In this document: in pieces, positions 1 through 64,000 of the stretch
Layout of the letters: the number at the start of each line of letters is the position of its first letter
Numbering within the stretch: the stretch's first letter is position 1
Assembly (NCBI GenBank): GCA_973895155.1
Contig: OZ316893.1
Location: 310,001 to 374,000, forward strand
Source: Marsupella aquatica
Lineage: Eukaryota; Plantae; Marchantiophyta
DNA length: 64,000 bases
Direction of reading: 5' to 3'
Translations under genes and position numbers: made by a program
Notes under the pieces: model-generated
What the model saw: the letters and a program-made list of their open reading frames with translations, nothing else
Databases searched by the model: none
Told to the model about the DNA's origin: nothing

Positions 1-117
1 GAGAACGAATCTCTGCTGGACCAGGTCCAGCTCCTCAAAGCGGACAATGACAGGCTTCGAAGGCAGCAGGATGGCCGTTCCCATTCGGGCGGCTCTGGCA
101 AGCGTGCCAGGCATTAG
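1..117 (+). CDS. 3' end of a coiled-coil ORF (ENESLLDQVQLLKADNDRLRRQQ...KRARH*), probably a retrotransposon accessory ORF
   Basis: Open frame from position 1 to TAG at 115-117 with heptad-like Leu spacing; lies about 1 kb upstream of the Gypsy gag. Confidence 0.45.
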   Translation, partial: ENESLLDQVQLLKADNDRLRRQQDGRSHSGGSGKRARH

Positions 118-1135
118 CGGCGGAGTAGGAATAGATTAGGATTAGGATTGGCTTAGTCAGGCTCTTGGGACAGGCACCTGCCTTAGGTACAGCAGCGCTG
201 CCCTGCTGTCCAGCCTGCGTAGATTAGGATCTTCTAATAAGACACAGCCGTTTTCCGGCCTGACTGTCAGCTTAGTTAGAACCTTAGTCAGCGAATCTTC
301 GGCGAGAGGACACCCCGTCCCTCGGCCCTTAGTATTTAGTGCACCCCTCGGTAGAGGCAGGGGGGTTTTTAGTTTCAGAGTCGGACATCCGCGGGATATG
401 CGGGGAGTCCCGACCTCTGGGAATGAAAGAGTACCAAGGGGAGGGGTAGGACTAAGCTCGCCGGGCGAGTGCGGAGCCGGGCTCCGTTGTAGTGTGCACC
501 CTCGGCCTTGAACCTGTTCATTCTAGGGCTGTCGGGTCAACTAAGTGTACGCATATGTTCCCTTTGTAGTAAAATCCTTTCCCATCATTTTCCTTCGTGT
601 AAATCGAGATTGTATGCATGTGTGCGCATATGTGTGTGGGTTTCTCGAATATGGGTGGCAGCGCCAGGCCGAACGCACTACCCGAGACGTGCACAGGGTG
701 CAGCCTGCGGGTAAGTGGTTGTGAGCACGGGTTGGGGACCTGTATCATCGAATCCGGATTGAAGGCGGACACCACAAAGGCTTAGAAGCCCTTAAGCCGG
801 GGTCGATCCTGCTATCGACTAAGGTACGTTCCGGCGGCGGAACACAAACCATACCTAGGAGGTGTCCGTATTTAGCAGTAGGCGCACTTAGCGCTAGTTT
901 ACGAGAATAAGGTGCATTACGTGCTTCCCTTCCTGCCCGAACCCTCAGATTTACGAGGGATGTGCCCGTCTACGCTGAAGTCTGAGTTAAGGCCGAAGCC
1001 TGTGACGTGACATAGCCTTTGTTTTGGCGCTAGATGGAGGGGGCACTCTACATATCGTAGAGGGGAGACATGTGCGTATTCACCTAGGCAGGATACATCA
1101 GGACGTAGTACTAACCATTGCATTTATATGAGTAA

Positions 1136-3036
1136 ATGCCCGTCACTCGTTCTCAAGCAGCTTACTTGAGGAGATTGACCAGCAAACGAGAAAGTGCAAC
1201 CACAACAAGCTCCGACTCGTCGGGCTCGGAGGACTCGCAATCGTCCCGATGTATGAACATACCCCTGGGACCTTCGGGGTCCGGTTCGACCGGCCCTGCT
1301 GCGGTTCCACCACCACCACCACCACCACCTATGGCAGCCGCTCCACCGGTGGCCCGCGCTGCTCAAGCGCCTCCACAAATATCGCAACGATCGCGATTTC
1401 ATTATCGACCTTTCAAAGGGCGTCATGGGGATGATCCGGATGAATGGTTGGATGAGTTTGAAGCCACTGCTAAAGCTAATGGGGAAGACGCCATTAAGCT
1501 AATCGTCCTCCCGGGAGTGATGCGGGGAGAAGCTCGTCCATGGTACAACTCGTTACCACCTGGGACTACCTGGGCACAATTCCAAGCTGCATTGCTGCAG
1601 GAGTTTCGTGCCATTGGATCAGAACAGCGTTCTCTATTAAAGATTGGCCAGCTTCGCATGGGAAAAAAAGAGTCCCTGCGGAAGTTCATTCAAAAGTTTC
1701 AGAAACTTGCGGCCAAGATCCGGCCCAGACCAGGAGACGCACTCCAGCTTACATGGTTCCTTCATGGTTTGCCCACGAATATGCAATTATGGGTACGCCA
1801 GAATAATCCAATTTCAATGTAGGCAGCCATAGCGTGCGCCAAAACTTACCGGGAGTCCACCTATAACTCCCGGTGGAACCAGCGAGCATGCCGCAGGAAG
1901 GGTAAGTACGAAACCTTCAGTGACAGTGACTCCGAATCGGACGACGAGAGGAAGAAGAAACGCAAGAAGAAGAAGAAACATCGTTCGACCTCGTCCAGCT
2001 CCGAGACGGAATCCAGTTCGGATTCAGCTTCAAGCATCGGATCCTCCACCTCCAGTTCATTAGAAGTGACTCAGAGAGCGAAAGCCGGAGCAAAAAGAAG
2101 AAGAAATGAGTGAAGAAGGAGGGGAAGATTAAACCCCGGGCGCGAAGAACGATACCAGATCCAAAGGCTGCCGAAGCAGACAAGCTGAACGAAATCACGG
2201 ATCGACTCAAAGCACTGTCAGTACATCTTGCGGAAAAGCCGGTGGAGAAGAAGAAGCCATCTGAGATTCGAGCCCATGCGTGGTGTTCAAAGTGCTTCCA
2301 ATCCGGCCATGTGGTGCAGGAATGCCCAAGGTGGAAGAACCGAGTTCACCAAGTAGAGCTGGATGATGTTGACAACCCGGGCCCCGAATCGGAGTCCATA
2401 GAGTATTTCTTTGAGGACCCTCCTGATTCCGTGTACCAGATTTCAACGGTAGGTCCGCGTAATTTAGCGAGTAGAACTGCGTACCCCTACCCAAGTAATG
2501 GCCGGAGTTTCCAGGTTATCAGTAACCCGAGCATCCCTCCTAAGCCAGGGATTTGGCGGTCCCCGGTTTGTTACAACTGTGAAAAGCCAGGACACTTTGC
2601 GAGGGAATGCACCAAACCAAGACGTCAGGGAGATGGCCGAGGCACCCCACTATGTCAAGTTTGCAAAACGGAGGCTCATTCCACGGCCAACTGTCCGTTG
2701 GTAATCGCTGCTCGAACGAGCACGGCTAGACCGGCCCAAGCTGGACCAGTCACGAGCGATGCAGTCGTCCAAATGATTGCTGTAGAATGGCAAGATGACA
2801 ACACTGAGTGGGTGAATCTGGTGGACGTGGCGGAACATCCTAATCCATTGGATGAGGCCGAGTGCTACCGAGTGTCGACAAGGGCCGAACGAAAGGAAGA
2901 AAAGACGGAGGAGAAACGAAGGAAAAAGCAAGATACTACTCCGGTGCAGCCAGCGATAAATATACCCCCGGAAAAGGATGATGACTACGACGGGACGACC
3001 CGAAGCTGTTCTTCCCCCGCATCGAAGAATTGGTAA
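1136..3036 (+). pseudogene. gag: Gypsy gag (capsid plus CCHC zinc knuckles)
   Basis: FKGRHGDDPDEWLDEF...ARPWY...TWAQFQAALLQEF capsid pattern; knuckles CSKCFQSGHVVQEC, CYNCEKPGHFAREC, CQVCKTEAHSTANC; stop at 1820-1822. Confidence 0.9.
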
Positions 3037-6000
3037 AGAAACAGCTGGAGGCTTACGAAGCTCGGGAATACCAGAAGGCAATCGATAAGGACATCAAAGC
3101 AGCCGAGACAGCCCGGCGACAGGAGCACGAAAAGCAAGATAAACAAGAGGAAGCCAAGCAGCAGCCAACGAAAGAAACAAAGGAGGACTATGATATTAAG
3201 GAGGACGTGAAGAGTTGCTCGGTTACAGCGACGGTGGGGCAACTACTACAGAACAACCCACAGTACAGACGACAACTGAGGGAGTTGCTCATGGGTCGCC
3301 GAAGGAGGAGACTACCCCGAGTTGGGAGTGCGGACTGCAACATGATATGCGAGGACCTTGGAGCACCGGACATCTCGATCGAAATTAATAACTGTACCAT
3401 CAAGATGGTTCTTGTAGACGGAGGAGCGGGAGTCAACATCATGACTGAAGAAATATCAGTCAAGTTAGGATACCTCACGTATCAACCCACGGCCCGAGCT
3501 ATCAGATTAGCAAACGGGGCAAGGGTCCTCCCATTAGGCACGCTCACACGAGTGCTCACTCTGGTGGGAGGGGTAGAGTTCTATCTCAACTTCTTAGTCA
3601 TGAGGCCGGTTCGTCCCTCCTCTTACCCGGTTCTTCTGGGCAGGCCGTGGTTGTACGGTGGCCGCGTAGTCACGGATTGGGGAAAGAAGGAGCTACGGTT
3701 CGGGGAACCCACCGTACGGGTATCCTGGGCAATGGACGATTATCAGGGAGAAACCCCACAAGGACCCGAGGAATATGATTCGGAGACCTCGGAGGAAGAG
3801 GAACTCAATATGATTGAACTCATCTCGTCCCTATCCGAGGAAGATGTCTTCGGAGTTGAAGCAACCCGAGAAACACATCTCCTAAATTACCTGAGGGCTG
3901 CCATTGTGTCCACCCCAAGCACATCTACTGTCGGGGATGAGGAAACGCACGAACAACTCGTCGAGACGGAGGACACGGCTCCAGCTAAGCAGGGAGCCGA
4001 GGCTACTCCTTCCATTTCAGAGCCTCGTAACCATGAACCAGCCCAACAACCGCCTGAAGCCGAAAACTCGAGACCGAGACATAAAAAGCGAGTCTCATGG
4101 GATCCGTCCATTCCGCAATTGGAGGAAGTAAACCCCATCCCGAGACCAATCCCAGTCCCACCCATGTACGGAGGAGTTCGGTTAGCTGAGCTTGACGCGA
4201 GCCTGGACCCGAGTCTGCAAAACCAGGTTGAAGTCATCAGGAAGGAGCACTACCGGAAGTACACTATTGGGATGGACAAATCTTTTAACCTGGGCCACGC
4301 TCTGACGGGGAAAGCTGAAAAATCCATCCAAGCTTTGCTCAAGGAATATGAAGATGTGTTTGCATGGAGTCATCATGATTTAACAGGCGTCTCCCCCGAG
4401 TTGGGAGAACACACGATCGATCTGAACCTAGGAGCCCATGCGGTACGACAGCGACAACGTCGCATGAATCCGAGGTACTCCATTTTAGTGAAGGAGAAAA
4501 TTGATCGTCTCCTCGCCGCCGATATCATTTACCCGGTAATGGCCAGCGACTGGGTCTCTCCCATTGTCATTGTACCAAAGAAAGGGGGTACGGATGGAAA
4601 ACCTAAGATTCGTATCTGTCAGGACTACCGTAAGCTGAATGACGCAACCCGAAAAGACCATTACCCATTACCATTCACGGATATGGTTCTAGATATGGTG
4701 GCCCGAAATGAAATCTATACATTTCTTGACGGGTATTCAAGGTTATAACCAAATCTGGATTCGTCTCGCGGATCAGCTCAAAACAACTTTCACTACGGAG
4801 TGGGGGACGTTCGCATTTCGGAGGATGCCTTTTGGTCTGTGTAACGCCCCGGCCATGTTTCAGCGCCTTATGATGAATATCTTCCATGATTTCCTACGGG
4901 AATTTTTGGAGATATTTATCGATGACTTTGCCATCTTCGGAACCGTTGCCATGCACCCCGAACACCTACGACGAACGTTGCAACGATGCCGAGATGTTAA
5001 CCTCAAACTACATCCCGCCAAATGCTTCTTCGGGGTAGAGGAGGGGGTGTTACTCGGGCATCGTGTGTCCAAACGGGGCATTGAGGTGGACCAAGAGAAA
5101 GTTGCGGCCTGGATGGCGGTGGTGTTCCCCTTGGATCAAAAAGCAGTACGATCCTTCTTGGGCTGCGTAGGGTATTACCGCCGGTTCATTAAAGACTTTG
5201 CTAAAATTGCGTTGCCCTTAACTGAGATGATGAAGAAGGACGCAGTGGTCGAGGAGACACCCCGAAGACGGATTGCTTTTGAGGAACTCCATAAACGACT
5301 CACCACCGCGCCTATCATGGTCACCCCAGACTGGAATAAGGAGTTCCACGTGTATGTCGATGTGTCAGGGTTCTGTATCGGATCCGTACTTAGTCAGCTA
5401 GATGAGGATGGACGTGATCACCCCATCTATTTCGCTAGCCGTCAACTATTTGCAGCCGAAAAGAATTATTCCCCCACTGATCGAGAAGCTTTGGGAATAA
5501 TCTACTCGTGTAAAAAGTTCCGACACTATCTGCTAGGCTACAAGGTCATTTTCCACACGGATCATGATAGCCTAAAGTACATGGTCAACAAAGCGGATGT
5601 GACAGGATGGATAGCCCGGTGGGTGCTACTTCTCCAGGAATTTAATTACGAAGTTCGGGTTTGGCCAGGAAGGGTACACCTCAATGCCGATTTCTTTTCA
5701 CGACTGGACGGCGTACCAGTCGATCAACCAATTGATGATATTTTTTCCGGATGAGGAGTTGTTCCACGTGGGGGAAGGGACACCAACGTGGTACGGCTCA
5801 ATAATCACCTTCCTTTTAACGGGCCGCATCCCTGACGGCATCAATCAGGAGGCCGCCGCTGTGTTTTTACGGAAAGCCGGGCCTTACGTCATGATACAGG
5901 GTCACCTACATAAGGAAGGTATTAATGGAAAGTTAGACGCTGCTTAGAGTATAAGGAGACACTTATCGTGATACGGGCCCTGCATGAAGAAGAAGCTGGA

Positions 6001-7127
6001 GGCCATTTTGCGGTAGTTACAACAGCCCGAAAGATTCTGGACTCGGGGTATTGGTGGCCTACGTTGCATCGGGATGTACAGCGCTTCATTAAGGGCTGTG
6101 ACTTGTGTCAGCGAGCGGGGGCCCCGAGGTGGGCTCATCATCACCCGCTCACATCTGTGCTTCCATTGGCACCATTCGAAAAATGGGGAATTGATTATAT
6201 CGGGCCGTTCACTCCCATTACCCGAAGGCGAAGGTGCAGATACATCCTATTAGCTATTGATTACTCCACCAAATGGGTCGAAGCGCGGGCTACGGTAAAG
6301 GACGACGCCGCAACCAGTGCCAGATTCTTATACGAACAGATTTTCACCCGATTCGGACCGCCCTTGGAATTGGTAAGCGACCGTGGAACCCACTTCCTCA
6401 ATGACACCGTAGCCCAGCTTACGGAGTGTTACCTAGTCAAGCACCGCAAAACTACCCCGTATCATCCTAAAGCCAACGGGATGGCGGAGAGAGCAAATGG
6501 TATCATTGGGAAGATCCTCAACAAACTGTAGCTGCGCACAAAACGGATTGGGATGATAAGTTGTACGCAGCGGTGTACTCATATAATCTAGCTTACAAAA
6601 CTACTACGAGTCACAGCCCGTACTTTCTTGTGTTCGGCCAACATTCGTTGGTGCCCGTCAAATTTGAGGTGCACACTCCACGGGTCAGCATTCGGGATCG
6701 CTTACCTGAATCTGAAAGTCTGTCAGACCGAGCTTATCAGATTGAAGCCTTGGAAGAAGCACGGCTACTGGCAGCTCGACACACCGTGAAGAAACAGGCA
6801 ACTTCGAAGAAGCAGCACGACAAAGGACTACGGAGGGTCGACGTCGTGGCAGGCGGTCTAGTCCTTCTGTACGATAGTAGGTACATGCAGTTTCCAGGGA
6901 AGCTGCATACCCGGTGGTTGGGGCCCTTCCTTGTCAATCAGATCTACCGAAACGGATCTTTGGAGCTTGCGACGTATGCCGGCGATTTACTCCCCACGCG
7001 AATCAGCTACGATCGTGTAAAAAAGTACCACCATCAAGATGACGACGCCGATAGCGATGTTCGCGAGGGCGCTTCACAATTAAGCAGGGAGCTATGTGAC
7101 GCCGCCGGTACGGCGGTTAATGAGTGA
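3030..7127 (+). pseudogene. pol: Gypsy pol (protease, RT, RNase H, integrase)
   Basis: LVDGGA and LLGRPWL protease; SPIVIVPKK, CQDYRKLN, MPFGLCNAP, FIDDF RT; VYVDVSG, EALGII, HTDH RNase H; HEEEAGGH..CDLCQ, WGIDYIGP, VSDRGTHF, NGMAER integrase; GPF motif; no chromodomain seen. Confidence 0.95.
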
Positions 7128-7317
7128 TTCAGTCTAACTGCGCTCGGCACGCGCGTTAGGTGGGTCTTAGGCCGCTATTATTAGCATAACGACAGTATTT
7201 AGGTAATCATTAGGGGTAGGACATCATTAGGCAATAAGGGGGACTTCAGGTTCGGGCTGGCGGCGGGTCGCTATTCGCACACCCGGGTTACGAGCGTGGA
7301 AGGGCCCCTCCCTCGGG

Positions 7318-10300
7318 TGCACTTGCCATACAAACAGTACATCTCATACACAAGTTCTGCGAACTAAGCCGTGAGGCCAACTCTATTCAGCTCTTAGGCA
7401 TGAGGAAACATGAATATACACAAGGGTCACTGTATGACTAACCGAGAGCTTCTCGTACTACTTGATCCCAGCCCGGCTGGTGCAAACTAAAAACTTGCTA
7501 AAGAAGAGGCCCTGAGCTCCCCGCTGCCCAGGTACTTATCCTGGTAGTGGATCCGCCATTCTTTGCATCGTAAGCCTAATCTACCTGACAGTAATCTACT
7601 TGCCCGAATCTACCTATGTACAGCAAGGCAGGAGCACAAGTGTTGCTCCTACCAGTGGGACCGCAATCCCACTAAGCTAAGTGTCAGGGCCGCTCCTGGT
7701 TCTGATCCTAATCCTAAACGTGGAGATCCGCGCCCGCCCTGCCCACTCACGCCTCCTCCCTCCACGTCCGCCCTCCCTAAAAGGAACGGCGCCCTTGCAC
7801 CGTCACGACACCGGTGGTGGATCCTTAATGGACGCCCCCAACGCTTCCTCCTCAGCCACTGCCGTAGGCTCATTCCCTGACAGATTACCTGCCCTTGACT
7901 GAGTCAACTCTCCATCGGCCTGACTGGGTCCACCATCGGCGTCGGCATCGGCTCGAGAATCGGTTACGGCCTCAGCCTCGGCTACGGTCTCCCCGGCCTG
8001 CTCAAGAGGCGGATCTGGAATACCGGCCTCCTTACTGAGTAGTTCGGCTTGGGCCGCACCACCCCCACCTGTGATCATAGCGGGATCTATTGCCGTATTC
8101 ATGTCGGAGGATGGTGCTGGTTCTACCTCTTTGGTCACCACGGCTTGTGGAGTCGGATTACTCCTTGACCCTGAAGGTTTCCGCTTTTTCTTCTTTTCTG
8201 GTTCGGCAGCTGGTCCCTTCCCCTTCCCACTTACCTCCGGCACTGGTGCAGTTGGCGCGGCTTTTTCTTCGGCCAGTACCACTCCTGGTAACTTGGTTGC
8301 CCCAATTGGAGTTGGGCCTGATGAAGACAAGCACCTAAATACTGCGGCTTGTTTCTTCAGCCGCTCCGTTTGGTTGTCGGCCCGCCGCTGGAGGTTTCTC
8401 CATCTTCCTCGTGATTTCCTCCAACTCCTCCTGGGTCTCATCCAGGTCCTTGCGTGCCTCCTCTAGTTCCTTCTGGGCTTCCTCCCGTTCTTGTTTCAAG
8501 GTAGTCCTCTCCTCCTGGGTTGCTTTTAGCTCCTTGTCGAGCTCTGCAATGATGACAGACTCCATCTGGTTCATCTTGGCGTAAGTCTGTTCGAGCATCT
8601 CGTCCTTCTCCCTTAGGTCGGCCTTGAAGCTGGCCGTCAGGGACGCAAGCTCCTGCTGCAGCGCCATAATCCCTTGATAGGATTTCCCTAACTCGGCCTC
8701 CTTCTGCTCAAGGGCTCCGCGGATTTTCTCGAGCTCCCCTTTCAACGCCCATTCCTTTCTTTGGGTCTCCGCCATGGCCCGGCTGTTGGCTGTTATGTGG
8801 GCCTCCTCTGTATTCTTCAGCTCTTGCTTCCACTTCTCCCTCTCTTTGATCGTGTCGGCCAACTCTCCCTGCGTCTAAGTCAGTTTATCCTTGATATTCT
8901 GATTATCAGCCTGCGCGGTTTCCAACTGCCCCTGCATGATGTTCAGCTCATGTCGTTTAATCCGCAGTTCATCTTGGGCTTTCTTGGCCGCCCTTAGATC
9001 TTCAATCTCGGCTTCCATCCTCCTAAGCCGCCGAATGACCTCGTCCTTCTTGCTTCTCTCTAAAGCCACCGCTTCTTCTAATTGGTGCTTCTCCAACTGC
9101 TCCCTATGGAAAAAGGGTCCTACCTCCAACTCCTCTCCAAAGATGCCGAGCGCAAGTTCCCCACACATCTCACCATACTCCATGGCTCTATTCTTAGCGT
9201 AGGTGGAGTAAGTAGAAGTGATCGGCATCGCCCATCGCGGCCTCTGCTCCCAAGCCGTCCTGCGGATCTCTTCAATCATGGCTAGAGGTTTGCTTCCTTT
9301 TTTGGCTAGCCGCCTGATGTCCTCCGGCCAATCTCCTCCTGGTAAATCCTTTTCCTTAGCCAGGGCGGCCTCCTCCTCCTGCTTGATTCGCTCCTGAAAT
9401 TCCTGCACCGTCTGTTTTATGCCGTCGAAGCTCGGGGGAGCAACATCTGGCGGGGGAGACTCAGGGCTACTCTGCTGGTTGGGGTCCCCTCGCACTACCC
9501 TTGGAAGTGTGGGGACAAACCGGCCACAGGTCCTTACTCCTGGAACGTGATGGTCCGACCCATAGCCGGAATTATCATGGCTGCAGTCCTCCACTGCCTC
9601 CTCTACCTCTTGGACGTCCGGCTTCTCCCTCTCCTCTTCATCGGTAGGAGCTTCAGGCAATTCTGCCTCAGATTCGGAGCTTGAGGTTCCCACGTACATT
9701 CGAACACCTGGCTTGGATTTCGGCCTGATTCTCTCCTTGTCTCCAGCAAAGGGGTTTTCTCTTGTGAGCCGGTGTAGGCCTACCTCTGTAGTAGTGTCCT
9801 GCATTGTTGCCGTTGCCGTTGTTGTTGCCGATGCCGATTTCTTTTCTTTCTCCAGTAGTTTCAGCAGACTCTGCATGCCTGGTTGCTGCATCGGCAAGTC
9901 CTCCTTCCTGGGCCTAAACACCTGCTCGATCGTAGGACTAACAGGTGGTTGAGGCTTCTCAGCCAACGGCCTCGGCGTTGGAGCTTCCTCGGGTGCCCTT
10001 ACCTGCAGGGGAAGTACCAGGGCAAAAGTCTGACCTCTGGCATACCGGCACAACAGCGGCATGTGATAGCCAAGCCGCGACACGCTCCCCATGCCGATTA
10101 CCTGCTGCTCCTCCTTTAAGATCTTCTTCAATGGGTTGAGGAGGTACCCGTTGTAGTCCCGGCTTGGGTCTGGCCTTTCTGCCAGATAGACCTGTGCCTT
10201 GCCGATCTCTGCCCTCGGCAAGTTACAATGCATGGTCACCCGCAAGAAGTCGATCATCTCTCCTATGTGCGGGTTGGTGCAGGTGTTCCGGAAGAAGCCA

Positions 10301-11551
10301 TTCTTCGTTGATGGCCCGGGGAACGACCGGAACTCCTTGTCAGGCAAGGTCTTCCTGGTATCAACTTTGGTCTTATTGCCTATCGGCAAGCCAAACACTT
10401 CGGCAATTACCTTGGGAGTAAGATAGAAATCCTTCCCATATATCCTCGTGCAATTGGTCTCGGGTTCCCATGACCCCACGAATTCTAATAGGTCTGACTC
10501 CGGTACCTCCGGCTTCAGCCATGGTAATCTTACAAAGGCCTCCAAGCCGGATCCGGCCATGAAGCCTTGGTACTTCTTGGTCTGCATGGCCGTAAAGCAT
10601 GCATCCTCCTCCCGTGCAAAATGTAGTTGCACCTCCACCGGTAGGGTTGCCGCCCAGCCCTTCCAGGTGTCATCCCTGGTTGGAATGGCCTTGATGGGAT
10701 CGACCTCCTCCTCTTCGGCTTCTCCCTGCCTCCTGCTCTGCTGCTCGGCTGGCTTCTTTGGTGCCGCCGACCTCGTTCTTTTTGCCGGGGTGGCTTCATC
10801 GTTGACGGCTCCCTTCCTCTTCATCTCTGCTGCCGTGGAGGTTTCTCCTAGCACCGTTGCCTGGGTCCACCTTTCCGTGCTACCCTTTAATTCCCAGTGT
10901 ATGTCGTTGCAGTTCTTGATGGCCTCTCGGATGCCGACGACGCTGTCTTTGCAAAACAGAAGATCGTCGAGTTGATTGGAAGTAGGCGTCCACAGGAACT
11001 CGTCCTTGATGAGTTCGCCTCCTAAGAAAGCCGTCTTCTGCAGCTCCCACAATCGAGCGAGCTCCTGCCGTTCTCGAGCTGCCCTTTCTGATTCCTCGTC
11101 CTCGTAAGTCTTGATGTACTCAGTTGCCCGTTCGAACAGGCATCCCCAGAAATGTGCCGCTTGATTGACGTTGCTCATACCCTCCTTAGGTCGATCGTCG
11201 GTATCTACTCTCTCCCCGAGTGCTTGCCTAAGCAGCTGACAGTAGTTGGCCTCCCGTAGTCGTCTACCTAGTTCGTGCTCGCAAATGAGCCACCATCTCC
11301 TGCAAGCGCTCCTTACCCCTCTCCTCTGCCGGTCCTTCTTCCCGTTGATCCTTCCTAGCCGCCGACGCTTAACGCGCCCTAACCCTAATCGGGTTTTCAC
11401 CCTCAGCCTTACCTCCGGCCTCGGCCCGGGTTCCATGGTTGCCCCTAATTGTTTATATTTTCCTTGTTTTGTCCCTATACTAAGGTGTTCCTAGGGTGCC
11501 TTCCTGCTTTACCCACTTAACCGGCCGAGTGATTCCTGTCTAGGCATCACA
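7318..11551 (-). mobile_element. Family-1 TG...CA unit (putative giant LTR), copy A, missing ~430 bp of its 3' end
   Basis: Near-identical to 47405-51640; intact terminus ...GTCTAGGCATCACA at 11551 abutting Copia integrase. Confidence 0.9.
7803..11436 (-). pseudogene. Family-1 ORF (~1,200 codons): PMD/Transposase_32-like domain, acidic linker, long coiled coil
   Basis: ORFs 8875-11436, 8335-8862 and 7803-8441 join after fixing one CAG>TAG and one 1-bp insertion relative to the other copies; motif GLEAFVRLPW...LLEFVGSW...IYGKDFYLTPKVIAEVFGLP. Confidence 0.8.
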
Positions 11552-12481
11552 GGTCTGTATAAAAGGAGAGACGCAGCATGTAGGACTGCGTGTCCCCATG
11601 CAGTCGCTGGAAGAGAGGATTGCATTAATAAAGGTCGAGAGATCAGTTATATGCGTTTAACAAGTGACTCGGCCATAACCATTTTGAAAATGTACATATG
11701 GTACATTGTATTGTGAATCAATGCCGTTGATGAGACAAAATTCATCAAAAGTTTTTGATGTAAACTCTCCAGCTCCATCAGTCTTGAGGGTTCAAATTGG
11801 ATATTCTGGGAATTGAGCTCTTAGCCGTATAATGTGTGCCAGAATCCGAGAGAAAACGAGGTTCCGGGTTGATAATAGGGAAACCCTTGACCACTTGGAG
11901 CTTGTGTCTATGATGACCAGAAAATAGCGAAATGGGCCACTGGGAGGATCGATGGGTCCGCAAACATCTACATGAAGTCTCTCTAGAAATGCAGGTATGT
12001 GGTTTTCGGTTTTGGAATTGGAGGGAGCAGTAATCATCTTGCCCTGTGAGCAGGCAAGGCATGGTCCTTTGAATGCTCTAGGATGTACTTCTTTTGATAC
12101 TCCTTTAGAGTTATTGACAATTCTGTGGAACATGCTTGTTCCAGGATGTCCCAATCGTCTATGCCAGATCTCTGTGAGGTTCTGTGATTCAGTCTGAACA
12201 TGGTAGCATTGAGTTTGAGTTGCATAGTATCCTAAAGGGTAAGCTTGTAAAGTTTCTTTAACAAGTCTGCCTTTTGATGAGTGAGATACTATTTGTAGAA
12301 CTTCTCGTGAGTCTTGAATATCTGTTTGAATATGTAGGTTATTTGCTCTTATGTCTTTAAAACTAAGTAGATTTCTCGTTGCTTTGGGAGCATATATCGC
12401 AGATGTGATTTTAATAATTGTTCCTTCTGGGAGAACTACTGTGGCGTTGCCATGACCCTCCTCAATTTGATGTTGTCCCAT
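11552..12481 (-). pseudogene. Copia GAG-pre-integrase and integrase core fragment
   Basis: WHRRLGHPG, CLACSQGK, DVCGPIDPPSGPFRYF; frame continues past the stop at 11792 (DGAGEFTS...QNGMAE) until cut at 11552. Confidence 0.9.
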
Positions 12482-12535
12482 TATCGTTGTTATTTTCCTT
12501 TGTGAAAGGGTAATTCCATGGAAATATTTATTATC

Positions 12536-13701
12536 TCAAAGGATAGTATGGGTTGTACCACTGTCGACGATGCAGAAGTCCGGGTCCTCGATATTCAGTG
12601 ATGAATTCAGCATATGGATTTCTGGTATAATCTCGGGTGACTCTAAATAAGCCCCATGTGCTTCGAATTTTGATTCGTTCAAGCTCTTCTTATAAAGTAG
12701 AATGAGGTGGCTAGGTGCATGGCATACCTTCTGGGTGTGTCCTTTGGTTCCGCACCTGAAACATGTAATTGGGTTTTGTTGTTTATTGCTTAAGGAGGTT
12801 CGTTGTCGCTCCCGATTCGGTTGTTGGAAATCTGCTTTTCCACTCTTCCAGTTGCTCCTATTCGCATTGTTCATTCTTCCATGACCTCGTCCTCTGTAGT
12901 TGGAACTATATCCACCTCTTTGAGAGAAATTTCCTCTTCCTCTAATTGTTCCTCGGCCACGGTATGAACCTCTCCCCCTTAATGTTTGTCCATTAGAAGT
13001 TGTCATATATGTTTCTCCTCTCATATCCTGTGTGACTAAGTTGGTTTCAGTAATGGGTGGTACAGGAAGTGTCCCGGAGGTCTTTCCTTTGCATTATTCA
13101 TAAGGAGGATGGAATTTTGTTCTGCTAAAAGCACGTGGGCAATGAGCGCGGAGTATGTTGTAAAAGCCATATTCCTGTACTGGTTCGAAATCACCAAGTT
13201 AGTCGGGTGAAATGTAGCTAATGTCTTTTCAATTTGCTGTTTATCACTTACTGGTTCTCCACACATTTGGAGTTCATTTGAGATCCTAAACATCTCACTG
13301 TTGTATAAATCTACTGATTTGAAATCTTGGACTCTTAGAGTAACCCATGCCTGTAGAGCATTAGGCAGATTGATCGTAGTGATATGCTCGAATCTCGATT
13401 TCAATGCATCCCAGAGTAATCGAGGATTGTATACAGTCTTATACTGACGTTTCAGAGGATCTACTAAGTGATGTCGGAGTAGTACTAAGGCTTGTGCCTT
13501 GGTGTATTGGTCTACACCGACATCTGTGTGTATGGCCTCATCAATTCGTTTTGCAGTGAGATGGACCTCTACATCTATATACCAATCATTGTAATTCTTG
13601 CCATCAATCTGCAAGGCTGGGAATAGAAGTTTCTCAATGGAATTCGATGTCATCCTGAGATCAAAAATGTCTAATTGAGTTCCGAATTGTGGTGCGAACA
13701 A
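12536..13701 (-). pseudogene. gag: Copia gag and protease
   Basis: ORFs 13036-13701 and 12536-13024; RG-rich segment, zinc knuckle, DSG protease motif. Confidence 0.88.
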
Positions 13702-13873
13702 AATAATTCTATTGAATAAGGAATGCTATTGGTAATCATCCCTCATTGTTACTCGATGTTTTCTTAAAGAAAAAGGCATGCATCAGATGCCCAAAAGTTG
13801 ACAAATTCGATAACTGTCAAGTATAACTGCCTAAAGATTGAACGACCCCCTAAAAAATAAATTAAGAGCACAT

Positions 13874-13887
13874 TCGTGCTGATAACG
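13874..13887 (-). promoter_or_regulatory. Primer-binding site, Bianca-type (CGTTATCAGCACGA)
   Basis: Immediately follows the LTR end ...TTTGTAACA on the minus strand; complementary to the anticodon region of tRNA-Ile as recalled, not searched. Confidence 0.75.
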
Positions 13888-14026
13888 TGTTACAAACTAA
13901 AAATACACCAACAATGATATGTTCTTCTATTTCAAGGAGAGAATATATACATATGGTAACTCTGGTTGGAGTTAACCATAGGTTCTAACTATAGTTAGTA
14001 TACCCAATCATAATTAGGGTATAACA
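13888..14026 (-). repeat. Copia 5' LTR (139 bp)
   Basis: Minus strand starts TGTTAT and ends GTAACA, directly before the PBS. Confidence 0.75.
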
Positions 14027-15660
14027 TGAACTACGTTTTAAAGGGCAGAATGTACAGAAGAATTGCATTTAGTGTAGTTCCATATTTGTTTTGACAGCTC
14101 GGTCTGATTATTTCATAGTGGATTGCTGTCAGGTTTTGGAAAGGAAGAAGTGAAGGCTCACGCAACCATGCCTCTCAGATCAATCTCTTGGAAGACCATT
14201 ATTGGGATTAAATTGTCAGATTTCGTACATGATCTCACGACTTGCAGAGTGAGCAAGTCAGATATGTCAAAGATAGTTCAAAAGGATCTCACAATGAAAA
14301 AGAGTATCTAATTGGCAACCGATGTAGGTATGCACTAGTTCCTATTTGGGGGAAACTCTAGCAGTTGTAGCTTATTCTGCTAACTTCCCACTCAGTTTCC
14401 GATGCAAAGGGAGAATCTCCTGTTCCTTGACGATTGGGCCGGCGTGTAGCTCAAACCCATTGATATTTTAAACTCTCCTGTGCCCTTCTTCGGTCCCGTG
14501 TGTCCTCATTCTTGATTGGGTCATTATTTGGCATCTTGTACTCTGTCCTTTCCGTTCCCAAGTGGGGGATTTTAGACTTGAAAATCAATTTATTCGACAA
14601 AAATCAACGGAGGATTCATCATCCCAAACTACTGAATGTCTTTGGACCTCGTTGCTACTGTAAGTGCAGAGAAGTACATTAAAGTATGCTTACATGTGGA
14701 GCATCACTCAATTTGTGCCTCTAGTTGCTACTTCCTATCCTGTTCCATAAAAAATAATGGTATGATCGAAGGCAAAGTTCTGGCAAGGCAGAGTGAAAAA
14801 GGGGGCAACGAGGCTCTCGTCTGCCATCTTCGTGCAAATTTTGCATACCAACAATGCTATGCAAATTGAGTATACTAACTGCATTAGACTCAATTTTGGA
14901 CAGTCAAGTCCATGTCATATGGTGACAACTGATTCACCCATAGTTTCTCTGGCTTCTCCTATATGGGGACACCTGATCCTATGGTTTCTCTGACTTCTCC
15001 AACTACAATTGGGTTTTGTTATTGCATCTGTCAGTCAATGAAGATTTGGAGAAGAAAAAACATAGGGCAGTCTCCTCCAAGGAGAGACAGTTGATGCCAA
15101 TCAACAGCAATCGACTTGACAGAACTCAACAAATATGGAAGATAGAAATGTATCAGTTATACTTGCGTGTCAAGAAGTAAAACTTAATACAAAAATGTTA
15201 AATGTTCTCTTAGGGTGTCATCAGTTGATCGTTGATTGTGTCTTCAAAGTTGGCCACCAACTGTCACTCCAACACACCCCTCTCATGAAATGTGAACTAT
15301 AGTCATCACTATCTCCAGGGTTTTGAGGCCCAAATCTCAGCAAGGAATGCGGTCTTGGCATTGCCTGAGAAACAAGAAGCACCTACTTTTCAGACTAACT
15401 GAAACAGACACACAACACCAGAAAACAGCAGATCAACACTATCATGCCTGCCACCTAACGTATCCATGTGAAGTGCATTGGAGATTGAAAAGATCAACAT
15501 CCACAAGAAGTGACCGAGTTGTAGTCATCTAGAGTAAGATCAATGGGCAAAACGAAGGGTAAACCACCCAAGATGAGTATGCTGATGAGAATTGAACACG
15601 AATTTCAGGGAAAGCAGATCACCTTCCAATGAGTTACTGATACGAGTATCAGAATCCTGT

Positions 15661-17749
15661 CTACAGCTTTGTGCCAAACACGCGACATCGTTCGCAACGT
15701 TTCTTGCAGATATCCTCAAGCATCTTCGCTGCTGCTGTACGCTCCTGCTGCATTTGTTTTGCCCGGGATCTCATCAATTGACGTTCTTCCGTACCGCCTA
15801 TATAAAAGTCATCGAGCCATTCAGCTATAAGTTTCCCGAGTTGGTACATGTCCGATCCCTTGGTGTATCTTTTCCTTTTGTCATTGTCTTCTTCCAACGT
15901 TTCCGCATCCCAACCCGTTAAGTCCTCACCAACCCATACTTCATTGTCGGGTCCAGCAGCTTCCAAGTCTATGATCACCCATTTCCATTCACCCATATCA
16001 TTTACTTTGATAACGTTGGGCCACCTTATGTCCCTGTGGGTGTAGCCTTTCATGTGCAAGTCCGCAAGGCCGCATAACATGTCATGCATGGCATTTACTA
16101 AATCCTTGCAATCCTTAGGCTTTGCAGATGGGTCACCAACAGGTTGTAGTCGCAATACTGTTTTAGCCCTGGATGATCGGGCGCATATAAGTTGGATCAG
16201 GTACCTGGAACCATCGATTTTTTCATACAGGCATTTTATCGCGGTCACCTTATCTTTCATCAATCGTGGGATTTCCTTCGTCACGCAGTTAGGATAGATC
16301 GTCACTGCTCCACCATCACCTCTTGCTATTGGCCTATATAATGCCAAGGGGATGTAACTATCCAGTTCTTCCTGTAGTTTCTGTAGGAGACAGTGCATCC
16401 GAATGGTGCTATGTAGGAACTTGGCTACATCGCTCAACATATTCAAGTCATAGAGTTGTGAGATACTTTCAGAAACAATTTCCTTGCCTCGCGGATAGAG
16501 CTTCAGCCATTGAAACAGCCTTCCACCGGAGCAACCACCAATCACATAAGGGAGCTTACCATAGAACAAAGGGCTCCATGCCTTTAATTTTGAGGTGTTC
16601 TCAACTGCAGCCTCGTGCCGAAGTGCCCGGTCTGTCTTATTCTCCCATCGGAGAATGAGACAATCCCTCACAAACAGCTGAAAATCTGGTCTTAATAGCG
16701 GTTTTAGTGGTCGCGATGCTACAGTACTAGTCGGGGGATTGGGTGAATCCAGTAACCAGTCCAAACCTTGTAATTTTCCGTTTGCTGGAGCCTCCTCATT
16801 TAATAATGAGATGAACTCTCCAGTGAGATTAGCCAATTCATGTGAGCTGGTGGCCTCATTGCCTGGACAATGACGCATTATCTGTCCGAACACACCGTCG
16901 CAGAAGGTTGCCAAGTCTTTCGCCGCTGCGGGAATATCAAGCTCCACCAGCTCAGAAGAGCATATTTTCTTGAAAATTACAAGACTGCGAATTGGGAGCG
17001 GTACTGGTGTCTGGGACAAAAACTCCGAGAGTTCATGTGCACTTCGTGGGAGCGTCGGAGGTGGTTCCAACAGTTTCCCAAAATAGCGCTCTCTAGCTTC
17101 AATCTCAGCTTTTGCCTTCTTTGAAAGTTTTGCCTTCTTTGAAAGTCGCGCTCCCTCTGCGTACACACCAATCACGAAGTGTTGAAGAGGAGAGAAAAAC
17201 AGGAAAGTCATCCAATAATCACTCGAGCAAGGAGTCTACAAATTTGGCACGATTCCGGCAGAAATGCTTTATCGGTTAGCAAAGCAGGAAGACACAGGAC
17301 ACCTGTAATTGCAAAAGTGCTTTCCAAACAAATGCCAGAGCAAGGGCGACAGCTGCTGTCCATGATACCCTTGATCACTTTTCAGCAAAGAAAACAAAGC
17401 AGCAACAGAGGGGTGCTCAAAGGAAAAAACTCAACGAAAAGACAAACCAGAACAAGAACCAGAAGATACTGACGAGAAACACATTGCTGTGAAATTCAGT
17501 TGGAATTACCATCCGTAGAGTTTCCTTTTTGAAGCCGAATTGCCAACTTAATTGCCATTTCCAATCCGTCAGGTGCCACTGGGAACACGCGCCGGATTAT
17601 GTCTTCGAGATCCATTTCCGACAACTCTAGCAACATAGATACTCCGACCCAGCTAAGGCATAGTTTCGCAGCAACGTCTCGCAGTCGTGTTTCGTCATAA
17701 ATAGTTCTCCGAAGCAGGTTCATAATATTTTCTTCTTCACCACTCGCCA
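15661..17749 (-). CDS. Crinkler (CRN)-like protein: short N-terminal exon, REase-like region and C-terminal kinase
   Basis: Uninterrupted 516-codon ORF with RPDF...WENK, WSPLFYGKLPY, LRLQPVG, LADLHMKGYTHRDIRWPNVI, IIDLEAA, DMYQLG; upstream helical ORF 17496-17771 is a probable first exon. Confidence 0.75.
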
Positions 17750-18216
17750 TTGGATCTTGCAGGCTGAACAATATACTGCTTACTTCTTAAGATATATGCT
17801 ATGAAACCAGGCAGAGACAAGACAGCCACAAACGCAAGTTATAACAAAAGAAAGCACATACAAATGACAAGCAGAAACGAAACCCTCGGGTTGACAGAAA
17901 TCGTAGCAACAGAGGAAGCGACAGAGGAAAGAGCACCACAAGGATGAAAACTACGGTACAAGGCCGTGAAACTCACCATCCACCAAACCCTGGATCACCG
18001 AAAACCCAGTCCAAATCCTGCAACCGCACGATGTAAGGCCTTTTGATCCGCAGTGTATCATGACAATCAATTAAACATGCAACGATTCACCACCTCAAAA
18101 TTTCCAAACCAGACTGCTAGCGAATCCGCCTCACTTCAGTCTATGCCGAACAGACCAGTATACCGAATGCTCGGACTCTTTATGCCGACGGCCTCCTCGG
18201 TCGGCAGACAAGGAGT

Positions 18217-18322
18217 TGATCCGTTCCCGACCAGTTGTGCCTTGTGTAAACCCCCGGGCCTATATTCCCAATGTTATCCGTTGCCGACCTGTTGTGCCTT
18301 GTGTAACCCCCGGGTCTATATT
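18217..18322. repeat. Imperfect ~56-bp tandem duplication
   Basis: GTTGTGCCTTGTGTAA(A/C)CCCCGGG(C/T)CTATATT occurs twice. Confidence 0.7.
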
Positions 18323-19240
18323 TGAGAACCCCTAATGTATATGTTTATGGTCCTTCCTTATTCCTTAACGATGTATTGGTACTTGGCCCTCCATTCGGGA
18401 TCGCCCTTCATGATGCCAATCTTGGTCCTTCATTCAGGCTGCTCTACCCACGGTCAATCTGGGCCGTCCATTCAGGGCGCTCAATCCGCGGCTAATTTCT
18501 GCCCTCCATTTAAAAATGAACGGCCCAGATTGTTAGCGTTGAGGGCGTTCCTGCATCGCCATCCAACGGACAGCTGCTATTGGACGGCCCAGATTTTGTT
18601 CAATGGGCCGGTGGTTTCCTGGGCGGGCGTTAATCTAGGAGAGCAGCAGGATGTGGCCACTTCCCATTTCACTTTCTGGAAACGCCGTCAGGCTGGAAGT
18701 TTGTCGTCTGTGCAGGAGCCATTTCCGTCTCGGCCGGGATGAGCTTTCTCTCGCATTCTAGTCATTCTTCTTCGTGCCTCTCATTCCGTGTTCATCGAGA
18801 GCTTGAGTAGATTCGGGTGTTTTGTCTGGGCTCAGGATGACCGGCTGCGGTGAATGTGGGTTCGGCTGTGAGTTGACAGTTGGAGCGCAACTCAGCTTTT
18901 TTGCTTCTTTTTTTCCCCTTTTTTTCAATAAAACCCGCGAAACCCCGCGGGAAAGGAGGACCAAACAGGCCAGGGCAAAGCCCACAAAGCCCCAAAGGGG
19001 AAAGAAAGCCAGGTGGCCAGCACCAAAGCCAAGCAAAGACAAAGTCAAGTGAAATCATGGCCAAGCAAAAACCTGAAACTAACTTCGAGTCAGCCCCAAA
19101 GTGAGGGGGAAGACAAAACGCCTACTTCATCTATGTCATAGGTAAGTGACACACTGAGGTCGTAGGCAAAGGAGCCTAGGGGACCCATCCAGGCATACCC
19201 AAAGACAACCGAGCCCCAGCCAAAGGAGCAAAGCACCTAC

Positions 19241-19708
19241 GATTCGAATTATGAACCTACTACTAGTCCACTTCACCAACCTTTACACCCTACACCATTC
19301 TTTTCTCAGCAAAGATCCCCTTTCTCTGAAGATTCTGATCCCCCCTCAACTCCAGAATACTATCCTCCCTATGATATTCCAGTCTATGACTCACCAGATC
19401 AAGGATTTGAAAGGGTTGATGCAGCTTTGCGATCCAATCTCAACCTTGTTGCAGTTGTCACTTCCTCTACCCTGACTCCTAGAAATGCTATCATCTATAA
19501 AATGGAGTCTAGAACACCTAAGCAACAGGTTTAGAAGTACGTCACCATTTGCAAAATCATCCATGCCAACACATCACCTATAAGTGAGTTATGGAGGTTT
19601 TATTATCAAACGAAAGCAGAGACTAGTTACATTTTTGACCTCAGGACAATTGGCACCTCTCGCTTGGAGTTGGCCCAATTCGATGAACATTGGACAGATA
19701 TGTTCTTC
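19241..19708 (+). pseudogene. Fragment homologous to the C-terminal half of the family-2 ORF
   Basis: Translates DSNYEPT...SEDSDPPS...QGFERVDAALRSNLNLVAVVTSS...SYIFDLRTIGTSRLELAQFDEHW, versus QGFEDVDTALRSNPDLVAVVTSS...SYIFDLRCLGTSRVEMAQFDEFW at 44065-44360. Confidence 0.85.
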
Positions 19709-22018
19709 ACATACCCTCCTCATGACCTTCCATGCAGTTTGCAATGACTTGTTGTCTTCTGAAACTAGCTCATAGACAAAGATTGTGCATAAGCCTTGAT
19801 AGAAATGGTCATATACGTGTGCAGACATAGTGCACCATCTATTGTCAAGTATGCGGTGCATGACATCAGACATCACCCAATGCTCAAGATCCCCTCCTGG
19901 CTGCATTCTTCGAACAAGGTCCACTCCTGACCCGGGACCTTCTGTACTCATTTTAAAAATGTGCGGCCGCTCATTTGTTCCCACATTATGGGCTGGGAAC
20001 AAAACACTTTGGATAAAAGGAAATGCAGTCTGCTTCCGCATCTCTAGTATCATGCTTACATCAGACGACACATGAAAGTATCTCTTGATGCTCCTGATCA
20101 TCGAGCGGAAAACAGATTCGTCGCCCAGAATAGCCAACATTTCATCAAGGTCGTTTGCCTCCTCAGTGGTGACCATTTCAGCCACTGGGTCCTCAAAAAT
20201 ATCTTTAAGTTTTTGTACTGCTTTGACCTTGATCATAGACGGCCGTGCAGTAGGACTCCTCTTCAGTTCCTCCTCCACGAGATTACGCACAAGTGATCGT
20301 TGATCTTTGTTGTGCGTGAACATTGCAGGATGGGTGTGATTTTCAACATGCATGGCAACACAAGACTTGTGACAGTAATTAAGGTCGTCCTTGGTTGGAG
20401 TGATGTAGTACATCTCACTTGGGCATCCAGCTATACACCTAGGAGGCCTCCTGCAGAAGCTACAAATTACACTTGATGGGGGAACGTCGCATCCAACAGG
20501 GAAAGGCAGCTCATTTGTGCCTGCTCGATCTCGGGTCCACTTTGCAGAATTGTGCTCTTTGCGCTCTTCAAAATTCTCACAATCCCTATGCATACAACGT
20601 AGAGAACCCAAACACTTCACAGTTTGGATCTTGTAAGAGTGACTGTTGTTGTTTAGCTTTGGGCCGATATTTGCTCCTGTCTCAATCAACCTGCTCCACA
20701 TGTAACAATCATTCTTTCGCTCCATGCCCAAAAAGAAACACCCCTTCGAGTATGGACCTGTAAAAGGTGGCAACTCAAAAACATGGTCTCCATCATACAC
20801 TTTTGGTAATCGTTGAACTCTCTCCGGCAATTTTGTGCTCAAAATCTTACGAGCAGCTTGTACACATCGAGAGGCCCCTTTCCCGTGTAGCATGGCATGA
20901 ACAACACTGACAGGGAACTCATCCTTCCATACTGAATTGCCTTCTCGAAGACCCTCTCTGAGAAGGAATGCCTTTGATCGAGGTGTCTCCTTTGGTGGAG
21001 TATAAGCAGCTCCTCGATCCTCCCAAAATTGGGATGATGTAGACTCGGGTGTATTCATCCGAGAAGGTTCACCATCTTGAAGACCCCCTCTGAGATTGAA
21101 TGCACTTGATCGAGATTTCTCTTTCATTGGTGTATCACCATCTCCAAGATCCTCCCACATTTGGAATGAATTGGACCCAGGTGTACTTGTCCGAGGAGGT
21201 TCACCATCTCGAAGACCCCCTCTGAGATTGAATGCACTTGATCGAGGTTTCTCTTTCACTGGTGTATCACCATCTCCAAGATCCTCCCACATTTGGAATG
21301 AATTAGACCTAGGTGTACTTGTCCGAGGAGGTTCACCATCTCAAAGACCCCCTCTGAGATTGAATGCACTTGATCGAGGTTTCTCCTTCACTGGTGTATC
21401 CACATCTCCAACATCTTCCCACATATGGAATGAATTTGACCGAGGTGTACTCAATCGAGAAGGTTCACCATGTCGAAGACCCCCTCTGAGATTGATTGCG
21501 CTGGGTCGAGGTGTCTCCTTCACTGGCTCATCTGCCTCTCCAACATCCTGCCACACTGGCGACGAATTTGAGTGGGGTCTACCAACTCGGTGAATGTCCT
21601 CCCAAAATTGGGACGATTTCTGACGCGGTGTATTGTTCCATAATTCACCCGGTTCATCAATTTGTGGGGAGTGCGCAAAATCTCCAAGACCCTCACTAAC
21701 ATTACATGAACTTGCTTTCTTTTTGCAGATAGTATAGGACACGCCACATTTCAGATACCACTCTCGCTCATCTCCATCGCCTTTGGATTCAGCAAAAGTG
21801 GACAGCCCATCTTCTCTCTCCTCGTAAATCATGAAATCCCCTACCTTCAAACCAAATCGGCTTGCTACTTCATGCTCCTTAGTGACTCGAACACTGTCTC
21901 CCTCAATCTGACGAAAAACAACAACATCTCCGGTTACTGATCGGATTATCACAAGAGAAGCCATGTGTCCCAAATCCACATTGGGAATGTTAGTCTCCAG
22001 GCCTTCGGCTTTATACAT
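19701..22018 (-). pseudogene. Mutator-like transposase with GCM-like zinc domain, 3' truncated
   Basis: KCLGSLRCMHRDC...CSFC...C...HVENHTHP zinc module, then WVMSDVMHR...WCTMSAHVYD...ELVSED MULE-like start; internal TGA at 21341; fused to unrelated DNA at ~19701. Confidence 0.7.
21040..21560 (-). repeat. 120-bp coding tandem repeat (40 aa, ~4.5 copies) in the transposase
   Basis: MWEDLGDGDTPVKEKPRSSAFNLRGGLRDGEPPRTSTPGSNSFQ-type unit repeated. Confidence 0.9.
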
Positions 22019-22432
22019 CAGACGTTAAAGTCTTGGTACCACTTTATGCCAATAATACCGCACTTTCAGGCTTAGAACTTGGGCGGTACATCAGACATTA
22101 AAGTACCCATACTTTACGCCAAGAATACCGTTCCGGACAACGTGCGTACCATATAACGATCGTAGAATCCGGAGCGTACATATAACAATTGTACCACAAA
22201 GAAGGTACCTATTTGCTAGCGGCCGCCAAGAAGGTACAGATTCTGCACATGCACAAGGTACATATTTGCCAGCAGCCGCCAAGAAGGTACATGCAAACTC
22301 TGGGGATGTAGTATATTCTCCAAGATTCCGTCCGGCCTTGCCTAAAACATTTCTTCTTCTTCCGTCGTGTGGCTTATAATCCCCTCTGCAAATATGCCTG
22401 ACTTGAAGGATGAATAAATAGCCTTCCGACTT

Positions 22433-23810
22433 CCTACTCGACGAGGGTCTCTGACATGCGGTCGCGCTATCTGGCGAGCCTCTTTGTGGTGGATTAGGGA
22501 CTTCCTCGGTCGTTGAGTGTCATTTACTTTTCATCCCAAGTCATTCTCGGCGGGGGTCTCCGAGATTCTGAGATGGATTCTCATAGACTTTTATCTAGAA
22601 TCCTACTTGGCGAGGGTCTCTGACATTCGGTTGCGCTATCTGGCGAGCCTTTCTGTGGTGGATTAGGGACTTCCTTGGTCGCTGAGTGTCATTTACTTTT
22701 CATCCCAAGTCATTCTCGGCGGGTGTCTCCGAGATTCTGAGATGGATTCTCATAGACTTTTATCTAGAATCCTACTCGGCGAGGGTCTCTGACATGCGGT
22801 CGCGCTATCTGGCAAGCCTCTCTGTGGTGGATTAGGGACTTCCTCGGTCGTTGAGTATCATTTACTTTTCATCCCAAGTCATTCTTGGCGGGGGTCTTCG
22901 AGTTTCTGAGATGGATTCTCATAGACTTTTATCTAGAATCCTACTTGACGAGGGTCACTGACATGCGGTCGCGCTATCTGGCGACCCTCTCTGTGGTGGA
23001 TTAGGGACTTCCTTGGTTGCTGAGTGTCATTTACTTTTCATCCCAAGTCATTCTTGGCGGGGGTCTCCAAGATTCTGAGATGGATTCTCATAGACTTTTA
23101 TCTAGAATCCTACTCGGCGAGGGTCTCTGACATGCGGTCGCGCTATCTGGCAAGCCTCTCTGTGGTGGATTAGGGACTTCCTCGGTCGCTGAGTGTCATT
23201 TACTTTTCATCCCAAGTCATTCTCGATGGGGGTCTCCAAGATTCTAAGATGGATTCTCATAGACTTTTACCTAGAATCCTACTCGGCGAGAGTCTCTGAC
23301 ATGCGGTCGTGCTATCTGGCAAGCCTCTCTGTGGTGGATTAGGGACTTCCTCGGTCGCTGAGTGTCATTTACTTTTCATCCCAAGTCATTCTCGGTGGGG
23401 GTCTCCGAGATTCTAAGATGGATTCTCATAGACTTTTACCTAGAATCCTACTCGGCGAGGGTCTCTGACATGCGGTCGCGCTATCTGGCAAGCCTCTCTG
23501 TGGTGGATTAGGGACTTCCTTGGTCGCTGAGTGTCATTTACTTTTCATCCCAAGTCATTCTCGGCGGGGGTCTCCAAGATTCTGAGATGGATTCTCATAG
23601 ACTTTTATCTAGAATCCTACTCGACGAGGGTCACTGACATGCGGTCGCGCTATCTGGCGAGCCTCTCTATGGTGGATTAGGGACTTCCTTGGTCGCTGAG
23701 TGTCATTTACTTTTCATCCCAAGTCATTCTTGGCGGGTGTCTTCGAGATTCTAAGATGGGGTCTCATAGACTTTTACCTAGAATCCTACTCGGCGAGGGT
23801 CTCTGACATT
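22433..23810. repeat. 169-bp tandem array, 8 full copies plus a partial
   Basis: Unit starts CCTACTCGGCGAGGGTCTCTGACAT at 22433, 22602, 22771, 22940, 23109, 23278, 23447, 23616, 23785. Confidence 0.97.
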
Positions 23811-24029
23811 TAGTTTCCACCCTAAATTATTCTTGGTGGGGGTCTCTGAGATGGACTCGGGTCATTTGGGCAACAGTCTTTGTACTCGGCGAGCCTCTCT
23901 GAGATTGTAGATTTGTACGGACACGCGATCCATACAGAATTACATTGTAAAAACATTGAAAAGTATTGTACGGTCAGTTTTTGCATGCACTTTTGGGTTC
24001 ATCCTTGTATTTTGGCGAGGGTCTGACAT

Positions 24030-25465
24030 CAAATGTGGGATAGAACCAATTTGGGTCCTTCATTTGAAACGGAATACCCTTAATTTCATCTCGGAGAGGG
24101 TCTCTAAGAGACACAGTGTATGTTGTAGCTAACCCTTTGAAACTATTAACAGGGTCCATAAGTGGTGTCATCTGGCCAAAGTACGCCCACGACTCCATCT
24201 CAGAGAGGGTCTCCGAGAGGCTGGGTCTCATTTGGCGACCTTTCTGACCCAATATGCGATCTGGGAGAACTGCTCTCTGGCCACTTGGGGCACACGGCTC
24301 CATCTCAGAGAGGGTCTTCGAGCAATTGGGTTGCAATCTCGCTTCCCTTTCCACCCAAGACGCGATTGACAATTTTTGCCGTCTGGCCGTTCGGGCCACA
24401 CCACTCCATCTCAGAGAGGGTCTTTGACATCGGATGTTGGATAGAACCAATTTGGGTCCTTCCTTTGAAACGGAATACCCTTAATTTCATCTCGGAGAGG
24501 GTCTCTGAGAGACACAGTGTATGTTGTAGCTAACCCTTTGAAACTGTTAACAGGGTCCACAAGTGGTGTCATCTGGCCAAAGTACGCCCACGACTCCATC
24601 TCAGAGAGGGTCTCCGAGAGGCTGGGTCTCATTTGGCGACCTTTCTGACCCAATATGCGATATGGGAGAACTGCTCTCTGGCCACTTGGGGCACACGGCT
24701 CCATCTCAGAGAGGGTCTCCGAGCGATTGGGTTGCATTGGGTTGCAACCTCGCTTCCATTTCCACCCAAGACACAATTGACAATTTTTGCCGTCTGGCCA
24801 TTCGGGCCACACCACTCCATCTCAGAGAGGGTCTCTAACATCGGATGTTGGATAGAACCAATTTGGGTCCTTCCTTTGAAACGAAATACCCTTAATTTCA
24901 TCTCGGAGAGGGTCTCTGGGAGACACAATGTATGTTGTAGCTAACCCTTTGAAATTGTTAACAGGGTCCACAAGTGGTGTCATCTGGCCAAAGTACGCCC
25001 ATGACTCCATCTCAGAGAGGGTCTCCGAGAGGCTGGGTCTCATTTGGCGACCTTTCTGACCCAATATGCTATCTGGGAGAACTGCTCTCTGGCCACTTGG
25101 GGCACATGGCTCCATCTCAGAGAGGGTCTCTGAGCGATTGGGTTGCAATCTCGCTTCCCTTTCCACCCAAGACGCGATTGACAATTTTTGCCGTCTGGCC
25201 GTTCGGGCCACACCACTCCATCTCAGAGACGGTCTCTGACATCGGATGTGGGATAGAACCAATTTGGGTCCTTCCTTTGAAACAAAATACCCTTAATTTC
25301 ATCTCGAAGAGGGTCTCTGAGAGACACAATGTATGTTGTAGCTAACCCTTTGAAACTGTTAACAGGGTCCACAAGTGGTGTCATCTGGCCAAAGTACGCC
25401 CATGACTCCATCTCAGAGAGGGTCTCCGAGAGGCTGGGTCTCATTTGGCGACCTTTTTGACCCAA
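24030..25465. repeat. ~401-bp tandem array, ~3.5 copies
   Basis: GATAGAACCAATTTGGGTCC recurs at ~24040, 24440, 24851, 25252. Confidence 0.95.
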
Positions 25466-26568
25466 GAAGCATACTTTTCTACCGTGAAGTTCGCTAGAGT
25501 GTTGGACTTTTTTCTACTTCTCATATTTTACCCTAAACCCTAAACCCTAAACATAATTGGCTGCCTTTATTAAGTCTCCTCCAACAAACCCTCCTTGATC
25601 TTGTTGACTTGTGCTCTTCCCCCTTCTCTTAACCCCAATTTCCTCTTTTAGTTAAGCCACCCAAATGATAATGCATGTGGGCAACCATTTCCTCTTTGAG
25701 CTGACGCACCGAGATGTTGACACGTCTCAGTAGGCCTCGGAATGAAATGACGGCGAGGGTCTCCTACATTCGGACTCATTTGAGTTGTAAGCCGAAGTCC
25801 CTAATTGTACCCTAAATGTACCCTAAACTCTCTCGTACTAGTGGTGGTCAGTACTCGCGTTAGCATTGTGTACTTTCTTGTTTGGGCCGTTAACATGTAC
25901 GTATCAAAGTATAGTTAGGATCTCCCGTATCTATTGCGTACTTTAGTGTTGTGCAGTACGTGCGGTACGTTATTCCTTGAAGTGGATGTCGTTCCTTCCC
26001 CGTCACTCTTCCACGGTGTGACACCTTAGGTTTGGCGCTCGTCTTTATCACTAATCCCCAGACCTTCTTACTCTGCCTCACTCTTTTGCATCCCTTACTC
26101 GTTCGTGCTCTAATCCGCGCTCTTCCTCAATCTTCGCATATTGGTCTGTGCAATCTCTCACTTCTCCGCGCTCACATCCGTGTTGTTCCTGCTCTTCTTC
26201 AGTCGTCCCACTCACGGTAAACTCTCCTGTGCAACCCTGTTATCGTGTCTACTGGATTGCGTTGGTGTTTTGAGGCAGTGAGCGTGTGGTAGCTTCTCCG
26301 TGAGCATTTAGGCAACATTTTTTTGTGAGCATTTGCGACAATGATTTGCCGTGAACGTTGGTGATTCTCTCATGTTTTTCTCTTGGCTCCCCCTTTTTCT
26401 TGATATGTCAAATCCATTTGTAGATGAATCAAATGTGTGAGAGGCTGGACCCCGCGTATCCTTGAAAACGGGCTCTCTCGGCGGGGCTCGCTGAGATCTT
26501 GTCAGGTTTATAGGTCGAGCTATTGCCGAGTAATAACTCTTTCATTTCTCATGTAATCTAAGGTCAAA

Positions 26569-27450
26569 ATGCCGAAGAGGAAAGACTCGACTGGAGCTGG
26601 ACCTGCCGACAGCCAAACTTCTCAATGGAGTAAGAAACCACGATCCAAGTCTCCTTCGCCAGTCACGTCTCGACTGACGTGCTCACAGGGTTGTCCACTT
26701 ATGGAGTCAGTCGACTCCAAGAGGAAGTTTGAGCCAAAGCAGATATCATTTGAGCCTATTGGAGCGGCGGAATTGGCTGATATTGCTGAGAAGGGAGCCT
26801 AGGAGTCTATCGTCTCCAAGTATGAGACAAAGTTTAGTAAGGATCCGCCCCGGATCCCCTTGTGCCGGCTCATGCCAATGGAGGCAGTGAGGAATCTTCA
26901 GGATGAGTCGATTGCAAAATTAAAAAAAGGATTCAAAGAGAGCGGCTATGTTGTGAAGCTCAGCGAGTTCCACATTACTGAGTTCAATGAAATTGGAGAA
27001 ATGCAGACAGTGACAGACTTCAAGCCATTTTGGGACCCTCTATGGACTCAGCTCAATGAACAATTTGAGCAAGAGTGCGATGCATTAGAGGAGTTCAAAG
27101 TCCTTAAGGACAAGATGTTTTGGGTTTTTGATGGAAACCACAGATACACAGCCTGGTCCGCAGTTGCTTCTGAGTATCCGGATCAATTTCAATACCATCC
27201 GTGCGTCAGATTCTCTCTTTTGAACGCTGGGAAGGACGGATTCAAGAAGGTTGAGCAAGCAATGCACGCTCTCAACTCGTAACTACTCTCATTCGCGTCT
27301 TTTTGCAAAATGTGATTACCCGTTTGTGTAAACCTTGTGTGCCATCCTGGAGAGCCTCTTTGAAATTGCCGCTATGAGTATTGTTTGTCATTTTCAGGAT
27401 AAGTGCGACTGTCGTGAAGACGTCCTAGTTTAATGACGCTGATCGGGTTG
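26569..27450 (+). pseudogene. 5' exons of Mutator cargo gene: ParB/Srx-like domain
   Basis: RIPLCRLMPMEAVRNLQDESIAKLKKGFKESGY...FWVFDGNHRYTAW; in-frame TAG at 26800; GT-AG intron 27279-27397; frame resumes across copy B at 46368. Confidence 0.7.
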
Positions 27451-28352
27451 TGTGGTGCGTCCCATGGCTCCCTAAACCCCAGAAACCCCCCTTCACAAGC
27501 CGATTCCCGCGGGTTTTGCGCTTGGCGAGGCCGTTTCCGCGGCTTAGCGGTATGGGACGCTGCTAACCTTCTACTACTACTATTAACATTTTACACACAT
27601 ATACTGGACAGATCCTTCATCGGGTCATGAGATACGTAGCCGGCCTAATCTAGGCCTTCCCTTGTCTTCCCCTCCGTCTTGTTAGGTATGTTTGGATTCC
27701 ACCGCCGGAATGATCCCCAATAGGCTTGGTTAAGTCGCTAAGACCTCTCTCAGCTCGACACATCCAACTCTCACTCCCCTGCTTACTTTCCTTCCTCTAC
27801 TAGTTGATGTGGGCACTCTTCACACAAGTTAATGCAACACACAAATAGCAAAATGACTCCTTTTGACTGAGTCATACCATGCACTTGCCATACAAACAGT
27901 ACATCTCATACACAAGCCCTACGAACTAAGCCGTGAGGCCAACTCTATTAAGCTCTTAGGCATGAGGAAACATGAATATACACAAGGGTCACTGTATGAC
28001 TAACCGAGAGCTTCTCTTACTACTTGATCCCAGCCTGGCTGGTGCAAACTAAAAACTTGCTAAAGAAGAGGCCCTGAGCTCCCCGCTGCCCAGGTACTTA
28101 TCCTGGTAGTGGATCCGCCTAATTCTTTGCAGCGTAAGCCTAATCTACTTAACTGGATCTACCTATGTACAGCGAGGCAGAAGTACAAGTGTTGCTCTTA
28201 CCAGTGGAACCGCAATCCCACTAAGCTAAGTGTCAGGGCCGCCTCCTGGTCATGATCCTAATCCTAAACTAAGAGATCTGAGCCCGCCCTGCCCACTCAC
28301 GCCTCCTCCCTCCACGTCCGCCCTTCCTAAAAGGAATGGCGCCCTTGCACCG

Positions 28353-31300
28353 TCACGACACCGGTGGTGGATCCTCAATGGACGCCCCCAATGCTTCCAC
28401 CTCAGCCACTGCCGTAGGTTCGTTTTCTGACAGATTACCTGCCCTTGACTGAGTCAACTCTCCATCGGCCTGACTGGGTCCACCCCCGGTAACGGCATCG
28501 GCTTCAACATCAGCCTCGGCTACGGCCTCAGCTTTGGCCACGGCCTCCCCGGCCTGCTCAAGAGGTGGATCTGGGATACCGGCCTCATTACTGAGTAGTT
28601 CGGCTTGGGCCACGCCATCCCCACCTTTGGTGATAGCGGGATCTATTGTCGTGTTCATGCCGGAGGTTGGTACCGGTTTGAGTACGGCTTGAGGGGTCGA
28701 ATAACCTCCGGACCCCAAAGGTTTCCGCTTCTTCTTCTTCACTATCTCCATAGTCGGTTCCTTTCCCTTGCCACCAACGTCCGGCACCGGGCCGTGTGTC
28801 ACGGCTGGTCCTTCGGCAATTACCACCCCGGGTAACTGGTTTGCCCCAACGGGAGATGGACCTGATGCAACTAAGCATTTAAATACTGCGGCTTGTTTCT
28901 TCAGCCGCTCTGTTTGGTTGTCGGCCCGCCGCTGTAGGTTCTCCATCTTCCTTGTGATTTCCTCCAACTCCTCCTGGGTCTCATCCAGGTCCTTACGTGC
29001 CTCCTCCAGCTCGTTTTTGGCTTCCTCCAATTCCGTGTGGGCTTCCTCCAATTCCTTCTTGGTGGTAGCCCTCTCCTCCTGGGTTGCTCTTAGCTCCTTG
29101 TCGAGCTCCGCTACAACCTCAAACTCCATGCTATTCATCTTGGCATAAGTCTGGTCGAGCTGGGCGTCCTTCTCCCGCAGGTCGGCCTTGAAGCTGGCCG
29201 TCAGGGACGCAAGCTCCTGCTGTAGCGCAATAATCCCTTGATAGGATTTCCCTAACTCGGCCTCCTTCTGCTCAAGGGCTTTGCGGATGACCTCGAGCTC
29301 TTCCTTCAGCGCCCTCTCCCTTCTCTGAGTCTCTGCCGCGACCCGGTTGTTGACTGCTATATGGGCCTCCTCTGCGTCTCTCAGCTCCTTCTTCCATTTC
29401 TCCCTGTCCTTGATTGCGCCGGCCAATTCTCCCTGGGTCTGAGTCAGTTTATCCTTGATAATCTTATTATCAGCCTGCGCGGTGTCCAACTGCCCCTGCA
29501 TGATGTTCAGCTCATGCCGCTTAATCCGCAGTTCATCTTGGGCTTTCTTGGCCGCCCTTAGATCTTCAATCTCGGCTTCCATCCTCCTAAGCCGCCGGAT
29601 GACCTCGTCCTTCTTGCTTCTCTCTAAAGCCACCGCTTCTTCTAATTGGTGCTTCTCCAACTGCTCCCTATGGAAAAAGGGTCCTACCTCCAACTCCTCC
29701 CCAAAGATGCCGAGCGCAAGTTCCCCACATATCTCACCATACTCCATGGCTCTATTTTTAGCGTAGGTGGAGTAAGTAGAAGTGATCGGCATCGCCCATC
29801 GCGGCCTCTGCTCCCAAGCCGTCTTGCGGATCTCTTCAATCGTGGCTAGAGGTTTGCTTCCTTTTTTGGTTAGCCGCCTGATGTCCTCCGGCCAATCTCC
29901 TCCTGGCAAATCCTTTTCCCTAGCCAGGGCTGCCTTTTCTGCTTCCCTAAGTCGCTCCTGAAATTCCTGCGCCGTCTACTTTATGCCGTCAAAGCTCGGG
30001 GGAGCAACATCTGGTGGGGGAGACTCGGGGCTACTCTGCTGGTTGGGGTCCCCTCGAACTACCCTTGGAAGTGTGGGGATAAACCGGCCACAGGTCCTTA
30101 CTCCTGGAACGTGATGGTCCGACCCATAGCTGGAGTTATCATGGCTGCAGTCCTCCACTGCCTCCTCCACCTCTTGGACTTCCGGCTTCTCCCTCTCCTC
30201 TTCGCCGGTAGGAGCTTCAGGCAATTCCGCCTCAAATTCAGAGCTTGAGACTCCCACGTACATTCAAACACCCGGCTTGGATTCTGGCCTGATTCTCTCC
30301 TTATTTCTGGTAAAGGGGTTTTCCCTTCTAAGTCTGCTTAGGTTGACCTCTGGGGCAGTATCCTGTACTGGTGCCGCTGCCGAAGCTAGTGCCGTCTTTT
30401 CCTTCTCCAGCATTTTCAGCAGATTTTGTATGCTTGGTTGCTGCATGGGCAAGTCTTCCTTCCTTGGCCTAAACACCTACTCAATCGTAGGGCTAACAGG
30501 TGGTTGAGGCCTCTCTGCTACCGGCCTCGGTGCTGGAGCTTCCTCGGGTGCCCTTACCTGTAGGGGAAGTACTGGGGCGAAGGGTTTTCCCTTCTAAGTC
30601 TGCTTAGGTTGACCTCTAGGGCAGTGTCCTGTACTGGTGCCACTGCCAAAGCTAGTGCCGTCTTTTCCTTCTCGAGTAATTTCAGCAGATTCTGCATGCC
30701 TGGTTGCTGCATCGGCAAGTCCTCCATCCTTGGTCTAAACACCTGCTCGATTGTAGGACTATCGGGCGGGTTGGGTTTCTCCGTTGCCGGTGTCTGCTCC
30801 GGGTCCTCCTCCGGTGCTCTTGCCGATAGGGGAAGTACTGGGGCAAAGATTTGACTTCTGGCATACCGGCACAACAGCGGCATGTGATAGCCAAGCCGGG
30901 ACACGCTTCCCACGCCGATCACCTGCTGTTCCTCCTTCAAGATCTTCTTCAGTTGGTTGAGGAGGTACCCATTGTAATCCCGGCTTGGGTCTGGCCTTTC
31001 TGCCAGGTAGACCTGAGCCTTGCCGATCTCTGCCCTCGGCAAGTTACAATGCATGGTCACCCGCAAGAAGTCGATCATCTCTCCTATGTGCGGGTTGGTG
31101 CAGGTGTTCCGGAAGAAGCCATTCTTCATTGATGGCCTGGGGAACGACCGGAACTCCTTGTCAGGCAAGGTCTTCCTGGTATCAACTTTGGTCTTATTGC
31201 CTATCGGCAAGCCAAACACTTCGGCAATCACCTTGGGAGTAAGATAGAAATCCTTCCCATATATCCTCGTGGAATTGGTCTCGGGTTCCCATGACCCCAC

Positions 31301-32201
31301 GAATTCTAATAGGTCTGAATCCGGCACCTTCGGCTTCAGCCATGGTAATCTTACAAAGGCCTCTAAGCCGGATCCGGCCATGAAGCCTTGGTACTTCTTG
31401 GTCTGCATGGCCGTAAAGCATGCATCCTCCTCCCGTGCAAAATGTAGTTGCACCTCCTCTGGTAGGGTTGCCGCCCAACCTTTCCAGGTGTCATCCCTGG
31501 TTGGAATGGCATTGATGGGATCGTCCTCCTCCTCTTCGGCTTCTCCCTACCTCCTGCTCTGCTGCTCGGCTGGCTTCTTTGGTGCCGCCGACCTCGTTCT
31601 TTTTGTCGGGGTGGCTTCATCGTTGATGGCTCCCTTCCTCTTCATTTCGGCTCCCGTGGATGTCTCTCCTAGCACGGTTGCCTTTGTCCACCCCTCCGTG
31701 CTACCCCTCAACTCCCAGGGTATGTTGTTGCAGCGTTTGATGGCTTCTCGGATGCCGACGACTCTATCTTTGCAAAACAGAAGATCGTCGAGCTGATTGG
31801 AAGTAGGAGTCCACAAGAACTCGGCCTTGATGAGTTCGCCTCCTAAGAAAGCCATCTTCTACAGCTCCCACAATCGAGCGAGCTCCTGCCGTTCTCGAGC
31901 TGCCCTTTCTAATTCTTCGTCCTCTTAAGTCTTGATGTACTTGGTTGCCCGTTCGAACAGGCATCCCCAGAAATGTGTCGCTTGATTGACGTTGCTCATA
32001 CCCTCCTTAGGTCGATCGTCGGTATCTACTCTCTCCCCGAGTGCTTGCCTAAGCAGCTGACAGTAGTTGGCCTCCCGTAGTCGTCTGCCTAGTTTTGTGC
32101 TCGCAAATGAGCCACCATTCCCTGCAAGCGCTCCTTACCCCTCTCCTCTTCCGGTTCTTCCTCCCGTTGATCCTTCCTAGCCGCCGACGCTTAGCGCGCC
32201 C
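28353..32201 (-). pseudogene. Family-1 ORF, copy B, with several stops and an internal ~270-bp duplication
   Basis: ORF pieces 31547-31855, 30554-31453, 30264-30476, 29976-30263, 28353-29909 are colinear with the copy A/C protein. Confidence 0.85.
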
Positions 32202-34823
32202 TGTAAGTAGTGGGTATTTCCAAAATCATGAAGAAACTGAATTTTTTTTAATTTTTTATGGGGTTTAACCTCTAATTGTTGATAACAGAACGGAGATAGC
32301 ATTCTGTCTACAAGTTACGGTTCCCAAGTTTAAAGTAAGTTTACGAGTAAACTCCAGTTACTAGTTACGAGTTACGGGGTTGCGACAGTATACTAGTTAC
32401 GAGTATACTAGTTACGACTTACTAGTTAGGGCTTTACAAGTTGTGCCTTACGAGTTGGCGACCGATGATCGCGACGTCTTACGGCTACTTCCAATGGGAC
32501 TTAGCAACGGGATGGCGAACGCGAATTGAAGAAAAGGCAAATTAGACTTCGGGCGCTCACTCCTAACTTAATTCCTGCCACCTCTGTTGATTCTACCAGC
32601 TTCCCCACTCCTTAGTGCACTCAACATATCGAATGAGAGCTATGGCAAACCTCGGCATTGATGAACAGTACCGAGTTGACACTCTGGCAATTCCTAAGAG
32701 CATAGTCGCCCGAATTCCACCAGCGCCCGATAGCTATGCAAATTTACGGACTTCCTTACAGCAGCTAGGTTTGCAGCATCTACTTGCCGTTCCTTGGGAA
32801 GTAGAGCTCGACACATATTTGCAGGATTTTGTAAAGGGGTCAGTGCTTGCTCCTGAATTTTGACAGACTATTTGAGCTCAACCCAGCTTATGGACTGTGG
32901 AACAAATTGCTTATGCCTTCCGCTGCCCTTCAGAAGGAGAAGGATTGTATTCGAAGAAGAAAGATTTATCTACACCTTACTTCTCTGGGACTCGCAATCT
33001 CACCAATGGCTGGAATTTAACACAGTGTATTTATCCAGATTTGAGAGTGCTTCTGGAATTTCTAGTACCCATTCTACACCCGAAGAAGCCAACCATCTGT
33101 CCAGTGGCTTTGGTGAATACAATTGTAGCCGCACACAGTGGATCTGTCCAGGTGAATTGGGCCCTACTAATTTTCAATGTGATGAAGGATCAGGTGAGGA
33201 CCATGAAGGCAGGTAGACCCACTCGTCTGCAGATTTATTTGTCTCAACTCTATCATGCTTATGATTGTTTATATCCAGAGGAGAAAACGGAAAGAGGGCT
33301 GCTCCTGATTGAGTTAGGCATTGAAGAAGACCTAAGTATGGAAGAACCAATGGATGTTGTTCCCCTGGATTCTCATGATCAGAATGTGGATGCTGAGATG
33401 GAATTAGATAGGACACCTGCTCATAACTTAGAGCTGGTTCGACACCCTCTGCATAACGTGGTGTATTCACCAAGAGTTAATATGAGAGATCAACCTAGAG
33501 CTGGAGAAGACAGAGATTCTCCTGAGCAATCAGCCAATGTTGCTGAACTGGCTCTTGCAACTGTCAACCTAAGGACCAACCCCTCCACTCCTTCGAAGGC
33601 AGAGTCGAATCAGCAGCTTATTGATAAGTTGACATCTCTCCTCAGTTGCAGTAATGATGGACTATATGACGCTGTTAATAATTTGAGAATGGAGGCTGTT
33701 AGTTTGAGATCACCATTTCATGATCAGCTAAGTCCTGTCAGAATGACCTCTCCCCCAAGAGAACCAGCACCAATGGAATTTGTGATTTGTACTCCTGTCA
33801 CTGTACACCCCCCTCCCCTAGAAACAAGTGAGCCTATTCCAGTAACAGATAGTATCAGCTGTGTGGCCATTGTGGATGACTTGTTAGAACTACTACAGTG
33901 TGAACCTCGACAGATGGCATTTGTGGTCCGCAACTTGATCCAACAATGTCCAACTGCTAGTCCTACTCCTAGCCCAGGTTCGCAACCTTACAGCCCTGAT
34001 TCCAACTACGAACCCACAGAAGGACCCACCTACAATCGGTCACAATATGAGCACCCTTTTGACATAAACACTACTACATATTGGCCCCTTTTGCGAAGCT
34101 TTTTTTTGACGCCAGGATGGTCTTGCGATGTCATCGACTTCAGATATTTTGTGATCAAACACGCATCACAATAAACCATGCTCACAGGTTCGCAACATGG
34201 TGTTGCGAAGCTACATACCTCGCAATTTGTTTGAGATCGGATTGAATTCGCAACTCTTTCAGATACTATTCGTCTCGCAAAGTATTTGTGGATCCGCGAC
34301 CATCGCGACTGCATTTGGATCTCTTTTCTTTCATAATTTAGCGATAATAATGTACTCAAATATATATTGTGAACCTATTAGCTTCGCACAATATTGTGAA
34401 GCATAAATAGTCACAAGTTATCGAATCCAGTTGATTCGCAAAGTTGAGAACACATTGGCATCACAATTACCGATGGTGTGTTATTCACAAAGTGTTCAGA
34501 AGTTGCTTCTTGACAAGCTTGAAAATGTTTTGCAAAGAGAGTTGTTTGAAAATTTTGTAGAATGGAAATGTTTGAGAGAGTTTCTTTACAAGATGGAGAA
34601 TGCATGTGTTTAGGTTACAGCTAGGGTTTTCAAAAAGGTGGCATGCATGAGGATAGCTTTGGAAACGGCTAAGGTTGCATATATAACAGTGAGATGAAAT
34701 TTCAAAGTCCAATTAAGTGTTTGTAAAACAAAAGAAGAAAAGTAATATGTTAATATAAATAAAACCATGATAGTTAGTTTAGGGTCAAATTCTGGGCCCA
34801 CAACAAGTTTTACTACTAGTGCA

Positions 34824-37800
34824 TCAAACCTGGTCCTCATCCTCGCCTCCATTTGACACAATAATAACGTCAGGTTTTTCTGAGATAATGGAACGGGACC
34901 GTGGCACATACGGTATAACAACTGACCACTCTAGGTCTGGTGGGTACGGAATATAGAAACACTTCTCAAGGTGACTTGGGAATGTAAATGGTTCAGATGT
35001 TTGCCAATGAGATGGTTGAAAGCTAGTTGCTGATGTCTTCAGTCGAGTAAACCCACACTCATCAAGAAGTACCGTGCGATTATCACCAACCAGGTGAATT
35101 TTGAACCACTTACACTTGAAGACATACTCTTCAAATTTGGAATCGGCATCATAGGATATGATCAAGATCTCCTCAATCTTCCCATAGTGAGGCACCACAT
35201 CTCTGATCACATTAGTGTCATGACGGCTACTTTGTGAATCTTGCATGAACTGCCCTTGAACTCCACAATCAAAAGTTCTTCCCCTCTTCTCATCAAGGTC
35301 AGAAATCCTGAAATGCCTCCCTTGTGTCCACATTGTTGTTCTGGTTTGAACAAGTCTTAAAGGACCATGAACAATTGTTCGAACCTCAGGAGTCATATCT
35401 GGAAAATGTGATACATTCTCACCTTGGGCCACCATAGCATCCAACTGAAGTACTTTCTCCTTCATATACTCAAGGAACTTTGGAAAGATCCTTGGGCGAC
35501 GACTCTCCCTCTTTGCATCCTCATAAAACTCTCTCCAATCTTCCATCACATTGTTGTTACTCAACATGAAAGTACTAACCTGTGTCAACTCCACTGCGGT
35601 TAGTAAGCGTGTTTTTTTTGCACCTGTTAAACGGTCCTCCTCCACTTCCCTCTCTTCCATCCAAGTGCGTGGAAAACTAGGATCAATGGTAGCTAAGATG
35701 TTACTACAATAAAACATACTCTCATTTGCCAAGTATCCAGTTGCCATGCTCCCCTCCACTCGTGCACGGTTCCGTACATAAGCCTTTAACACGGCCATAT
35801 ACCTTTCCAGCCAATACATCCACCTACAATGCACCGGACCGGCAATGGCAACCTCCCTCACAAGATGAACGAGAAGATGCACCTGACAATCAAAGAAGGA
35901 AGGAGGGAGGGCCTTCTCCAACTTGCATACCACCTCTGCTGCCAATACCTCCATCCGTGGTATCTCTTCTTCATATATTTCCTTTGAGCATATCCATCTC
36001 AACAAAGTGCCCAGTGACCAAAGGGCGTCTTGCACTTCTTCACTCCCCAAACCTATGATTGCCATAGGAAGTATATGTTGTAGTAAACGATGATAGTCAT
36101 GTGTCTTGAGATACATTGGCCATTTATGACTGTCCTCCATCCCAAAAGCCTTACGTAGATTGGCACCATAGCCTGTAGGAAACCGCATCTGCCCTATGCG
36201 TTGTCGAAACTCTCTTCTTTCACCAACACTCAAAACCCATGGAGCTGAAGGACGATGTTCCATCCCTGTGGATTCATCAACTGTTATCCATACATCTAAA
36301 CCCTAAATCCCAACATGATTTAGGGTTTAGAACATTAATTTTAGGGTTTAGAACTATACATCCAAGAAGAATCAGGTTAACGATCCTTCCCAACATTTCC
36401 CTCTATATGCATGGGGTCTAACAAGTGATGAATCTTCAACTCAGGCCAATAGGGCAAAGTGGCCAGTATACCCCACCTTGTCAATCCACTACCATCAAAT
36501 CCCATGGCATCTTCAGGGTCTGCCACCCTATCAGCTATGGACTTCCAATACGAAAATGTTGTGCGGTCAGGTATCTCACGCTCATCACCATTGATCATGT
36601 CAAAGTCTGAAAACAAAAGGGGGTCAGACCTCATGTGATGCCCAAGTGGAAGAAACTTGGTATGACCAAGGTAGATTATCTTGTGCAGCCATTTTGAGTA
36701 CTTGGCCATATCGTGAAGGCTTGGACCACAAGTGGAGCATGCCTTGTACCCTTGAGTTTGGAACCCAGAAACAAACCCAAACCCTGCTCACAAAATAACA
36801 TTCTCAATTAGAGTCAAAGGAATTGAAAAGTTCATGTACATAGAATTAAAGAGGGACTTCCTTCCAAACAAACTTGATCTCCAATACATGAAAAAAATAC
36901 AAATCCATACCACTCACCTGGATAGTCATGCATGGTCCACATAATGATTCCCTTCAATTGGAAGACACGTGGTAACCCTCCTGTAGTTGTCCGACCATCA
37001 TATGCCCATACACCCCCCCATAATTTATGGAGTTCCCCAACCAAGAGCGCCAAGTAGGTGTCCATGTTTTTTACCTTAGATGGACCTGGGATAATCAATG
37101 ATAGCAATAAGAATCCCTTTTTCATGGACAACCATGGGGGAAGGTTGTAATTCATAACAACCACCGGCCAAACCGAAGTAGGGCGCCCTTTCCCTCCAAG
37201 GGAGTGTGGGCTTACCCCATCTGATGCCAACCCCAACCTCACATGACGAGGGTCACGTGAAAATTCTGGCCATTGTGACTCCACATGCTTGTGAGCAGGG
37301 GAATCAACTGGCAACCGCATGACACCGGCCTCTGATCGATGTGTCTTATGCCATACCATCAATTCTGCCAAGTCAGAACATCGGTACATGTGCAACAATC
37401 GAGGAATAATAGGAAACCAACGAACAGCTTTTCTAGGCACCTTTGAGGTCAACATGTTGGTTTCATATCGAGGCTCTTGACAAATTGGACACTCAGTTGC
37501 GCTGGCATTGGTCTCATGATAGAGAATGCAGTCATTCACACAAGCATGAATGATATGGTATTCCATGCCAATGGATGATAGAACCCTCTTTGCCTCCTTC
37601 CAAGTTCCTGGCAACACATTTTCACTAGGTAACAAGAGATCATGGCAAATTGCAAACAAATCCGATAGTAGCGCATTGCTTGCCTTGTGTTTTGCCTGAA
37701 GATTCATCAATGCCAAGATGGCAGATAGTCTATTCAAACGAGCACCCCCATAAATAGGTGTTCTAGCATGTGCCTCAGCTTCTTCCCATTGTTTTTGTCC

Positions 37801-39417
37801 TTCAGGTGTACGTTGAGGCCTTGGATCATGTGCAACATTTGGTGGAGGGTCTCCTTCATTGGGTGGGACACCTCCTTCACCACCAATGTCTACACCAAAC
37901 CAATATGTCATGAAGTCATCCATGGCTGACTCTTGGTCTTGCATGACCTCATAATCTGTCCGAGGTGCCCCTTCATCTGGACTGTCATTATCATTGTCAC
38001 TTGATGAGGAATCTGCTGATGATGTTTCCCCGTCTTGTGGCAAGCCCATTTCTTGATATGTAGCTCTCAACCTCCTTGGCAACATATCTTGACTAGGCCG
38101 CACATTCTATAGAAAATACAATAAAGTATTCACAATGAAATTAACGCCAAATATAGTAGTGCTCAAAACATATTATTAACAATATAAAAAGAACATGTCA
38201 TTACAAAACATACGTTCACATACGATGAACGTATAATACATGTCCCTAAAGTAATCCTAATCCCATTCATAATGTGTAAACAACTCCTCTCCAACCAGAA
38301 TGGTCCTATTAGCTACAACTAGACAATGGTCATGATGATATCTCTGCCCATAAGGGGCTGGAGGGGGACCATCAACAAAAACCCATTCACAGTTTTTCCT
38401 ACGCTTAGGCCGGGTCCCCACAGTACTGTTGATGAAACCGGCAATATTCCCACTACGGATGGGATCACCATCAATTATACGCTGGTCACAATACTTTCTG
38501 GTGCAACCATCAAAAGTATCCATGTCCAATGCATAAGTCTTCCACTCAGGGTATTGAACAAGGATCATGTTCCAATGTCTCCTCTTGTAAATGGGTCCAC
38601 CATACGGGAACAACGTTGGTCCATCTGAAGAGCGCCCTTTTCCACCCATATCATCCACAATAATGTCCTGACAAGAGAAAATCCCATACCCATGCCTCTC
38701 CCCTAGGGTCGAACTCTTGACAACCCAACGTCTTCCCCAAACTTCTATCTCCTCACCATAGGTTATATCACATGGCAAACCAAGGCACTCCGGATTCCAA
38801 TCCTTTATGATAGGAACACACTTCCCTGTGAAGGTACAAGGGCCCCATCTACCATCAACCCTACAAGTGTACTGATCCACTTCCCCTCTAGGCTGTCTTT
38901 TTGACTTTTTTTCCCTCTTGTAACAATACCGTCACCCTTAATTGTCCCAACACTACCTTGCCCTGCTGCCACTAAACGAAAAGCTTGTGAAAGTGCCGAG
39001 CCTATAGCATCTAGAACTCCTTGTGAGGGAACATAGGGTGTTGGTGTAGTGGGTGTAGGCCTACTGGATACCTATAGGAAGAAATGGAACCAAGTGAGTG
39101 TGATGAACCTCCCAAATTTTATTTTATGCTACCTAGCAAGATTTACAAAATAAAATGGAAATCACAGTAAGTTTACAACTCACCATACGGGATGAAGAAG
39201 CTCCCGGTGTAAGACCTCGATGTTGGCCATATCGAGCAATGTGCTCCGCACATACATATGACTTTTGGACAACCATCCCCACACATTTTTTACAACCACA
39301 AAGTTGGCGTGGTGGACCACTAGGTCGACGTACGGTTGGTTCAGGTTGAGGAGGAGGATGACTTTCTTCATCGGAAGAGGAATCTGATGTGGTGGAAGTT
39401 GTAGAGGATGAAGACAT
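34824..39417 (-). CDS. CACTA transposase (TnpD-like), multi-exon
   Basis: CGCKKC...CAEHIARYG zinc exon; IHACVNDCILY, RHVRLGLASDG, SVWPVVVMNYNLPPW, WTMHDYPG, HLLDPMHIEGNV, LKTHDYH, PPSFFD..HL.VHL, WMYWLERYM..LK.YVRNRARVEGSM; GT-AG junctions visible. Confidence 0.93.
38257..39071 (-). CDS. SET-domain exon inside the CACTA transposase gene
   Basis: HGYGIFSCQDI, PYGGPIY, YALDM, IIDGDPIRSGNIAGFINS, VVANRTILVGEELFTHY; acceptor TTCCTATAG at ~39072; apparent frameshift near 38930. Confidence 0.8.
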
Positions 39418-39844
39418 CTGACAAGTATAGCAATTGGAAGGCGATTAGTAAAAACTTCACCAAAACCATCATTGATAATCCCTACCTAAACATATTAAAA
39501 AGAATTGACAGAAAAATACCTTTATGAGACCCGGGCTTAGCAATGCCTTGACGGATCTTGTGGCTCAAATTTCATGAACCAAATCTGGAAGGAGGGGAAA
39601 ATCTGCCAATATACAATGAATTAAGCCATGCCTTATGGTGAACCAGAAAAAAAGGATGATAGATTGTAACCCTCCATATTTACAGCAATGACTAGAAATG
39701 CATGAGAAAATGTTATACCTTTCAGATGCCCGGGCTCTCGCAAGGCATTATCATGCATTAGCCAAAACTTTAAAAAACATGGGGAAGTGCCCTACAACGC
39801 CAAAGAGTTTTCCTCTCCATGTTAATGAGATAGACAAAGAAATA

Positions 39845-40640
39845 TAAGTAACCCAAACCCTACCCTAAACCCAAACCATGAAATGAAACCCTTCATTAAA
39901 ACCTAACCCAAATCCCTCAATCACCCTAAACCCTTACCCTTATCCTAACCAATACCCAAATCCCTCATTAAAAATTCAAACCTTTACCCTAAACCCAAAC
40001 CCCTACCCTAAACCCAAACCATGAAATGAAACCCTTCATTAAAACCTAACCCAAATCCCTCAAGCACCCTAAACCCTTACCCTTATCCTAACCAATACCC
40101 AAATCCCTCATTAAAATTTCAAACCTTTACCCTAAACCCAACCCAAATCCCCCAATTACATATAAAACTCTTACCCTATCTACACCTTACTTTACCTATA
40201 TAGGCCAACCCCCACCCCTATAGTTATTCTAAACTTCACCCTAACCCCTAAATTGAGGCCCTTTTTTAAAACTTAAGCAAAAATTGTACCCCCTCAATTA
40301 GAACCAAATCCAACCCTATATCATGTTACACCCCAACCCAAACACTTACATTAGAAACCCAACCCCTTTAAAAAAACCACAATTAAACCCCCCAACTAAA
40401 AACCAAACCCAATCCCTTTAAAAAACAACCACAATTCAACCCCTCAACTAAAACCAAACCCAACCCCTGTAATTACTCACAACCTAATGCAAACCTCTAC
40501 CTTGAACCCTAAGCCAAACCCATTAATTTAAACCCAACCCTTTTATTCCAACCTAACCCAAGTTTTAACCCCCTTAATTAAACCAAATACTCCACATTAA
40601 AACCAAATATAAACCTAACCTTTAATTAAACCCAAACCTT
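39845..40640. repeat. A/C-rich degenerate AAACCCT(A) region with a ~122-bp direct duplication
   Basis: ACCCTAAACCCAAACCATGAAATGAAACCC occurs at ~39862 and ~40005; many AAACCC motifs. Confidence 0.8.
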
Positions 40641-41137
40641 TGTTAACTTATATTCTAGTTATCCTTACAACCCAAACATCCATTGACACCCCTTCCATGT
40701 TAACTTATGGGCACTTAACATACCTTAAATGTCGTTTGACAAACCTTAATAGCCGTTTGACACCCCAAAGTGTTTTCCAACCCTAAACCGATAAGACCTG
40801 CCTCGCAAATTATTTCACAAGTTAGAGAATATTTTTGCGAACCTACGACCTTCGCACTTGCTTCGCAAAAACAGAGGCCGAGAACAATTTTTTGGGTCTT
40901 CTGCGGGTTGCGATGGCTTTGCAAAGGGAATAGATTCGGAAGTGCCTCGCAAGTTGCGAGACTATTTGCGAGGGCGCGGGCTTCGCAGTTTCCCATGCGT
41001 ATGTCATCGCAAACCCGTTTTTGAACGGCGTAAACATCGGCGGGAGCTCGCATTCGGGCTCATTTCAGTTTTTGAGCGAGACGAGAAGGGCCGGGGCGCG
41101 CGCAACAGTACGAGGGAGACTGTGAGAGAGGGGAGCT

Positions 41138-43194
41138 ATGGCTACCGGTGAGGGGAGTGGAGGGCAAGGTGGTAGTGGTAGTGGTAGTGGTAGTGGCAAT
41201 GGGGGAAATCCAGAGAAAGAGAAGAATGCCTGGGCAGACTTAGTGGCCCAACATCTCAGTGCTGCACAATTGGGAGAAGTGAATCTCAATTCTCTAGCAG
41301 GGCTTGCCTCTTTGAGTGCCATTCTTGGACAGGTTTTGCAAACTGGGATTGTAGCAGGACAAGCTACTAGAGAGGGGGAGGAGAGGGCCGCAGCTGAAGA
41401 GAAGGCTAGAGAGAAAAAAAGGAAGAGAGAGGAAAGAACTAAGTCGGGAGTTGCCTCTCCTCAAGCCCTAGAGAAGCAGAAGAGAAGAGAGGAGAGAGAT
41501 TCAATTCGAAAACAGAGGGAGGAGCAACGTCAGAAAGAGGAAGCAAGAAAAAAACTTCCATTCATTGCCTTGGAGACGAGTGGGACTCCAACTGAGCTAG
41601 CATATGCAGGGGCTAAGAGCACAATCAAGCAGATTATCACAAGCAATTTCTCACGAGGCATGCAGTGGGGGAAGATTGAGAAGGCAGAGCGAAAGAGGGT
41701 CATCAACCAAATCAAGGATGCATTTCGCAATGGGCCTGACATAGATGAGCAATGGTTGGCAGATAAGATTTCAAATTCTATGTCTCAAATGCGATACCAT
41801 GACAGGATGAAGATTAGAGCCCACCTGAAAGACTTGAGATCATACAGGAACTTGCGCAGACCCCTCCACTTCACCGAGGACATCTGGAATTCGTTTTACA
41901 AGATTGAGGTGCAAATTAAGGCAGCTCACGAGTTGGAAGAGTGGAAGGGCAATCTAGATCGAGCCTTGAAAGCAAAGGAGGCCGGGAACTCCCCCTGACC
42001 ACGACCTGAAGCCACTTGAGCAGAAGGTAGCTGAGATGCAGAAGGTGGCCGACCAGGAGGGAAAGCCACCCAAGCGTTTCACAGATGCAGCCAAACGAGT
42101 GAAATCCACCCCCAATCCAGTCCACAAGTTGGGTCAAGGCGGGCTCCCCGGCCTCAAGTCACACTTTGTGAGTGCCTCTTGCTCCTCCCTAACCTCTCTA
42201 TTCCTTTCAGAGTTGTGCAATGCAAGTGAATGACATCCCCGAAGGTTCTTGCTGTTGTGCATGCTTGCTTGGTTACTAGTTTAGGGCAACTCTGACACTT
42301 AGAATTTCTGGCAAATTTTTAAAAACTCTTGGGAACACAGTTTGCGAAGGTGTTGCGATGCGTATTTGTTCGCAAACCCCTCGCAAAGTCTATCATAGAC
42401 TTTTTCCATTTCAATTTTCCGATGCCTTTGCGAACAAATGCGCATCGCAAACTCCATCGCAACGCCTTCGCAAAAAAAGGTGGTTCGCAAGTTGCTATGC
42501 TTATAGGTTCGCAAATTTGAATTAAAATTTTTTTTTGGGTCATGTTTAGTAGTTGAGGATTTAGGCGTCACTTGTGGCTATAGGGTATGCTTAAGGGCAA
42601 ATTTAACCAATTTTAATTGGTTTTATGCATGGCAGTATCGGAGGTACAAAAGGAAGATATCAAAAAAGCATATTGAGGTGGCGATAGAGCATGGACGAAA
42701 GTACCTCTTTGCGATGGTAGATGCCGAGTTGGCTACTGTAAGTGTCTAAGTGTGAACCATATGATTAGCATGCGAACATTGTGAGTGACCCTTTATGTCT
42801 TGCGGAAACTAATGATATGTAATGGATGCAGGATTCGGATGAGCCTGAGGGGTCGGGTGCTGATGTGACCAGTAGTGATGACGATGAGGGGGCTACTCCT
42901 GGTACTAGTGGTGCTCGGGGGGGGAGTAGTCGTGAGGTAGGTTCTTCCCACCGTGGTAGTGGTGGTAGTCGTGTGTCATCAGCACACGTTGATGACCAGG
43001 GGGAGGAGGAGGACCCTGAGGATGAGGAGGAGGAGCAGGAGGGGCAGGAGGAGCCAGAGGAGCAGCAGGAGCAGGAGCAGGAGCAGGAGCGCCGACGGCC
43101 ATCACGCACCCGTCACCAACAGGATCCCCGGAAGGATAAGGGCAAGAAGCCAGCCAAGAAGCCAACCAAGAGGAGCCGCAAGAGCCCATTCTAG
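41138..43194 (+). CDS. CACTA second gene (occupying the TnpA role), multi-exon, divergent from the transposase
   Basis: ORFs 41138-41998, 42036-42167, ~42636-42737 and 42826-43194 with GT-AG boundaries; basic coiled coil and acidic tail; no recognisable family motif. Confidence 0.6.
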
Positions 43195-45381
43195 TTATTT
43201 TGTAGAGATACATGCATGAGAGTGACTTGTCATGCCGGAGCTTAGGGTAGGAAGAGGCAGCATAGGTTTAGAAGGGCGGACCTAGCATCAGATATTTCCC
43301 CCCTCTTGTCCATGTATAGGGTTCTTTGAAGCCCTATCATTTTGTTCATGCTTTTCCATTTTATAAAACAACAATTTTTCCTTCCACATTGGGTTCCAAG
43401 GAAAACCCCTCGCAAATAATGTATTGAATCCTGTGTGATCATAATTTTGCGAACCCTTTAAGAACTCATTCCCATCGCACAATATTAACCCCAAGGCGTT
43501 GCACTTTTTGAGTCAATTAACTTCAGAACTTCAGATCCAAATATGTCGGGTTTTTGTGATACTTCTAGGATCGCACTTTCCTAATCGCAACCGTTCACAA
43601 ACTTCTAAAATCACCGGTATCGCTCTTTGTCATACAATCCCCATCAAAACAATTGAACCAGTATCAATCACAAATATGATGCGATGGTAAATCCGTCTCA
43701 AATATTGACGCCCGCGCGGGACGTGTGCGTGTATGTTTGCAAACCTTATGCGACGTATAATGGATCGCAAAAGTATTGAATATTGCGAACCTCTCAGCTT
43801 CTCAGTTTGCCATGATGTTGCGATGCCGTTGCGATGGTCCGCGTGCGAAGTTATTAGGTTCGCAAAGTGCGAAGGGGGTGCGATGCGCGTATGTTCGCAA
43901 TAGCCAGAATTATGAAAATCAGGGGCTTGTTAGTTGCGATGAGATTGTCTTCGCAAAACCGGCCGATAGTGTTGTAGTGAAAAGATCTACCTGAAGACTC
44001 TGATCCACCCTCAGATGGTGAAACTTATAGATCTTATGATAATTCTCTTGAGTCATCCCCAAGGCAGGGATTTGAAGATGTTGATACTGCCTTAAGATCC
44101 AATCCAGACTTAGTAGCAGTTGTCACTTCATCTACTCAAACACCTCGGAATGCTACTATCGAAAGCAGGTACCCTAGACGTCCTGAGTCAGAAGTGCATA
44201 GGTATGCCACCACTTGCAAAATAATGCAGGCCAACAGACCACCGGTTGGAGAGTTCTGGAGATACTACTATCTAAAGAAGACTGAGGCAAGCTACATCTT
44301 CGATCTTAGGTGTCTTGGTACTTCTAGAGTGGAAATGGCACAATTTGATGAGTTCTGGATTGACTCAATATACTTTCGGCCTATTCTTGCTATGATGCTA
44401 CTCCAAGGTGATGTAGAGGTAGAGGATTCAGACTTAGTTCTAGCATACTTTGGAAACTTTGCAGCCTATGCCTTGGATTTTGTGGTTTCCTTCCTGATGC
44501 AGAGCAAGAAGTCTACTACTCTACAACACGATTACATACCACAAGGACCTAAGGTTACCCTTGTTTCAACCAGTACATTGGCTGAGAAACAGAGGATCTG
44601 GAATAATGTCACTTCTCAGACTCTAGCTGAATTCAACCGGTATTTCAGAGATGTCAGATGGAGACTTTGACCCTTCTATTCCAGGATGATGAGTAATGAT
44701 GAGTTCCTGTACCATTATCCCCAAGTATATGCTGCTACCTGCAACAACTATGATGTGATCGGGATGTACAGAGAAGCCCTTCGTATTGATTCATGTTATT
44801 TGATGAAGAGGATGCCTTTGATGTATCCTGAGAGATAACTGAGGTGCCTACCATACTCCAGAGGATCCCCACGCCAAGCTGAACTGATGGAGGTTACTCA
44901 GAACCAAATTGTTACCCTTGTGGAGTTGCTGGAACCCGACGACATCCGACAGCAAGCTTGAAGAAGTCTTTTAGTTAGTTTTTAAGAGTAGTGCATCTTA
45001 TCTGATTTTTAGAAATGCATTCTAGAGCTTTGAAAGCTGTCATACTTCTTTAGCATGTAGTTAGTACCTAGGAAAACCTCCTGGCAAAATCGCAGAGTTT
45101 TCTGACTTATAGTTAGGAAGTTAAAAATAGTTGAATTCATCAAGTCTTTACTTTACCGCAATTACGAGTTACGACTTAGCTTTTACTAGTTTAAGAGTTA
45201 CTAGTTTCCGATTACGAGTTCCGATAGACAGCCGATTACGAGTTAATAGTTTACTAGTTACGAGTTCATACTTAGCCATTTTTCCGGCTTTTCACTTACT
45301 GAATCGCCATTTTAAAATTTTGAGGGGTATGAAGAGGCATGTCTCTTCGACCCTGTGACCTCTCACTCAGTAGATTTTTAC

Positions 45382-45387
45382 TATAAG
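45382..45387 (+). promoter_or_regulatory. Putative LTR TATA box (CTATAAGACCCC)
   Basis: Resembles the plant LTR CTATAAATACCCC context; lies downstream of the family-2 ORF and ~800 bp before the CA end. Confidence 0.45.
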
Positions 45388-46362
45388 ACCCCTCTACCAC
45401 TAGTGTAGATGATGGTAAAGTTTAGCAATTTCTGCCTTTCCTTGGTGTTCTGCCAGTTGATCATGAATGTTAAGAGTTCAAGATCAAGCTTGACACCAGG
45501 AGAAGACTTTTCTCCTTCTTGTGGTTTAATCCTTCGAATAAATCATGGGAAGTAAAATCTCAATTGTGTAAATCTTATGAGATCTGATGATAGATTCCTT
45601 TTTGGGTGACTCATTACAATCTCCTGAGTTCTTAGAGTTAACTCACTGAGTTTAAGTCTTATTTGAAAGTGATGGATTTTCTTTCATGTTGCTTAGTACC
45701 ACCTAAATGTTGAAGTAGCTACCTTTTAGATCTTATCTGAGTACTATTTAGAAAGAAAGGATAAGACATGTTGACGACATTTTAAAAGGTACTCTAGTAA
45801 GCAATTTAGATCTGAAAAGCAATATGGATTTGAATCCTTAAGTCTTTTCATTTTGACTTATGTCTAAGGAGTAACCTTGGTCTATTCCAGACTCCCTTAG
45901 CATACTTTGAGATATTTTCCTTGTGTTTCGTTAATCATTCCCTTTTCATTAATTTATTGTTACATGATGCTGAGTTGTCATTAAAAACCACTCACCGCTG
46001 TGGAGCGATCTTCAAAATACCTTAGTAAAGTAATCAATCCTGATTACTATGTGTTAAAGAGAGTTCTTAAACTCTCATTTGTGTTTTTATGTATCAAATC
46101 AACCCCATCTTGTTCTTTACGGGAACGAATACCGAGTTTGAAGACCTATAAATGTGTTTTTGGTTCTTCATAACAAACTACACGCCCTAACCCTAATCTT
46201 GTTTTCACCCCCAGCTTCCTTACCTCCGGCCTCGGCCCGGGTTCCATAGTCGCCCCTAATTGTTTATATTTTCCTTGTTTTGTCCCTATACTAAGGTGTT
46301 TCTAGGGTGCACTCCTGCTTTACCCACTTAACTGGCCGAGTGATTCCTGGCTAGGCATCACA

Positions 46363-46976
46363 GGTTGCAAAGCTATTGAACACTCCATTGGAGGAGTACA
46401 GTTTGCTCATGTCAAAGGAGACAATGGAGGCTTTCATGAAGGCCCAAAATCGAGGACATGGGAAGACTTGGTACTCGAAGGATATGACAAAAGAAGCCGC
46501 TATGTACATCATGTCTTGGTCAAACATTGAAGCGGGACGAATCAATATCTCCAAGGAGATGGCACAAGACGCAGCTCGTGGGCACCCGTGAAGTGTGAAG
46601 AGAACTGAGGAGGAGACGGAGGCAATGATTATTGTTGCATGCAAGGCCTGGGACAACAAGTTTCCCAAGCTTGTGGCCTGCGTGAATCCGGCCAATGGAG
46701 ACCAGTTCATGCCGGTATGTCGGCAGCTGTATCACAAGTTGTCAAAGGATGCCAAGCAGGGTGTGATGAATGTATAGGGTCCGCTTGTTTGCTGGGGCTT
46801 GGGTAACTGCAGAGTGCAGAGTAAAGCTATTGAAAGCTCATTTTGGAACGGAGGAGGAGAAGAGTATGTATCACCATCCACGTAGCAATGGTGATGCTGC
46901 AATTAGATCCTGGTTAGCGGTCTGGTCAATGTGGTGTTACATTGACCACGTTGGTTGTGTGATTTTGACCGATTTT
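46363..46976 (+). pseudogene. Middle segment of the Mutator cargo gene
   Basis: Frame continues from 27450 (DADRV-AKLLNTPLEEY) and continues at 59601 on the minus strand (ILTDF-AAKAYQRQMYREF). Confidence 0.8.
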
Positions 46977-49900
46977 TGTGGTGCATCCCATGGCTCCCTA
47001 AACCCAAGAAACCCCCCAGCTCAACCCGATTCCCGCAGGTTTCGCGCTTGGCGAGGCCGTTTCCATGGCTTAGCGGCATGGGACGCTGCTAACCTTCTAC
47101 TACTACTATTAACATTTTACACACATATACTGGACAGATCCTTCATCGGGTCATGAGATACGTAGCCGGCCTAATCTAGGCCTTCCCCTGTCTTCCCCTC
47201 CGTCTTGTTAGGTATGTTTGGATTCCGCCGCCGGAATGATCCCCAATAGGCTTGGTTAAGCCGCTAAGACCTCTCTCAGCTCGACACATCCAACTCTCAC
47301 TCCCCTGCTTACTTTCCTTCCTTTTGGTTGATGTGGGCACTCTTCACACAAGTTAATGCGACACACAAATAGCAAAATGACTCATTCTGACTGAGTCATA
47401 CCATGCACTTGCCATACAAATAGTACATCTCATACACAAGCTCTGCGAACTAAGCCGTGAGGCCAACTCTATTCAGCTCTTAGGCATGAGGAAACATGAA
47501 TATACACAAGGGTCACTGTATGACTAACCGAGAGCTTCTCGTACTACTTGATCCCAGCCCGGCTGGTGCAAACTAAAAACTTGCTAAAGAAGAGGCCCTG
47601 AGCTCCCCGCTGCCCAGGTACTTATCCTGGTAGTGGATCCGCCATTCTTTGCATCGTAAGCCTAATCTACCTAACAGTAATCTACTTGCCCGAATCTACC
47701 TATGTACAGCAAGGCAGGAGCACAAGTGTTGCTCCTACTAGTGGGACCGCAATCCCACTAAGCTAAGTGTCAGGGCCGCTCCTGGTCCTGATCCTAATCC
47801 TAAACTTGGAGATCCGCGCCCGCCCTGCCCACTCACGCCTCCTCCCTCCACGTCCGCCCTCCCTAAAAGGAACGACGCCCTTGCACCGTCACGACACCGG
47901 TGGAGGATCCTTAATGGACGCCCCCAACGCTTCCTCCTCAGCCACTGCCGTAGGTTCATTCTCTGACAGATTACCTGCCCTTGACTGAGTCAACTCTCCA
48001 TCGGCCTGACTGGGTCCACCATCGGCGTCGGCATCGGCTCGGGAATCGGTTACGGCCTCAGCCTCGGCTATGGTCTCCCCGGCCTGCTCAAGAGGCGGAT
48101 CTGGAATACCGGCCTCATTACTGAGTAGTTCGGCTTGGGCCGCACCACCCCCACCTATGATGATAGCGGGATCTATTGCCGTATTCATGCCGGAGGATGG
48201 TGCTGGTTCTACCTCCTTGGTCACCACGGCTTGTGGAGTCGGATTACTCCTTGACCCTGAAGGTTTCTGCTTTTTCTTCTTTTCTGGTTCGGCAGCTGGT
48301 CCCTTCCCCTTCCCACTTACTTCCGGCACTGGTGCAGGTGGCGCGGCTTTTTCTTCGGCCAGTACCACTCCTGGTAACTTAATTGGTTGCCCCAATTGGA
48401 GTTGGGCCTGATGAAGACAAGCACTTAAATACTGCGGCTTGTTTCTTCAGCCGCTCCGTTTGGTTGTCGGCCCGCCGCTGGAGGTTCTCCATCTTCCTCG
48501 TGATTTCCTCCAACTCCTCCTAGGTCTCATCCAGGTCCTTGCGTGCCTCCTCTAGTTCCTTCTGGGCTTCCTCCCGTTCTTGTTTCAAGGTAGTCCTCTC
48601 CTCCCGGGTTGCTCTTAGCTCCTTGTCGAGCTCTGCAATGATGACAGACTCCATCTGGTTCATCTTGGCGTAAGTCTGTTCGAGCATCTCGTCCTTCTCC
48701 CTTAGGTCGGCCTTGAAGCTGGCCGTCAGGGACGCAAGCTCCTGCTGCAGCGCCATAATCCCTTGATAGGATTTCCCTAACTCGGCCTCCTTCTGCTCAA
48801 GGGCTCCGCGGATTTTCTCAAGCTCCCCCTTCAACGCCCATTCCTTTCTTTGGGTCTCCGCCATGGCCCGGCTGTTGGCTGTTATGTGGGCCTCCTCTGT
48901 ATTCTTCAGCTCTTGCTTCCACTTCTCCCTCTCTTTGATCGTGTCGGCCAACTCTCCCTGCGTCTGAGTCAGTTTATCCTTGATATTCTGATTATCAGCC
49001 TGCGCGGTGTCCAACTGCCCCTGCATGATGTTCAGCTCATGCCGTTTAATCCGCAGTTCATCTTGGGCTTTCTTGGCCGCCCTTAGATCTTCAATCTCGG
49101 CTTCCATCCTCCTAAGCCGCCAAATAACCTTGTCCTTCTTGCTTCTCTCTAAAGCCACCGCTTCTTCTAATTGGTGCTTCTCCAACTGCTCCCTATGGAA
49201 AAAGGGTCCTACCTCCAAGTCCTCTCCAAAGATGCCGAGCGCAAGTTCCCCACACATCTCACCATACTCCATGGCTCTATTCTTAGCGTAGGTGGAGTAA
49301 GTAGAAGTGATCGGCATCGCCCATCGCGGCCTCTGCTCCCAAGCCGTCTTGCGGATCTCTTCAATCGTGGCTAGAGGTTTGCTTCCTTTTTTGGCTAGCC
49401 GCCTGATGTCCTCCGGCCAATCTCCTCCTGGTAAATCCTTTTCCCTAGCCAGGGCTGCCTCCTCTTCCTGCCTGATTCGCTCCTGAAATTCCTGCACCGT
49501 CTGTTTTATGCCGTCGAAGCTCGGGGGAGCAACATCTGGTGGGGGAGACTCAGGGCTACTCTGCTGGTTGGGGTCCCCTCGCACTACCCTTGGAAGTGTG
49601 GGGACAAACCGGCCACAGGTCCTTACTCCTGGAACGTGATGGTCCGACCCATAGCCGGAATTATCATGGCTGCAGTCCTCCACTGCCTCCTCTACTTCTT
49701 GGACGTCCGGCTTCTCCCTCTCCCCTTCGTCGGTAGGAGCTTCAGGCAATTCTGCCTCAGATTTGGAGCTTGAGATTCCCACATACATTCGAACACCTGG
49801 CTTGGATTCCGGCCTGATTCTCTCCTTGTCTCCAGCAAAGGGGTTTTCTCTTGTGAGCCGGTGTAGGCCTACCTCTGTAGTAGTGTCCTGCATTGTTGCC

Positions 49901-51640
49901 GTTGCCGTTGTTGTTGCCGATGCCGATTTCTTTTCTTTCTCCAGTAGTTTCAGCAGACTCTGCATGCCTGGTTGCTGCATCGGCAAGTCCTCCTTCTTGG
50001 GCCTAAACACTTGCTCGATCGTAGGGCTAACAGGTGGTTGAGGCTTCTCAGCCAACGGCCTCGGCGTTGGAGCTTCCTCGGGTGCCCTTACCTGCAGGGG
50101 AAGTACTGGGGCAAAAGTCTGACCTCTGGCATACCGGCACAACAACGGCATGTGATAGCCAAGCCGCGACACGCTCCCCATGCCGATTACCTGCTGCTCC
50201 TCCTTTAAGATCTTCTTCAATTGGTTGAGGAGGTACCCGTTGTAGTCCCGGCTTGGGTCTGGCCTTTTTGCCAGATAGACCTATGCCTTGCCGATCTCTG
50301 CCCTCGGCAAGTTACAATGCATGGTCACCCGCAAGAAGTCGATCATCTCTCCTATGTGCGGGTTGGTGCAGGTGTTCCGGAAGAAGCCATTCTTCGTTGA
50401 TGGCCCGGGGAACGACCGGAACTCCTTGTCAGGCAAGGTCTTCCTGGTATCAACTTTGGTCTTATTGCCTATTGGCAAGCCAAACACTTCGGCAATTACC
50501 TTGGGAGTAAGATAGAAATCCTTCCCATATATCCTCGTGCAATTGGTCTCGGGTTCCCATGACCCCACGAATTCTAATAGGTCTGACTCCGGTACCTCCG
50601 GCTTCAGCCATGGTAATCTTACAAAGGCCTCTAAGCCGGATCCGGCCATGAAGCCTTGGTACTTCTTGGTCTGCATGGCCGTGAAGCATGCATCCTCCTC
50701 CCGTGCAAAATGTAGTTGCACCTCCACCGGTAGGGTTGCCGCCCAGCCCTTCCAGGTGTCATCCCTGGTTGGAATGGCCTTGATGGGATCGACCTCCTCC
50801 TCTTTGGCTTCTCCCTGCCTCCTGCTCTGCTGCTCGGCTGGCTTCTTTGGTGCCGCCGACCTCGTTCTTTTTGCCGGGGTGGCTTCATCGTTGACGGCTC
50901 CCTTCCTCTTCATCTCTGCTGCCGTGGAGGTTTCTCCTAGCACCGTTGCCTGGGTCCACCTTTCCGTGCTACCCTTTAATTCCCAGTGTATGTCGTTGCA
51001 GTTCTTGATGGCCTCTCGGATGCCGACGACGCTGTCTTTGCAAAACAGAAGATCGTCGAGTTGATTGGAAGTAGGCGTCCATAGGAACTCGTCCTTGATG
51101 AGTTCGCCTCCTAAGAAAGCCGTCTTCTGCAGCTCCCACAATCGAGCGAGCTCCTGCCATTCTCGAGCTGCCCTTTCTGATTCCTCGTCCTCGTAAGTCT
51201 TGATGTACTCAGTTGCCCGTTCGAACAGGCATCCCCAGAAATGTGCCGCTTGATTGACGTTGCTCATACCCTCCTTAGGTCGATCGTTGGTATCTACTCT
51301 CTCCCCGAGTGCTTGCCTAAGCAACTGACAGTAGTTGGCCTCCCGTAGTCGTCTGCCTAGTTCGTGCTCGCAAATGAGCCACCATCTCCTGCAAGCGCTC
51401 CTTACCCCTCTCCTCTGCCGGTCCTTCTTCCCGTTGATCCTTCCTAGCGGCCGACGCTTAACGCGCCCTAACCCTAATCGGGTTTTCACCCTCAGCCTTA
51501 CCTCCGGCCTCGGCCCGGGTTCCATGGTTGCCCCTAATTGTTTATATTTTCCTTGTTTTGTCCCTATACTAAGGTGTTCCTAGGATGCCTTCCTGCTTTA
51601 CCCACTTAACCGGCCGAGTGATTCCTGTCTAGGCATCACA
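46977..51640 (-). mobile_element. Family-1 TG...CA unit, copy C, full length 4,664 bp
   Basis: Ends TGTGGTGCAT (46977) and GGCATCACA (51640); left flank ATTTT has its partner as AAAAT at 59597-59601. Confidence 0.95.
47889..51525 (-). pseudogene. Family-1 ORF, copy C
   Basis: Pieces 50281-51525, 48520-50220, 47889-48395; two CAG>TAG stops and a 4-bp insertion near 48380. Confidence 0.85.
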
Positions 51641-51862
51641 GAAGACAAGGGAAGGCCTAGATTAGGCCGGCTACGTATCTCATGACCCGATGAAGGATCT
51701 GTCCAGTATATATGTGTAAAATGTTAATAGTAGTAGTAGAAGGAGGTTAGCAGCGTCCCATGCCACTAAGCCGCGGAAACGGCCTCGCCAAGCGCGGAAC
51801 CTGCGGGAATCGGCTTGTGAAGGGGGGTTTCTAGGGTTTAGGGAGCCATGGGACGCACCACA
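51641..51862 (+). mobile_element. Family-1 copy E: terminal 222 bp of the 3' end
   Basis: Reverse complement of 27451-27670 and 46977-47195; ends GGACGCACCACA next to Gypsy pol. Confidence 0.92.
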
Positions 51863-54087
51863 CAGATCGATCTCATGTTAGGGGCCAAATCATTTCGACA
51901 ACCGATTCGACGGATGAACCCTAAGTATTCTTTGATGGTAAAAACTGAAATCAACAAGCTAGTAGAAGCCGGATTCATCACTCCAGTCCTACACTCAGAC
52001 TGGGTGTCTCCAATTGTGATAGTTCCCAAGAAAGCTGGACCCGATGGTAAACCAAAGATCCGGGTTTGTCAGGATTACAGGAAGTTGAATGAGGCTATGT
52101 TACAAGACCATTTTCCTTTACCCTTTACTGATATCGTACTAGACATGGTAGCTAGTCATGAACTATACTCATTCATGGATGGATACTCTGGTTATAACCA
52201 AATCAGGATTAGGCAAGAGGACCAAATCAAGACGGCCTTCATCACGGAATGGGGGATCTATGTCTTCAATCGTATGCCGTTTGGACTCTGTAACGCACCA
52301 GCAATGTTCCAACAATTAATGGTGAACATTTTCCACGACTACTTGAGAAAATTCATGGAAATCTTCATTGATGCCTTTGCAGTGTTTGGGAAGGCATCAA
52401 AACATGCTAAATACCTCAGGAAAACCTTCATGAGATGCAGAGAGGTAGGTCTCAAGTTACACCCCAATAAATGTTTCTTTGGAGTAACAGAGGGTGTGCT
52501 ACTAGGTCACAAGGTATCAAAGAAGGGCATTGAGATTGATAAGGGTAAGCTAGTAGTATGGCTAGATATCATGCAACCTAAGAACATAAAGGATGTGAGA
52601 TCCTTCTTGGGGTGCATTGGCTATTATCGCCGGTTCATCAAGGACTTTGCCAAACTAGCTTTACCATTAACCAACATGCTCAAAGCAGGTGCAGACTTTG
52701 AACCCACACCAGAACGAGTAACAGTAGTAGTAGAATTGAAGCAAATGTTAGTAGAGGCCCCAGTCATGATAGCACCAGACTGGAACAAGGATTTTCATGT
52801 CTTTGTAGATGTCTCAGGCTTCTGTATCGGCTCAGTACTAAGTCAGTTGGATGAGAAAGGAAGGGACCATCCCATATACTTTGCAAGCCGCCAACTTGCC
52901 GATGCCGAACACAATTACTCCACCACAGAAAGAGAAGCATTAGGAGTCATTTATTCCTGTAAAAAGTTTAGGCATTATTTACTGGGGTACAAGGTAATCT
53001 TTCATACCGATCATGAAAGTTTGAAGTACCTAGTAAATAAGCCGGACCTTATAGGCAGGGTAACAAGATGGATTTTGCTATTACAGGAGTTTGACTACAA
53101 GCTAAAAATCAAGCCAAGAAAGCTACACGCCAATGCCGACTTCTTTTCAAGGATCACAGGTGAACCTGCCACGGATTGCATCGATGATCGATTTCCCGAC
53201 GAGGAGCTATTCGTTATGGAAATAGCTGATACATGGTACCCTGAGATTTTACAATTTCTCAGCACATCCAGATTACAGCCAAGGCTAAACAGAGAGCAAG
53301 CTGCAGTCTTTCTACGGAAGGTCAGACAGTATCAGTGCATTAAGGGCATCCTACACAAGTATGGAATCAGCGGCACGATTCAAAGGTGTTTGGAAAAAGG
53401 AGAGGTAAGACGAGTCCTACGGGCTATGCATGGGGAGGAAGCCGGAGGACATTTTGCTCCAACAACCACATCTAAAAAGATATTAAATGCCGGTTACTGG
53501 TGGCCACCTTGCACAAGGATGTCTATCAGTTTATCAAACAATGCGACCCTTGTCAACGAGCGGGAGGACCAAGGGCGTCCACAAGACATCCACTGCACCC
53601 TATTCTACCTCTGGCACCATTTGAGAAATGGGGTATTGACTACTTGGGACCTCTGAAACCATTGACCCATCCTTGAAAAAACAAGTACATAATCCTGGCC
53701 ACGGATTATGCAACTAAGTGGGTAGAGGCCAGGCCGACAACGAAGGATGATGCAATTACTACGGCTTGATTCATGTATGAGCAGATCTTCACCAAGTATG
53801 GCGCACCCCTAGAATTAGTTAGTGATAGAGGAACCCATTTTCTGAATGATATAATTAGTCGTTTAAATGAGCAGTATTTAGTTAGACATAGGCCTACTAC
53901 TCCCTACCACCCAAAGGCAAATGGGTTGACAGAACGAGCAAATGGAATTATAGGAAAGATATTGAACAAAACCGTAGCTCAAAACAAACTCGATTGGGAT
54001 GATAAATTGTTTGCTGCTATTTTTGCTTACAATTTAGCCTATAAATCCACTACCGGTCATACACCCTTTTTCTTAACCTTTGGACAG
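51863..54087 (+). pseudogene. pol: Gypsy pol fragment (RT, RNase H, integrase)
   Basis: SPIVIVPKK, MPFGLCNAP, FIDAF (mutated DD), VFVDVSG, VSDRGTHF, NGLTER; closely related to 62760-64000. Confidence 0.93.
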
Positions 54088-54521
54088 GGAGGTACACAAC
54101 TTCATCAATTATCAGTGACTTTCATCAGTCACTGATATCAGTCTGTGCCCGAAACTCAGCGACGCCGCCGACATGGACTTAATTCACACCCACAGTCAAA
54201 CCCTATGTTGGCATCCACTCCGACATTGTTTTGGTTCAGACAATTAGTAATGTCGGCTGCCTCTCTGACCATCTTGGTGCCCTTTCTAACCATCTTGGCG
54301 CCCTCTCTGAGATATCCTTGGAGTGTTGTTCCATCTCGGCTGAGCTCGCCAAGATGAAAACATACCCAGCAACGTGTACAACATAGCATATCAAATAGGA
54401 GCCACATTAAGAACGTTTGGATGACACACTTTTTATTAAGCTTTGTACTTTACAACGATGTTGTCTATCTCAATTTTCTGAACTAAATTCCACTAGGCTG
54501 TGTCTCCATCTTCCATCCTCT

Positions 54522-55711
54522 CTACAGGGTAATTGTCTGGCAGACAAGGTCCACAACAATCTTTTGTCGCATGATGTCTATAAGTGCAGGGTCAAAGTTC
54601 AGTACGCCGCCTCCAGAAATACTCTCCATGTAGATAATGATATATACACCACAATTGTTATCATCCCCTTGACCTGGAATGTTATCTCGGTAAATGCGTG
54701 GCCATTCTAATGGACATAACAAGGTACGACCCCGCAAGATGGAGAGGTCCAAAAGAAACTGAGCTACTTTGAACACTTCTTTGCCATTCTGTGCTTTGGG
54801 CATAAGCGGATCAAGTAAATGCAGTTGCCGCAAGGCAGTATCAACCACAACTAGTACCCAGTGTTTTGGCCGGTAGACAGGGATTAAAATGTACTCGTGC
54901 TCCCACATTTGAATGCCCCGCCAATATGCCAACGCTGCGTTGAAGTTATATTCCGGAGTTGTCATCACTTGGTAAAAATGTGTTGGCAATAACATGGCCT
55001 TGGGTTTATGAAGGGTTTGTGCTCTTCATTCCAGTAAAGCAATGTAAGCATTGATGACGTCGCAAGTGATCCATTTTTTTGGCCTCAAGCATTTTAAATG
55101 TGCCCTCGTCAAGTGCACGTCCTCGATTGTCACTATGACCTCTTTTTGGTCCGCCTTGGGGTCCAATGCCTTCTTCACTATTGCCAAAAATTTGGATGGT
55201 TGCTGTTGTGTGGGCACTCCTTTGTTTGCAAGCCCCACCTCTTTCACTCCTGCCCGGGGAGTCAGCCCCTCATTCACTGGTTGCTCAGGTCTCTCCTGAG
55301 CTACAATGAAGGTAAATTCATTCAAACATTACTCTTCGGAACTGGAGCTTGATAATCTTATACTTACATGGTGAGTTTGGAGACTGTCACTTCCTACCGA
55401 GCTACTCTCATCCGATTGAGCTTCTTTTGCCCTATCATCGACAAATTTGAGAGTTTTCCTTTTTCTCTCTTGTACACAGCCAGGCACTATTTCTTCATGA
55501 TAGGTATCAGTAGCGTAGCACGGAAGGGTTAACTTCTTCGGCGAGAAATATGCCGAAGCTTCCTCCCACACGAGCTTGACAAGCCGTCTGTCCTGGCTGT
55601 CCCATTCCGCTGTAGCTGACTCGATAGTCCTATTGGGAACTGCTACTAAGTTATACTTAAATCCAATCAAATAATGTATTGCGCCCAAAATAGACGTAAA
55701 CAAGAAGGCAT
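54522..55711 (-). pseudogene. Ulp1/C48 SUMO-protease-like domain, 3' part of the Mutator cargo
   Basis: LKCLRPKKWITCDVINAYI, PTHFY, ILIPVYRPKHWVLVVVD, LLDPL, QGDDNNCGVYII (His-Asp-Cys triad present); in-frame stops at 55329 and 55026. Confidence 0.88.
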
Positions 55712-55739
55712 CTGTTGGGGAAGGTAGTCGACATGGATC

Positions 55740-56785
55740 AACGGATCTCGGAGAGGCCAGCCGAGATCACTCTTCCTCAGACGGATCTTGGAGAGGCCAG
55801 TCGAGATGACTATTCCTGAGACGAATCTCAGAGAGGCCAGCCAAGATTGACTATTCCTGAGACAGATCTTGGAGATGCCAGCCGAGATGACTTCCTGAGA
55901 TGGATCTCAGAGAGGCTAGCCGAGATGATTGTTCTTCAGATGGATCTCAAAGAGGCCAGCCGAGATTGACTCATCCTGAGACGGATCTCGGAGAGGCCAG
56001 CCGAGATGACTGTTCGGTACACGGATCTCAGAGAGGCCAGCCGAGATTGACTCTTCCTGAGACGGATCTCAGAGAGGCCAGCCGAGATTGACTCTTCCTA
56101 AGATGGATCTTGGAGAGGCCAGCCAAGATCACTCTTCCTGAGATGGATCTCGGAGAGGCCAGCCGAGATGACTATTCCTGAGACAGATCTCAGAGAGGCC
56201 AGCCGAGATTGACTCTTCCTGAGATGGATCTTGGATAGGCCAGCCAAGATCACTCTTCCTGAGACGGATCTCGGAGAGGCCAGCCGAGATGACTATTCCT
56301 GAGACGGATCTCAGAGAGGCCAGTAGAGATTGACTCTTCCTGAGACGGATCTTGGATAGGCCAGCCAAGATCACTCTTCCTGAGATGGATCTTGGAGAGG
56401 CCAGTCGAGATGACTATTCCTGAGACGGATCTCAGAGAGGCCAGCCGAGATTAACTCTTCCTGAGACGGATCTTGGAGAGGCCAGCCGAGATCACTCTTC
56501 CTGAGATGGATCTCGGAGAGGCCAGCCGAGATGACTATTCCTGAGACGGATCTCAGAGAGGCCAGCCGAGATTGACTCTTCCTGAGACGGATCTTGGATA
56601 GGCCAGCCAAGATCACTCTTCCTGAGACGGATCTCGAAGAGGCCAACCGAGATGACTATTCCTGAGACGGATCTTAGAGAGGCCAGTCGAGATTAACTCT
56701 TCCTGAGACGGATCTTGGAGAGGCCAGCCGAGATCACTCTTCCTCAGACGGATCTTGGAGAGGCCCGCCAAGATGACTCTTCCTG
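55740..56785. repeat. ~40-bp tandem array (~26 copies, ~121-bp higher-order unit), apparently intronic
   Basis: Unit GAGACGGATCTCGGAGAGGCCAGCCGAGAT(C/T/G)ACT(C/A)TTCCT; lies between a GTAAGT donor at ~57006 and a CAG acceptor at ~55712 on the minus strand. Confidence 0.95.
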
Positions 56786-57028
56786 AGTTGCATGTAGAGG
56801 AATGAATCTTGGCGAGGTCCGCCAACATGCATCTCAAGTTAGGACTTGCCCTCGCTTGTAGAGGAGGCCAGACACTATGAATGTCAGCGAGGTCAGCCGA
56901 CATGCATACATATCGGCGAGGCCGCTGACTTGTATCCCTCTATTGTCAACCATTGCGACGAGCAAGCAAATATGAAATGAACAATGTCAAACGCCAAAAA
57001 ACTTACATGTTGTTGGGAAAACTGCCGG

Positions 57029-58616
57029 CTATTTCTTCTTGCGCTTTTCTGGATTGGCTTTTGAACGGACCACCTCTTCCTCCTCCGGGGAGATCACTCC
57101 AACCAGTTGTGCCAATTGGTCTTGCGCACAAGTTCCAAAGTGAGGATAGGATTCAGTCCCAAACACCATCCGCCCGCAATTTTCACCCGCCTTGAATATT
57201 GCCCCAAACTGTGCGTTGAAAGTGAGGATAGTTGCCCCAGGGTGTGTTGTATATTCGATGATACATTGGAGCGTTGCTGGCGACAAAGTGCCCGCAAAAG
57301 GATCGTTAACCTGATTCTTCTTGGATGTATAGTTCGTTAGCCCATTCCTACTCTTCATATCGAGCTCTGCACTAATTGGTGCCACATCGTCCTTTGGGCA
57401 TATCTCTACAACAGATTGGTCTAGCTTGAGATATTCGCTCTGGATCGGCCAAACATATTCAGAGGTCAGACTTCCTCAGTTTAGGATAGTAAGTCATTGG
57501 AATAAAAAATAAATGAAGAAGTAGGTAATTGATGGGACTTACTCGCTTCCCAGTCCTACCATCGTAGGTGGGTGTGTCGTTCCAGATAAAGAAGCTTTCT
57601 TTCAACCCCCAGTTGGTATTCTCGTAAACTAATGCATCATAAATGCAAGTTGAGTGCCGAAGCGAACCACTGTGCACGATGGCAAACAGTCCTTCGGAAT
57701 CAAGGACATCTTGAGCAAACTCCTGAACCCGGTTCAAGTTGTCCTCCCGGAACAAATTCCACAACGGGGTGGACTTACCCTCAACCATATGCGTGTCTGT
57801 TCCCATATGTATCAGAATTAAATCTGCACCAGTCTTCACTCGCTTCCCCCCTTTTCTCCAAGCATTTTGACGCAAACCTTCCCGCAATAGCTTTCTGCAC
57901 CATGAGATCAATTTACTAACTACAGGAGGTTTGGTACCTTCTTTAGCCGCATCAAAAAAAGTTGTAAATAGATTTGGAGACCACCTAAAATACATATGTC
58001 TGCTCTGGGAAGACATGGTATTGGCATAAGGACGCCTTAATCCTTCCAGTTCTGTATTATCCTCTTCTCCAAGGGCCTCTTCATCCTCCTCATTTTCCAA
58101 TGTGGGGTCAGGTTGGATGGTTGTGGGCGGAACCTCTCCAGTGCCGGGCGGGGGAGGCGACTCAGTGGGGGAAGGAAGAGGAGGAAATTCCTCGTCACAT
58201 GCTTTGCTCGGGCTCCCTTTGGGAGCTTTGGGTCGCCTAGTTTGCTTTCTTTTTAAGGCCTTTTCCTTTTGCCGTGACAGTAATGGTGGCCGGTAAGGCA
58301 CAGGAGAGATATCAGACAAGCGCCCTTCGTCTCTGAATTGTTCTTTGTCCTCTTCCTCTCGCTCCTCTTCCTCTCGCTCACCCACATCATCCTCACCTTG
58401 CTGCTCGTCAGCCAATTCATCTTGTACTTCAGGAGCCTCATGCGGAGGCAAGTCAAATTCTTGCAGTGGAGCCTCGTCTGGACCCAACTCAACTATTGGT
58501 TGTTTATCCTTGTGCCCTGGACCCTGCGAAACCCCTGGACCGTCCTCAACTGCTGCCTTTGTAGCCGGCTCTACACCCTTGCTCTTGATAGAATCAGGTT
58601 CCGTTTGGATCTCTGC
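57029..58616 (-). pseudogene. Acidic/Pro-rich linker plus degenerate beta-class N4C/N6A DNA methyltransferase-like domain
   Basis: ADLILIH...VQEFAQDVLDSEGLFAIV...FFIWND, then PATLQCIIEYTTHPGATILTFNAQFGAIFKAGENCGRMVFGTE, which parallels P..L...I...T.PGD.VLDPFAGSGT...A...GR..IG.E; DPPY and FxGxG are not conserved. Confidence 0.6.
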
Positions 58617-58664
58617 ATGACTTGCATAGGATGCAAATTGATGAGCTTCATGATGGCAACTACA

Positions 58665-58885
58665 TCTCGGCGAGCCTTGCCAAGATCGGGTTCATTATAT
58701 GCAAGCAACTTATTACTCAACTAATACTTCATCTCGGCGAGCCTCGCCGACATCTGGACTGGACCAGACACTTAATCTCGGAGAGCCTTGCCAACATCTG
58801 GACTAGACCAGACACTTAATCTCGGAGAGCCTCGCCAACATATGGACTGGACCAGACACTTAATCTCGACGAGCCTCGCCAACCC
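58665..58885. repeat. ~42-bp tandem array (~4 copies plus one isolated motif)
   Basis: TAATCTCGGAGAGCCTCGCCAACATCTGGACTGGACCAGACACT-type unit. Confidence 0.9.
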
Positions 58886-59152
58886 AGCCAAGGTTTTTTC
58901 CAATGCAAGCCACCACCTGATTCGAAAGGAATTGAGTAATACCTGATGGGGTCTTTGTTGGAGTGCTTATAGAATCTGACTGACTGGCCTCGGCGGATTG
59001 TTCCTTGTCGACCTTCTTCTCGCCTCCTTCCTTTCAAGCCTTTTTCCATCATAGGCTGGGTCCATTGGGATTATGGCCTTCAACACTATTGCCTGGGGCA
59101 TAGAGTCCGTCAATTGTCGCAGCTTGGATATATCGTAGTAATTTGTAGGCTC

Positions 59153-59601
59153 CTATTGGTCCTTCAGCTTCATTGCACACTCCTTCTCAGCATCATCGAT
59201 AAAAGTATTCCAGTCACGGTATTCCATATACCATGGGTAGTTTTGACGTTCCCAATCGCAGACTACTCTGCCATTAGGAATTTGGCCATCACATGGATAC
59301 ATGCTAAGGCTCCCTTTCGGCTCCATCCAAGATGTCAGTGCCCATGGCAGCTCTTTCAATACAGATGCATTCATGTTCTCCTGATTGATTAGAAATCTTG
59401 TCACACACCTCTTTGTTCGCTTTTTCCACAATTCTTTTAACAGGACCGTGGCCTTTCCGTCAATCCAAATTTCCCCGCCTAGTTTCAGTGATTTCTCTTG
59501 CACATAAGCTCGATAAAGCCTTCTGTATAGCTCTGCAAATTCCTCCTCTATCCCAGAAAACTCACGGTACATCTGTCTTTGGTAGGCCTTTGCAGCAAAA
59601 T
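59153..59601 (-). pseudogene. Continuation of the Mutator cargo gene after the inversion breakpoint
   Basis: Reverse complement from 59601 reads ATTTT GCT GCA AAG GCC TAC, in frame with ...ACC GAT TTT ending at 46976. Confidence 0.85.
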
Positions 59602-61850
59602 TGTGATGCCTAGACAGGAATCACTCGGCCAGTTAAGTGGGTAAAGCAGGAAGGCACCCTAGGAACACCTTAGTATAGGGACAAAACAAGGAAAATATAA
59701 ACCATTAGGGGCAACCATGGAACCCGGGCCGAGGCCGGAGGTAAGGACGCTGAGGGTCAAAACTCGATTAGGGTTAGGGCGCGTTAAGCGTCGGCGGCTA
59801 GGAAGGATCAACGGGAAGAAGGACCGGCAGAGGAGAGGGGTAAGGAGCGCTTGCAGGAGATGGTGGCTCATTTGCGAGCACGAACTAGGCAGACGACTAC
59901 GGGAGGCCAACTATTGTCAGTTGCTTAGGCAAGCACTCGGGGAGAGAGTAGATACCGACGATCGACCTAAGGAGGGTATGAGCAACGTCAATCAAGCGGC
60001 ACATTTCTGGGGATGCCTGTTCGAACGGGCAACTGAGTACATCAAGACTTACGAGGACGAGGAATCAGAAAGGGCAGCTCGAGAATGGCAGGAGCTCGCT
60101 CGATTGTGGGAGCTGCAGAAGACGGCTTTCTTAGGAGGCGAACTCATCAAGGACGAGTTCCTGTGGACGCCTACTTCCAATCAACTCGACGATCTTCTGT
60201 TTTGCAAAGACAGCGTCGTCGGCATCCGAGAGGCCATCAAGAACTGCAACGACATACACTGGGAATTAAAGGGTAGCACGGAAAGGTGGACCCAGGCAAC
60301 GGTGCTAGGAGAAACCTCCACGGCAGCAGAGATGAAGAGGAAGGGAGCCGTCAACGATGAAGCCACCCCGGCAAAAAGAACGAGGTCGGCGGCACCAAAG
60401 AAGCCAGCCGAGCAGCAGAGCAGGAGGCAGGGAGAAGCCAAAGAGGAGGAGGTCGATCCCATCAAGGCCATTCCAACCAGGGATGACACCTGGAAGGGCT
60501 GGGCGGCAACCCTACCGGTGGAGGTGCAACTACATTTTGCACGGGAGGAGGATGCATGCTTTACGGCCATGCAGACCAAGAAGTACCAAGGCTTCATGGC
60601 CGGATCCGGCTTGGAGGCCTTTGTAAGATTACCATGGCTGAAGCCGGAGGTACCAGAGTCAGACCTATTAGAATTCGTGGGGTCATGGGAACCCGAGACC
60701 AATTGGATGAGGATATATGGGAAGGATTTCTATCTTACTCCCAAGGTAATTGCCGAAGTGTTTGGCTTGCCGATAGGCAATAAGACCAAAGTTGATACCA
60801 GGAAGACCTTGCCTGACAAGGAGTTCCGGTCGTTCCCCGGGCCATCAACGAAGAATGGCTTCTTCCGGAACACCTGCACCAACCCGCACATAGGAGATGA
60901 TCGACTTCTTGCGGGTGACCATGCATTGTAACTTGCCGAGGGCAGAGATCGGCAAGGCACAGGTCTATCTAGCAGAAAGGCCAGACCCAAGCCGGGACTA
61001 CAACGGGTACCTCCTCAACCAATTGAAGAAGATCTTAAAGGAGGAGCAGCAGGTAATCGGCATGGGGAGCGTGTCGCGGCTTGGCTATCACATGCCGCTG
61101 TTGTGCCGGTATGCCAGAGGTCAGACTTTTGCCCCGGTACTTCCCCTGTAGGTAAGGGCACCCGAGGAAGCTCCAACGCCGAGGCCGTTGGCTGAGAAGC
61201 CTCAACCACCTGTTAGTCCTACGATCGAGCAGGTGTTTAGGCCCAGGAAGGAGGACTTGCCGATGCAGCAACTCGGCATGCAGAGTCTGCTGAAACTACT
61301 GGAGAAAGAAAAGAAATCGACATCGACAACAACAACGGCAACGGCAACAATGCAGGACACTACTACAGAGGTAGGCCTACACCGGCTCACAAGAGAAAAC
61401 CCCTTTGCTGGAGACAAGGAGAGAATCAGGCCGGAATCCAAGCCAGGTGTTCGAATGTACGTGGGAACCTCAAGCTCCGAATCTGAGGCAGAATTGCCTG
61501 AAGCTCCTACCGACGAAGAGGAGAGGGAGAAGCCGGACGTCCAAGAGGTAGAGGAGGCAGTGGAGGACTGCAGCCATGATAATTCCGGCTATGGGTCGGA
61601 CCATCACGTTCCAGGAGTAAGGACCTGTGGCCGGTTTGTCCCCACACTTCCAAGGGTAGTGCAAGGGGACCCCAACCAGCAGAGTAGCCCTGAGTCTCCC
61701 CCACCAGATGTTGCTCCCCCGAGCTTCGACGGCATAAAATAGACGGTGCAGGAATTTTAGGAGCGAATCAAGCAGGAGGAGGAGGCCGCCCTGGCTAAGG
61801 AAAAGGATTTACCAGGAGGAGATTGGCCGGAGGACATCAGGCGGCTAGCC
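59602..61850 (+). mobile_element. Family-1 copy D, 5' half, fused to Gypsy pol
   Basis: Starts TGTGATGCCTAGACAGG; ORF from ATG 59717; similarity stops at 61850 (…GCGGCTAGCC). Confidence 0.93.
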
Positions 61851-64000
61851 GAAGGAGTTCACTTTTGGGACCCCCTCTATCACGGTATCCTGGGATACAA
61901 GGATGACCGCAGAAGAAACATCAGGGAGGTAGACGGGTACGACAGTGGACTGGAATCAGCCGATGAGGTACGATGGTTAGAATGCCTTGCTGACCAAACC
62001 GAAGAAAGTGTCTTTGAACCAGAGGTATCCCCCAGCGGACTATGGCAAGAACCTATGGAGAATAACTTGAAGGATTGTGAAGACAAAGCCGAGGACTACT
62101 TTGCCATAGAGTCCACCTTTTTAGCTGCAATTCCGGAGGAAGCACAAGAAGTAAGCCAGTTGGATGAAACGGCTAAGGGGGGAGCTATACCCATGACGGT
62201 GGATTTTCCTCAGGCGTTGTGGCAGAGCCGGCAGGATCCACAACGCCATCTATCATCGGCAAACAATTAAATACCAAGGGATCGGCATACAAGCCGATTA
62301 CGAGGGCAGAACAAATTGAGGCCCTATTAGAAGCCGGGAGAGCACAGCGACCGGACCCTCAGGAGGAAGAGGTGGAAGAGATGCACAGACACAATCCAGA
62401 GTCGAGGCAGGAAGGAAAACCGACTACCAATTCAAAACCGAATAGGCCGGCAAGGGGACAATCTGTGGGCACCAAGGGAGAAACCGATTCGGCTAGTACA
62501 GCCGAGATTCCAGTTTATGGAGGTATGAGACTAGAGAGGCTGGAAGCCGAGCTGGACCCGAATTTGAAGAAGCAGATTAATATGATCCAAGCACGGCAAT
62601 ACCGGAAGCTCGACTTAGGAGAAGGAAGGGAACTGAACTTAGGGAGAGACCTAGCACCTGAGCTTGAGAAAGAGATCAGTGACTTACTGATTGAATTTCA
62701 GGATGTGTTCGCATGGAGTCACCAAGATCTAAAGGGAGTAGATCCAACATTAGGGGAACATCGAATTGATCTCATGTTAGGAGCTAAATCATTCAGACAA
62801 CCAATTCGAAGGATGAATCCTAAGTATTCCCTGATGGTCAAAACAGAAATCGACAAATTAGTGGAAGCTGGATTCATCACTCCAGTCCTGCATTCAGACT
62901 GGGTGTCTCCAATTGTGATAGTTCCCAAGAAAGCTGGACCCGATGGTAAAACCAAGATCCGGGTTTGTCAGGATTATAGGAAGCTGAATGAAGCGACGTT
63001 AAAAGACCATTTTCCTTTACCCTTTACTAATATGGTACTAGACATGGTAGCCAGTCATGCATGAACTATATTCATTCATGGATGGGTACTCTGGTTATAA
63101 CCAAATCAGGATTAGGCAGGAGGACCAAATCAAGACGGCCTTCATCACGGAATGGGGGATCTATGTCTTCAATCGTATGCCGTTTGGACTCTGTAACGCA
63201 CCAGCTATGTTTCAACGATTGATGGTGAATATTTTCCATGATTACTTGAGAAAGTTCATGGAAATCTTCATTGATGACTTTGCAGTATTCGGGAAGGCAT
63301 CGAAACATGCTAAATACCTAAGGAAGACCTTCATGAGATGCAGAGAGGTAGGTCTCAAGTTACATCCAGATAAATGTTTCTTTGGGGTAACAGAAGGCGT
63401 GCTATTAGGTCACAAGGTATCAAAGAAGGGCATCGAGATTGACAAAGGTAAGCTAGCAGTATGGCTTGATATCATGCAACCTAAGAACATAAAGGATGTA
63501 AGATCCTTCTTGGGTTGCATTGGGTATTATTGCCGGTTTATTAAAGATTTTGCCAAACTAGCTTTACCATTAACCAACATGCTCAAGGCAGGCGCAGACT
63601 TTGAACCCACCCCAGAAAGAGTAACCGCTGTGGTGGAATTAAAGCAAAAGTTAGTAGAAGCCCCAGTCATGATAGCACCAGACTGGAACAAGGAATTTCA
63701 TGTCTTTGTAGATGTCTCAGGCTTCTGTATTGGCTCAGTACTAAGTCAGTTGGATGAGAAAGGGAGGGACCATCCCATATACTTTGCAAGCCGTCAGCTT
63801 GCCGATGCCAAACGGAACTACTCCACCACAGAAAGAGAAGCATTAGGAGTCATTTATTCATGTAAAAAGTTTAGGCATTATTTGCTAGGGTACAAGGTAA
63901 TCTTTCATACCGATCATGAAAGTTTGAAGTACCTAGTAAATAAGCTGGACCTTACAGGCAGGGTAGCAAGATGGATTTTGCTATTACAGGAGTTTGACTA
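61851..64000 (+). pseudogene. pol: Gypsy pol fragment (post-protease spacer, RT, RNase H), runs off the window
   Basis: KEFTFGTPSITVSW (matches KELRFGEPTVRVSW at ~3690), EFQDVFAWSH, SPIVIVPKK, FIDDF, VFVDVSG. Confidence 0.93.

Follow-up and report, generated by a model that had tools for sequence, protein, structure and literature searches.

Organization of the element

The window analysed here is a 64,000-nucleotide stretch of Marsupella aquatica DNA (contig OZ316893.1, positions 310,001 to 374,000). Within it, the locus at 19701..59601 holds one copy, now decayed, of a repeated DNA element, which is likely to be a transposon of this non-seed plant. The element contributes 13,869 bp, and nested retroelement or CACTA DNA fills about 26 kb of the 40-kb span. 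An initial annotation had labelled the span a giant element. An element is indeed present, but with 13.9 kb belonging to it here and probably 15-16 kb when intact, the term giant is an overstatement.

A spliced gene has been broken up by one inversion and by two LTR-type insertions, each flanked by a 5-bp target duplication. Insertion B (27451..46362) is foreign to the element, an LTR-type copy in which CACTA and other DNA is nested; it begins with TG, finishes with CA and has GGTTG on either side. Insertion C (46977..51640, plus strand) is a 4.66-kb solo-LTR-like copy that also runs from TG to CA. Its duplication, ATTTT, is found at 46972-46976, with the partner ATTTT on the minus strand at 59597-59601. 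There it adjoins copy D (59602-61853), which is the inverted partner of insertion C and bounds the inversion. In a public contig, 46976 is followed by 59596 on the other strand, the two sides sharing five letters; the uninterrupted form of the gene therefore exists as DNA. The 3' region of the element (54087..54521, minus strand) has a G-rich end at 54087, the probable right terminus, where it interrupts a gypsy integrase. No partner for this end was found in the window, and the left end of the element has been lost.

The transposase-like gene

Minus-strand open reading frames at 19701..22024 make up the 5' two thirds of a transposase-like gene, which in the window copy is truncated at 19700 and has one internal stop (21341-21343). 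They include a coding repeat of 132 bp, a GCM-like region that is rich in Cys and His and has a Cys-rich stretch finishing in HxH, and the opening part, and no more, of a DDE-like core. Searches against Pfam, NCBIfam, PHROGs and the PDB gave no match for the frame, which we take to resemble a MULE/GCM-type transposase. A WRKY-GCM1-type zinc finger preceding the MULE catalytic core is described in the available text of PMC1702500. A divergent spacer (22025..26568) follows, with tandem arrays of 169 bp (8.2 units) and 401 bp (3.6 units) and 34 copies of an imperfect 23-bp palindrome.

The initial annotation described a Mutator-like element with a cargo gene. The linkage of the cargo to a divergent transposase-like gene is supported, while the Mutator label is a matter of motif resemblance; judged from sequence, the element is likely to be a Mutator-like DNA transposon. 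That the two genes are instead separate repeats lying side by side, or that the host element belongs to a non-Mutator superfamily, appears improbable. Such a reading would fit the lack of a profile match for the transposase in any library searched, the missing left end, the failure to find a TIR pair or an 8-10-bp target duplication in the window, and the algal examples, which in the available text belong to Sola1 and other superfamilies. Against it, the palindrome lies on both halves and marks the transposase gene, the spacer, the cargo introns and the right end but not the neighbouring DNA, and cover over 19700-27450 is continuous in three runs, with a step in run X3 from 731 to 6674 at 19700. 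Loose ends at 19700 (runs X2 and X3) carry the transposase frame onward in other copies, and the divergent layout is comparable to the opposite-strand arrangement of the algal element.

The cargo gene

Exon 1 of the cargo gene (26569..27280, plus strand) encodes a basic N-terminus and a ParB/Srx-fold domain with VR, DGNHR and terminal N motifs. Intron 1 (27281..27397, plus strand) contains one palindrome copy at 27344, and its position matches that in four related loci (L001-L004). Exon 2 is in three pieces: the first (27398..27450, plus strand) terminates in the duplicated GGTTG; the middle one (46363..46976, plus strand) encodes a conserved helical region (tblastn E-value against Riccia proteins about 1e-22); and the last, inverted one (58943..59601, minus strand), present in joined form in the public contig, continues the helical region into a charged linker. 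The remainder is also on the minus strand: an intron (58651..58942) with a 44-bp array and five palindrome copies, the best at 58731-58753; two exons (57007..58650) for an acidic/proline linker and a beta-class amino-methylase-like domain; an intron (55713..57006) with a 40/121-bp array and 28 palindrome copies; a tail exon (55329..55712) homologous to the C-terminal tail of Riccia and Adiantum proteins; and an Ulp1/C48 protease exon (54522..55300). The order is thus ParB/Srx fold, helical region, beta-class N6/N4 methylase fold, tail and Ulp1.

The gene is colinear with 1,200-residue proteins of Riccia and Adiantum. By tblastn, Riccia protein P0153 aligns in order to 26788-27279, 46355-46747, 46770-46967, 59515-59141 and 57926-57483, and the final methylase exon matches Riccia P0154 (E-value 1e-8). 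ParB and motif IV regions occur together in 15 liverwort and fern proteins. The target duplications, the junction in the public contig and the order of the Riccia alignments agree that copies B and C and the inversion split a single colinear gene, as had been proposed from the sequence, and the coding frame passes through both insertion joints. The colinear coding unit then envisaged is, however, a multi-exon gene with several lesions, not a single open frame.

Some of these lesions are particular to the window copy. The stop at 26800-26802 in exon 1 is private, other copies having G at 26801, and other copies show the canonical donor base of intron 1 at 27283. The middle piece of exon 2 is interrupted by a stop and changes frame in the window copy. 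At 57029-57031, a stop earlier regarded as an obstacle to an Ulp1 domain in the same polypeptide is present but private: in two runs nearly all depth has a lysine codon, and a splice donor lies 23 bases beyond.

The ParB-fold domain

The AlphaFold2 model of the N-terminal domain has a pLDDT of 95.5 and, with Foldseek and VIA, bears out its assignment as ParB/Srx-like. Structural matches are to ParB, Noc, KorB, PadC, Srx and SerK, with scores of probability 1.0 and E-value 0.02 in Foldseek and Z 7.2 (rmsd 3.2, 95 aligned) in VIA, where 12 of 13 rows fall in the ParB/Srx superfamily. The domain has 228 homologs. Its pocket positions are conserved: R30 (80/87), G111 (85/90), N112 (89/90), H113 (84/90), R114 (77/90) and N158 (62/71). 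The bacterial ParB, Noc and KorB clamps, as well as PadC, SerK, SbnI, SspE and DndB, have this N-terminal fold and R..GxxR..N pocket in common with the cargo protein, which differs from bacterial ParB in reading GNHR instead of GERR and in being eukaryotic, spliced and transposon-borne. The GNHR motif is closer to DGQHR-type proteins than to canonical ParB CTPases; in profile-profile comparison with ten bacterial ParBs, the GNHR/GERR stretch alone was matched, with a probability under 1%. Neither this comparison nor profile matching found a helix-turn-helix or other DNA-binding domain in the cargo. In the available text of PMC13229309, phage ParBs that activate DNA-modifying enzymes include some that have no DNA-binding domain and can do without their NTP residues.

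The methylase-fold domain

The beta-class methylase-like fold is supported by a Foldseek match to CcrM (E-value 6.8e-5), obtained with a model of Riccia homolog P0154 (mean pLDDT 43) in place of the split exons of the window, and by an N6_N4_Mtase profile above cut-off in homolog P0158. Motif IV precedes motif I, as in beta-class amino-methylases; fold and motif order are those of CcrM, M.BceJIV, M1.HpyAVI, M.RsrI, phage DNA methylases, rotifer N4CMT and Marchantia DN4MT1. The cargo, though, is multi-copy and dispersed and not a host gene. The catalytic motifs are degenerate in the window, as noted earlier: motif IV reads HMGTD, with neither its Asp nor its Pro, and motif I reads TFNAQFG. Relatives carry D-x-P-[TSFI]-G at motif IV, in contrast to TSPPY in MpDN4MT1. 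Of 29 homologs, 25 are without an aromatic residue in this motif and the other four retain one, and the stacking aromatic residue is kept in none of 23 Riccia proteins.

An active N4-cytosine or N6-adenine methylase that marks self at the palindrome or near it, as is predicted for the algal relatives, would require that the degenerate window motifs result from decay of the window copy or form a variant active site; we regard this as unlikely, both in the activity it supposes and in its account of the motifs. It finds support in the fold and in a Vibrio phage DNA methylase that aligns over the whole domain, its DIPYG falling on the family D-x-P-x-G. At motif IV, DVPFG or DLPFG is retained in four Adiantum proteins, at motif I ten proteins have DFAGGWGA, and DFAGGWG of Riccia and MxGCG of the fern type are plausible counterparts of the SAM motif F-x-G-x-G. 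The palindrome has two CG per half, and 4mC writers of bacterial origin are described in the available literature as functional in Marchantia and rotifers. The loss of the motif IV Asp and Pro, the degenerate motif I of the window and the missing aromatic residue in Riccia argue against it.

The Ulp1 domain

The C-terminal exon matches Peptidase_C48 above cut-off (E-value 1.3e-10) and has the His-Asp-Cys triad and the oxyanion Gln, in agreement with its first assignment as an Ulp1 protease. There is no in-frame ATG in 55029-55328, and one stop (55026-55028) is present in the window copy. The tail exon, ranked first among 1258 window open reading frames by the tail HMM (E-value 0.014), contains a stop at 55329-55331 that looks ancestral as well as a phase-0 donor at 55367. 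The Ulp1 domain is probably spliced onto the cargo transcript; because the tail when unspliced finishes as the Riccia proteins do, Ulp1 may also be a separate or alternative product. No C48 family was found in the records of 27 methylase-domain homologs or in 26 scanned homologs.

The 23-bp palindrome

Allowing up to seven mismatches, the palindrome occurs at 74 sites in the 13.9-kb element and at one in the remaining 50 kb, where a Markov null gave a mean of 0.5 and a maximum of 3 in 200 for the element; ten sites have at most three mismatches (0/100 shuffles). The sites lie in 17 distinct, unrelated flank contexts, with an identity of 0.72 in the core and 0.26-0.27 in the flanks. Sixty-nine of the 74 are non-coding, five are in the transposase frame and none is in a cargo exon. 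Many sit within the tandem arrays of the spacer and introns, as VANC targets do in non-coding repeats; bacterial parS sites are likewise clustered and palindromic. Intron 1 of L001 has two copies with three mismatches (0/3000 shuffles) and that of L002 has the motif with six (9/3000 shuffles). The more distant L003 and L004, loci of only 1.2-1.8 kb, have none. The copies in the transposase gene and the one near the right end, at 54333, are also consistent with a transposase site.

The palindrome, which the initial annotation does not mention, is a candidate target that, on sequence grounds, would make the idea of loading on self-DNA concrete. The cargo might instead have been captured as a neutral passenger, with tandem-repeat turnover producing the palindrome as a side effect, as the pseudogenised window copy and the many sites that are array copies could suggest. 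We consider this extremely improbable: against L001 and L002, which share the intron and are 52-56% identical in protein to the window cargo, pN (0.28) is far below pS (0.81-0.84), the architecture is kept in liverwort and fern proteins, and the motif occurs in unrelated flanks and is kept between diverged elements.

DNA transposases often bind repeated motifs within their element, and the palindrome could be a site for the transposase, or for a host factor, with the cargo in another role, such as a nucleotide-sensing or enzyme-activating ParB-like protein. Copies within the transposase gene, together with one about 250 bp short of the right end, would suit this, as would the lack of a helix-turn-helix in the cargo and the many non-clamp functions of ParB/Srx folds. 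It is nevertheless a less probable explanation, as the majority of copies lie in the spacer and three cargo introns, kilobases away from the end, and the motif is retained in a cargo intron of diverged relatives.

Discussion

We give an even chance to the proposal, drawn from sequence, that the cargo protein binds the parS/VANC-like palindrome and protects its own element from host silencing. Counting against it are the searches for a DNA-binding domain in the cargo, which found none, the GNHR motif, the missing palindrome in L003 and L004, the copies that would also fit a transposase site, the lack of C48 in the homologs, the Riccia-like end of the unspliced tail and the phage ParBs that act without a DNA-binding domain. 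The protein would dimerise via its nucleotide-binding ParB domain and load at palindromes as ParB does at parS; the methylase domain may be a DNA- or SAM-binding pseudo-enzyme in this lineage, not a writer, and the Ulp1 domain might strip SUMO off chromatin, or off silencing factors, where the element is loaded. By analogy, the system would be an independent, prokaryote-derived counterpart of VANC/KIU anti-silencing. The fuller model, in which a eukaryotic transposon would run a parS-ParB system of its own and a nucleotide-gated ParB-like clamp built from phage parts spreads from the palindromes with a pseudo-methylase and a SUMO protease against silencing, convergently with VANC/KIU, in liverwort and fern transposons, is one we hold only tentatively.

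ParB-methylase accessory genes had already been published for brown, red and green algal transposons, a precedent that the initial annotation missed. In the available text of PMC12477816, Ectocarpus Sola1-1_Ec32 has an accessory gene with ParB-like and N4/N6 DNA-methyltransferase domains, similar proteins are found in red and green algal transposons, and binding of the protein to the transposon that encodes it is proposed. As described there, it resembles the present cargo in its two domains, in size (1104 residues as against about 1200 in Riccia), in lying on the strand opposite to a transposase or, here, a transposase-like gene, and in the proposed role of binding or modifying its own element. 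New here are the land-plant lineage, the degenerate catalytic motif, the added Ulp1 and the imperfect 23-bp palindrome as candidate target; the host also looks MULE-like and not Sola1. VANDAL/VANC and KAONASHI (KIU) are Ulp1-bearing MULEs of angiosperms (available text of PMC5735166, PMC10398659 and PMC13317346), and VANC recognises short motifs whose copies have multiplied within non-coding tandem repeats (PMC5735166). The cargo differs from VANC/KIU in its prokaryote-type folds and its lack of DUF287 or DUF1985, neither of which Pfam detected in the window pieces or homologs. Its motif is a 23-bp palindrome, where that of VANC has 8-9 bp, and it is conserved among nearer relatives instead of diverging fast.

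The available text on self-binding by ParB-methylase cargo names no target site and no land-plant example (PMC12477816). A 23-bp palindrome that is restricted to the element, yet kept between diverged elements, makes the self-binding idea directly testable, with homologs in Riccia and Adiantum, and the cargo/palindrome pair could provide a sequence-specific epigenome tool. Such a system could also explain how anti-silencing spreads across whole elements, a question that the available text of PMC10398659 leaves open for VANC.

Reconstruction of the split element

The ParB-fold/methylase-fold gene is conserved, is under purifying selection and is dispersed over many Riccia contigs; the element that contains it bears a palindrome of its own. 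The window around this element consists of nested repeats (pieces of Ty3/gypsy and copia, tandem arrays, four copies of a 4.7-kb LTR-type unit, a CACTA element) and a kinase gene. Insertion B (27451-46362) has GGTTG on both sides. ATTTT stands to the left of insertion C (46977-51640), with its partner at 59597-59601 on the minus strand, beside the inverted copy D (59602-61853). The split ATTTT pair and the inverted D form the pattern expected from recombination between C and D, which are 98.4% alike over 1 kb. The cargo reading frame is continuous across both insertion joints, a contig of sequencing run X3 links 46976 directly to 59596 on the other strand through five shared letters, and the Riccia protein P0153 (1207 aa) is colinear with five of the cargo pieces; the last methylase exon matches another Riccia protein, P0154. 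Flanks of target-site-duplication type, frame, contig joint and P0153 order all agree with the single colinear unit proposed in the initial annotation, whose interpretation is borne out in part.

The description of the element as giant does not hold, as it accounts for only 13,869 bp of the span. Its probable right end, at 54087, interrupts a gypsy integrase, and a loose end in X3 carries the gypsy further. On the left the element breaks off at 19700, where the transposase-like frame is continued by loose ends in runs X2 and X3. The predicted introns of the genes are GT-AG, which together with the nearest named homologs, from Riccia and Adiantum, points to a non-seed land plant as the likely host. 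The window copy is decayed: among the 40 best-supported differences listed per comparison, other copies carry a sense codon or an improved splice site at each of 26801, 27283, 57031 and 55303.

Domains of the cargo protein

The ParB/Srx-like domain read from the sequence is borne out by structure prediction. The AlphaFold model of 26803-27279 has a pLDDT of 95.5; its best Foldseek matches are ParB-CDP (E 0.022, probability 1.0), Noc, KorB and sulfiredoxin, none at E < 0.001, and VIA returned ParB/Srx-superfamily proteins in 12 of 13 rows (best Z 7.2, rmsd 3.2, 95 aligned). Pocket residues Arg30, Gly111-Asn-His-Arg114 and Asn158 are kept in the family. A full HMMER search with the ParB region found 228 proteins at E up to 0.001, whereas individual window pieces gave no match in word-index protein searches. 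The nearest named homologs belong to Riccia sorocarpa, a liverwort, and to ferns of the genus Adiantum. Nothing significant emerged from PDB profile searches with the ParB and full-family alignments, and with hhalign the match to bacterial ParB and DGQHR proteins was confined to the G-x-x-R stretch. No helix-turn-helix was demonstrable in the cargo by profile searches or hhalign, and its ParB motif is nearer DGQHR-type domains, both of which weaken the reading of the cargo as a binder of its palindromes. The ParB-exon profile matched none of 12 prokaryote genomes, an uninformative result as there was no positive control, and a search of viral contigs gave no relative of the transposase, the palindrome or the ParB exon.

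Two side observations concern this domain. In the ESM Atlas, 26803-27279 led to a fungal cluster with DUF3723 on 31% of members at 0.93; DUF3723 is known as a Starship accessory gene, and a literature search found no paper with both terms. In run X5, which comes from a different organism, diverged relatives are abundant for both the transposase core (over 19623-21035) and the ParB core (over 26688-27158), with almost nothing between.

The proposed beta-class methylase-like fold is supported by the homolog P0158, which is over the Pfam cut-off for N6_N4_Mtase, and by a model of P0154, for which Foldseek placed CcrM first (E 6.8e-5), with M.BceJIV and M1.HpyAVI also at the top. Because this model is poor (pLDDT 43, alignment of 6), it was used for ranking only. 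The window exon gives a faint N6_N4_Mtase match (E 0.077) and weak matches to M.RsrI and CcrM. A phage DNA methylase aligns across the whole domain, its DIPYG falling on the family's DMPSG. The motifs are indeed degenerate, as first noted: the window has HMGTD and TFNAQFG, and the motif IV aromatic residue is kept in 4 of the 29 homologs with a recognisable motif IV, all from Adiantum, and in 0 of 23 from Riccia. An active writer of a 4mC or 6mA self-mark, with which the fold and the four Adiantum proteins would be consistent, is unlikely beside such motifs. The N-terminal half of the methylase gave no useful lead in the ESM Atlas. Identity with MpDN4MT1 was rejected, as that protein has TSPPY and is without the extra domains.

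The Ulp1 protease was correctly recognised (Peptidase_C48, E 1.3e-10), with its catalytic triad present. The stop at 57029 is private to the window copy and was rejected as a gene boundary. A phase-1 donor at 57006 is compatible with phase-1 acceptors into an exon at 55711 or 55642, which is homologous to the tail at the C-terminus of the Riccia and Adiantum proteins (ranked first among 1258 ORFs, E 0.014). From there, the Ulp1 frame, which has no in-frame ATG in 55029-55328, could be entered through a phase-0 donor at 55367 and a compatible acceptor at 55295. Two points speak against fusion: the unspliced tail ends as the Riccia proteins do, and 0 of 27 homologs (26 scanned) have a C48 family on record. 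On these predicted splice sites, Ulp1 is probably fused to the cargo, perhaps as an alternative splice. In Adiantum, the gene model P0065 has a domain similar to NIF/FCP1 phosphatases (E 2.4e-12) next to what is left of the ParB-methylase; this is either an artefact of two genes fused in the model or, as with Ulp1, a further lineage-specific addition.

A palindrome links cargo and transposase-like gene

The palindrome has the consensus ATCTCGGCGAG-N-CTCGCCGAGAT. With up to 7 mismatches, it matches 74 times in the element and once in the other 50 kb (Markov null of 200 sequences: mean 0.5, maximum 3); with up to 3, there are 10 matches, a number reached by 0 of 100 shuffles. Of the 74, the transposase coding repeat has five, the spacer 34 and the three cargo introns 1, 5 and 28; one more is close to the right end, and the cargo exons have none. 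Many are array copies; still, 17 flank contexts are distinct at 60% identity (14 at 50%). Among 20 representatives the core is 72% alike, a figure inflated by selection on the motif, versus 26-27% for the flanks. Four of four related metagenome loci share the first intron: L001 (52% protein identity) carries two copies there with 3 mismatches and L002 (56%) one with 6, while the 1.2-1.8 kb compared in L003 (38%) and L004 (31%) contain none. Between L001/L002 and window exons, pS is 0.81-0.84, silent sites being near saturation, and pN 0.28; a neutral passenger, which the decay of the window copy might suggest, is scarcely credible for a gene so constrained. Sixteen single matches in prokaryote genomes, on contigs of high GC content (64-76%) where no neighbouring gene convincingly belongs to the family, were rejected as chance. 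A palindromic site is typical of proteins that bind as dimers, and also of parS. That this one is a site for the transposase, in whose coding repeat it also occurs, seems improbable to us.

The transposase-like ORF has no match in Pfam, NCBIfam, PHROGs or PDB; presumably it resembles GCM-type Mutator transposases. WRKY-GCM1 has been linked to MULE (PMC1702500). The claimed linkage of this gene to the cargo stands, because the two genes share the palindrome, which is also present to either side of the insertions, and because runs X1, X2 and X3 cover the transposase-cargo stretch continuously; in X3 the depth steps at 19700 (depth is not copy number). Two unlinked genes, or a non-Mutator element, as the missing database matches might allow, are very unlikely.

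Neighbouring repeats

The 4.66-kb TG..CA unit with 5-bp target site duplications (7318-11551; 27451-32202/46180-46362; 46977-51640; 59602-61853) behaves as if it were an unusually large solo LTR from the local gypsy family; its 871-aa antisense ORF has no Pfam match. Nested in insertion B is a CACTA/EnSpm element at 34824-41998 (Transposase_21, DUF4218, DUF4216), with a SET-domain ORF (38260-38931, E 1.9e-5) directly upstream in it on the same strand, possibly a histone-methylase cargo, and CCCTAAA-rich telomere-like repeats at 39850-40472. The fungal-type kinase ORF at 15664-17235 on the minus strand (Pkinase_fungal, E 4e-7) is likely cargo of another mobile element abutting the cut at 19700; the region around it is repeated, and three runs show indel variants and a high summed depth there. 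The stretches 19326-19686 and 43991-44351 are 69% alike pieces of one further repeat with a short ORF, one being the left neighbour at the transposase break. A copia gag-pol fragment (11795-13725, minus strand) and a frameshifted gypsy gag-pol (1136-7127, plus strand) are ordinary retroelement context.

Possible function and precedent

We give roughly even chances to a reading in which the cargo protein would bind the palindromes, its predicted site, and thereby protect its own element; the methylase domain would here be a pseudo-enzyme, and SUMOylated chromatin factors would be the targets of Ulp1. This binding is made less secure by phage ParBs, which can serve merely to activate enzymes (PMC13229309).

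A transposon gene of the ParB-like/methylase kind is already known, in algae. Ectocarpus Sola1-1_Ec32 has a 1104-aa ParB-like and N4/N6 methylase gene opposite its transposase, similar proteins are cited for red and green algal transposons, and such proteins have been proposed to bind and modify their own element (PMC12477816). Chlorophytes have ParB-HTH/methylase fusions, and DIRS1 elements inactive methylases (PMC4738411); further related work exists (10.1101/2021.02.12.428880, PMC8885841, PMC6446971, PMC10398659). The accessible parts of this literature yielded no land-plant case, Ulp1 version or palindromic target, and works cited by PMC12477816 and preprint supplements may describe related elements or motifs. 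The palindrome makes the published hypothesis of a self-binding cargo directly testable.

Follow-up and report, generated by a model that had tools for sequence, protein, structure and literature searches.

A 23-bp palindrome amplified in a liverwort Mutator-like element is a candidate recognition site of the element's own ParB-type protein

The red-algal Plavaka (EnSpm/CACTA) transposons encode PAG3, a protein with an N-terminal ParB-like domain, alongside tandem arrays of inverted repeats, and the section devoted to PAG3 proposes that the protein binds the very transposon that encodes it and modifies it, and notes homologs in Mutator elements of Chondrus (bioRxiv 10.1101/2025.02.11.637652). 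The accessory protein of the Ectocarpus element Sola1-1_Ec32 (1104 aa), encoded on the strand opposite the transposase, combines a ParB-like domain with an N4C/N6A methyltransferase, and the string "palindrom" is absent from the main text of the paper describing it (PMC12477816). ParB-HTH domains are also fused to chlorophyte-type Dam methyltransferases, described as group-2 enzymes of prokaryotic origin, in certain chlorophytes and chytrids (PMC4738411). In Arabidopsis, the VANDAL elements are Mutator-like transposons with cargo genes, whose protein VANC has a shown anti-silencing activity and targets a family-specific, non-palindromic 9-bp motif, which is tandemly amplified in one orientation upstream of the transposase and in introns (PMC5735166, PMC10398659). 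The transposase of AtMu1 is described as binding terminal repeats. Here we report on 64 kb of the liverwort Marsupella aquatica (hereafter the window), in which a Mutator-like element carries a ParB-type gene and arrays of a single palindrome.

The palindrome spans 23 bp, with the consensus ATCTCGGCGAG-S-CTCGCCGAGAT, a layout of 11-1-11 and the half-site ATCTCGG[AC]GA[GC]. A preliminary description had reported about 60 copies of ATCTCGG-N9-CCGAGAT at constant spacing, and on both points we agree with it: at up to 2 mismatches there are 40 copies in 64 kb as against 0.24 in shuffles, and at up to 3 mismatches 59 as against 3.1 (200 order-3 Markov shuffles), 53 of the 59 lying within 22433..58885, while other spacers (4-8 and 10-15 bp, up to 3 mismatches) give just 0-7 matches, the 9-bp spacer alone being enriched. 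However, this spacer is not the free sequence it was taken for but part of a continuous palindrome. When the sites were used to train a symmetrised matrix, scanning with it at a threshold of at least 12 bits recovered 76 sites as against 0.4 expected (30 shuffles), 70 of them within 22433..58885; all are confined to 20942-27366 and 54333-58885, the scan finding none in the 27 kb separating these regions or in the flanks. They are distributed over the 169-bp (17), 401-bp (14), 40/41-bp (26), 44-bp (4) and 132-bp (5) arrays and 10 isolated sites, which include the isolated copies listed earlier at about 23830, 23883, 26475, 56806 and 58665; the two and four palindromes per unit of the 169- and 401-bp arrays were likewise recovered. 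The four arrays first described are real, but the one given as 42-bp has a period of 44, and a fifth (period 132, 20943-21555) had been missed; most copies are non-coding as stated, except those of this fifth array, which lie inside the transposase reading frame. The remainder of the units is indeed unrelated between arrays, where flanks show a mean identity of 28% (171 pairs, 19 contexts) as against 71% in the core, but not inside the 401-bp unit, whose sub-units are mutually related (19-20 of 30 flank bases match). Because 58 of the 76 sites belong to three arrays that were recently homogenised or grew from a single seed, we count about 19 independent contexts. Sites are densest between the divergent genes, and 75 of the 76 are more than 1.6 kb from the preserved element end, whose first 170 bp are site-free. 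Over 21 arrays or sub-units the spacings lean to whole helical turns (period 10.6 bp, Rayleigh p 0.007-0.015), a weak phasing among spacings that are not mutually independent.

Table 1. Palindromes, genes and insertions of the Mutator-like element in the window.
Feature	Position	Strand	Remarks
Mutator-like DDE transposase gene, 5' two thirds	19700..21964	-	truncated at ~19700 by unrelated DNA
132-bp (44-codon) array	20942..21555		in transposase frame; one palindrome per unit: 20942, 21074, 21206, 21338, 21470
Worn single palindrome	21680		near 132-bp array
169-bp array	22432..23809		17 sites, two per unit; between divergent transposase and ParB genes
Two isolated palindromes	23830..23905		at 23830, 23883
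401-bp array	24022..25465		14 sites, four per unit; unit made of related ~105-bp sub-units
Isolated palindromes	25747..26497		at 25747, 26475; upstream of ParB coding exon
ParB-methyltransferase-like gene, part 1	26569..27450	+	predicted ParB/Srx N-domain; DGNHR motif
Worn palindrome	27344		within ParB-gene intron 27279-27397
First LTR-element insertion	27451..46362		into ParB gene; nested elements inside; no palindrome copy
ParB-methyltransferase-like gene, part 2	46363..46976	+	homologous to P0155 residues 190-403
Second LTR insertion and gypsy pol fragment	46977..54086		
One preserved element end	54087..54355		terminus ~54087-54102, abuts gypsy pol
First strong palindrome by preserved end	54333		246 bp inside; worn copies 54260-54310
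Ulp1-type (Peptidase C48) cargo gene	54522..55766	-	in pieces; PF02902, E 1.3e-10
40/41-bp array	55741..56903		26 palindromes; span takes in the isolated 56806 and 56881; between ParB gene end and Ulp1 gene
Isolated palindromes	56806, 56881		beside 40/41-bp array
ParB-methyltransferase-like gene, part 3	57029..59601	-	helical region, intron, acidic linker, N4/N6-methyltransferase-like domain
Isolated palindrome	58664		adjoins splice acceptor
Intronic 44-bp array	58664..58885		in part 3 intron; sites 58731, 58775, 58819, 58863; span takes in the isolated 58664

A single copy of a Mutator-like element accounts for all the arrays. It codes for a transposase, a Ulp1 protease and a ParB N-domain protein and is broken by an inversion and by two LTR insertions, each with a 5-bp target duplication. 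The duplication is GGTTG for the first insertion (27446-27450 and 46363-46367) and ATTTT for the second (46972-46976 and, on the reverse strand, 59601-59597); contigs of runs X1 and X2 join 59601 directly to 46972, and the element's right half lies in the opposite orientation to its left half. The target duplications and these empty-site contigs rule out that the left and right arrays represent two elements. The left end is lost at ~19700, where run X2 shows loose ends, and the preserved right end has no partner within the 64-kb window; Mutator superfamily elements have terminal inverted repeats and an 8-10-bp target duplication. The copy is dead. An Rfam search returned no match.

The transposase gene contains a single in-frame stop (21341-21343) and has 68 homologs, the best being 66% identical over 92% of the query. 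It lacks a Pfam match, but its homolog P0192 (33% identical, E 3e-58) lies nearest MULE clusters, and its named atlas matches, 10 of 10, all fall within the MULE family or clan, the best at 0.92. This lends moderate support to its assignment as a probable MULE-type DDE transposase and is consistent with the element having been described as Mutator-like. No relative of the transposase was found in viral contigs. The Ulp1 gene retains the His, Asp, Gln and Cys motifs.

The first part of the ParB-methyltransferase-like gene has two in-frame stops and an intron (27279-27397), and the following exon is cut by the LTR insertion. A HMMER search with the ParB exon gave 228 homologs, where a word-based search gave none, and no relative of the ParB alignment was found in viral or prokaryotic genome contigs. 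Structural modelling predicts a ParB/Srx N-terminal domain (pLDDT 93), which matches ParB-CDP (6sdk, E 0.011, prob 1.0) and reaches Z 7.7 with KorB, 7.1 with PadC and 6.1-6.2 with sulfiredoxin and SerK. Family members share R30, the DGNHR motif and an invariant N158, which may correspond to ParB's CTP residues, and there is a weak DGQHR-family match (E 0.031). The region of P0155 homologous to part 2 is modelled as a ParB-type helical DNA-binding domain: residues 182-384 align with the DNA-binding domains of Spo0J (rmsd 3.1 over 93 residues), ParB-parS and KorB at Z 5.1, 4.8 and 4.1, and a two-domain model aligns with 7o0n, 7bm8 and 6sdk at Z 8.0-8.3 (179-199 residues, rmsd 6.9-7.7), all of these values being in the tool's uncertain range for helical models. 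No Foldseek match reached E 0.001, and querying the PDB by sequence with the full-length alignment yielded no meaningful match. The ParB N-domain followed by the DNA-binding domain is the bacterial order, as modelled for a Riccia homolog rather than the window's protein. The N-domain and the predicted DNA-binding domain are together in keeping with the earlier description of the cargo as ParB-like.

ParB and PF01555-type domains occur in one protein on the strand opposite the transposase; homologs measure 1191-1244 aa, and the collinear P0153, P0160 and P0172 match PF01555 with E-values between 1e-5 and 8e-4, which fall short of the curated cut-off. The catalytic (D/N/S)PP(Y/F) and SAM FxGxG motifs are absent, their degenerate counterparts in the window being HMGT (IHMGT, 57798-57812) and TFNAQFG (57203-57223). 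Eleven Riccia rows have D[LM]P[TS] at the catalytic motif, the 4 that reach the SAM stretch intact have DF[AV]G[GE]WG, and the catalytic motif of MpDN4MT1 is, for comparison, TSPPY. The His is not peculiar to the window copy, because runs X1 and X2 show no G>C majority change. The methyltransferase-like domain is thus likely a dead enzyme in the window's lineage, to judge from these motifs, and with both motifs lost 4mC/6mA marking at the arrays is unlikely. Scanning 19 window ORFs and 48 locus ORFs brought up no ParA family, and the element's ORFs gave no VANC-family Pfam domain, the cargo being ParB-fold.

The window's palindrome occurs in just two of 80 related loci (585,093 bases), L001 and L002, which sit in the window's ParB clade (support 98/95) as its nearest ParB relatives. 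Their palindromes occupy the same intron, whose other bases align at no more than 0.9-2.6 SD above shuffles; the palindrome is retained in the diverged introns of three lineages. Other ParB lineages have palindromes of their own, each other labelled type marking one side of a ParB-tree branch. There are about nine lineage-specific protein-palindrome pairs, with liverwort and fern proteins among the relatives concerned. Between lineages the spacer switches from 2 to 9 bp around a common TCTCGG arm. Co-variation of motif and ParB subfamily had been put forward beforehand as a check, and over the related loci palindrome type does track ParB lineage. We rejected L010 as a contradiction of this link, since it has L003-type sites, found after the tree labels were set. 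Among the 22 loci with at least 1 kb upstream of the ParB exon, 11 have at least 5 palindrome copies near it, as against 2 of 28 control stretches; 5 have no palindrome family (L054, L034, L045, L057, L064), 3 have AT-rich satellites only and 3 two copies only, and the palindrome-negative loci are not clearly more decayed than the positive ones. The palindrome type descends with the whole element and so tracks the transposase as well as ParB. Because both descend with the element, co-variation cannot separate the two proteins.

The two arms vary independently (96 of 154 concordant, 96.5 expected), and selection for a hairpin was rejected, as the arms lack compensatory pairing. In 11 of 16 arrays the palindrome shows a lower rate of transversions and gaps than the unit sequence around it, and the other 5, which include the window's 169-, 401- and 44-bp arrays, show no extra conservation; the units compared are anchored at the motif and share ancestry, which makes the p-values optimistic. 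In the coding 132-bp array, 1 of 40 third codon positions varies inside the palindrome as against 32 of 180 outside. Independent half-sites conserved at the DNA level are what sites of a protein dimer would be expected to show. At the arm's CGG, 110 of 113 mismatches are C>T or G>A: the window's sites are decaying by methylation-type mutation.

These comparisons lend partial support to the initial suggestion that the palindromes may be cognate, parS-like sites of the cargo protein or the transposase. We lean, if only slightly, to the view that they are recognition sites of the element's own ParB-type protein, which would mark the element and keep it expressed against methylation silencing. That this protein is the binder seems probable, and an anti-silencing role of protein and arrays is likely by analogy with VANC. 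A ParB dimer would bind the palindrome with one half-site per subunit, and tandem amplification would pack more sites around the pair of divergent promoters, into introns and ahead of the Ulp1 gene. The bound protein would cover the CG/CCG cytosines in each arm and might spread, which would resemble VANC, though by another fold. Because the methyltransferase-like domain is likely dead, shielding or recruitment would be more probable than the writing of 4mC or 6mA. More tentatively, and with the chances against it, land-plant Mutator elements might have domesticated the ParB-parS sliding clamp, a nucleotide-gated dimer loading on family-specific palindromes and spreading, its dead methyltransferase fold shielding CG/CCG. 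If so, the family would be a natural library of protein-site pairs, including the 2 to 9 bp spacer switch, and such pairs would form a programmable anti-silencing code independent of VANC.

The ParB protein might instead bind for another purpose, bridging or compacting the 14-kb-plus element for transposition or repressing the two divergent promoters, which we regard as doubtful. KorB, which represses promoters on plasmid RK2, is among the best single-domain matches, and the peak of site density between the divergent genes, the helical lean of the non-independent spacings and the loss of the methyltransferase motifs would all suit such a role. However, sites also occupy introns, a linker within coding sequence and the promoter side of the Ulp1 gene, as the published accounts report for VANC targets, and the methyltransferase-like fusion points to DNA modification or its reading.

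It is unlikely that the transposase binds the palindromes as a sequence-specific activator with the ParB gene as a passenger, even though the AtMu1 transposase alone is described as binding and hypomethylating cognate copies. One array lies within the transposase gene, worn sites are found near the preserved end, and the same transposase family stands divergently upstream in L003, L029, L042, L054 and L059; yet L054 and L029 have this transposase and no palindrome family, whereas L051, L079 and L058 have palindromes around ParB with no transposase match in 6-10 kb upstream. Furthermore, AtMu1 binding is reported to peak at terminal repeats, whereas here the outermost stretch of the end is free of sites and most are internal. 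A nested CACTA element in the window that lacks any ParB gene carries a 23-bp spaced dyad of its own (13 copies), and therefore such dyads do not require ParB; these cluster in that element's outer parts, unlike the palindromes of the Mutator-like element. That a host transcription or chromatin factor binds the sites and is exploited by the element would fit their promoter-proximal and intronic positions but is very improbable, given that the sequence changes with each ParB lineage, the switch of spacer from 2 to 9 bp being one such change, and that 23 bp is long for a plant factor. Equally remote is an origin as hairpin/cruciform sequences or as a neutral seed carried along in satellite amplification, without any protein partner, which the few independent contexts and the arrays without extra conservation would allow but which the unpaired arms and the motif's persistence in unrelated contexts, diverged introns and silent codon positions contradict.

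Compared with the bacterial ParB-parS, Noc-NBS, KorB-operator and SopB-sopC systems, the element shares the predicted domain order and multiple palindromic sites by the gene, and the 40/41-bp array, having one palindrome per unit, resembles sopC. It differs in that no ParA was found, that the site is longer, that the gene has eukaryotic introns and that the protein has DGNHR instead of the GERR-type motif, large insertions of helical sequence and a tail resembling a methyltransferase; a role in partition is implausible for a transposon that is integrated. With VANDAL/VANC, as far as those accounts describe it, the element has in common a tandem-amplified target motif that differs between families, one array here being coding, and it differs in its 23-bp palindrome and ParB-fold protein, the anti-silencing here being proposed by analogy. 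The Dam fusions (PMC4738411) are likewise eukaryotic fusions of ParB and methyltransferase, reported there in chlorophytes and chytrids. Sola1-1_Ec32, as its paper presents it, also has both domains in one opposite-strand protein, but with a Sola transposase, in a brown alga, and with a methyltransferase predicted active where ours is degenerate. A literature search that covered few subscription journals returned no land-plant report of a ParB-methyltransferase-like family, and the supplements of the Bostrychia and Ectocarpus papers may contain sequences of sites or homologs from plants. PAG3 comes close in that a ParB N-domain gene again lies beside inverted-repeat arrays, despite a different transposase superfamily; unlike it, our element has a Mutator-like transposase, a land-plant host, a Ulp1 gene and a methyltransferase-like C-domain in place of the 2OG oxygenase. 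ParB cargo beside inverted-repeat arrays is therefore already known from red-algal transposons, the algal ParB accessory genes being a proposed second route without a defined site, and the present element extends to land plants a design proposed for seaweed transposons. The element supplies a candidate site defined exactly over 23 bp, a DNA-binding domain that is predicted by modelling and the set of lineage-specific protein-palindrome pairs; the section on PAG3 gives no site sequence, lineage-by-lineage code or DNA-binding-domain model. Site, domain and pairs together make the idea directly testable in tractable plants. Should it hold, a module of bacterial chromosome segregation would act on eukaryotic chromatin as a means of transposon self-recognition.

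The palindrome feature is real: ATCTCGG-N9-CCGAGAT has 40 matches in the window at up to 2 mismatches and 59 at up to 3 (53 of the 59 within 22433-58885), against expectations of 0.24 and 3.1 from 200 shuffles. The symmetrised matrix, with the consensus ATCTCGGCGAG-S-CTCGCCGAGAT, detects 76 sites of at least 12 bits versus 0.4 in shuffles; as it was trained on these same sites, the useful control is the lack of any match across the remaining 52 kb, all 76 lying within 20942-27366 or 54333-58885. The roughly 60 copies of the preliminary description are thereby sustained, but there are five array periods (132, 169, 401, 40/41 and 44) rather than four arrays, and the supposed 42-bp array has a measured period of 44. 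Spacers other than 9 bp occur only at background level, and over 19 distinct contexts likeness is 71% in the core versus 28% in the flanks, in agreement with the reported constant spacer and unrelated remainder of each unit. Not every copy lies in intergenic or intronic DNA, where the preliminary description places those it lists: the 132-bp array is coding. Of 113 mismatches within the arms' CGG, 110 are C>T or G>A changes, a bias that is the signature of methylated cytosine.

Arm-to-arm agreement within a site is no greater than between random half-site pairs, which weighs against a hairpin reading and in favour of a putative dimer that reads one half per subunit. In 11 of 16 arrays the palindrome shows a lower rate of transversions and gaps than the other bases of its unit; the window's 169-, 401- and 44-bp arrays lack this extra conservation. 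Among silent positions of the coding array, 1/40 vary inside the motif versus 32/180 outside; a close transposase homolog, P0182, has fewer repeats of this type.

The arrays on the left and on the right are parts of a single element copy with its right half inverted, because long Riccia sorocarpa homologs map collinearly onto three window segments (table), the ParB-methyltransferase-like gene is interrupted by two LTR insertions, whose 5-bp target duplications are GGTTG and ATTTT, and contigs from two runs pass from 59601 directly into 46972. Without the insertions 13.9 kb survives, comprising the transposase, the divergent ParB-methyltransferase-like gene and a Ulp1 gene; the right end lies near 54087, and the left end is missing, cut off at ~19700. 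The left part is covered by 5,539 variant contigs in run X1 and 3,261 in run X2, some from the LTR and at a depth that does not equal copy number; with these thousands of variants the element is therefore a multi-copy family. Named homologs come from liverworts and ferns, so that a non-flowering land plant is the likely source. A Pfam scan of the window's transposase gave no match, and a 33% identical homolog is placed among MULE clusters. In runs X1 and X6, contigs link 54344-54356 to 56698-56920 on opposite strands; in other copies a ~210-bp piece next to the Ulp1 gene seems to be inverted, its joints falling at palindromes, through either recombination there or mis-joining.

Features of the window and palindromes of related ParB loci
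Feature	Position or locus	Strand	Remarks
ParB-methyltransferase-like gene, segment 1	26.8-27.3 kb	+	Riccia sorocarpa homologs
ParB-methyltransferase-like gene, segment 2	46.4-47.0 kb	+	Riccia sorocarpa homologs
ParB-methyltransferase-like gene, segment 3	59.6-57.0 kb	-	Riccia sorocarpa homologs
Nested CACTA element	34149-43956		Transposase_21 36835-38106; DUF4218/DUF4216 34827-36302
SET-domain ORF carried by CACTA	38260-38931
~4.7-kb gypsy-associated repeat (TGTGG...CATCACA)	7318-11551; 27451-32202; 46977-51640; 59602-61853		very abundant; apparently a long LTR; contains long coiled-coil ORF, minus strand
Copia-type gag-protease-integrase remains	11792-13725	-	inserted beside gypsy element
524-codon ORF	15661-17235	-	fungal-type protein kinase domain PF17667, E 4e-7; surrounded by transposon remains
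CAACTTTYGG-CG-CCRAAAGTTG	L051, L079, L042, L069, L058		upstream dispersed; downstream 51-bp array in 4/5
GAGGTGCC-N6-GGCACCTC	L003		138-bp array
GGGTGGCCG-TTAA-CGGCCACCC	L078		105- and 182-bp arrays
TTCGG-CG-CCGAA	L004		127- and 75-bp arrays
TGTCTCGG-N2-CCGAGACA	six loci, one clade
CATATG-type palindrome	L059, L070

The model of the ParB protein's first coding exon (pLDDT 93) matches the ParB/Srx fold. In the homolog P0155, modelled from a 64-row alignment, residues 182-384 align to the Spo0J, ParB and KorB DNA-binding domains (Z 5.1, 4.8, 4.1), and whole ParB chains align over residues 21-392 (Z 8.0-8.3, rmsd about 7). The predicted domain order is that of ParB, though both sets of scores are modest; the middle exon in the window shows homology to the predicted DNA-binding region (E 4e-20). 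The domain at the C-terminus is similar to N4/N6 DNA methyltransferases, but 11 Riccia rows have D[LM]P[TS] as its catalytic motif and the window has HMGT, with TFNAQFG as the SAM motif. The His of HMGT is common in the family, because no G>C majority change at this position is listed in runs X1 and X2. In the fern homolog P0065, residues 955-1129 are annotated as a NIF/FCP1 phosphatase C-terminal domain (E 2.4e-12), which reflects either a genuine fusion or a joining of gene models.

A metagenome scan recovered 80 related loci, 54 distinct. Among 585,093 bases the window matrix matches just L001 (27.9, 28.3 bits) and L002 (22.6), the next-best score being 12.2; both loci group with the window's ParB on the tree (98/95), and their palindrome sits in the same intron, otherwise barely alignable. 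ParB lineages beyond this clade have their own palindromes surrounding the ParB exon (table), and the cross-scan of lineage matrices is nearly diagonal, except that those of L051 and L070 overlap. Several lineages have a TCGG...CCGA core in common, with a centre of 2 bp versus 9 bp in the window's clade. In a tree of the 25 rows that bear a label, which omits L078 and the loci without one, each palindrome type forms one side of a branch, with 10 changes versus 16.9 when shuffled. The anticipated covariation of motif and ParB subfamily is thus recovered, but it shows co-descent and not co-evolution, because kin share labels. At least 5 copies of a palindrome family lie within 3.5 kb of the ParB exon in 14 of the 22 distinct loci with at least 1 kb upstream; removal of 3 AT-rich satellites leaves 11/22, versus 2/28 control stretches (p 0.0009). 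No such family was found near the ParB exon in 5/22 loci, for which stop-codon counts fail to account. A 51-bp array at the related transposase's N-terminal region (L059:4930-5367) resembles the window's in-frame 132-bp array and is devoid of that locus's ParB-side palindrome.

The ParB protein is probably what binds the palindromes. Descent cannot separate it from the transposase, since the transposase family of the window sits divergently upstream in 5 distinct loci. Position favours ParB, because the sites are internal, around the ParB gene in the window and its relatives, whereas the AtMu1 transposase binds terminal repeats; some relatives with sites around the ParB gene gave no transposase match. 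An algal CACTA-type element with a ParB gene likewise has inverted-repeat arrays (bioRxiv 10.1101/2025.02.11.637652). Counter-evidence comes from the nested CACTA, a ParB-free element with 13 copies of a 23-bp dyad of its own, TTGCGA-N11-TCGCAA, at spacer 11 alone. This dyad also occurs in L042 and L044, 13711-14322. The CACTA and the methyltransferase-like exon share a 38-bp exact inverted match (36351-36388; 57298-57335), possibly a captured fragment. If ParB is the binder, the likeliest purpose would be anti-silencing, by analogy with the VANDAL protein VANC of Arabidopsis (PMC5735166, PMC10398659); the main alternatives are that the ParB-site complex serves transposition bridging or self-repression.

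Our literature search found no land-plant or site-level description. The design of ParB cargo with arrays was previously proposed for red-algal Plavaka PAG3 (bioRxiv 10.1101/2025.02.11.637652), a ParB-methyltransferase cargo was proposed for Ectocarpus Sola1 (PMC12477816), and ParB-methyltransferase fusions in eukaryotes were listed (PMC4738411). New relative to these systems are the Mutator host in a land plant, a defined site, the lineage code and a methyltransferase that is likely dead.

Follow-up and report, generated by a model that had tools for sequence, protein, structure and literature searches.

A transposon that carries a SET domain within its own transposase gene raises the question of whether the domain is a working product of the element or a stray piece of host DNA. 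Such an arrangement is found in the 64,000-nucleotide stretch of the Marsupella aquatica genome analysed here (contig OZ316893.1; referred to below as the window), in which an exon encoding a SET domain is located between exon 1 and exon 2 of the transposase of a CACTA element, i.e., within the first intron, as described in the initial annotation. We conclude that this SET exon is genuine: a bryophyte CACTA lineage has conserved it under selection, and the window contains a dead copy of such an element. As for its function, the reading proposed in this work, which we hold to be evenly poised between right and wrong, is that the SET exon acts as an alternative last exon and that its product is a lysine methyltransferase, which would methylate histones on the element's own copies and counter their silencing.

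The element and its main parts are located as follows:

34069 to 43979, no strand assigned: whole CACTA (En/Spm) element of 9,911 bp, a dead copy with both ends and a target-site duplication
34066 to 34068, plus strand: left target-site duplication, AAA
43980 to 43982, plus strand: right target-site duplication, AAA
34069 to 34093, plus strand: left terminal inverted repeat, starting with CACTAC; its match to the right end is imperfect
43955 to 43979, minus strand: right terminal inverted repeat, with CACTAC on the minus strand
36918 to 38106, minus strand: transposase exon 2 (Transposase_21, E 7.2e-39), with ASDG at 37227 and MHDYP at 36933
34824 to 36783, minus strand: remaining transposase, with CxxC, DPMHIEGN, DUF4218, and DUF4216; broken
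41138 to 43194, plus strand: second, divergent gene, its later exon borders placed by eye
34091 to 34436, no strand assigned: left subterminal TCGCAA cluster, 8 copies
40803 to 41007, no strand assigned: TCGCAA cluster of 8 copies just upstream of the second gene
42342 to 42509, no strand assigned: TCGCAA cluster, 10 copies, inside an intron predicted for the second gene
43410 to 43951, no strand assigned: right subterminal TCGCAA cluster, 11 copies
39850 to 40640, no strand assigned: degenerate repeats resembling telomeres (TTTAGGG type), strongly strand-skewed and including a tandem duplication of 143 bp

The assignment of the element to the CACTA type was borne out by its termini, its 3-bp duplication, its TnpD-type transposase, and its subterminal motifs, judged against the defining features of CACTA/EnSpm elements in the available text of PMC4158355. 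The termini read CACTA at 34069 and TAGTG at 43979 (GTAGTG at the right end), and the AAA duplication flanks the element on both sides; when the element and one AAA are taken out, a single open frame of the flanking repeat, which served as the insertion site, is restored. The transposase matches Transposase_21, DUF4218, and DUF4216 (PF02992, PF13960, and PF13952) and carries the ASDG, MHDYP, CxxC, and HHLLDPMHIE motifs of TnpD-type DDE enzymes, in which a C(2)C and a His motif precede the last Glu; its break falls after the Glu motif. The window contains 57 copies of TCGCAA, where 24.5 would be expected over its whole length, and 40 of these occurrences lie inside the element, mostly in the four clusters; the same clusters are found in four related loci that include a terminus (L006, L007, L034, and L036). 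The telomere-like stretch occupies the gap between the two divergent genes. The second gene has no Pfam match and is present at the same place in 8 related loci, with a dN/dS of 0.118 over 7 of them; it is a candidate TnpA-like accessory, a label given by position only.

Several other features were recorded elsewhere in the window. On the minus strand, a 524-aa frame at 15661-17235 matches a fungal-type protein kinase (PF17667, E 4e-7), in a layout that we take to be Crinkler-like, and an Ulp1/C48 protease frame at 54522-55328 (E 1.3e-10) is probably the cargo of another element. Near-identical copies of a long coiled-coil frame (7800-11500, 28350-31860, 47880-51590, and 59660-61800), two of them 1.6% divergent, lie on the strand opposite to Gypsy-type pol frames. 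Long imperfect tandem-repeat frames at 19589-22024 and 23974-25345, also on the minus strand, are located beside a Mutator-like or zinc-finger region and have negligible Pfam matches.

The part of the transposase gene that concerns us here contains the following features, all on the minus strand:

39184 to 39417: shared exon 1, 234 nt, 78 codons, phase 0, with its ATG at 39417
39072 to 39183: short intron of 112 nt to the near acceptor, with a GT donor common to both predicted products
38257 to 39071: SET exon, a predicted alternative last exon, with a helix and linker, a family-specific N-terminal region, the SET domain, and its own stop
38900 to 38934: frameshift of the SET gene, falling in the linker that precedes the SET domain; the interval includes an A7 run (38912-38906)
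38107 to 38256: AT-rich spacer of 150 nt from the SET stop to the far acceptor

The initial annotation had proposed that exon 1 ends in phase 0 at a GTGAGT donor and can be spliced to either of two acceptors, and each of these signals was located. The donor is found at 39183. The AG ending at 39072 gives the in-frame junction RM/VSSRP, identical to that of the annotated Calypogeia protein P0001, and the SET exon is closed by its own stop, TAG at 38259-38257. With the AG that ends at 38107, the frame of exon 1 continues instead into the transposase, as far as TMHDYP. Use of the near acceptor (112-nt intron) would yield a protein consisting of zinc motif, linker, and SET domain followed by the stop, about 345-350 aa in intact relatives, while use of the far acceptor with the same donor (1,077-nt intron) would yield the transposase. 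The spacer is thus predicted to be both the 3' UTR of the SET message and the 3' end of the 1,077-nt transposase intron. No start codon lies near the 5' end of the SET exon, either in the window or in P0001, so the SET exon needs exon 1.

Exon 1 itself consists of a Ser/acidic N-terminus and a CxCxxC...H motif. Against the Transpos_assoc domain (PF13963) it reaches E 0.021, which is under the Pfam cut-off; with a profile of 59 flowering-plant-type transposase N-termini it scores 11.8 bits, with controls below 0, and a profile-profile comparison with the transposase N-terminus (hhalign) gives 84% probability and E 7.6e-6. Judged by these profile comparisons, exon 1 shares ancestry with the Transpos_assoc domain found at the N-terminus of CACTA transposases. 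The CxCxxC...H motif also stands at the head of the distant SET proteins P0124, P0130, P0149, and P0163; in P0130, which comes from an assembled sequencing run, both parts lie in one frame, which fits a spliced or an intronless form.

The copy in the window is dead, all three of its genes being disrupted. An apparent frameshift near 38930 had been reported for the SET gene, and relatives indeed match one frame as far as 38973 and a different frame from about 38919 onwards. An assembly error is a less likely cause than a true mutation, given that a pair of near-identical repeats in other parts of the window shows only 2 indels across 3.7 kb, although the A7 run leaves room for such an error. 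The initial annotation did not mention the other two lesions: the transposase is broken by a stop at 36379-36377, at a site where relatives have about 24 further codons, and the second gene is frameshifted near 41985-41996. Programmed frameshifting in the SET gene was considered and rejected, as the annotated relatives P0001 and P0005 read through at this position. At the transposase break (36296-36383), there is a perfect 14-bp hairpin of telomere-like sequence that ends in AG, at a place where relatives lack an intron; the intron that relatives have near 36170 is absent from the transposase of this copy.

The SET domain was recognized at several levels. Its motifs were found as GYGIF (38691), PYGG (38607), GNIAGFINS (38451), and GEELFTHY (38292), and the profile search that had been suggested as a check returned 25.4 bits for the open frame at 38931-38260, against a Pfam cut-off of 22.4 (E 1.9e-5). 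A structure model built with an alignment of 69 sequences reached a pLDDT of 90.2; for P0001, which comprises both exon 1 and SET, folding from one sequence alone gave 33. With this SET model, Foldseek gave 259 matches at E<=0.001, with SET8 and MLL1 on top, and a wide structural search gave Z scores of 12.2 for Set1 (rmsd 2.7, 124 residues aligned), 12.1 for EZH2, 11.5 for SET8 and SET7/9, and 11.2 for LegAS4. The model thus indicates a genuine SET fold. Among solved structures, a single-sequence search found nothing at E<=10, while the profile search did match, with LegAS4 best (E 7e-6). The domain resembles LegAS4/RomA, SET8, and SET7/9 in its minimal SET core (Z 11.2-11.5), and LegAS4 also departs from the NH motif; in contrast to them, it carries about 55 extra conserved N-terminal residues, and at 17-25% identity direct descent from any of them is unsupported.

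The fold names no substrate, because enzymes acting on H3K4, H3K27, H4K20, and H3K14 tie for the highest Z scores. This bears on the main rival to the proposed function, an unlikely yet serious one, in which the gene structure is the same and the enzyme is active, while its substrate is a non-histone protein, such as the transposase, the product of the second gene, or a host silencing or repair factor, so that methylation tunes transposition. Apart from a fold that favours no histone class, this rival draws on the shared N-terminal zinc domain, which could co-assemble the SET product with the transposase, on the lack of any histone-reader domain in the family proteins checked and of a post-SET domain, and on the activity of SET enzymes towards non-histone targets described in the available part of PMC10653858. 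Against it, the top structural matches are all histone enzymes, in a library that is biased that way, and other cargo enzymes of transposons are mostly read as chromatin or DNA modifiers in the parts of the literature available to us.

Whichever its substrate, the SET product is quite likely to be catalytically active, to judge from the modelled fold and the conserved residues. The GxG motif of SAM binding and the C-terminal catalytic Tyr, which define SET enzymes in the available text of PMC10653858, are both present: G81 is kept in 62 of 65 sequences, G83 in 64 of 65, and Y221 in 56 of 60, and alongside them the YxG motif, G112 (66/67), Asn168 (61/69), and Glu216 (59/61) are conserved. The canonical RFINHxCxPN motif (PMC3980110, available portion) is not retained in full, as Asn is kept in 61 of 69 sequences and His is replaced by Ser in 66 of 69. 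The initial annotation had noted NS in place of the usual NH; this stands as an observation, but the change is family-wide and no defect of this copy. We consider it quite improbable that the product is instead a catalytically dead binder or decoy, which would bind a lysine peptide or SAM, or would brake the transposase dominantly through the shared N-terminus. Such a reading would fit the His-to-Ser change and the absence of the post-SET region, no post-SET cysteine cluster being found in the 69-sequence alignment and the protein stopping three residues past the Tyr. SET8 and SET7/9 also lack post-SET cysteines. The decoy reading is opposed by the retention of the GxG, YxG, Asn, Glu, and catalytic Tyr positions in sequences 24-50% identical to the SET domain of the window, and by LegAS4, which has INFS in place of INHS and is described in the available part of PMC10653858 as an active H3K14 trimethylase. 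As LegAS4 is active without that His, the change from NH to NS leaves catalysis possible.

The gene layout was followed in a metagenome scan that gave 39 loci, 38 of them with a real SET match (L039 had none). These loci were picked by SET patterns, so the scan covers only elements bearing the SET exon; 37 of the 38 look like one Sphagnum-type family, 32 are at least 85% identical to P0005, and some are repeat assemblies, so that the set represents roughly two families, namely the main family and L005. With this scope, exon 1 is located upstream in all 15 loci that have the SET start and at least 600 nt upstream of it, and transposase exon 2 lies 142-152 nt past the SET stop in all 23 loci with a complete SET end and at least 250 nt downstream; the divergent second gene is visible in 8 of the scan loci. 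The splice signals predicted for the two products proved to be conserved across loci. The donor GT stands at the same codon boundary in the 13 loci inspected, the near acceptor is TAG in 20 of 22 loci and TAA in 2, and the spacer ends in TAG in 21 of 23, with a phase-0 AG directly before an N codon. A stop codon follows immediately past the ELFTHYEWx motif in 27 of 27 loci. One locus, L020 (2345-2449), is an internally deleted derivative in which the transposase breaks off behind the Glu motif and leads directly into a terminus, and the SET exon is kept.

Support for this layout independent of the scan loci comes from annotated genes. In the Riccia gene models P0219, P0158, P0196, and P0212, a SET stretch 28-45% identical stands directly before transposase exon 2, and in P0142, P0169, and P0195 such a stretch, again 28-45% identical, precedes a start resembling that exon. 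Exon 1 is annotated as joined to SET in P0001 (Calypogeia, 351 aa), in P0005 (Sphagnum, 343 aa, from a cluster of 360 members), and in proteins of several Sphagnum species. Among the relatives retrieved, no annotated protein joins exon 1 directly to transposase exon 2; the sole match in the search for such a protein, P0116, is a gene model whose splice departs from within the SET exon. The fused models P0116, P0158, P0219, and P0324 cut or overrun the SET end, each in a different way. In a set of 106 long transposases, mostly from flowering plants, the SET profile was matched only by the two from Riccia.

Taken with these gene models, the conserved signals make it very probable that two messages are made from one donor. 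Alternative splicing may instead be absent, with exon 1-SET and the transposase forming separate or tandem frames and the transposase starting from its own Met eight codons into exon 2, an arrangement we regard as very unlikely. The window has that Met, as do the Sphagnum-type loci and some of the Riccia models; many accessory genes of Arabidopsis Spm are transcribed separately, according to the available text of bioRxiv 10.64898/2026.08.24.746577; and an exon 1-transposase protein is missing from those retrieved. Separate frames are, however, hard to reconcile with the phase-0 AG that 21 of 23 loci have directly ahead of the N codon and with the seven codons leading from the far acceptor to the first Met, which are conserved as protein (the Ser is encoded by AGT here and by TCT in relatives). 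The homology of exon 1 to the N-terminal domain of flowering-plant CACTA transposases and the lack of the Met in P0142 and P0195 argue in the same direction.

Relatives of the SET domain were sought widely. A protein search gave 43 matches among 76 candidates, those with a named source being from Calypogeia fissa (best 76%) and Sphagnum species, and a full HMMER search gave 98 clusters at 50% identity (E<=0.001), at least two of which, P0198 and P0204, are spurious repeat proteins. When 20 distant clusters were looked up, 6 belonged to Riccia sorocarpa and 1 to Calypogeia. In a tree of the family only, unrooted and built from 64 of 69 rows after 5 short rows were dropped, the SET domain of the window falls together with P0007, P0001, and P0002 (96/84), within a clade of 12 rows that includes the Sphagnum protein (100/99). 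The element SET domains of Calypogeia, a liverwort, and Sphagnum, a moss, are 76% identical, the Riccia families are about 40% identical to the SET domain of the window, and the window differs from the Sphagnum-type loci at dS 1.2-1.4. These sequence comparisons carry hints of horizontal transfer between bryophytes. P0184 and P0189 of Calypogeia fissa are distant members of the SET family with other N-termini, including Cys/His-rich repeats in P0184, for which a link to a transposase was not found; they possibly reside on other elements or are domesticated.

A pattern scan reaching close relatives only found none among 13 candidates in viral contigs or among 18 in prokaryote genomes. Of 69 members, one had a weak match in NCBIfam and one in PHROGs, which does not fix the origin, and viral SET folds match the model no better than cellular ones. 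None of the canonical host SET classes appeared among the 43, 98, or 62 sequence matches.

Selection was measured by Nei-Gojobori counts against the majority codon of the main family, with bootstrap intervals. A comparison of dN/dS across element copies had been proposed as a check, and between families it gave 0.165 for SET residues 25-224 (95% interval 0.09-0.25; dN 0.198, dS 1.20). Exon 1 gave 0.235, transposase exon 2 gave 0.097 (dS 1.37), and the later transposase parts gave 0.11-0.12; between L005 and the main family, the value for SET was 0.31 (0.19-0.48). The similar dS of the SET exon and the transposase means that they diverged together, and by these counts the SET exon is under purifying selection in sister elements. 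In recent copies, dN/dS is 0.85 for SET against 0.42-0.61 for the transposase, and 61-86% of the changes are C>T or G>A, an excess that is expected if copies become methylated and silenced; on this pattern, recent copies decay after insertion, the SET exon somewhat faster. The initial annotation would have been set aside had the exon been absent or neutrally decaying in sister copies, or a recent passive capture, and among the relatives compared neither is the case. The passive capture of a fragment of a host SET gene followed by neutral decay, as in Pack-CACTA elements, is largely refuted and extremely unlikely, for while the exon is frameshifted in this copy and dN/dS approaches 1 in recent copies, its dN/dS of 0.165 between families comes with a dS like that of the transposase, it occupies the same place in elements only about 40% identical, the transposase of recent copies decays likewise, and no canonical host SET class is seen among the 43, 98, or 62 matches.

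SETMAR (Metnase), to which the initial annotation had pointed, is a fixed host gene in which SET is covalently fused to a mariner transposase; what we take to be its structure, 3bo5, was matched at Z 8.2 in the wide structural search. Both systems hold SET and transposase sequences in one transcription unit. Unlike SETMAR, the unit described here is multi-copy and mobile, and its predicted products are mutually exclusive. In 27 of 27 loci the SET exon closes with a stop, so that no single polypeptide of the SETMAR type would be formed.

In the initial annotation, SET was not recognized as standard cargo of CACTA elements. No description of a SET exon in a bryophyte or other land-plant CACTA element was found in the literature searched (most subscription journals and Repbase Reports lay outside its scope), but SET cargo is known in other transposons, including Plavaka of the EnSpm superfamily, and so is less unprecedented than had been assumed. 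As described in the available parts of the sources, SET genes occur in HarbingerS and MuDR elements of Phytophthora (PMC12730594), in Helitrons, and in red-algal Plavaka, the latter placed in the EnSpm/CACTA superfamily (bioRxiv 10.1101/2025.02.11.637652). The HarbingerS, MuDR, and Helitron elements likewise carry a SET methyltransferase as cargo (Kojima and Jurka 2014); in contrast to the present case, they belong to other superfamilies and hosts, and their SET sequences are described, in the portions available, as accessory genes and not as an exon of the transposase gene. The Plavaka accessory gene PAG2 of red algae is similar in that an EnSpm-superfamily element has carried SET long-term, with a putative function in both cases; it differs, according to the same partial account, in being a separate gene in which SET is joined to an N6-adenine DNA methylase, in giant elements. 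Here, as far as a comparison by description goes, SET is joined to the first exon of a transposase of land-plant type, and no N6-adenine DNA methylase domain was found by Pfam in 47 family proteins.

Another parallel is En/Spm itself (maize Spm; Arabidopsis Spm3, AT2TE20205), which shares the CACTA ends, the 3-bp duplication, the Transposase_21, DUF4218, and DUF4216 domains, and the clustered subterminal motifs. The splice proposal draws on this precedent, in which Spm accessory proteins arise by alternative splicing and have an anti-silencing role: in the available text of bioRxiv 10.64898/2026.08.24.746577, TnpA of Spm is produced by alternative splicing of the transposase gene and its anti-silencing activity is shown, as an accessory product of the kind that is predicted here from sequence. 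In that account, however, the spliced accessory is a helix-turn-helix DNA-binding protein, whereas here it has a SET fold and the TnpA-like candidate is a separate, divergent gene. VANC of the VANDAL (Mutator) elements is likewise an element-encoded product proposed to protect cognate copies, with clustered short motifs; unlike the SET product, it is described in the part of the literature available as a sequence-specific binder that induces hypomethylation, and not as a SET enzyme. What is new is a land-plant CACTA element in which SET is likely, as read from the sequence, to serve as an alternative last exon and to have the N-terminus in common with the transposase; such elements could already be listed in the Bostrychia supplementary table 6 or in the Repbase Spm structure survey of 962 proteins.

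In the mechanism we propose, in which the SET product acts on histones, both messages would be made, the near one probably by default, so that the SET product would be plentiful and the transposase rare. The SET product would bind SAM and methylate a lysine, with the small residue before the Tyr permitting multiple methylation, as a small residue two places before the catalytic Tyr does in SET enzymes. The shared N-terminal zinc domain, or the product of the second gene at the TCGCAA clusters, would bring the enzyme to the chromatin of the element. A bolder version, which we put forward tentatively as possible, is that the bryophyte CACTA element's own histone methyltransferase docks on the transpososome through the zinc domain and marks each new insertion protectively, with the splice choice balancing jumping against self-protection, in a family that is old (98 clusters at 50% identity) and of which one branch moved between mosses and liverworts.

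The known anti-silencing factors of plant transposons, VANC and TnpA, are DNA binders, and if the proposal is true, a land-plant transposon that encodes a catalytic histone writer would follow a different strategy. The family is tractable: its enzymes are small and have a single domain, the sequenced genomes of Sphagnum and of liverworts include intact copies, and mosses and liverworts can serve as hosts for expression. Many Sphagnum proteins annotated as 'SET domain-containing proteins', including one cluster of 360 members, are probably encoded by transposons and would raise the apparent number of chromatin genes.
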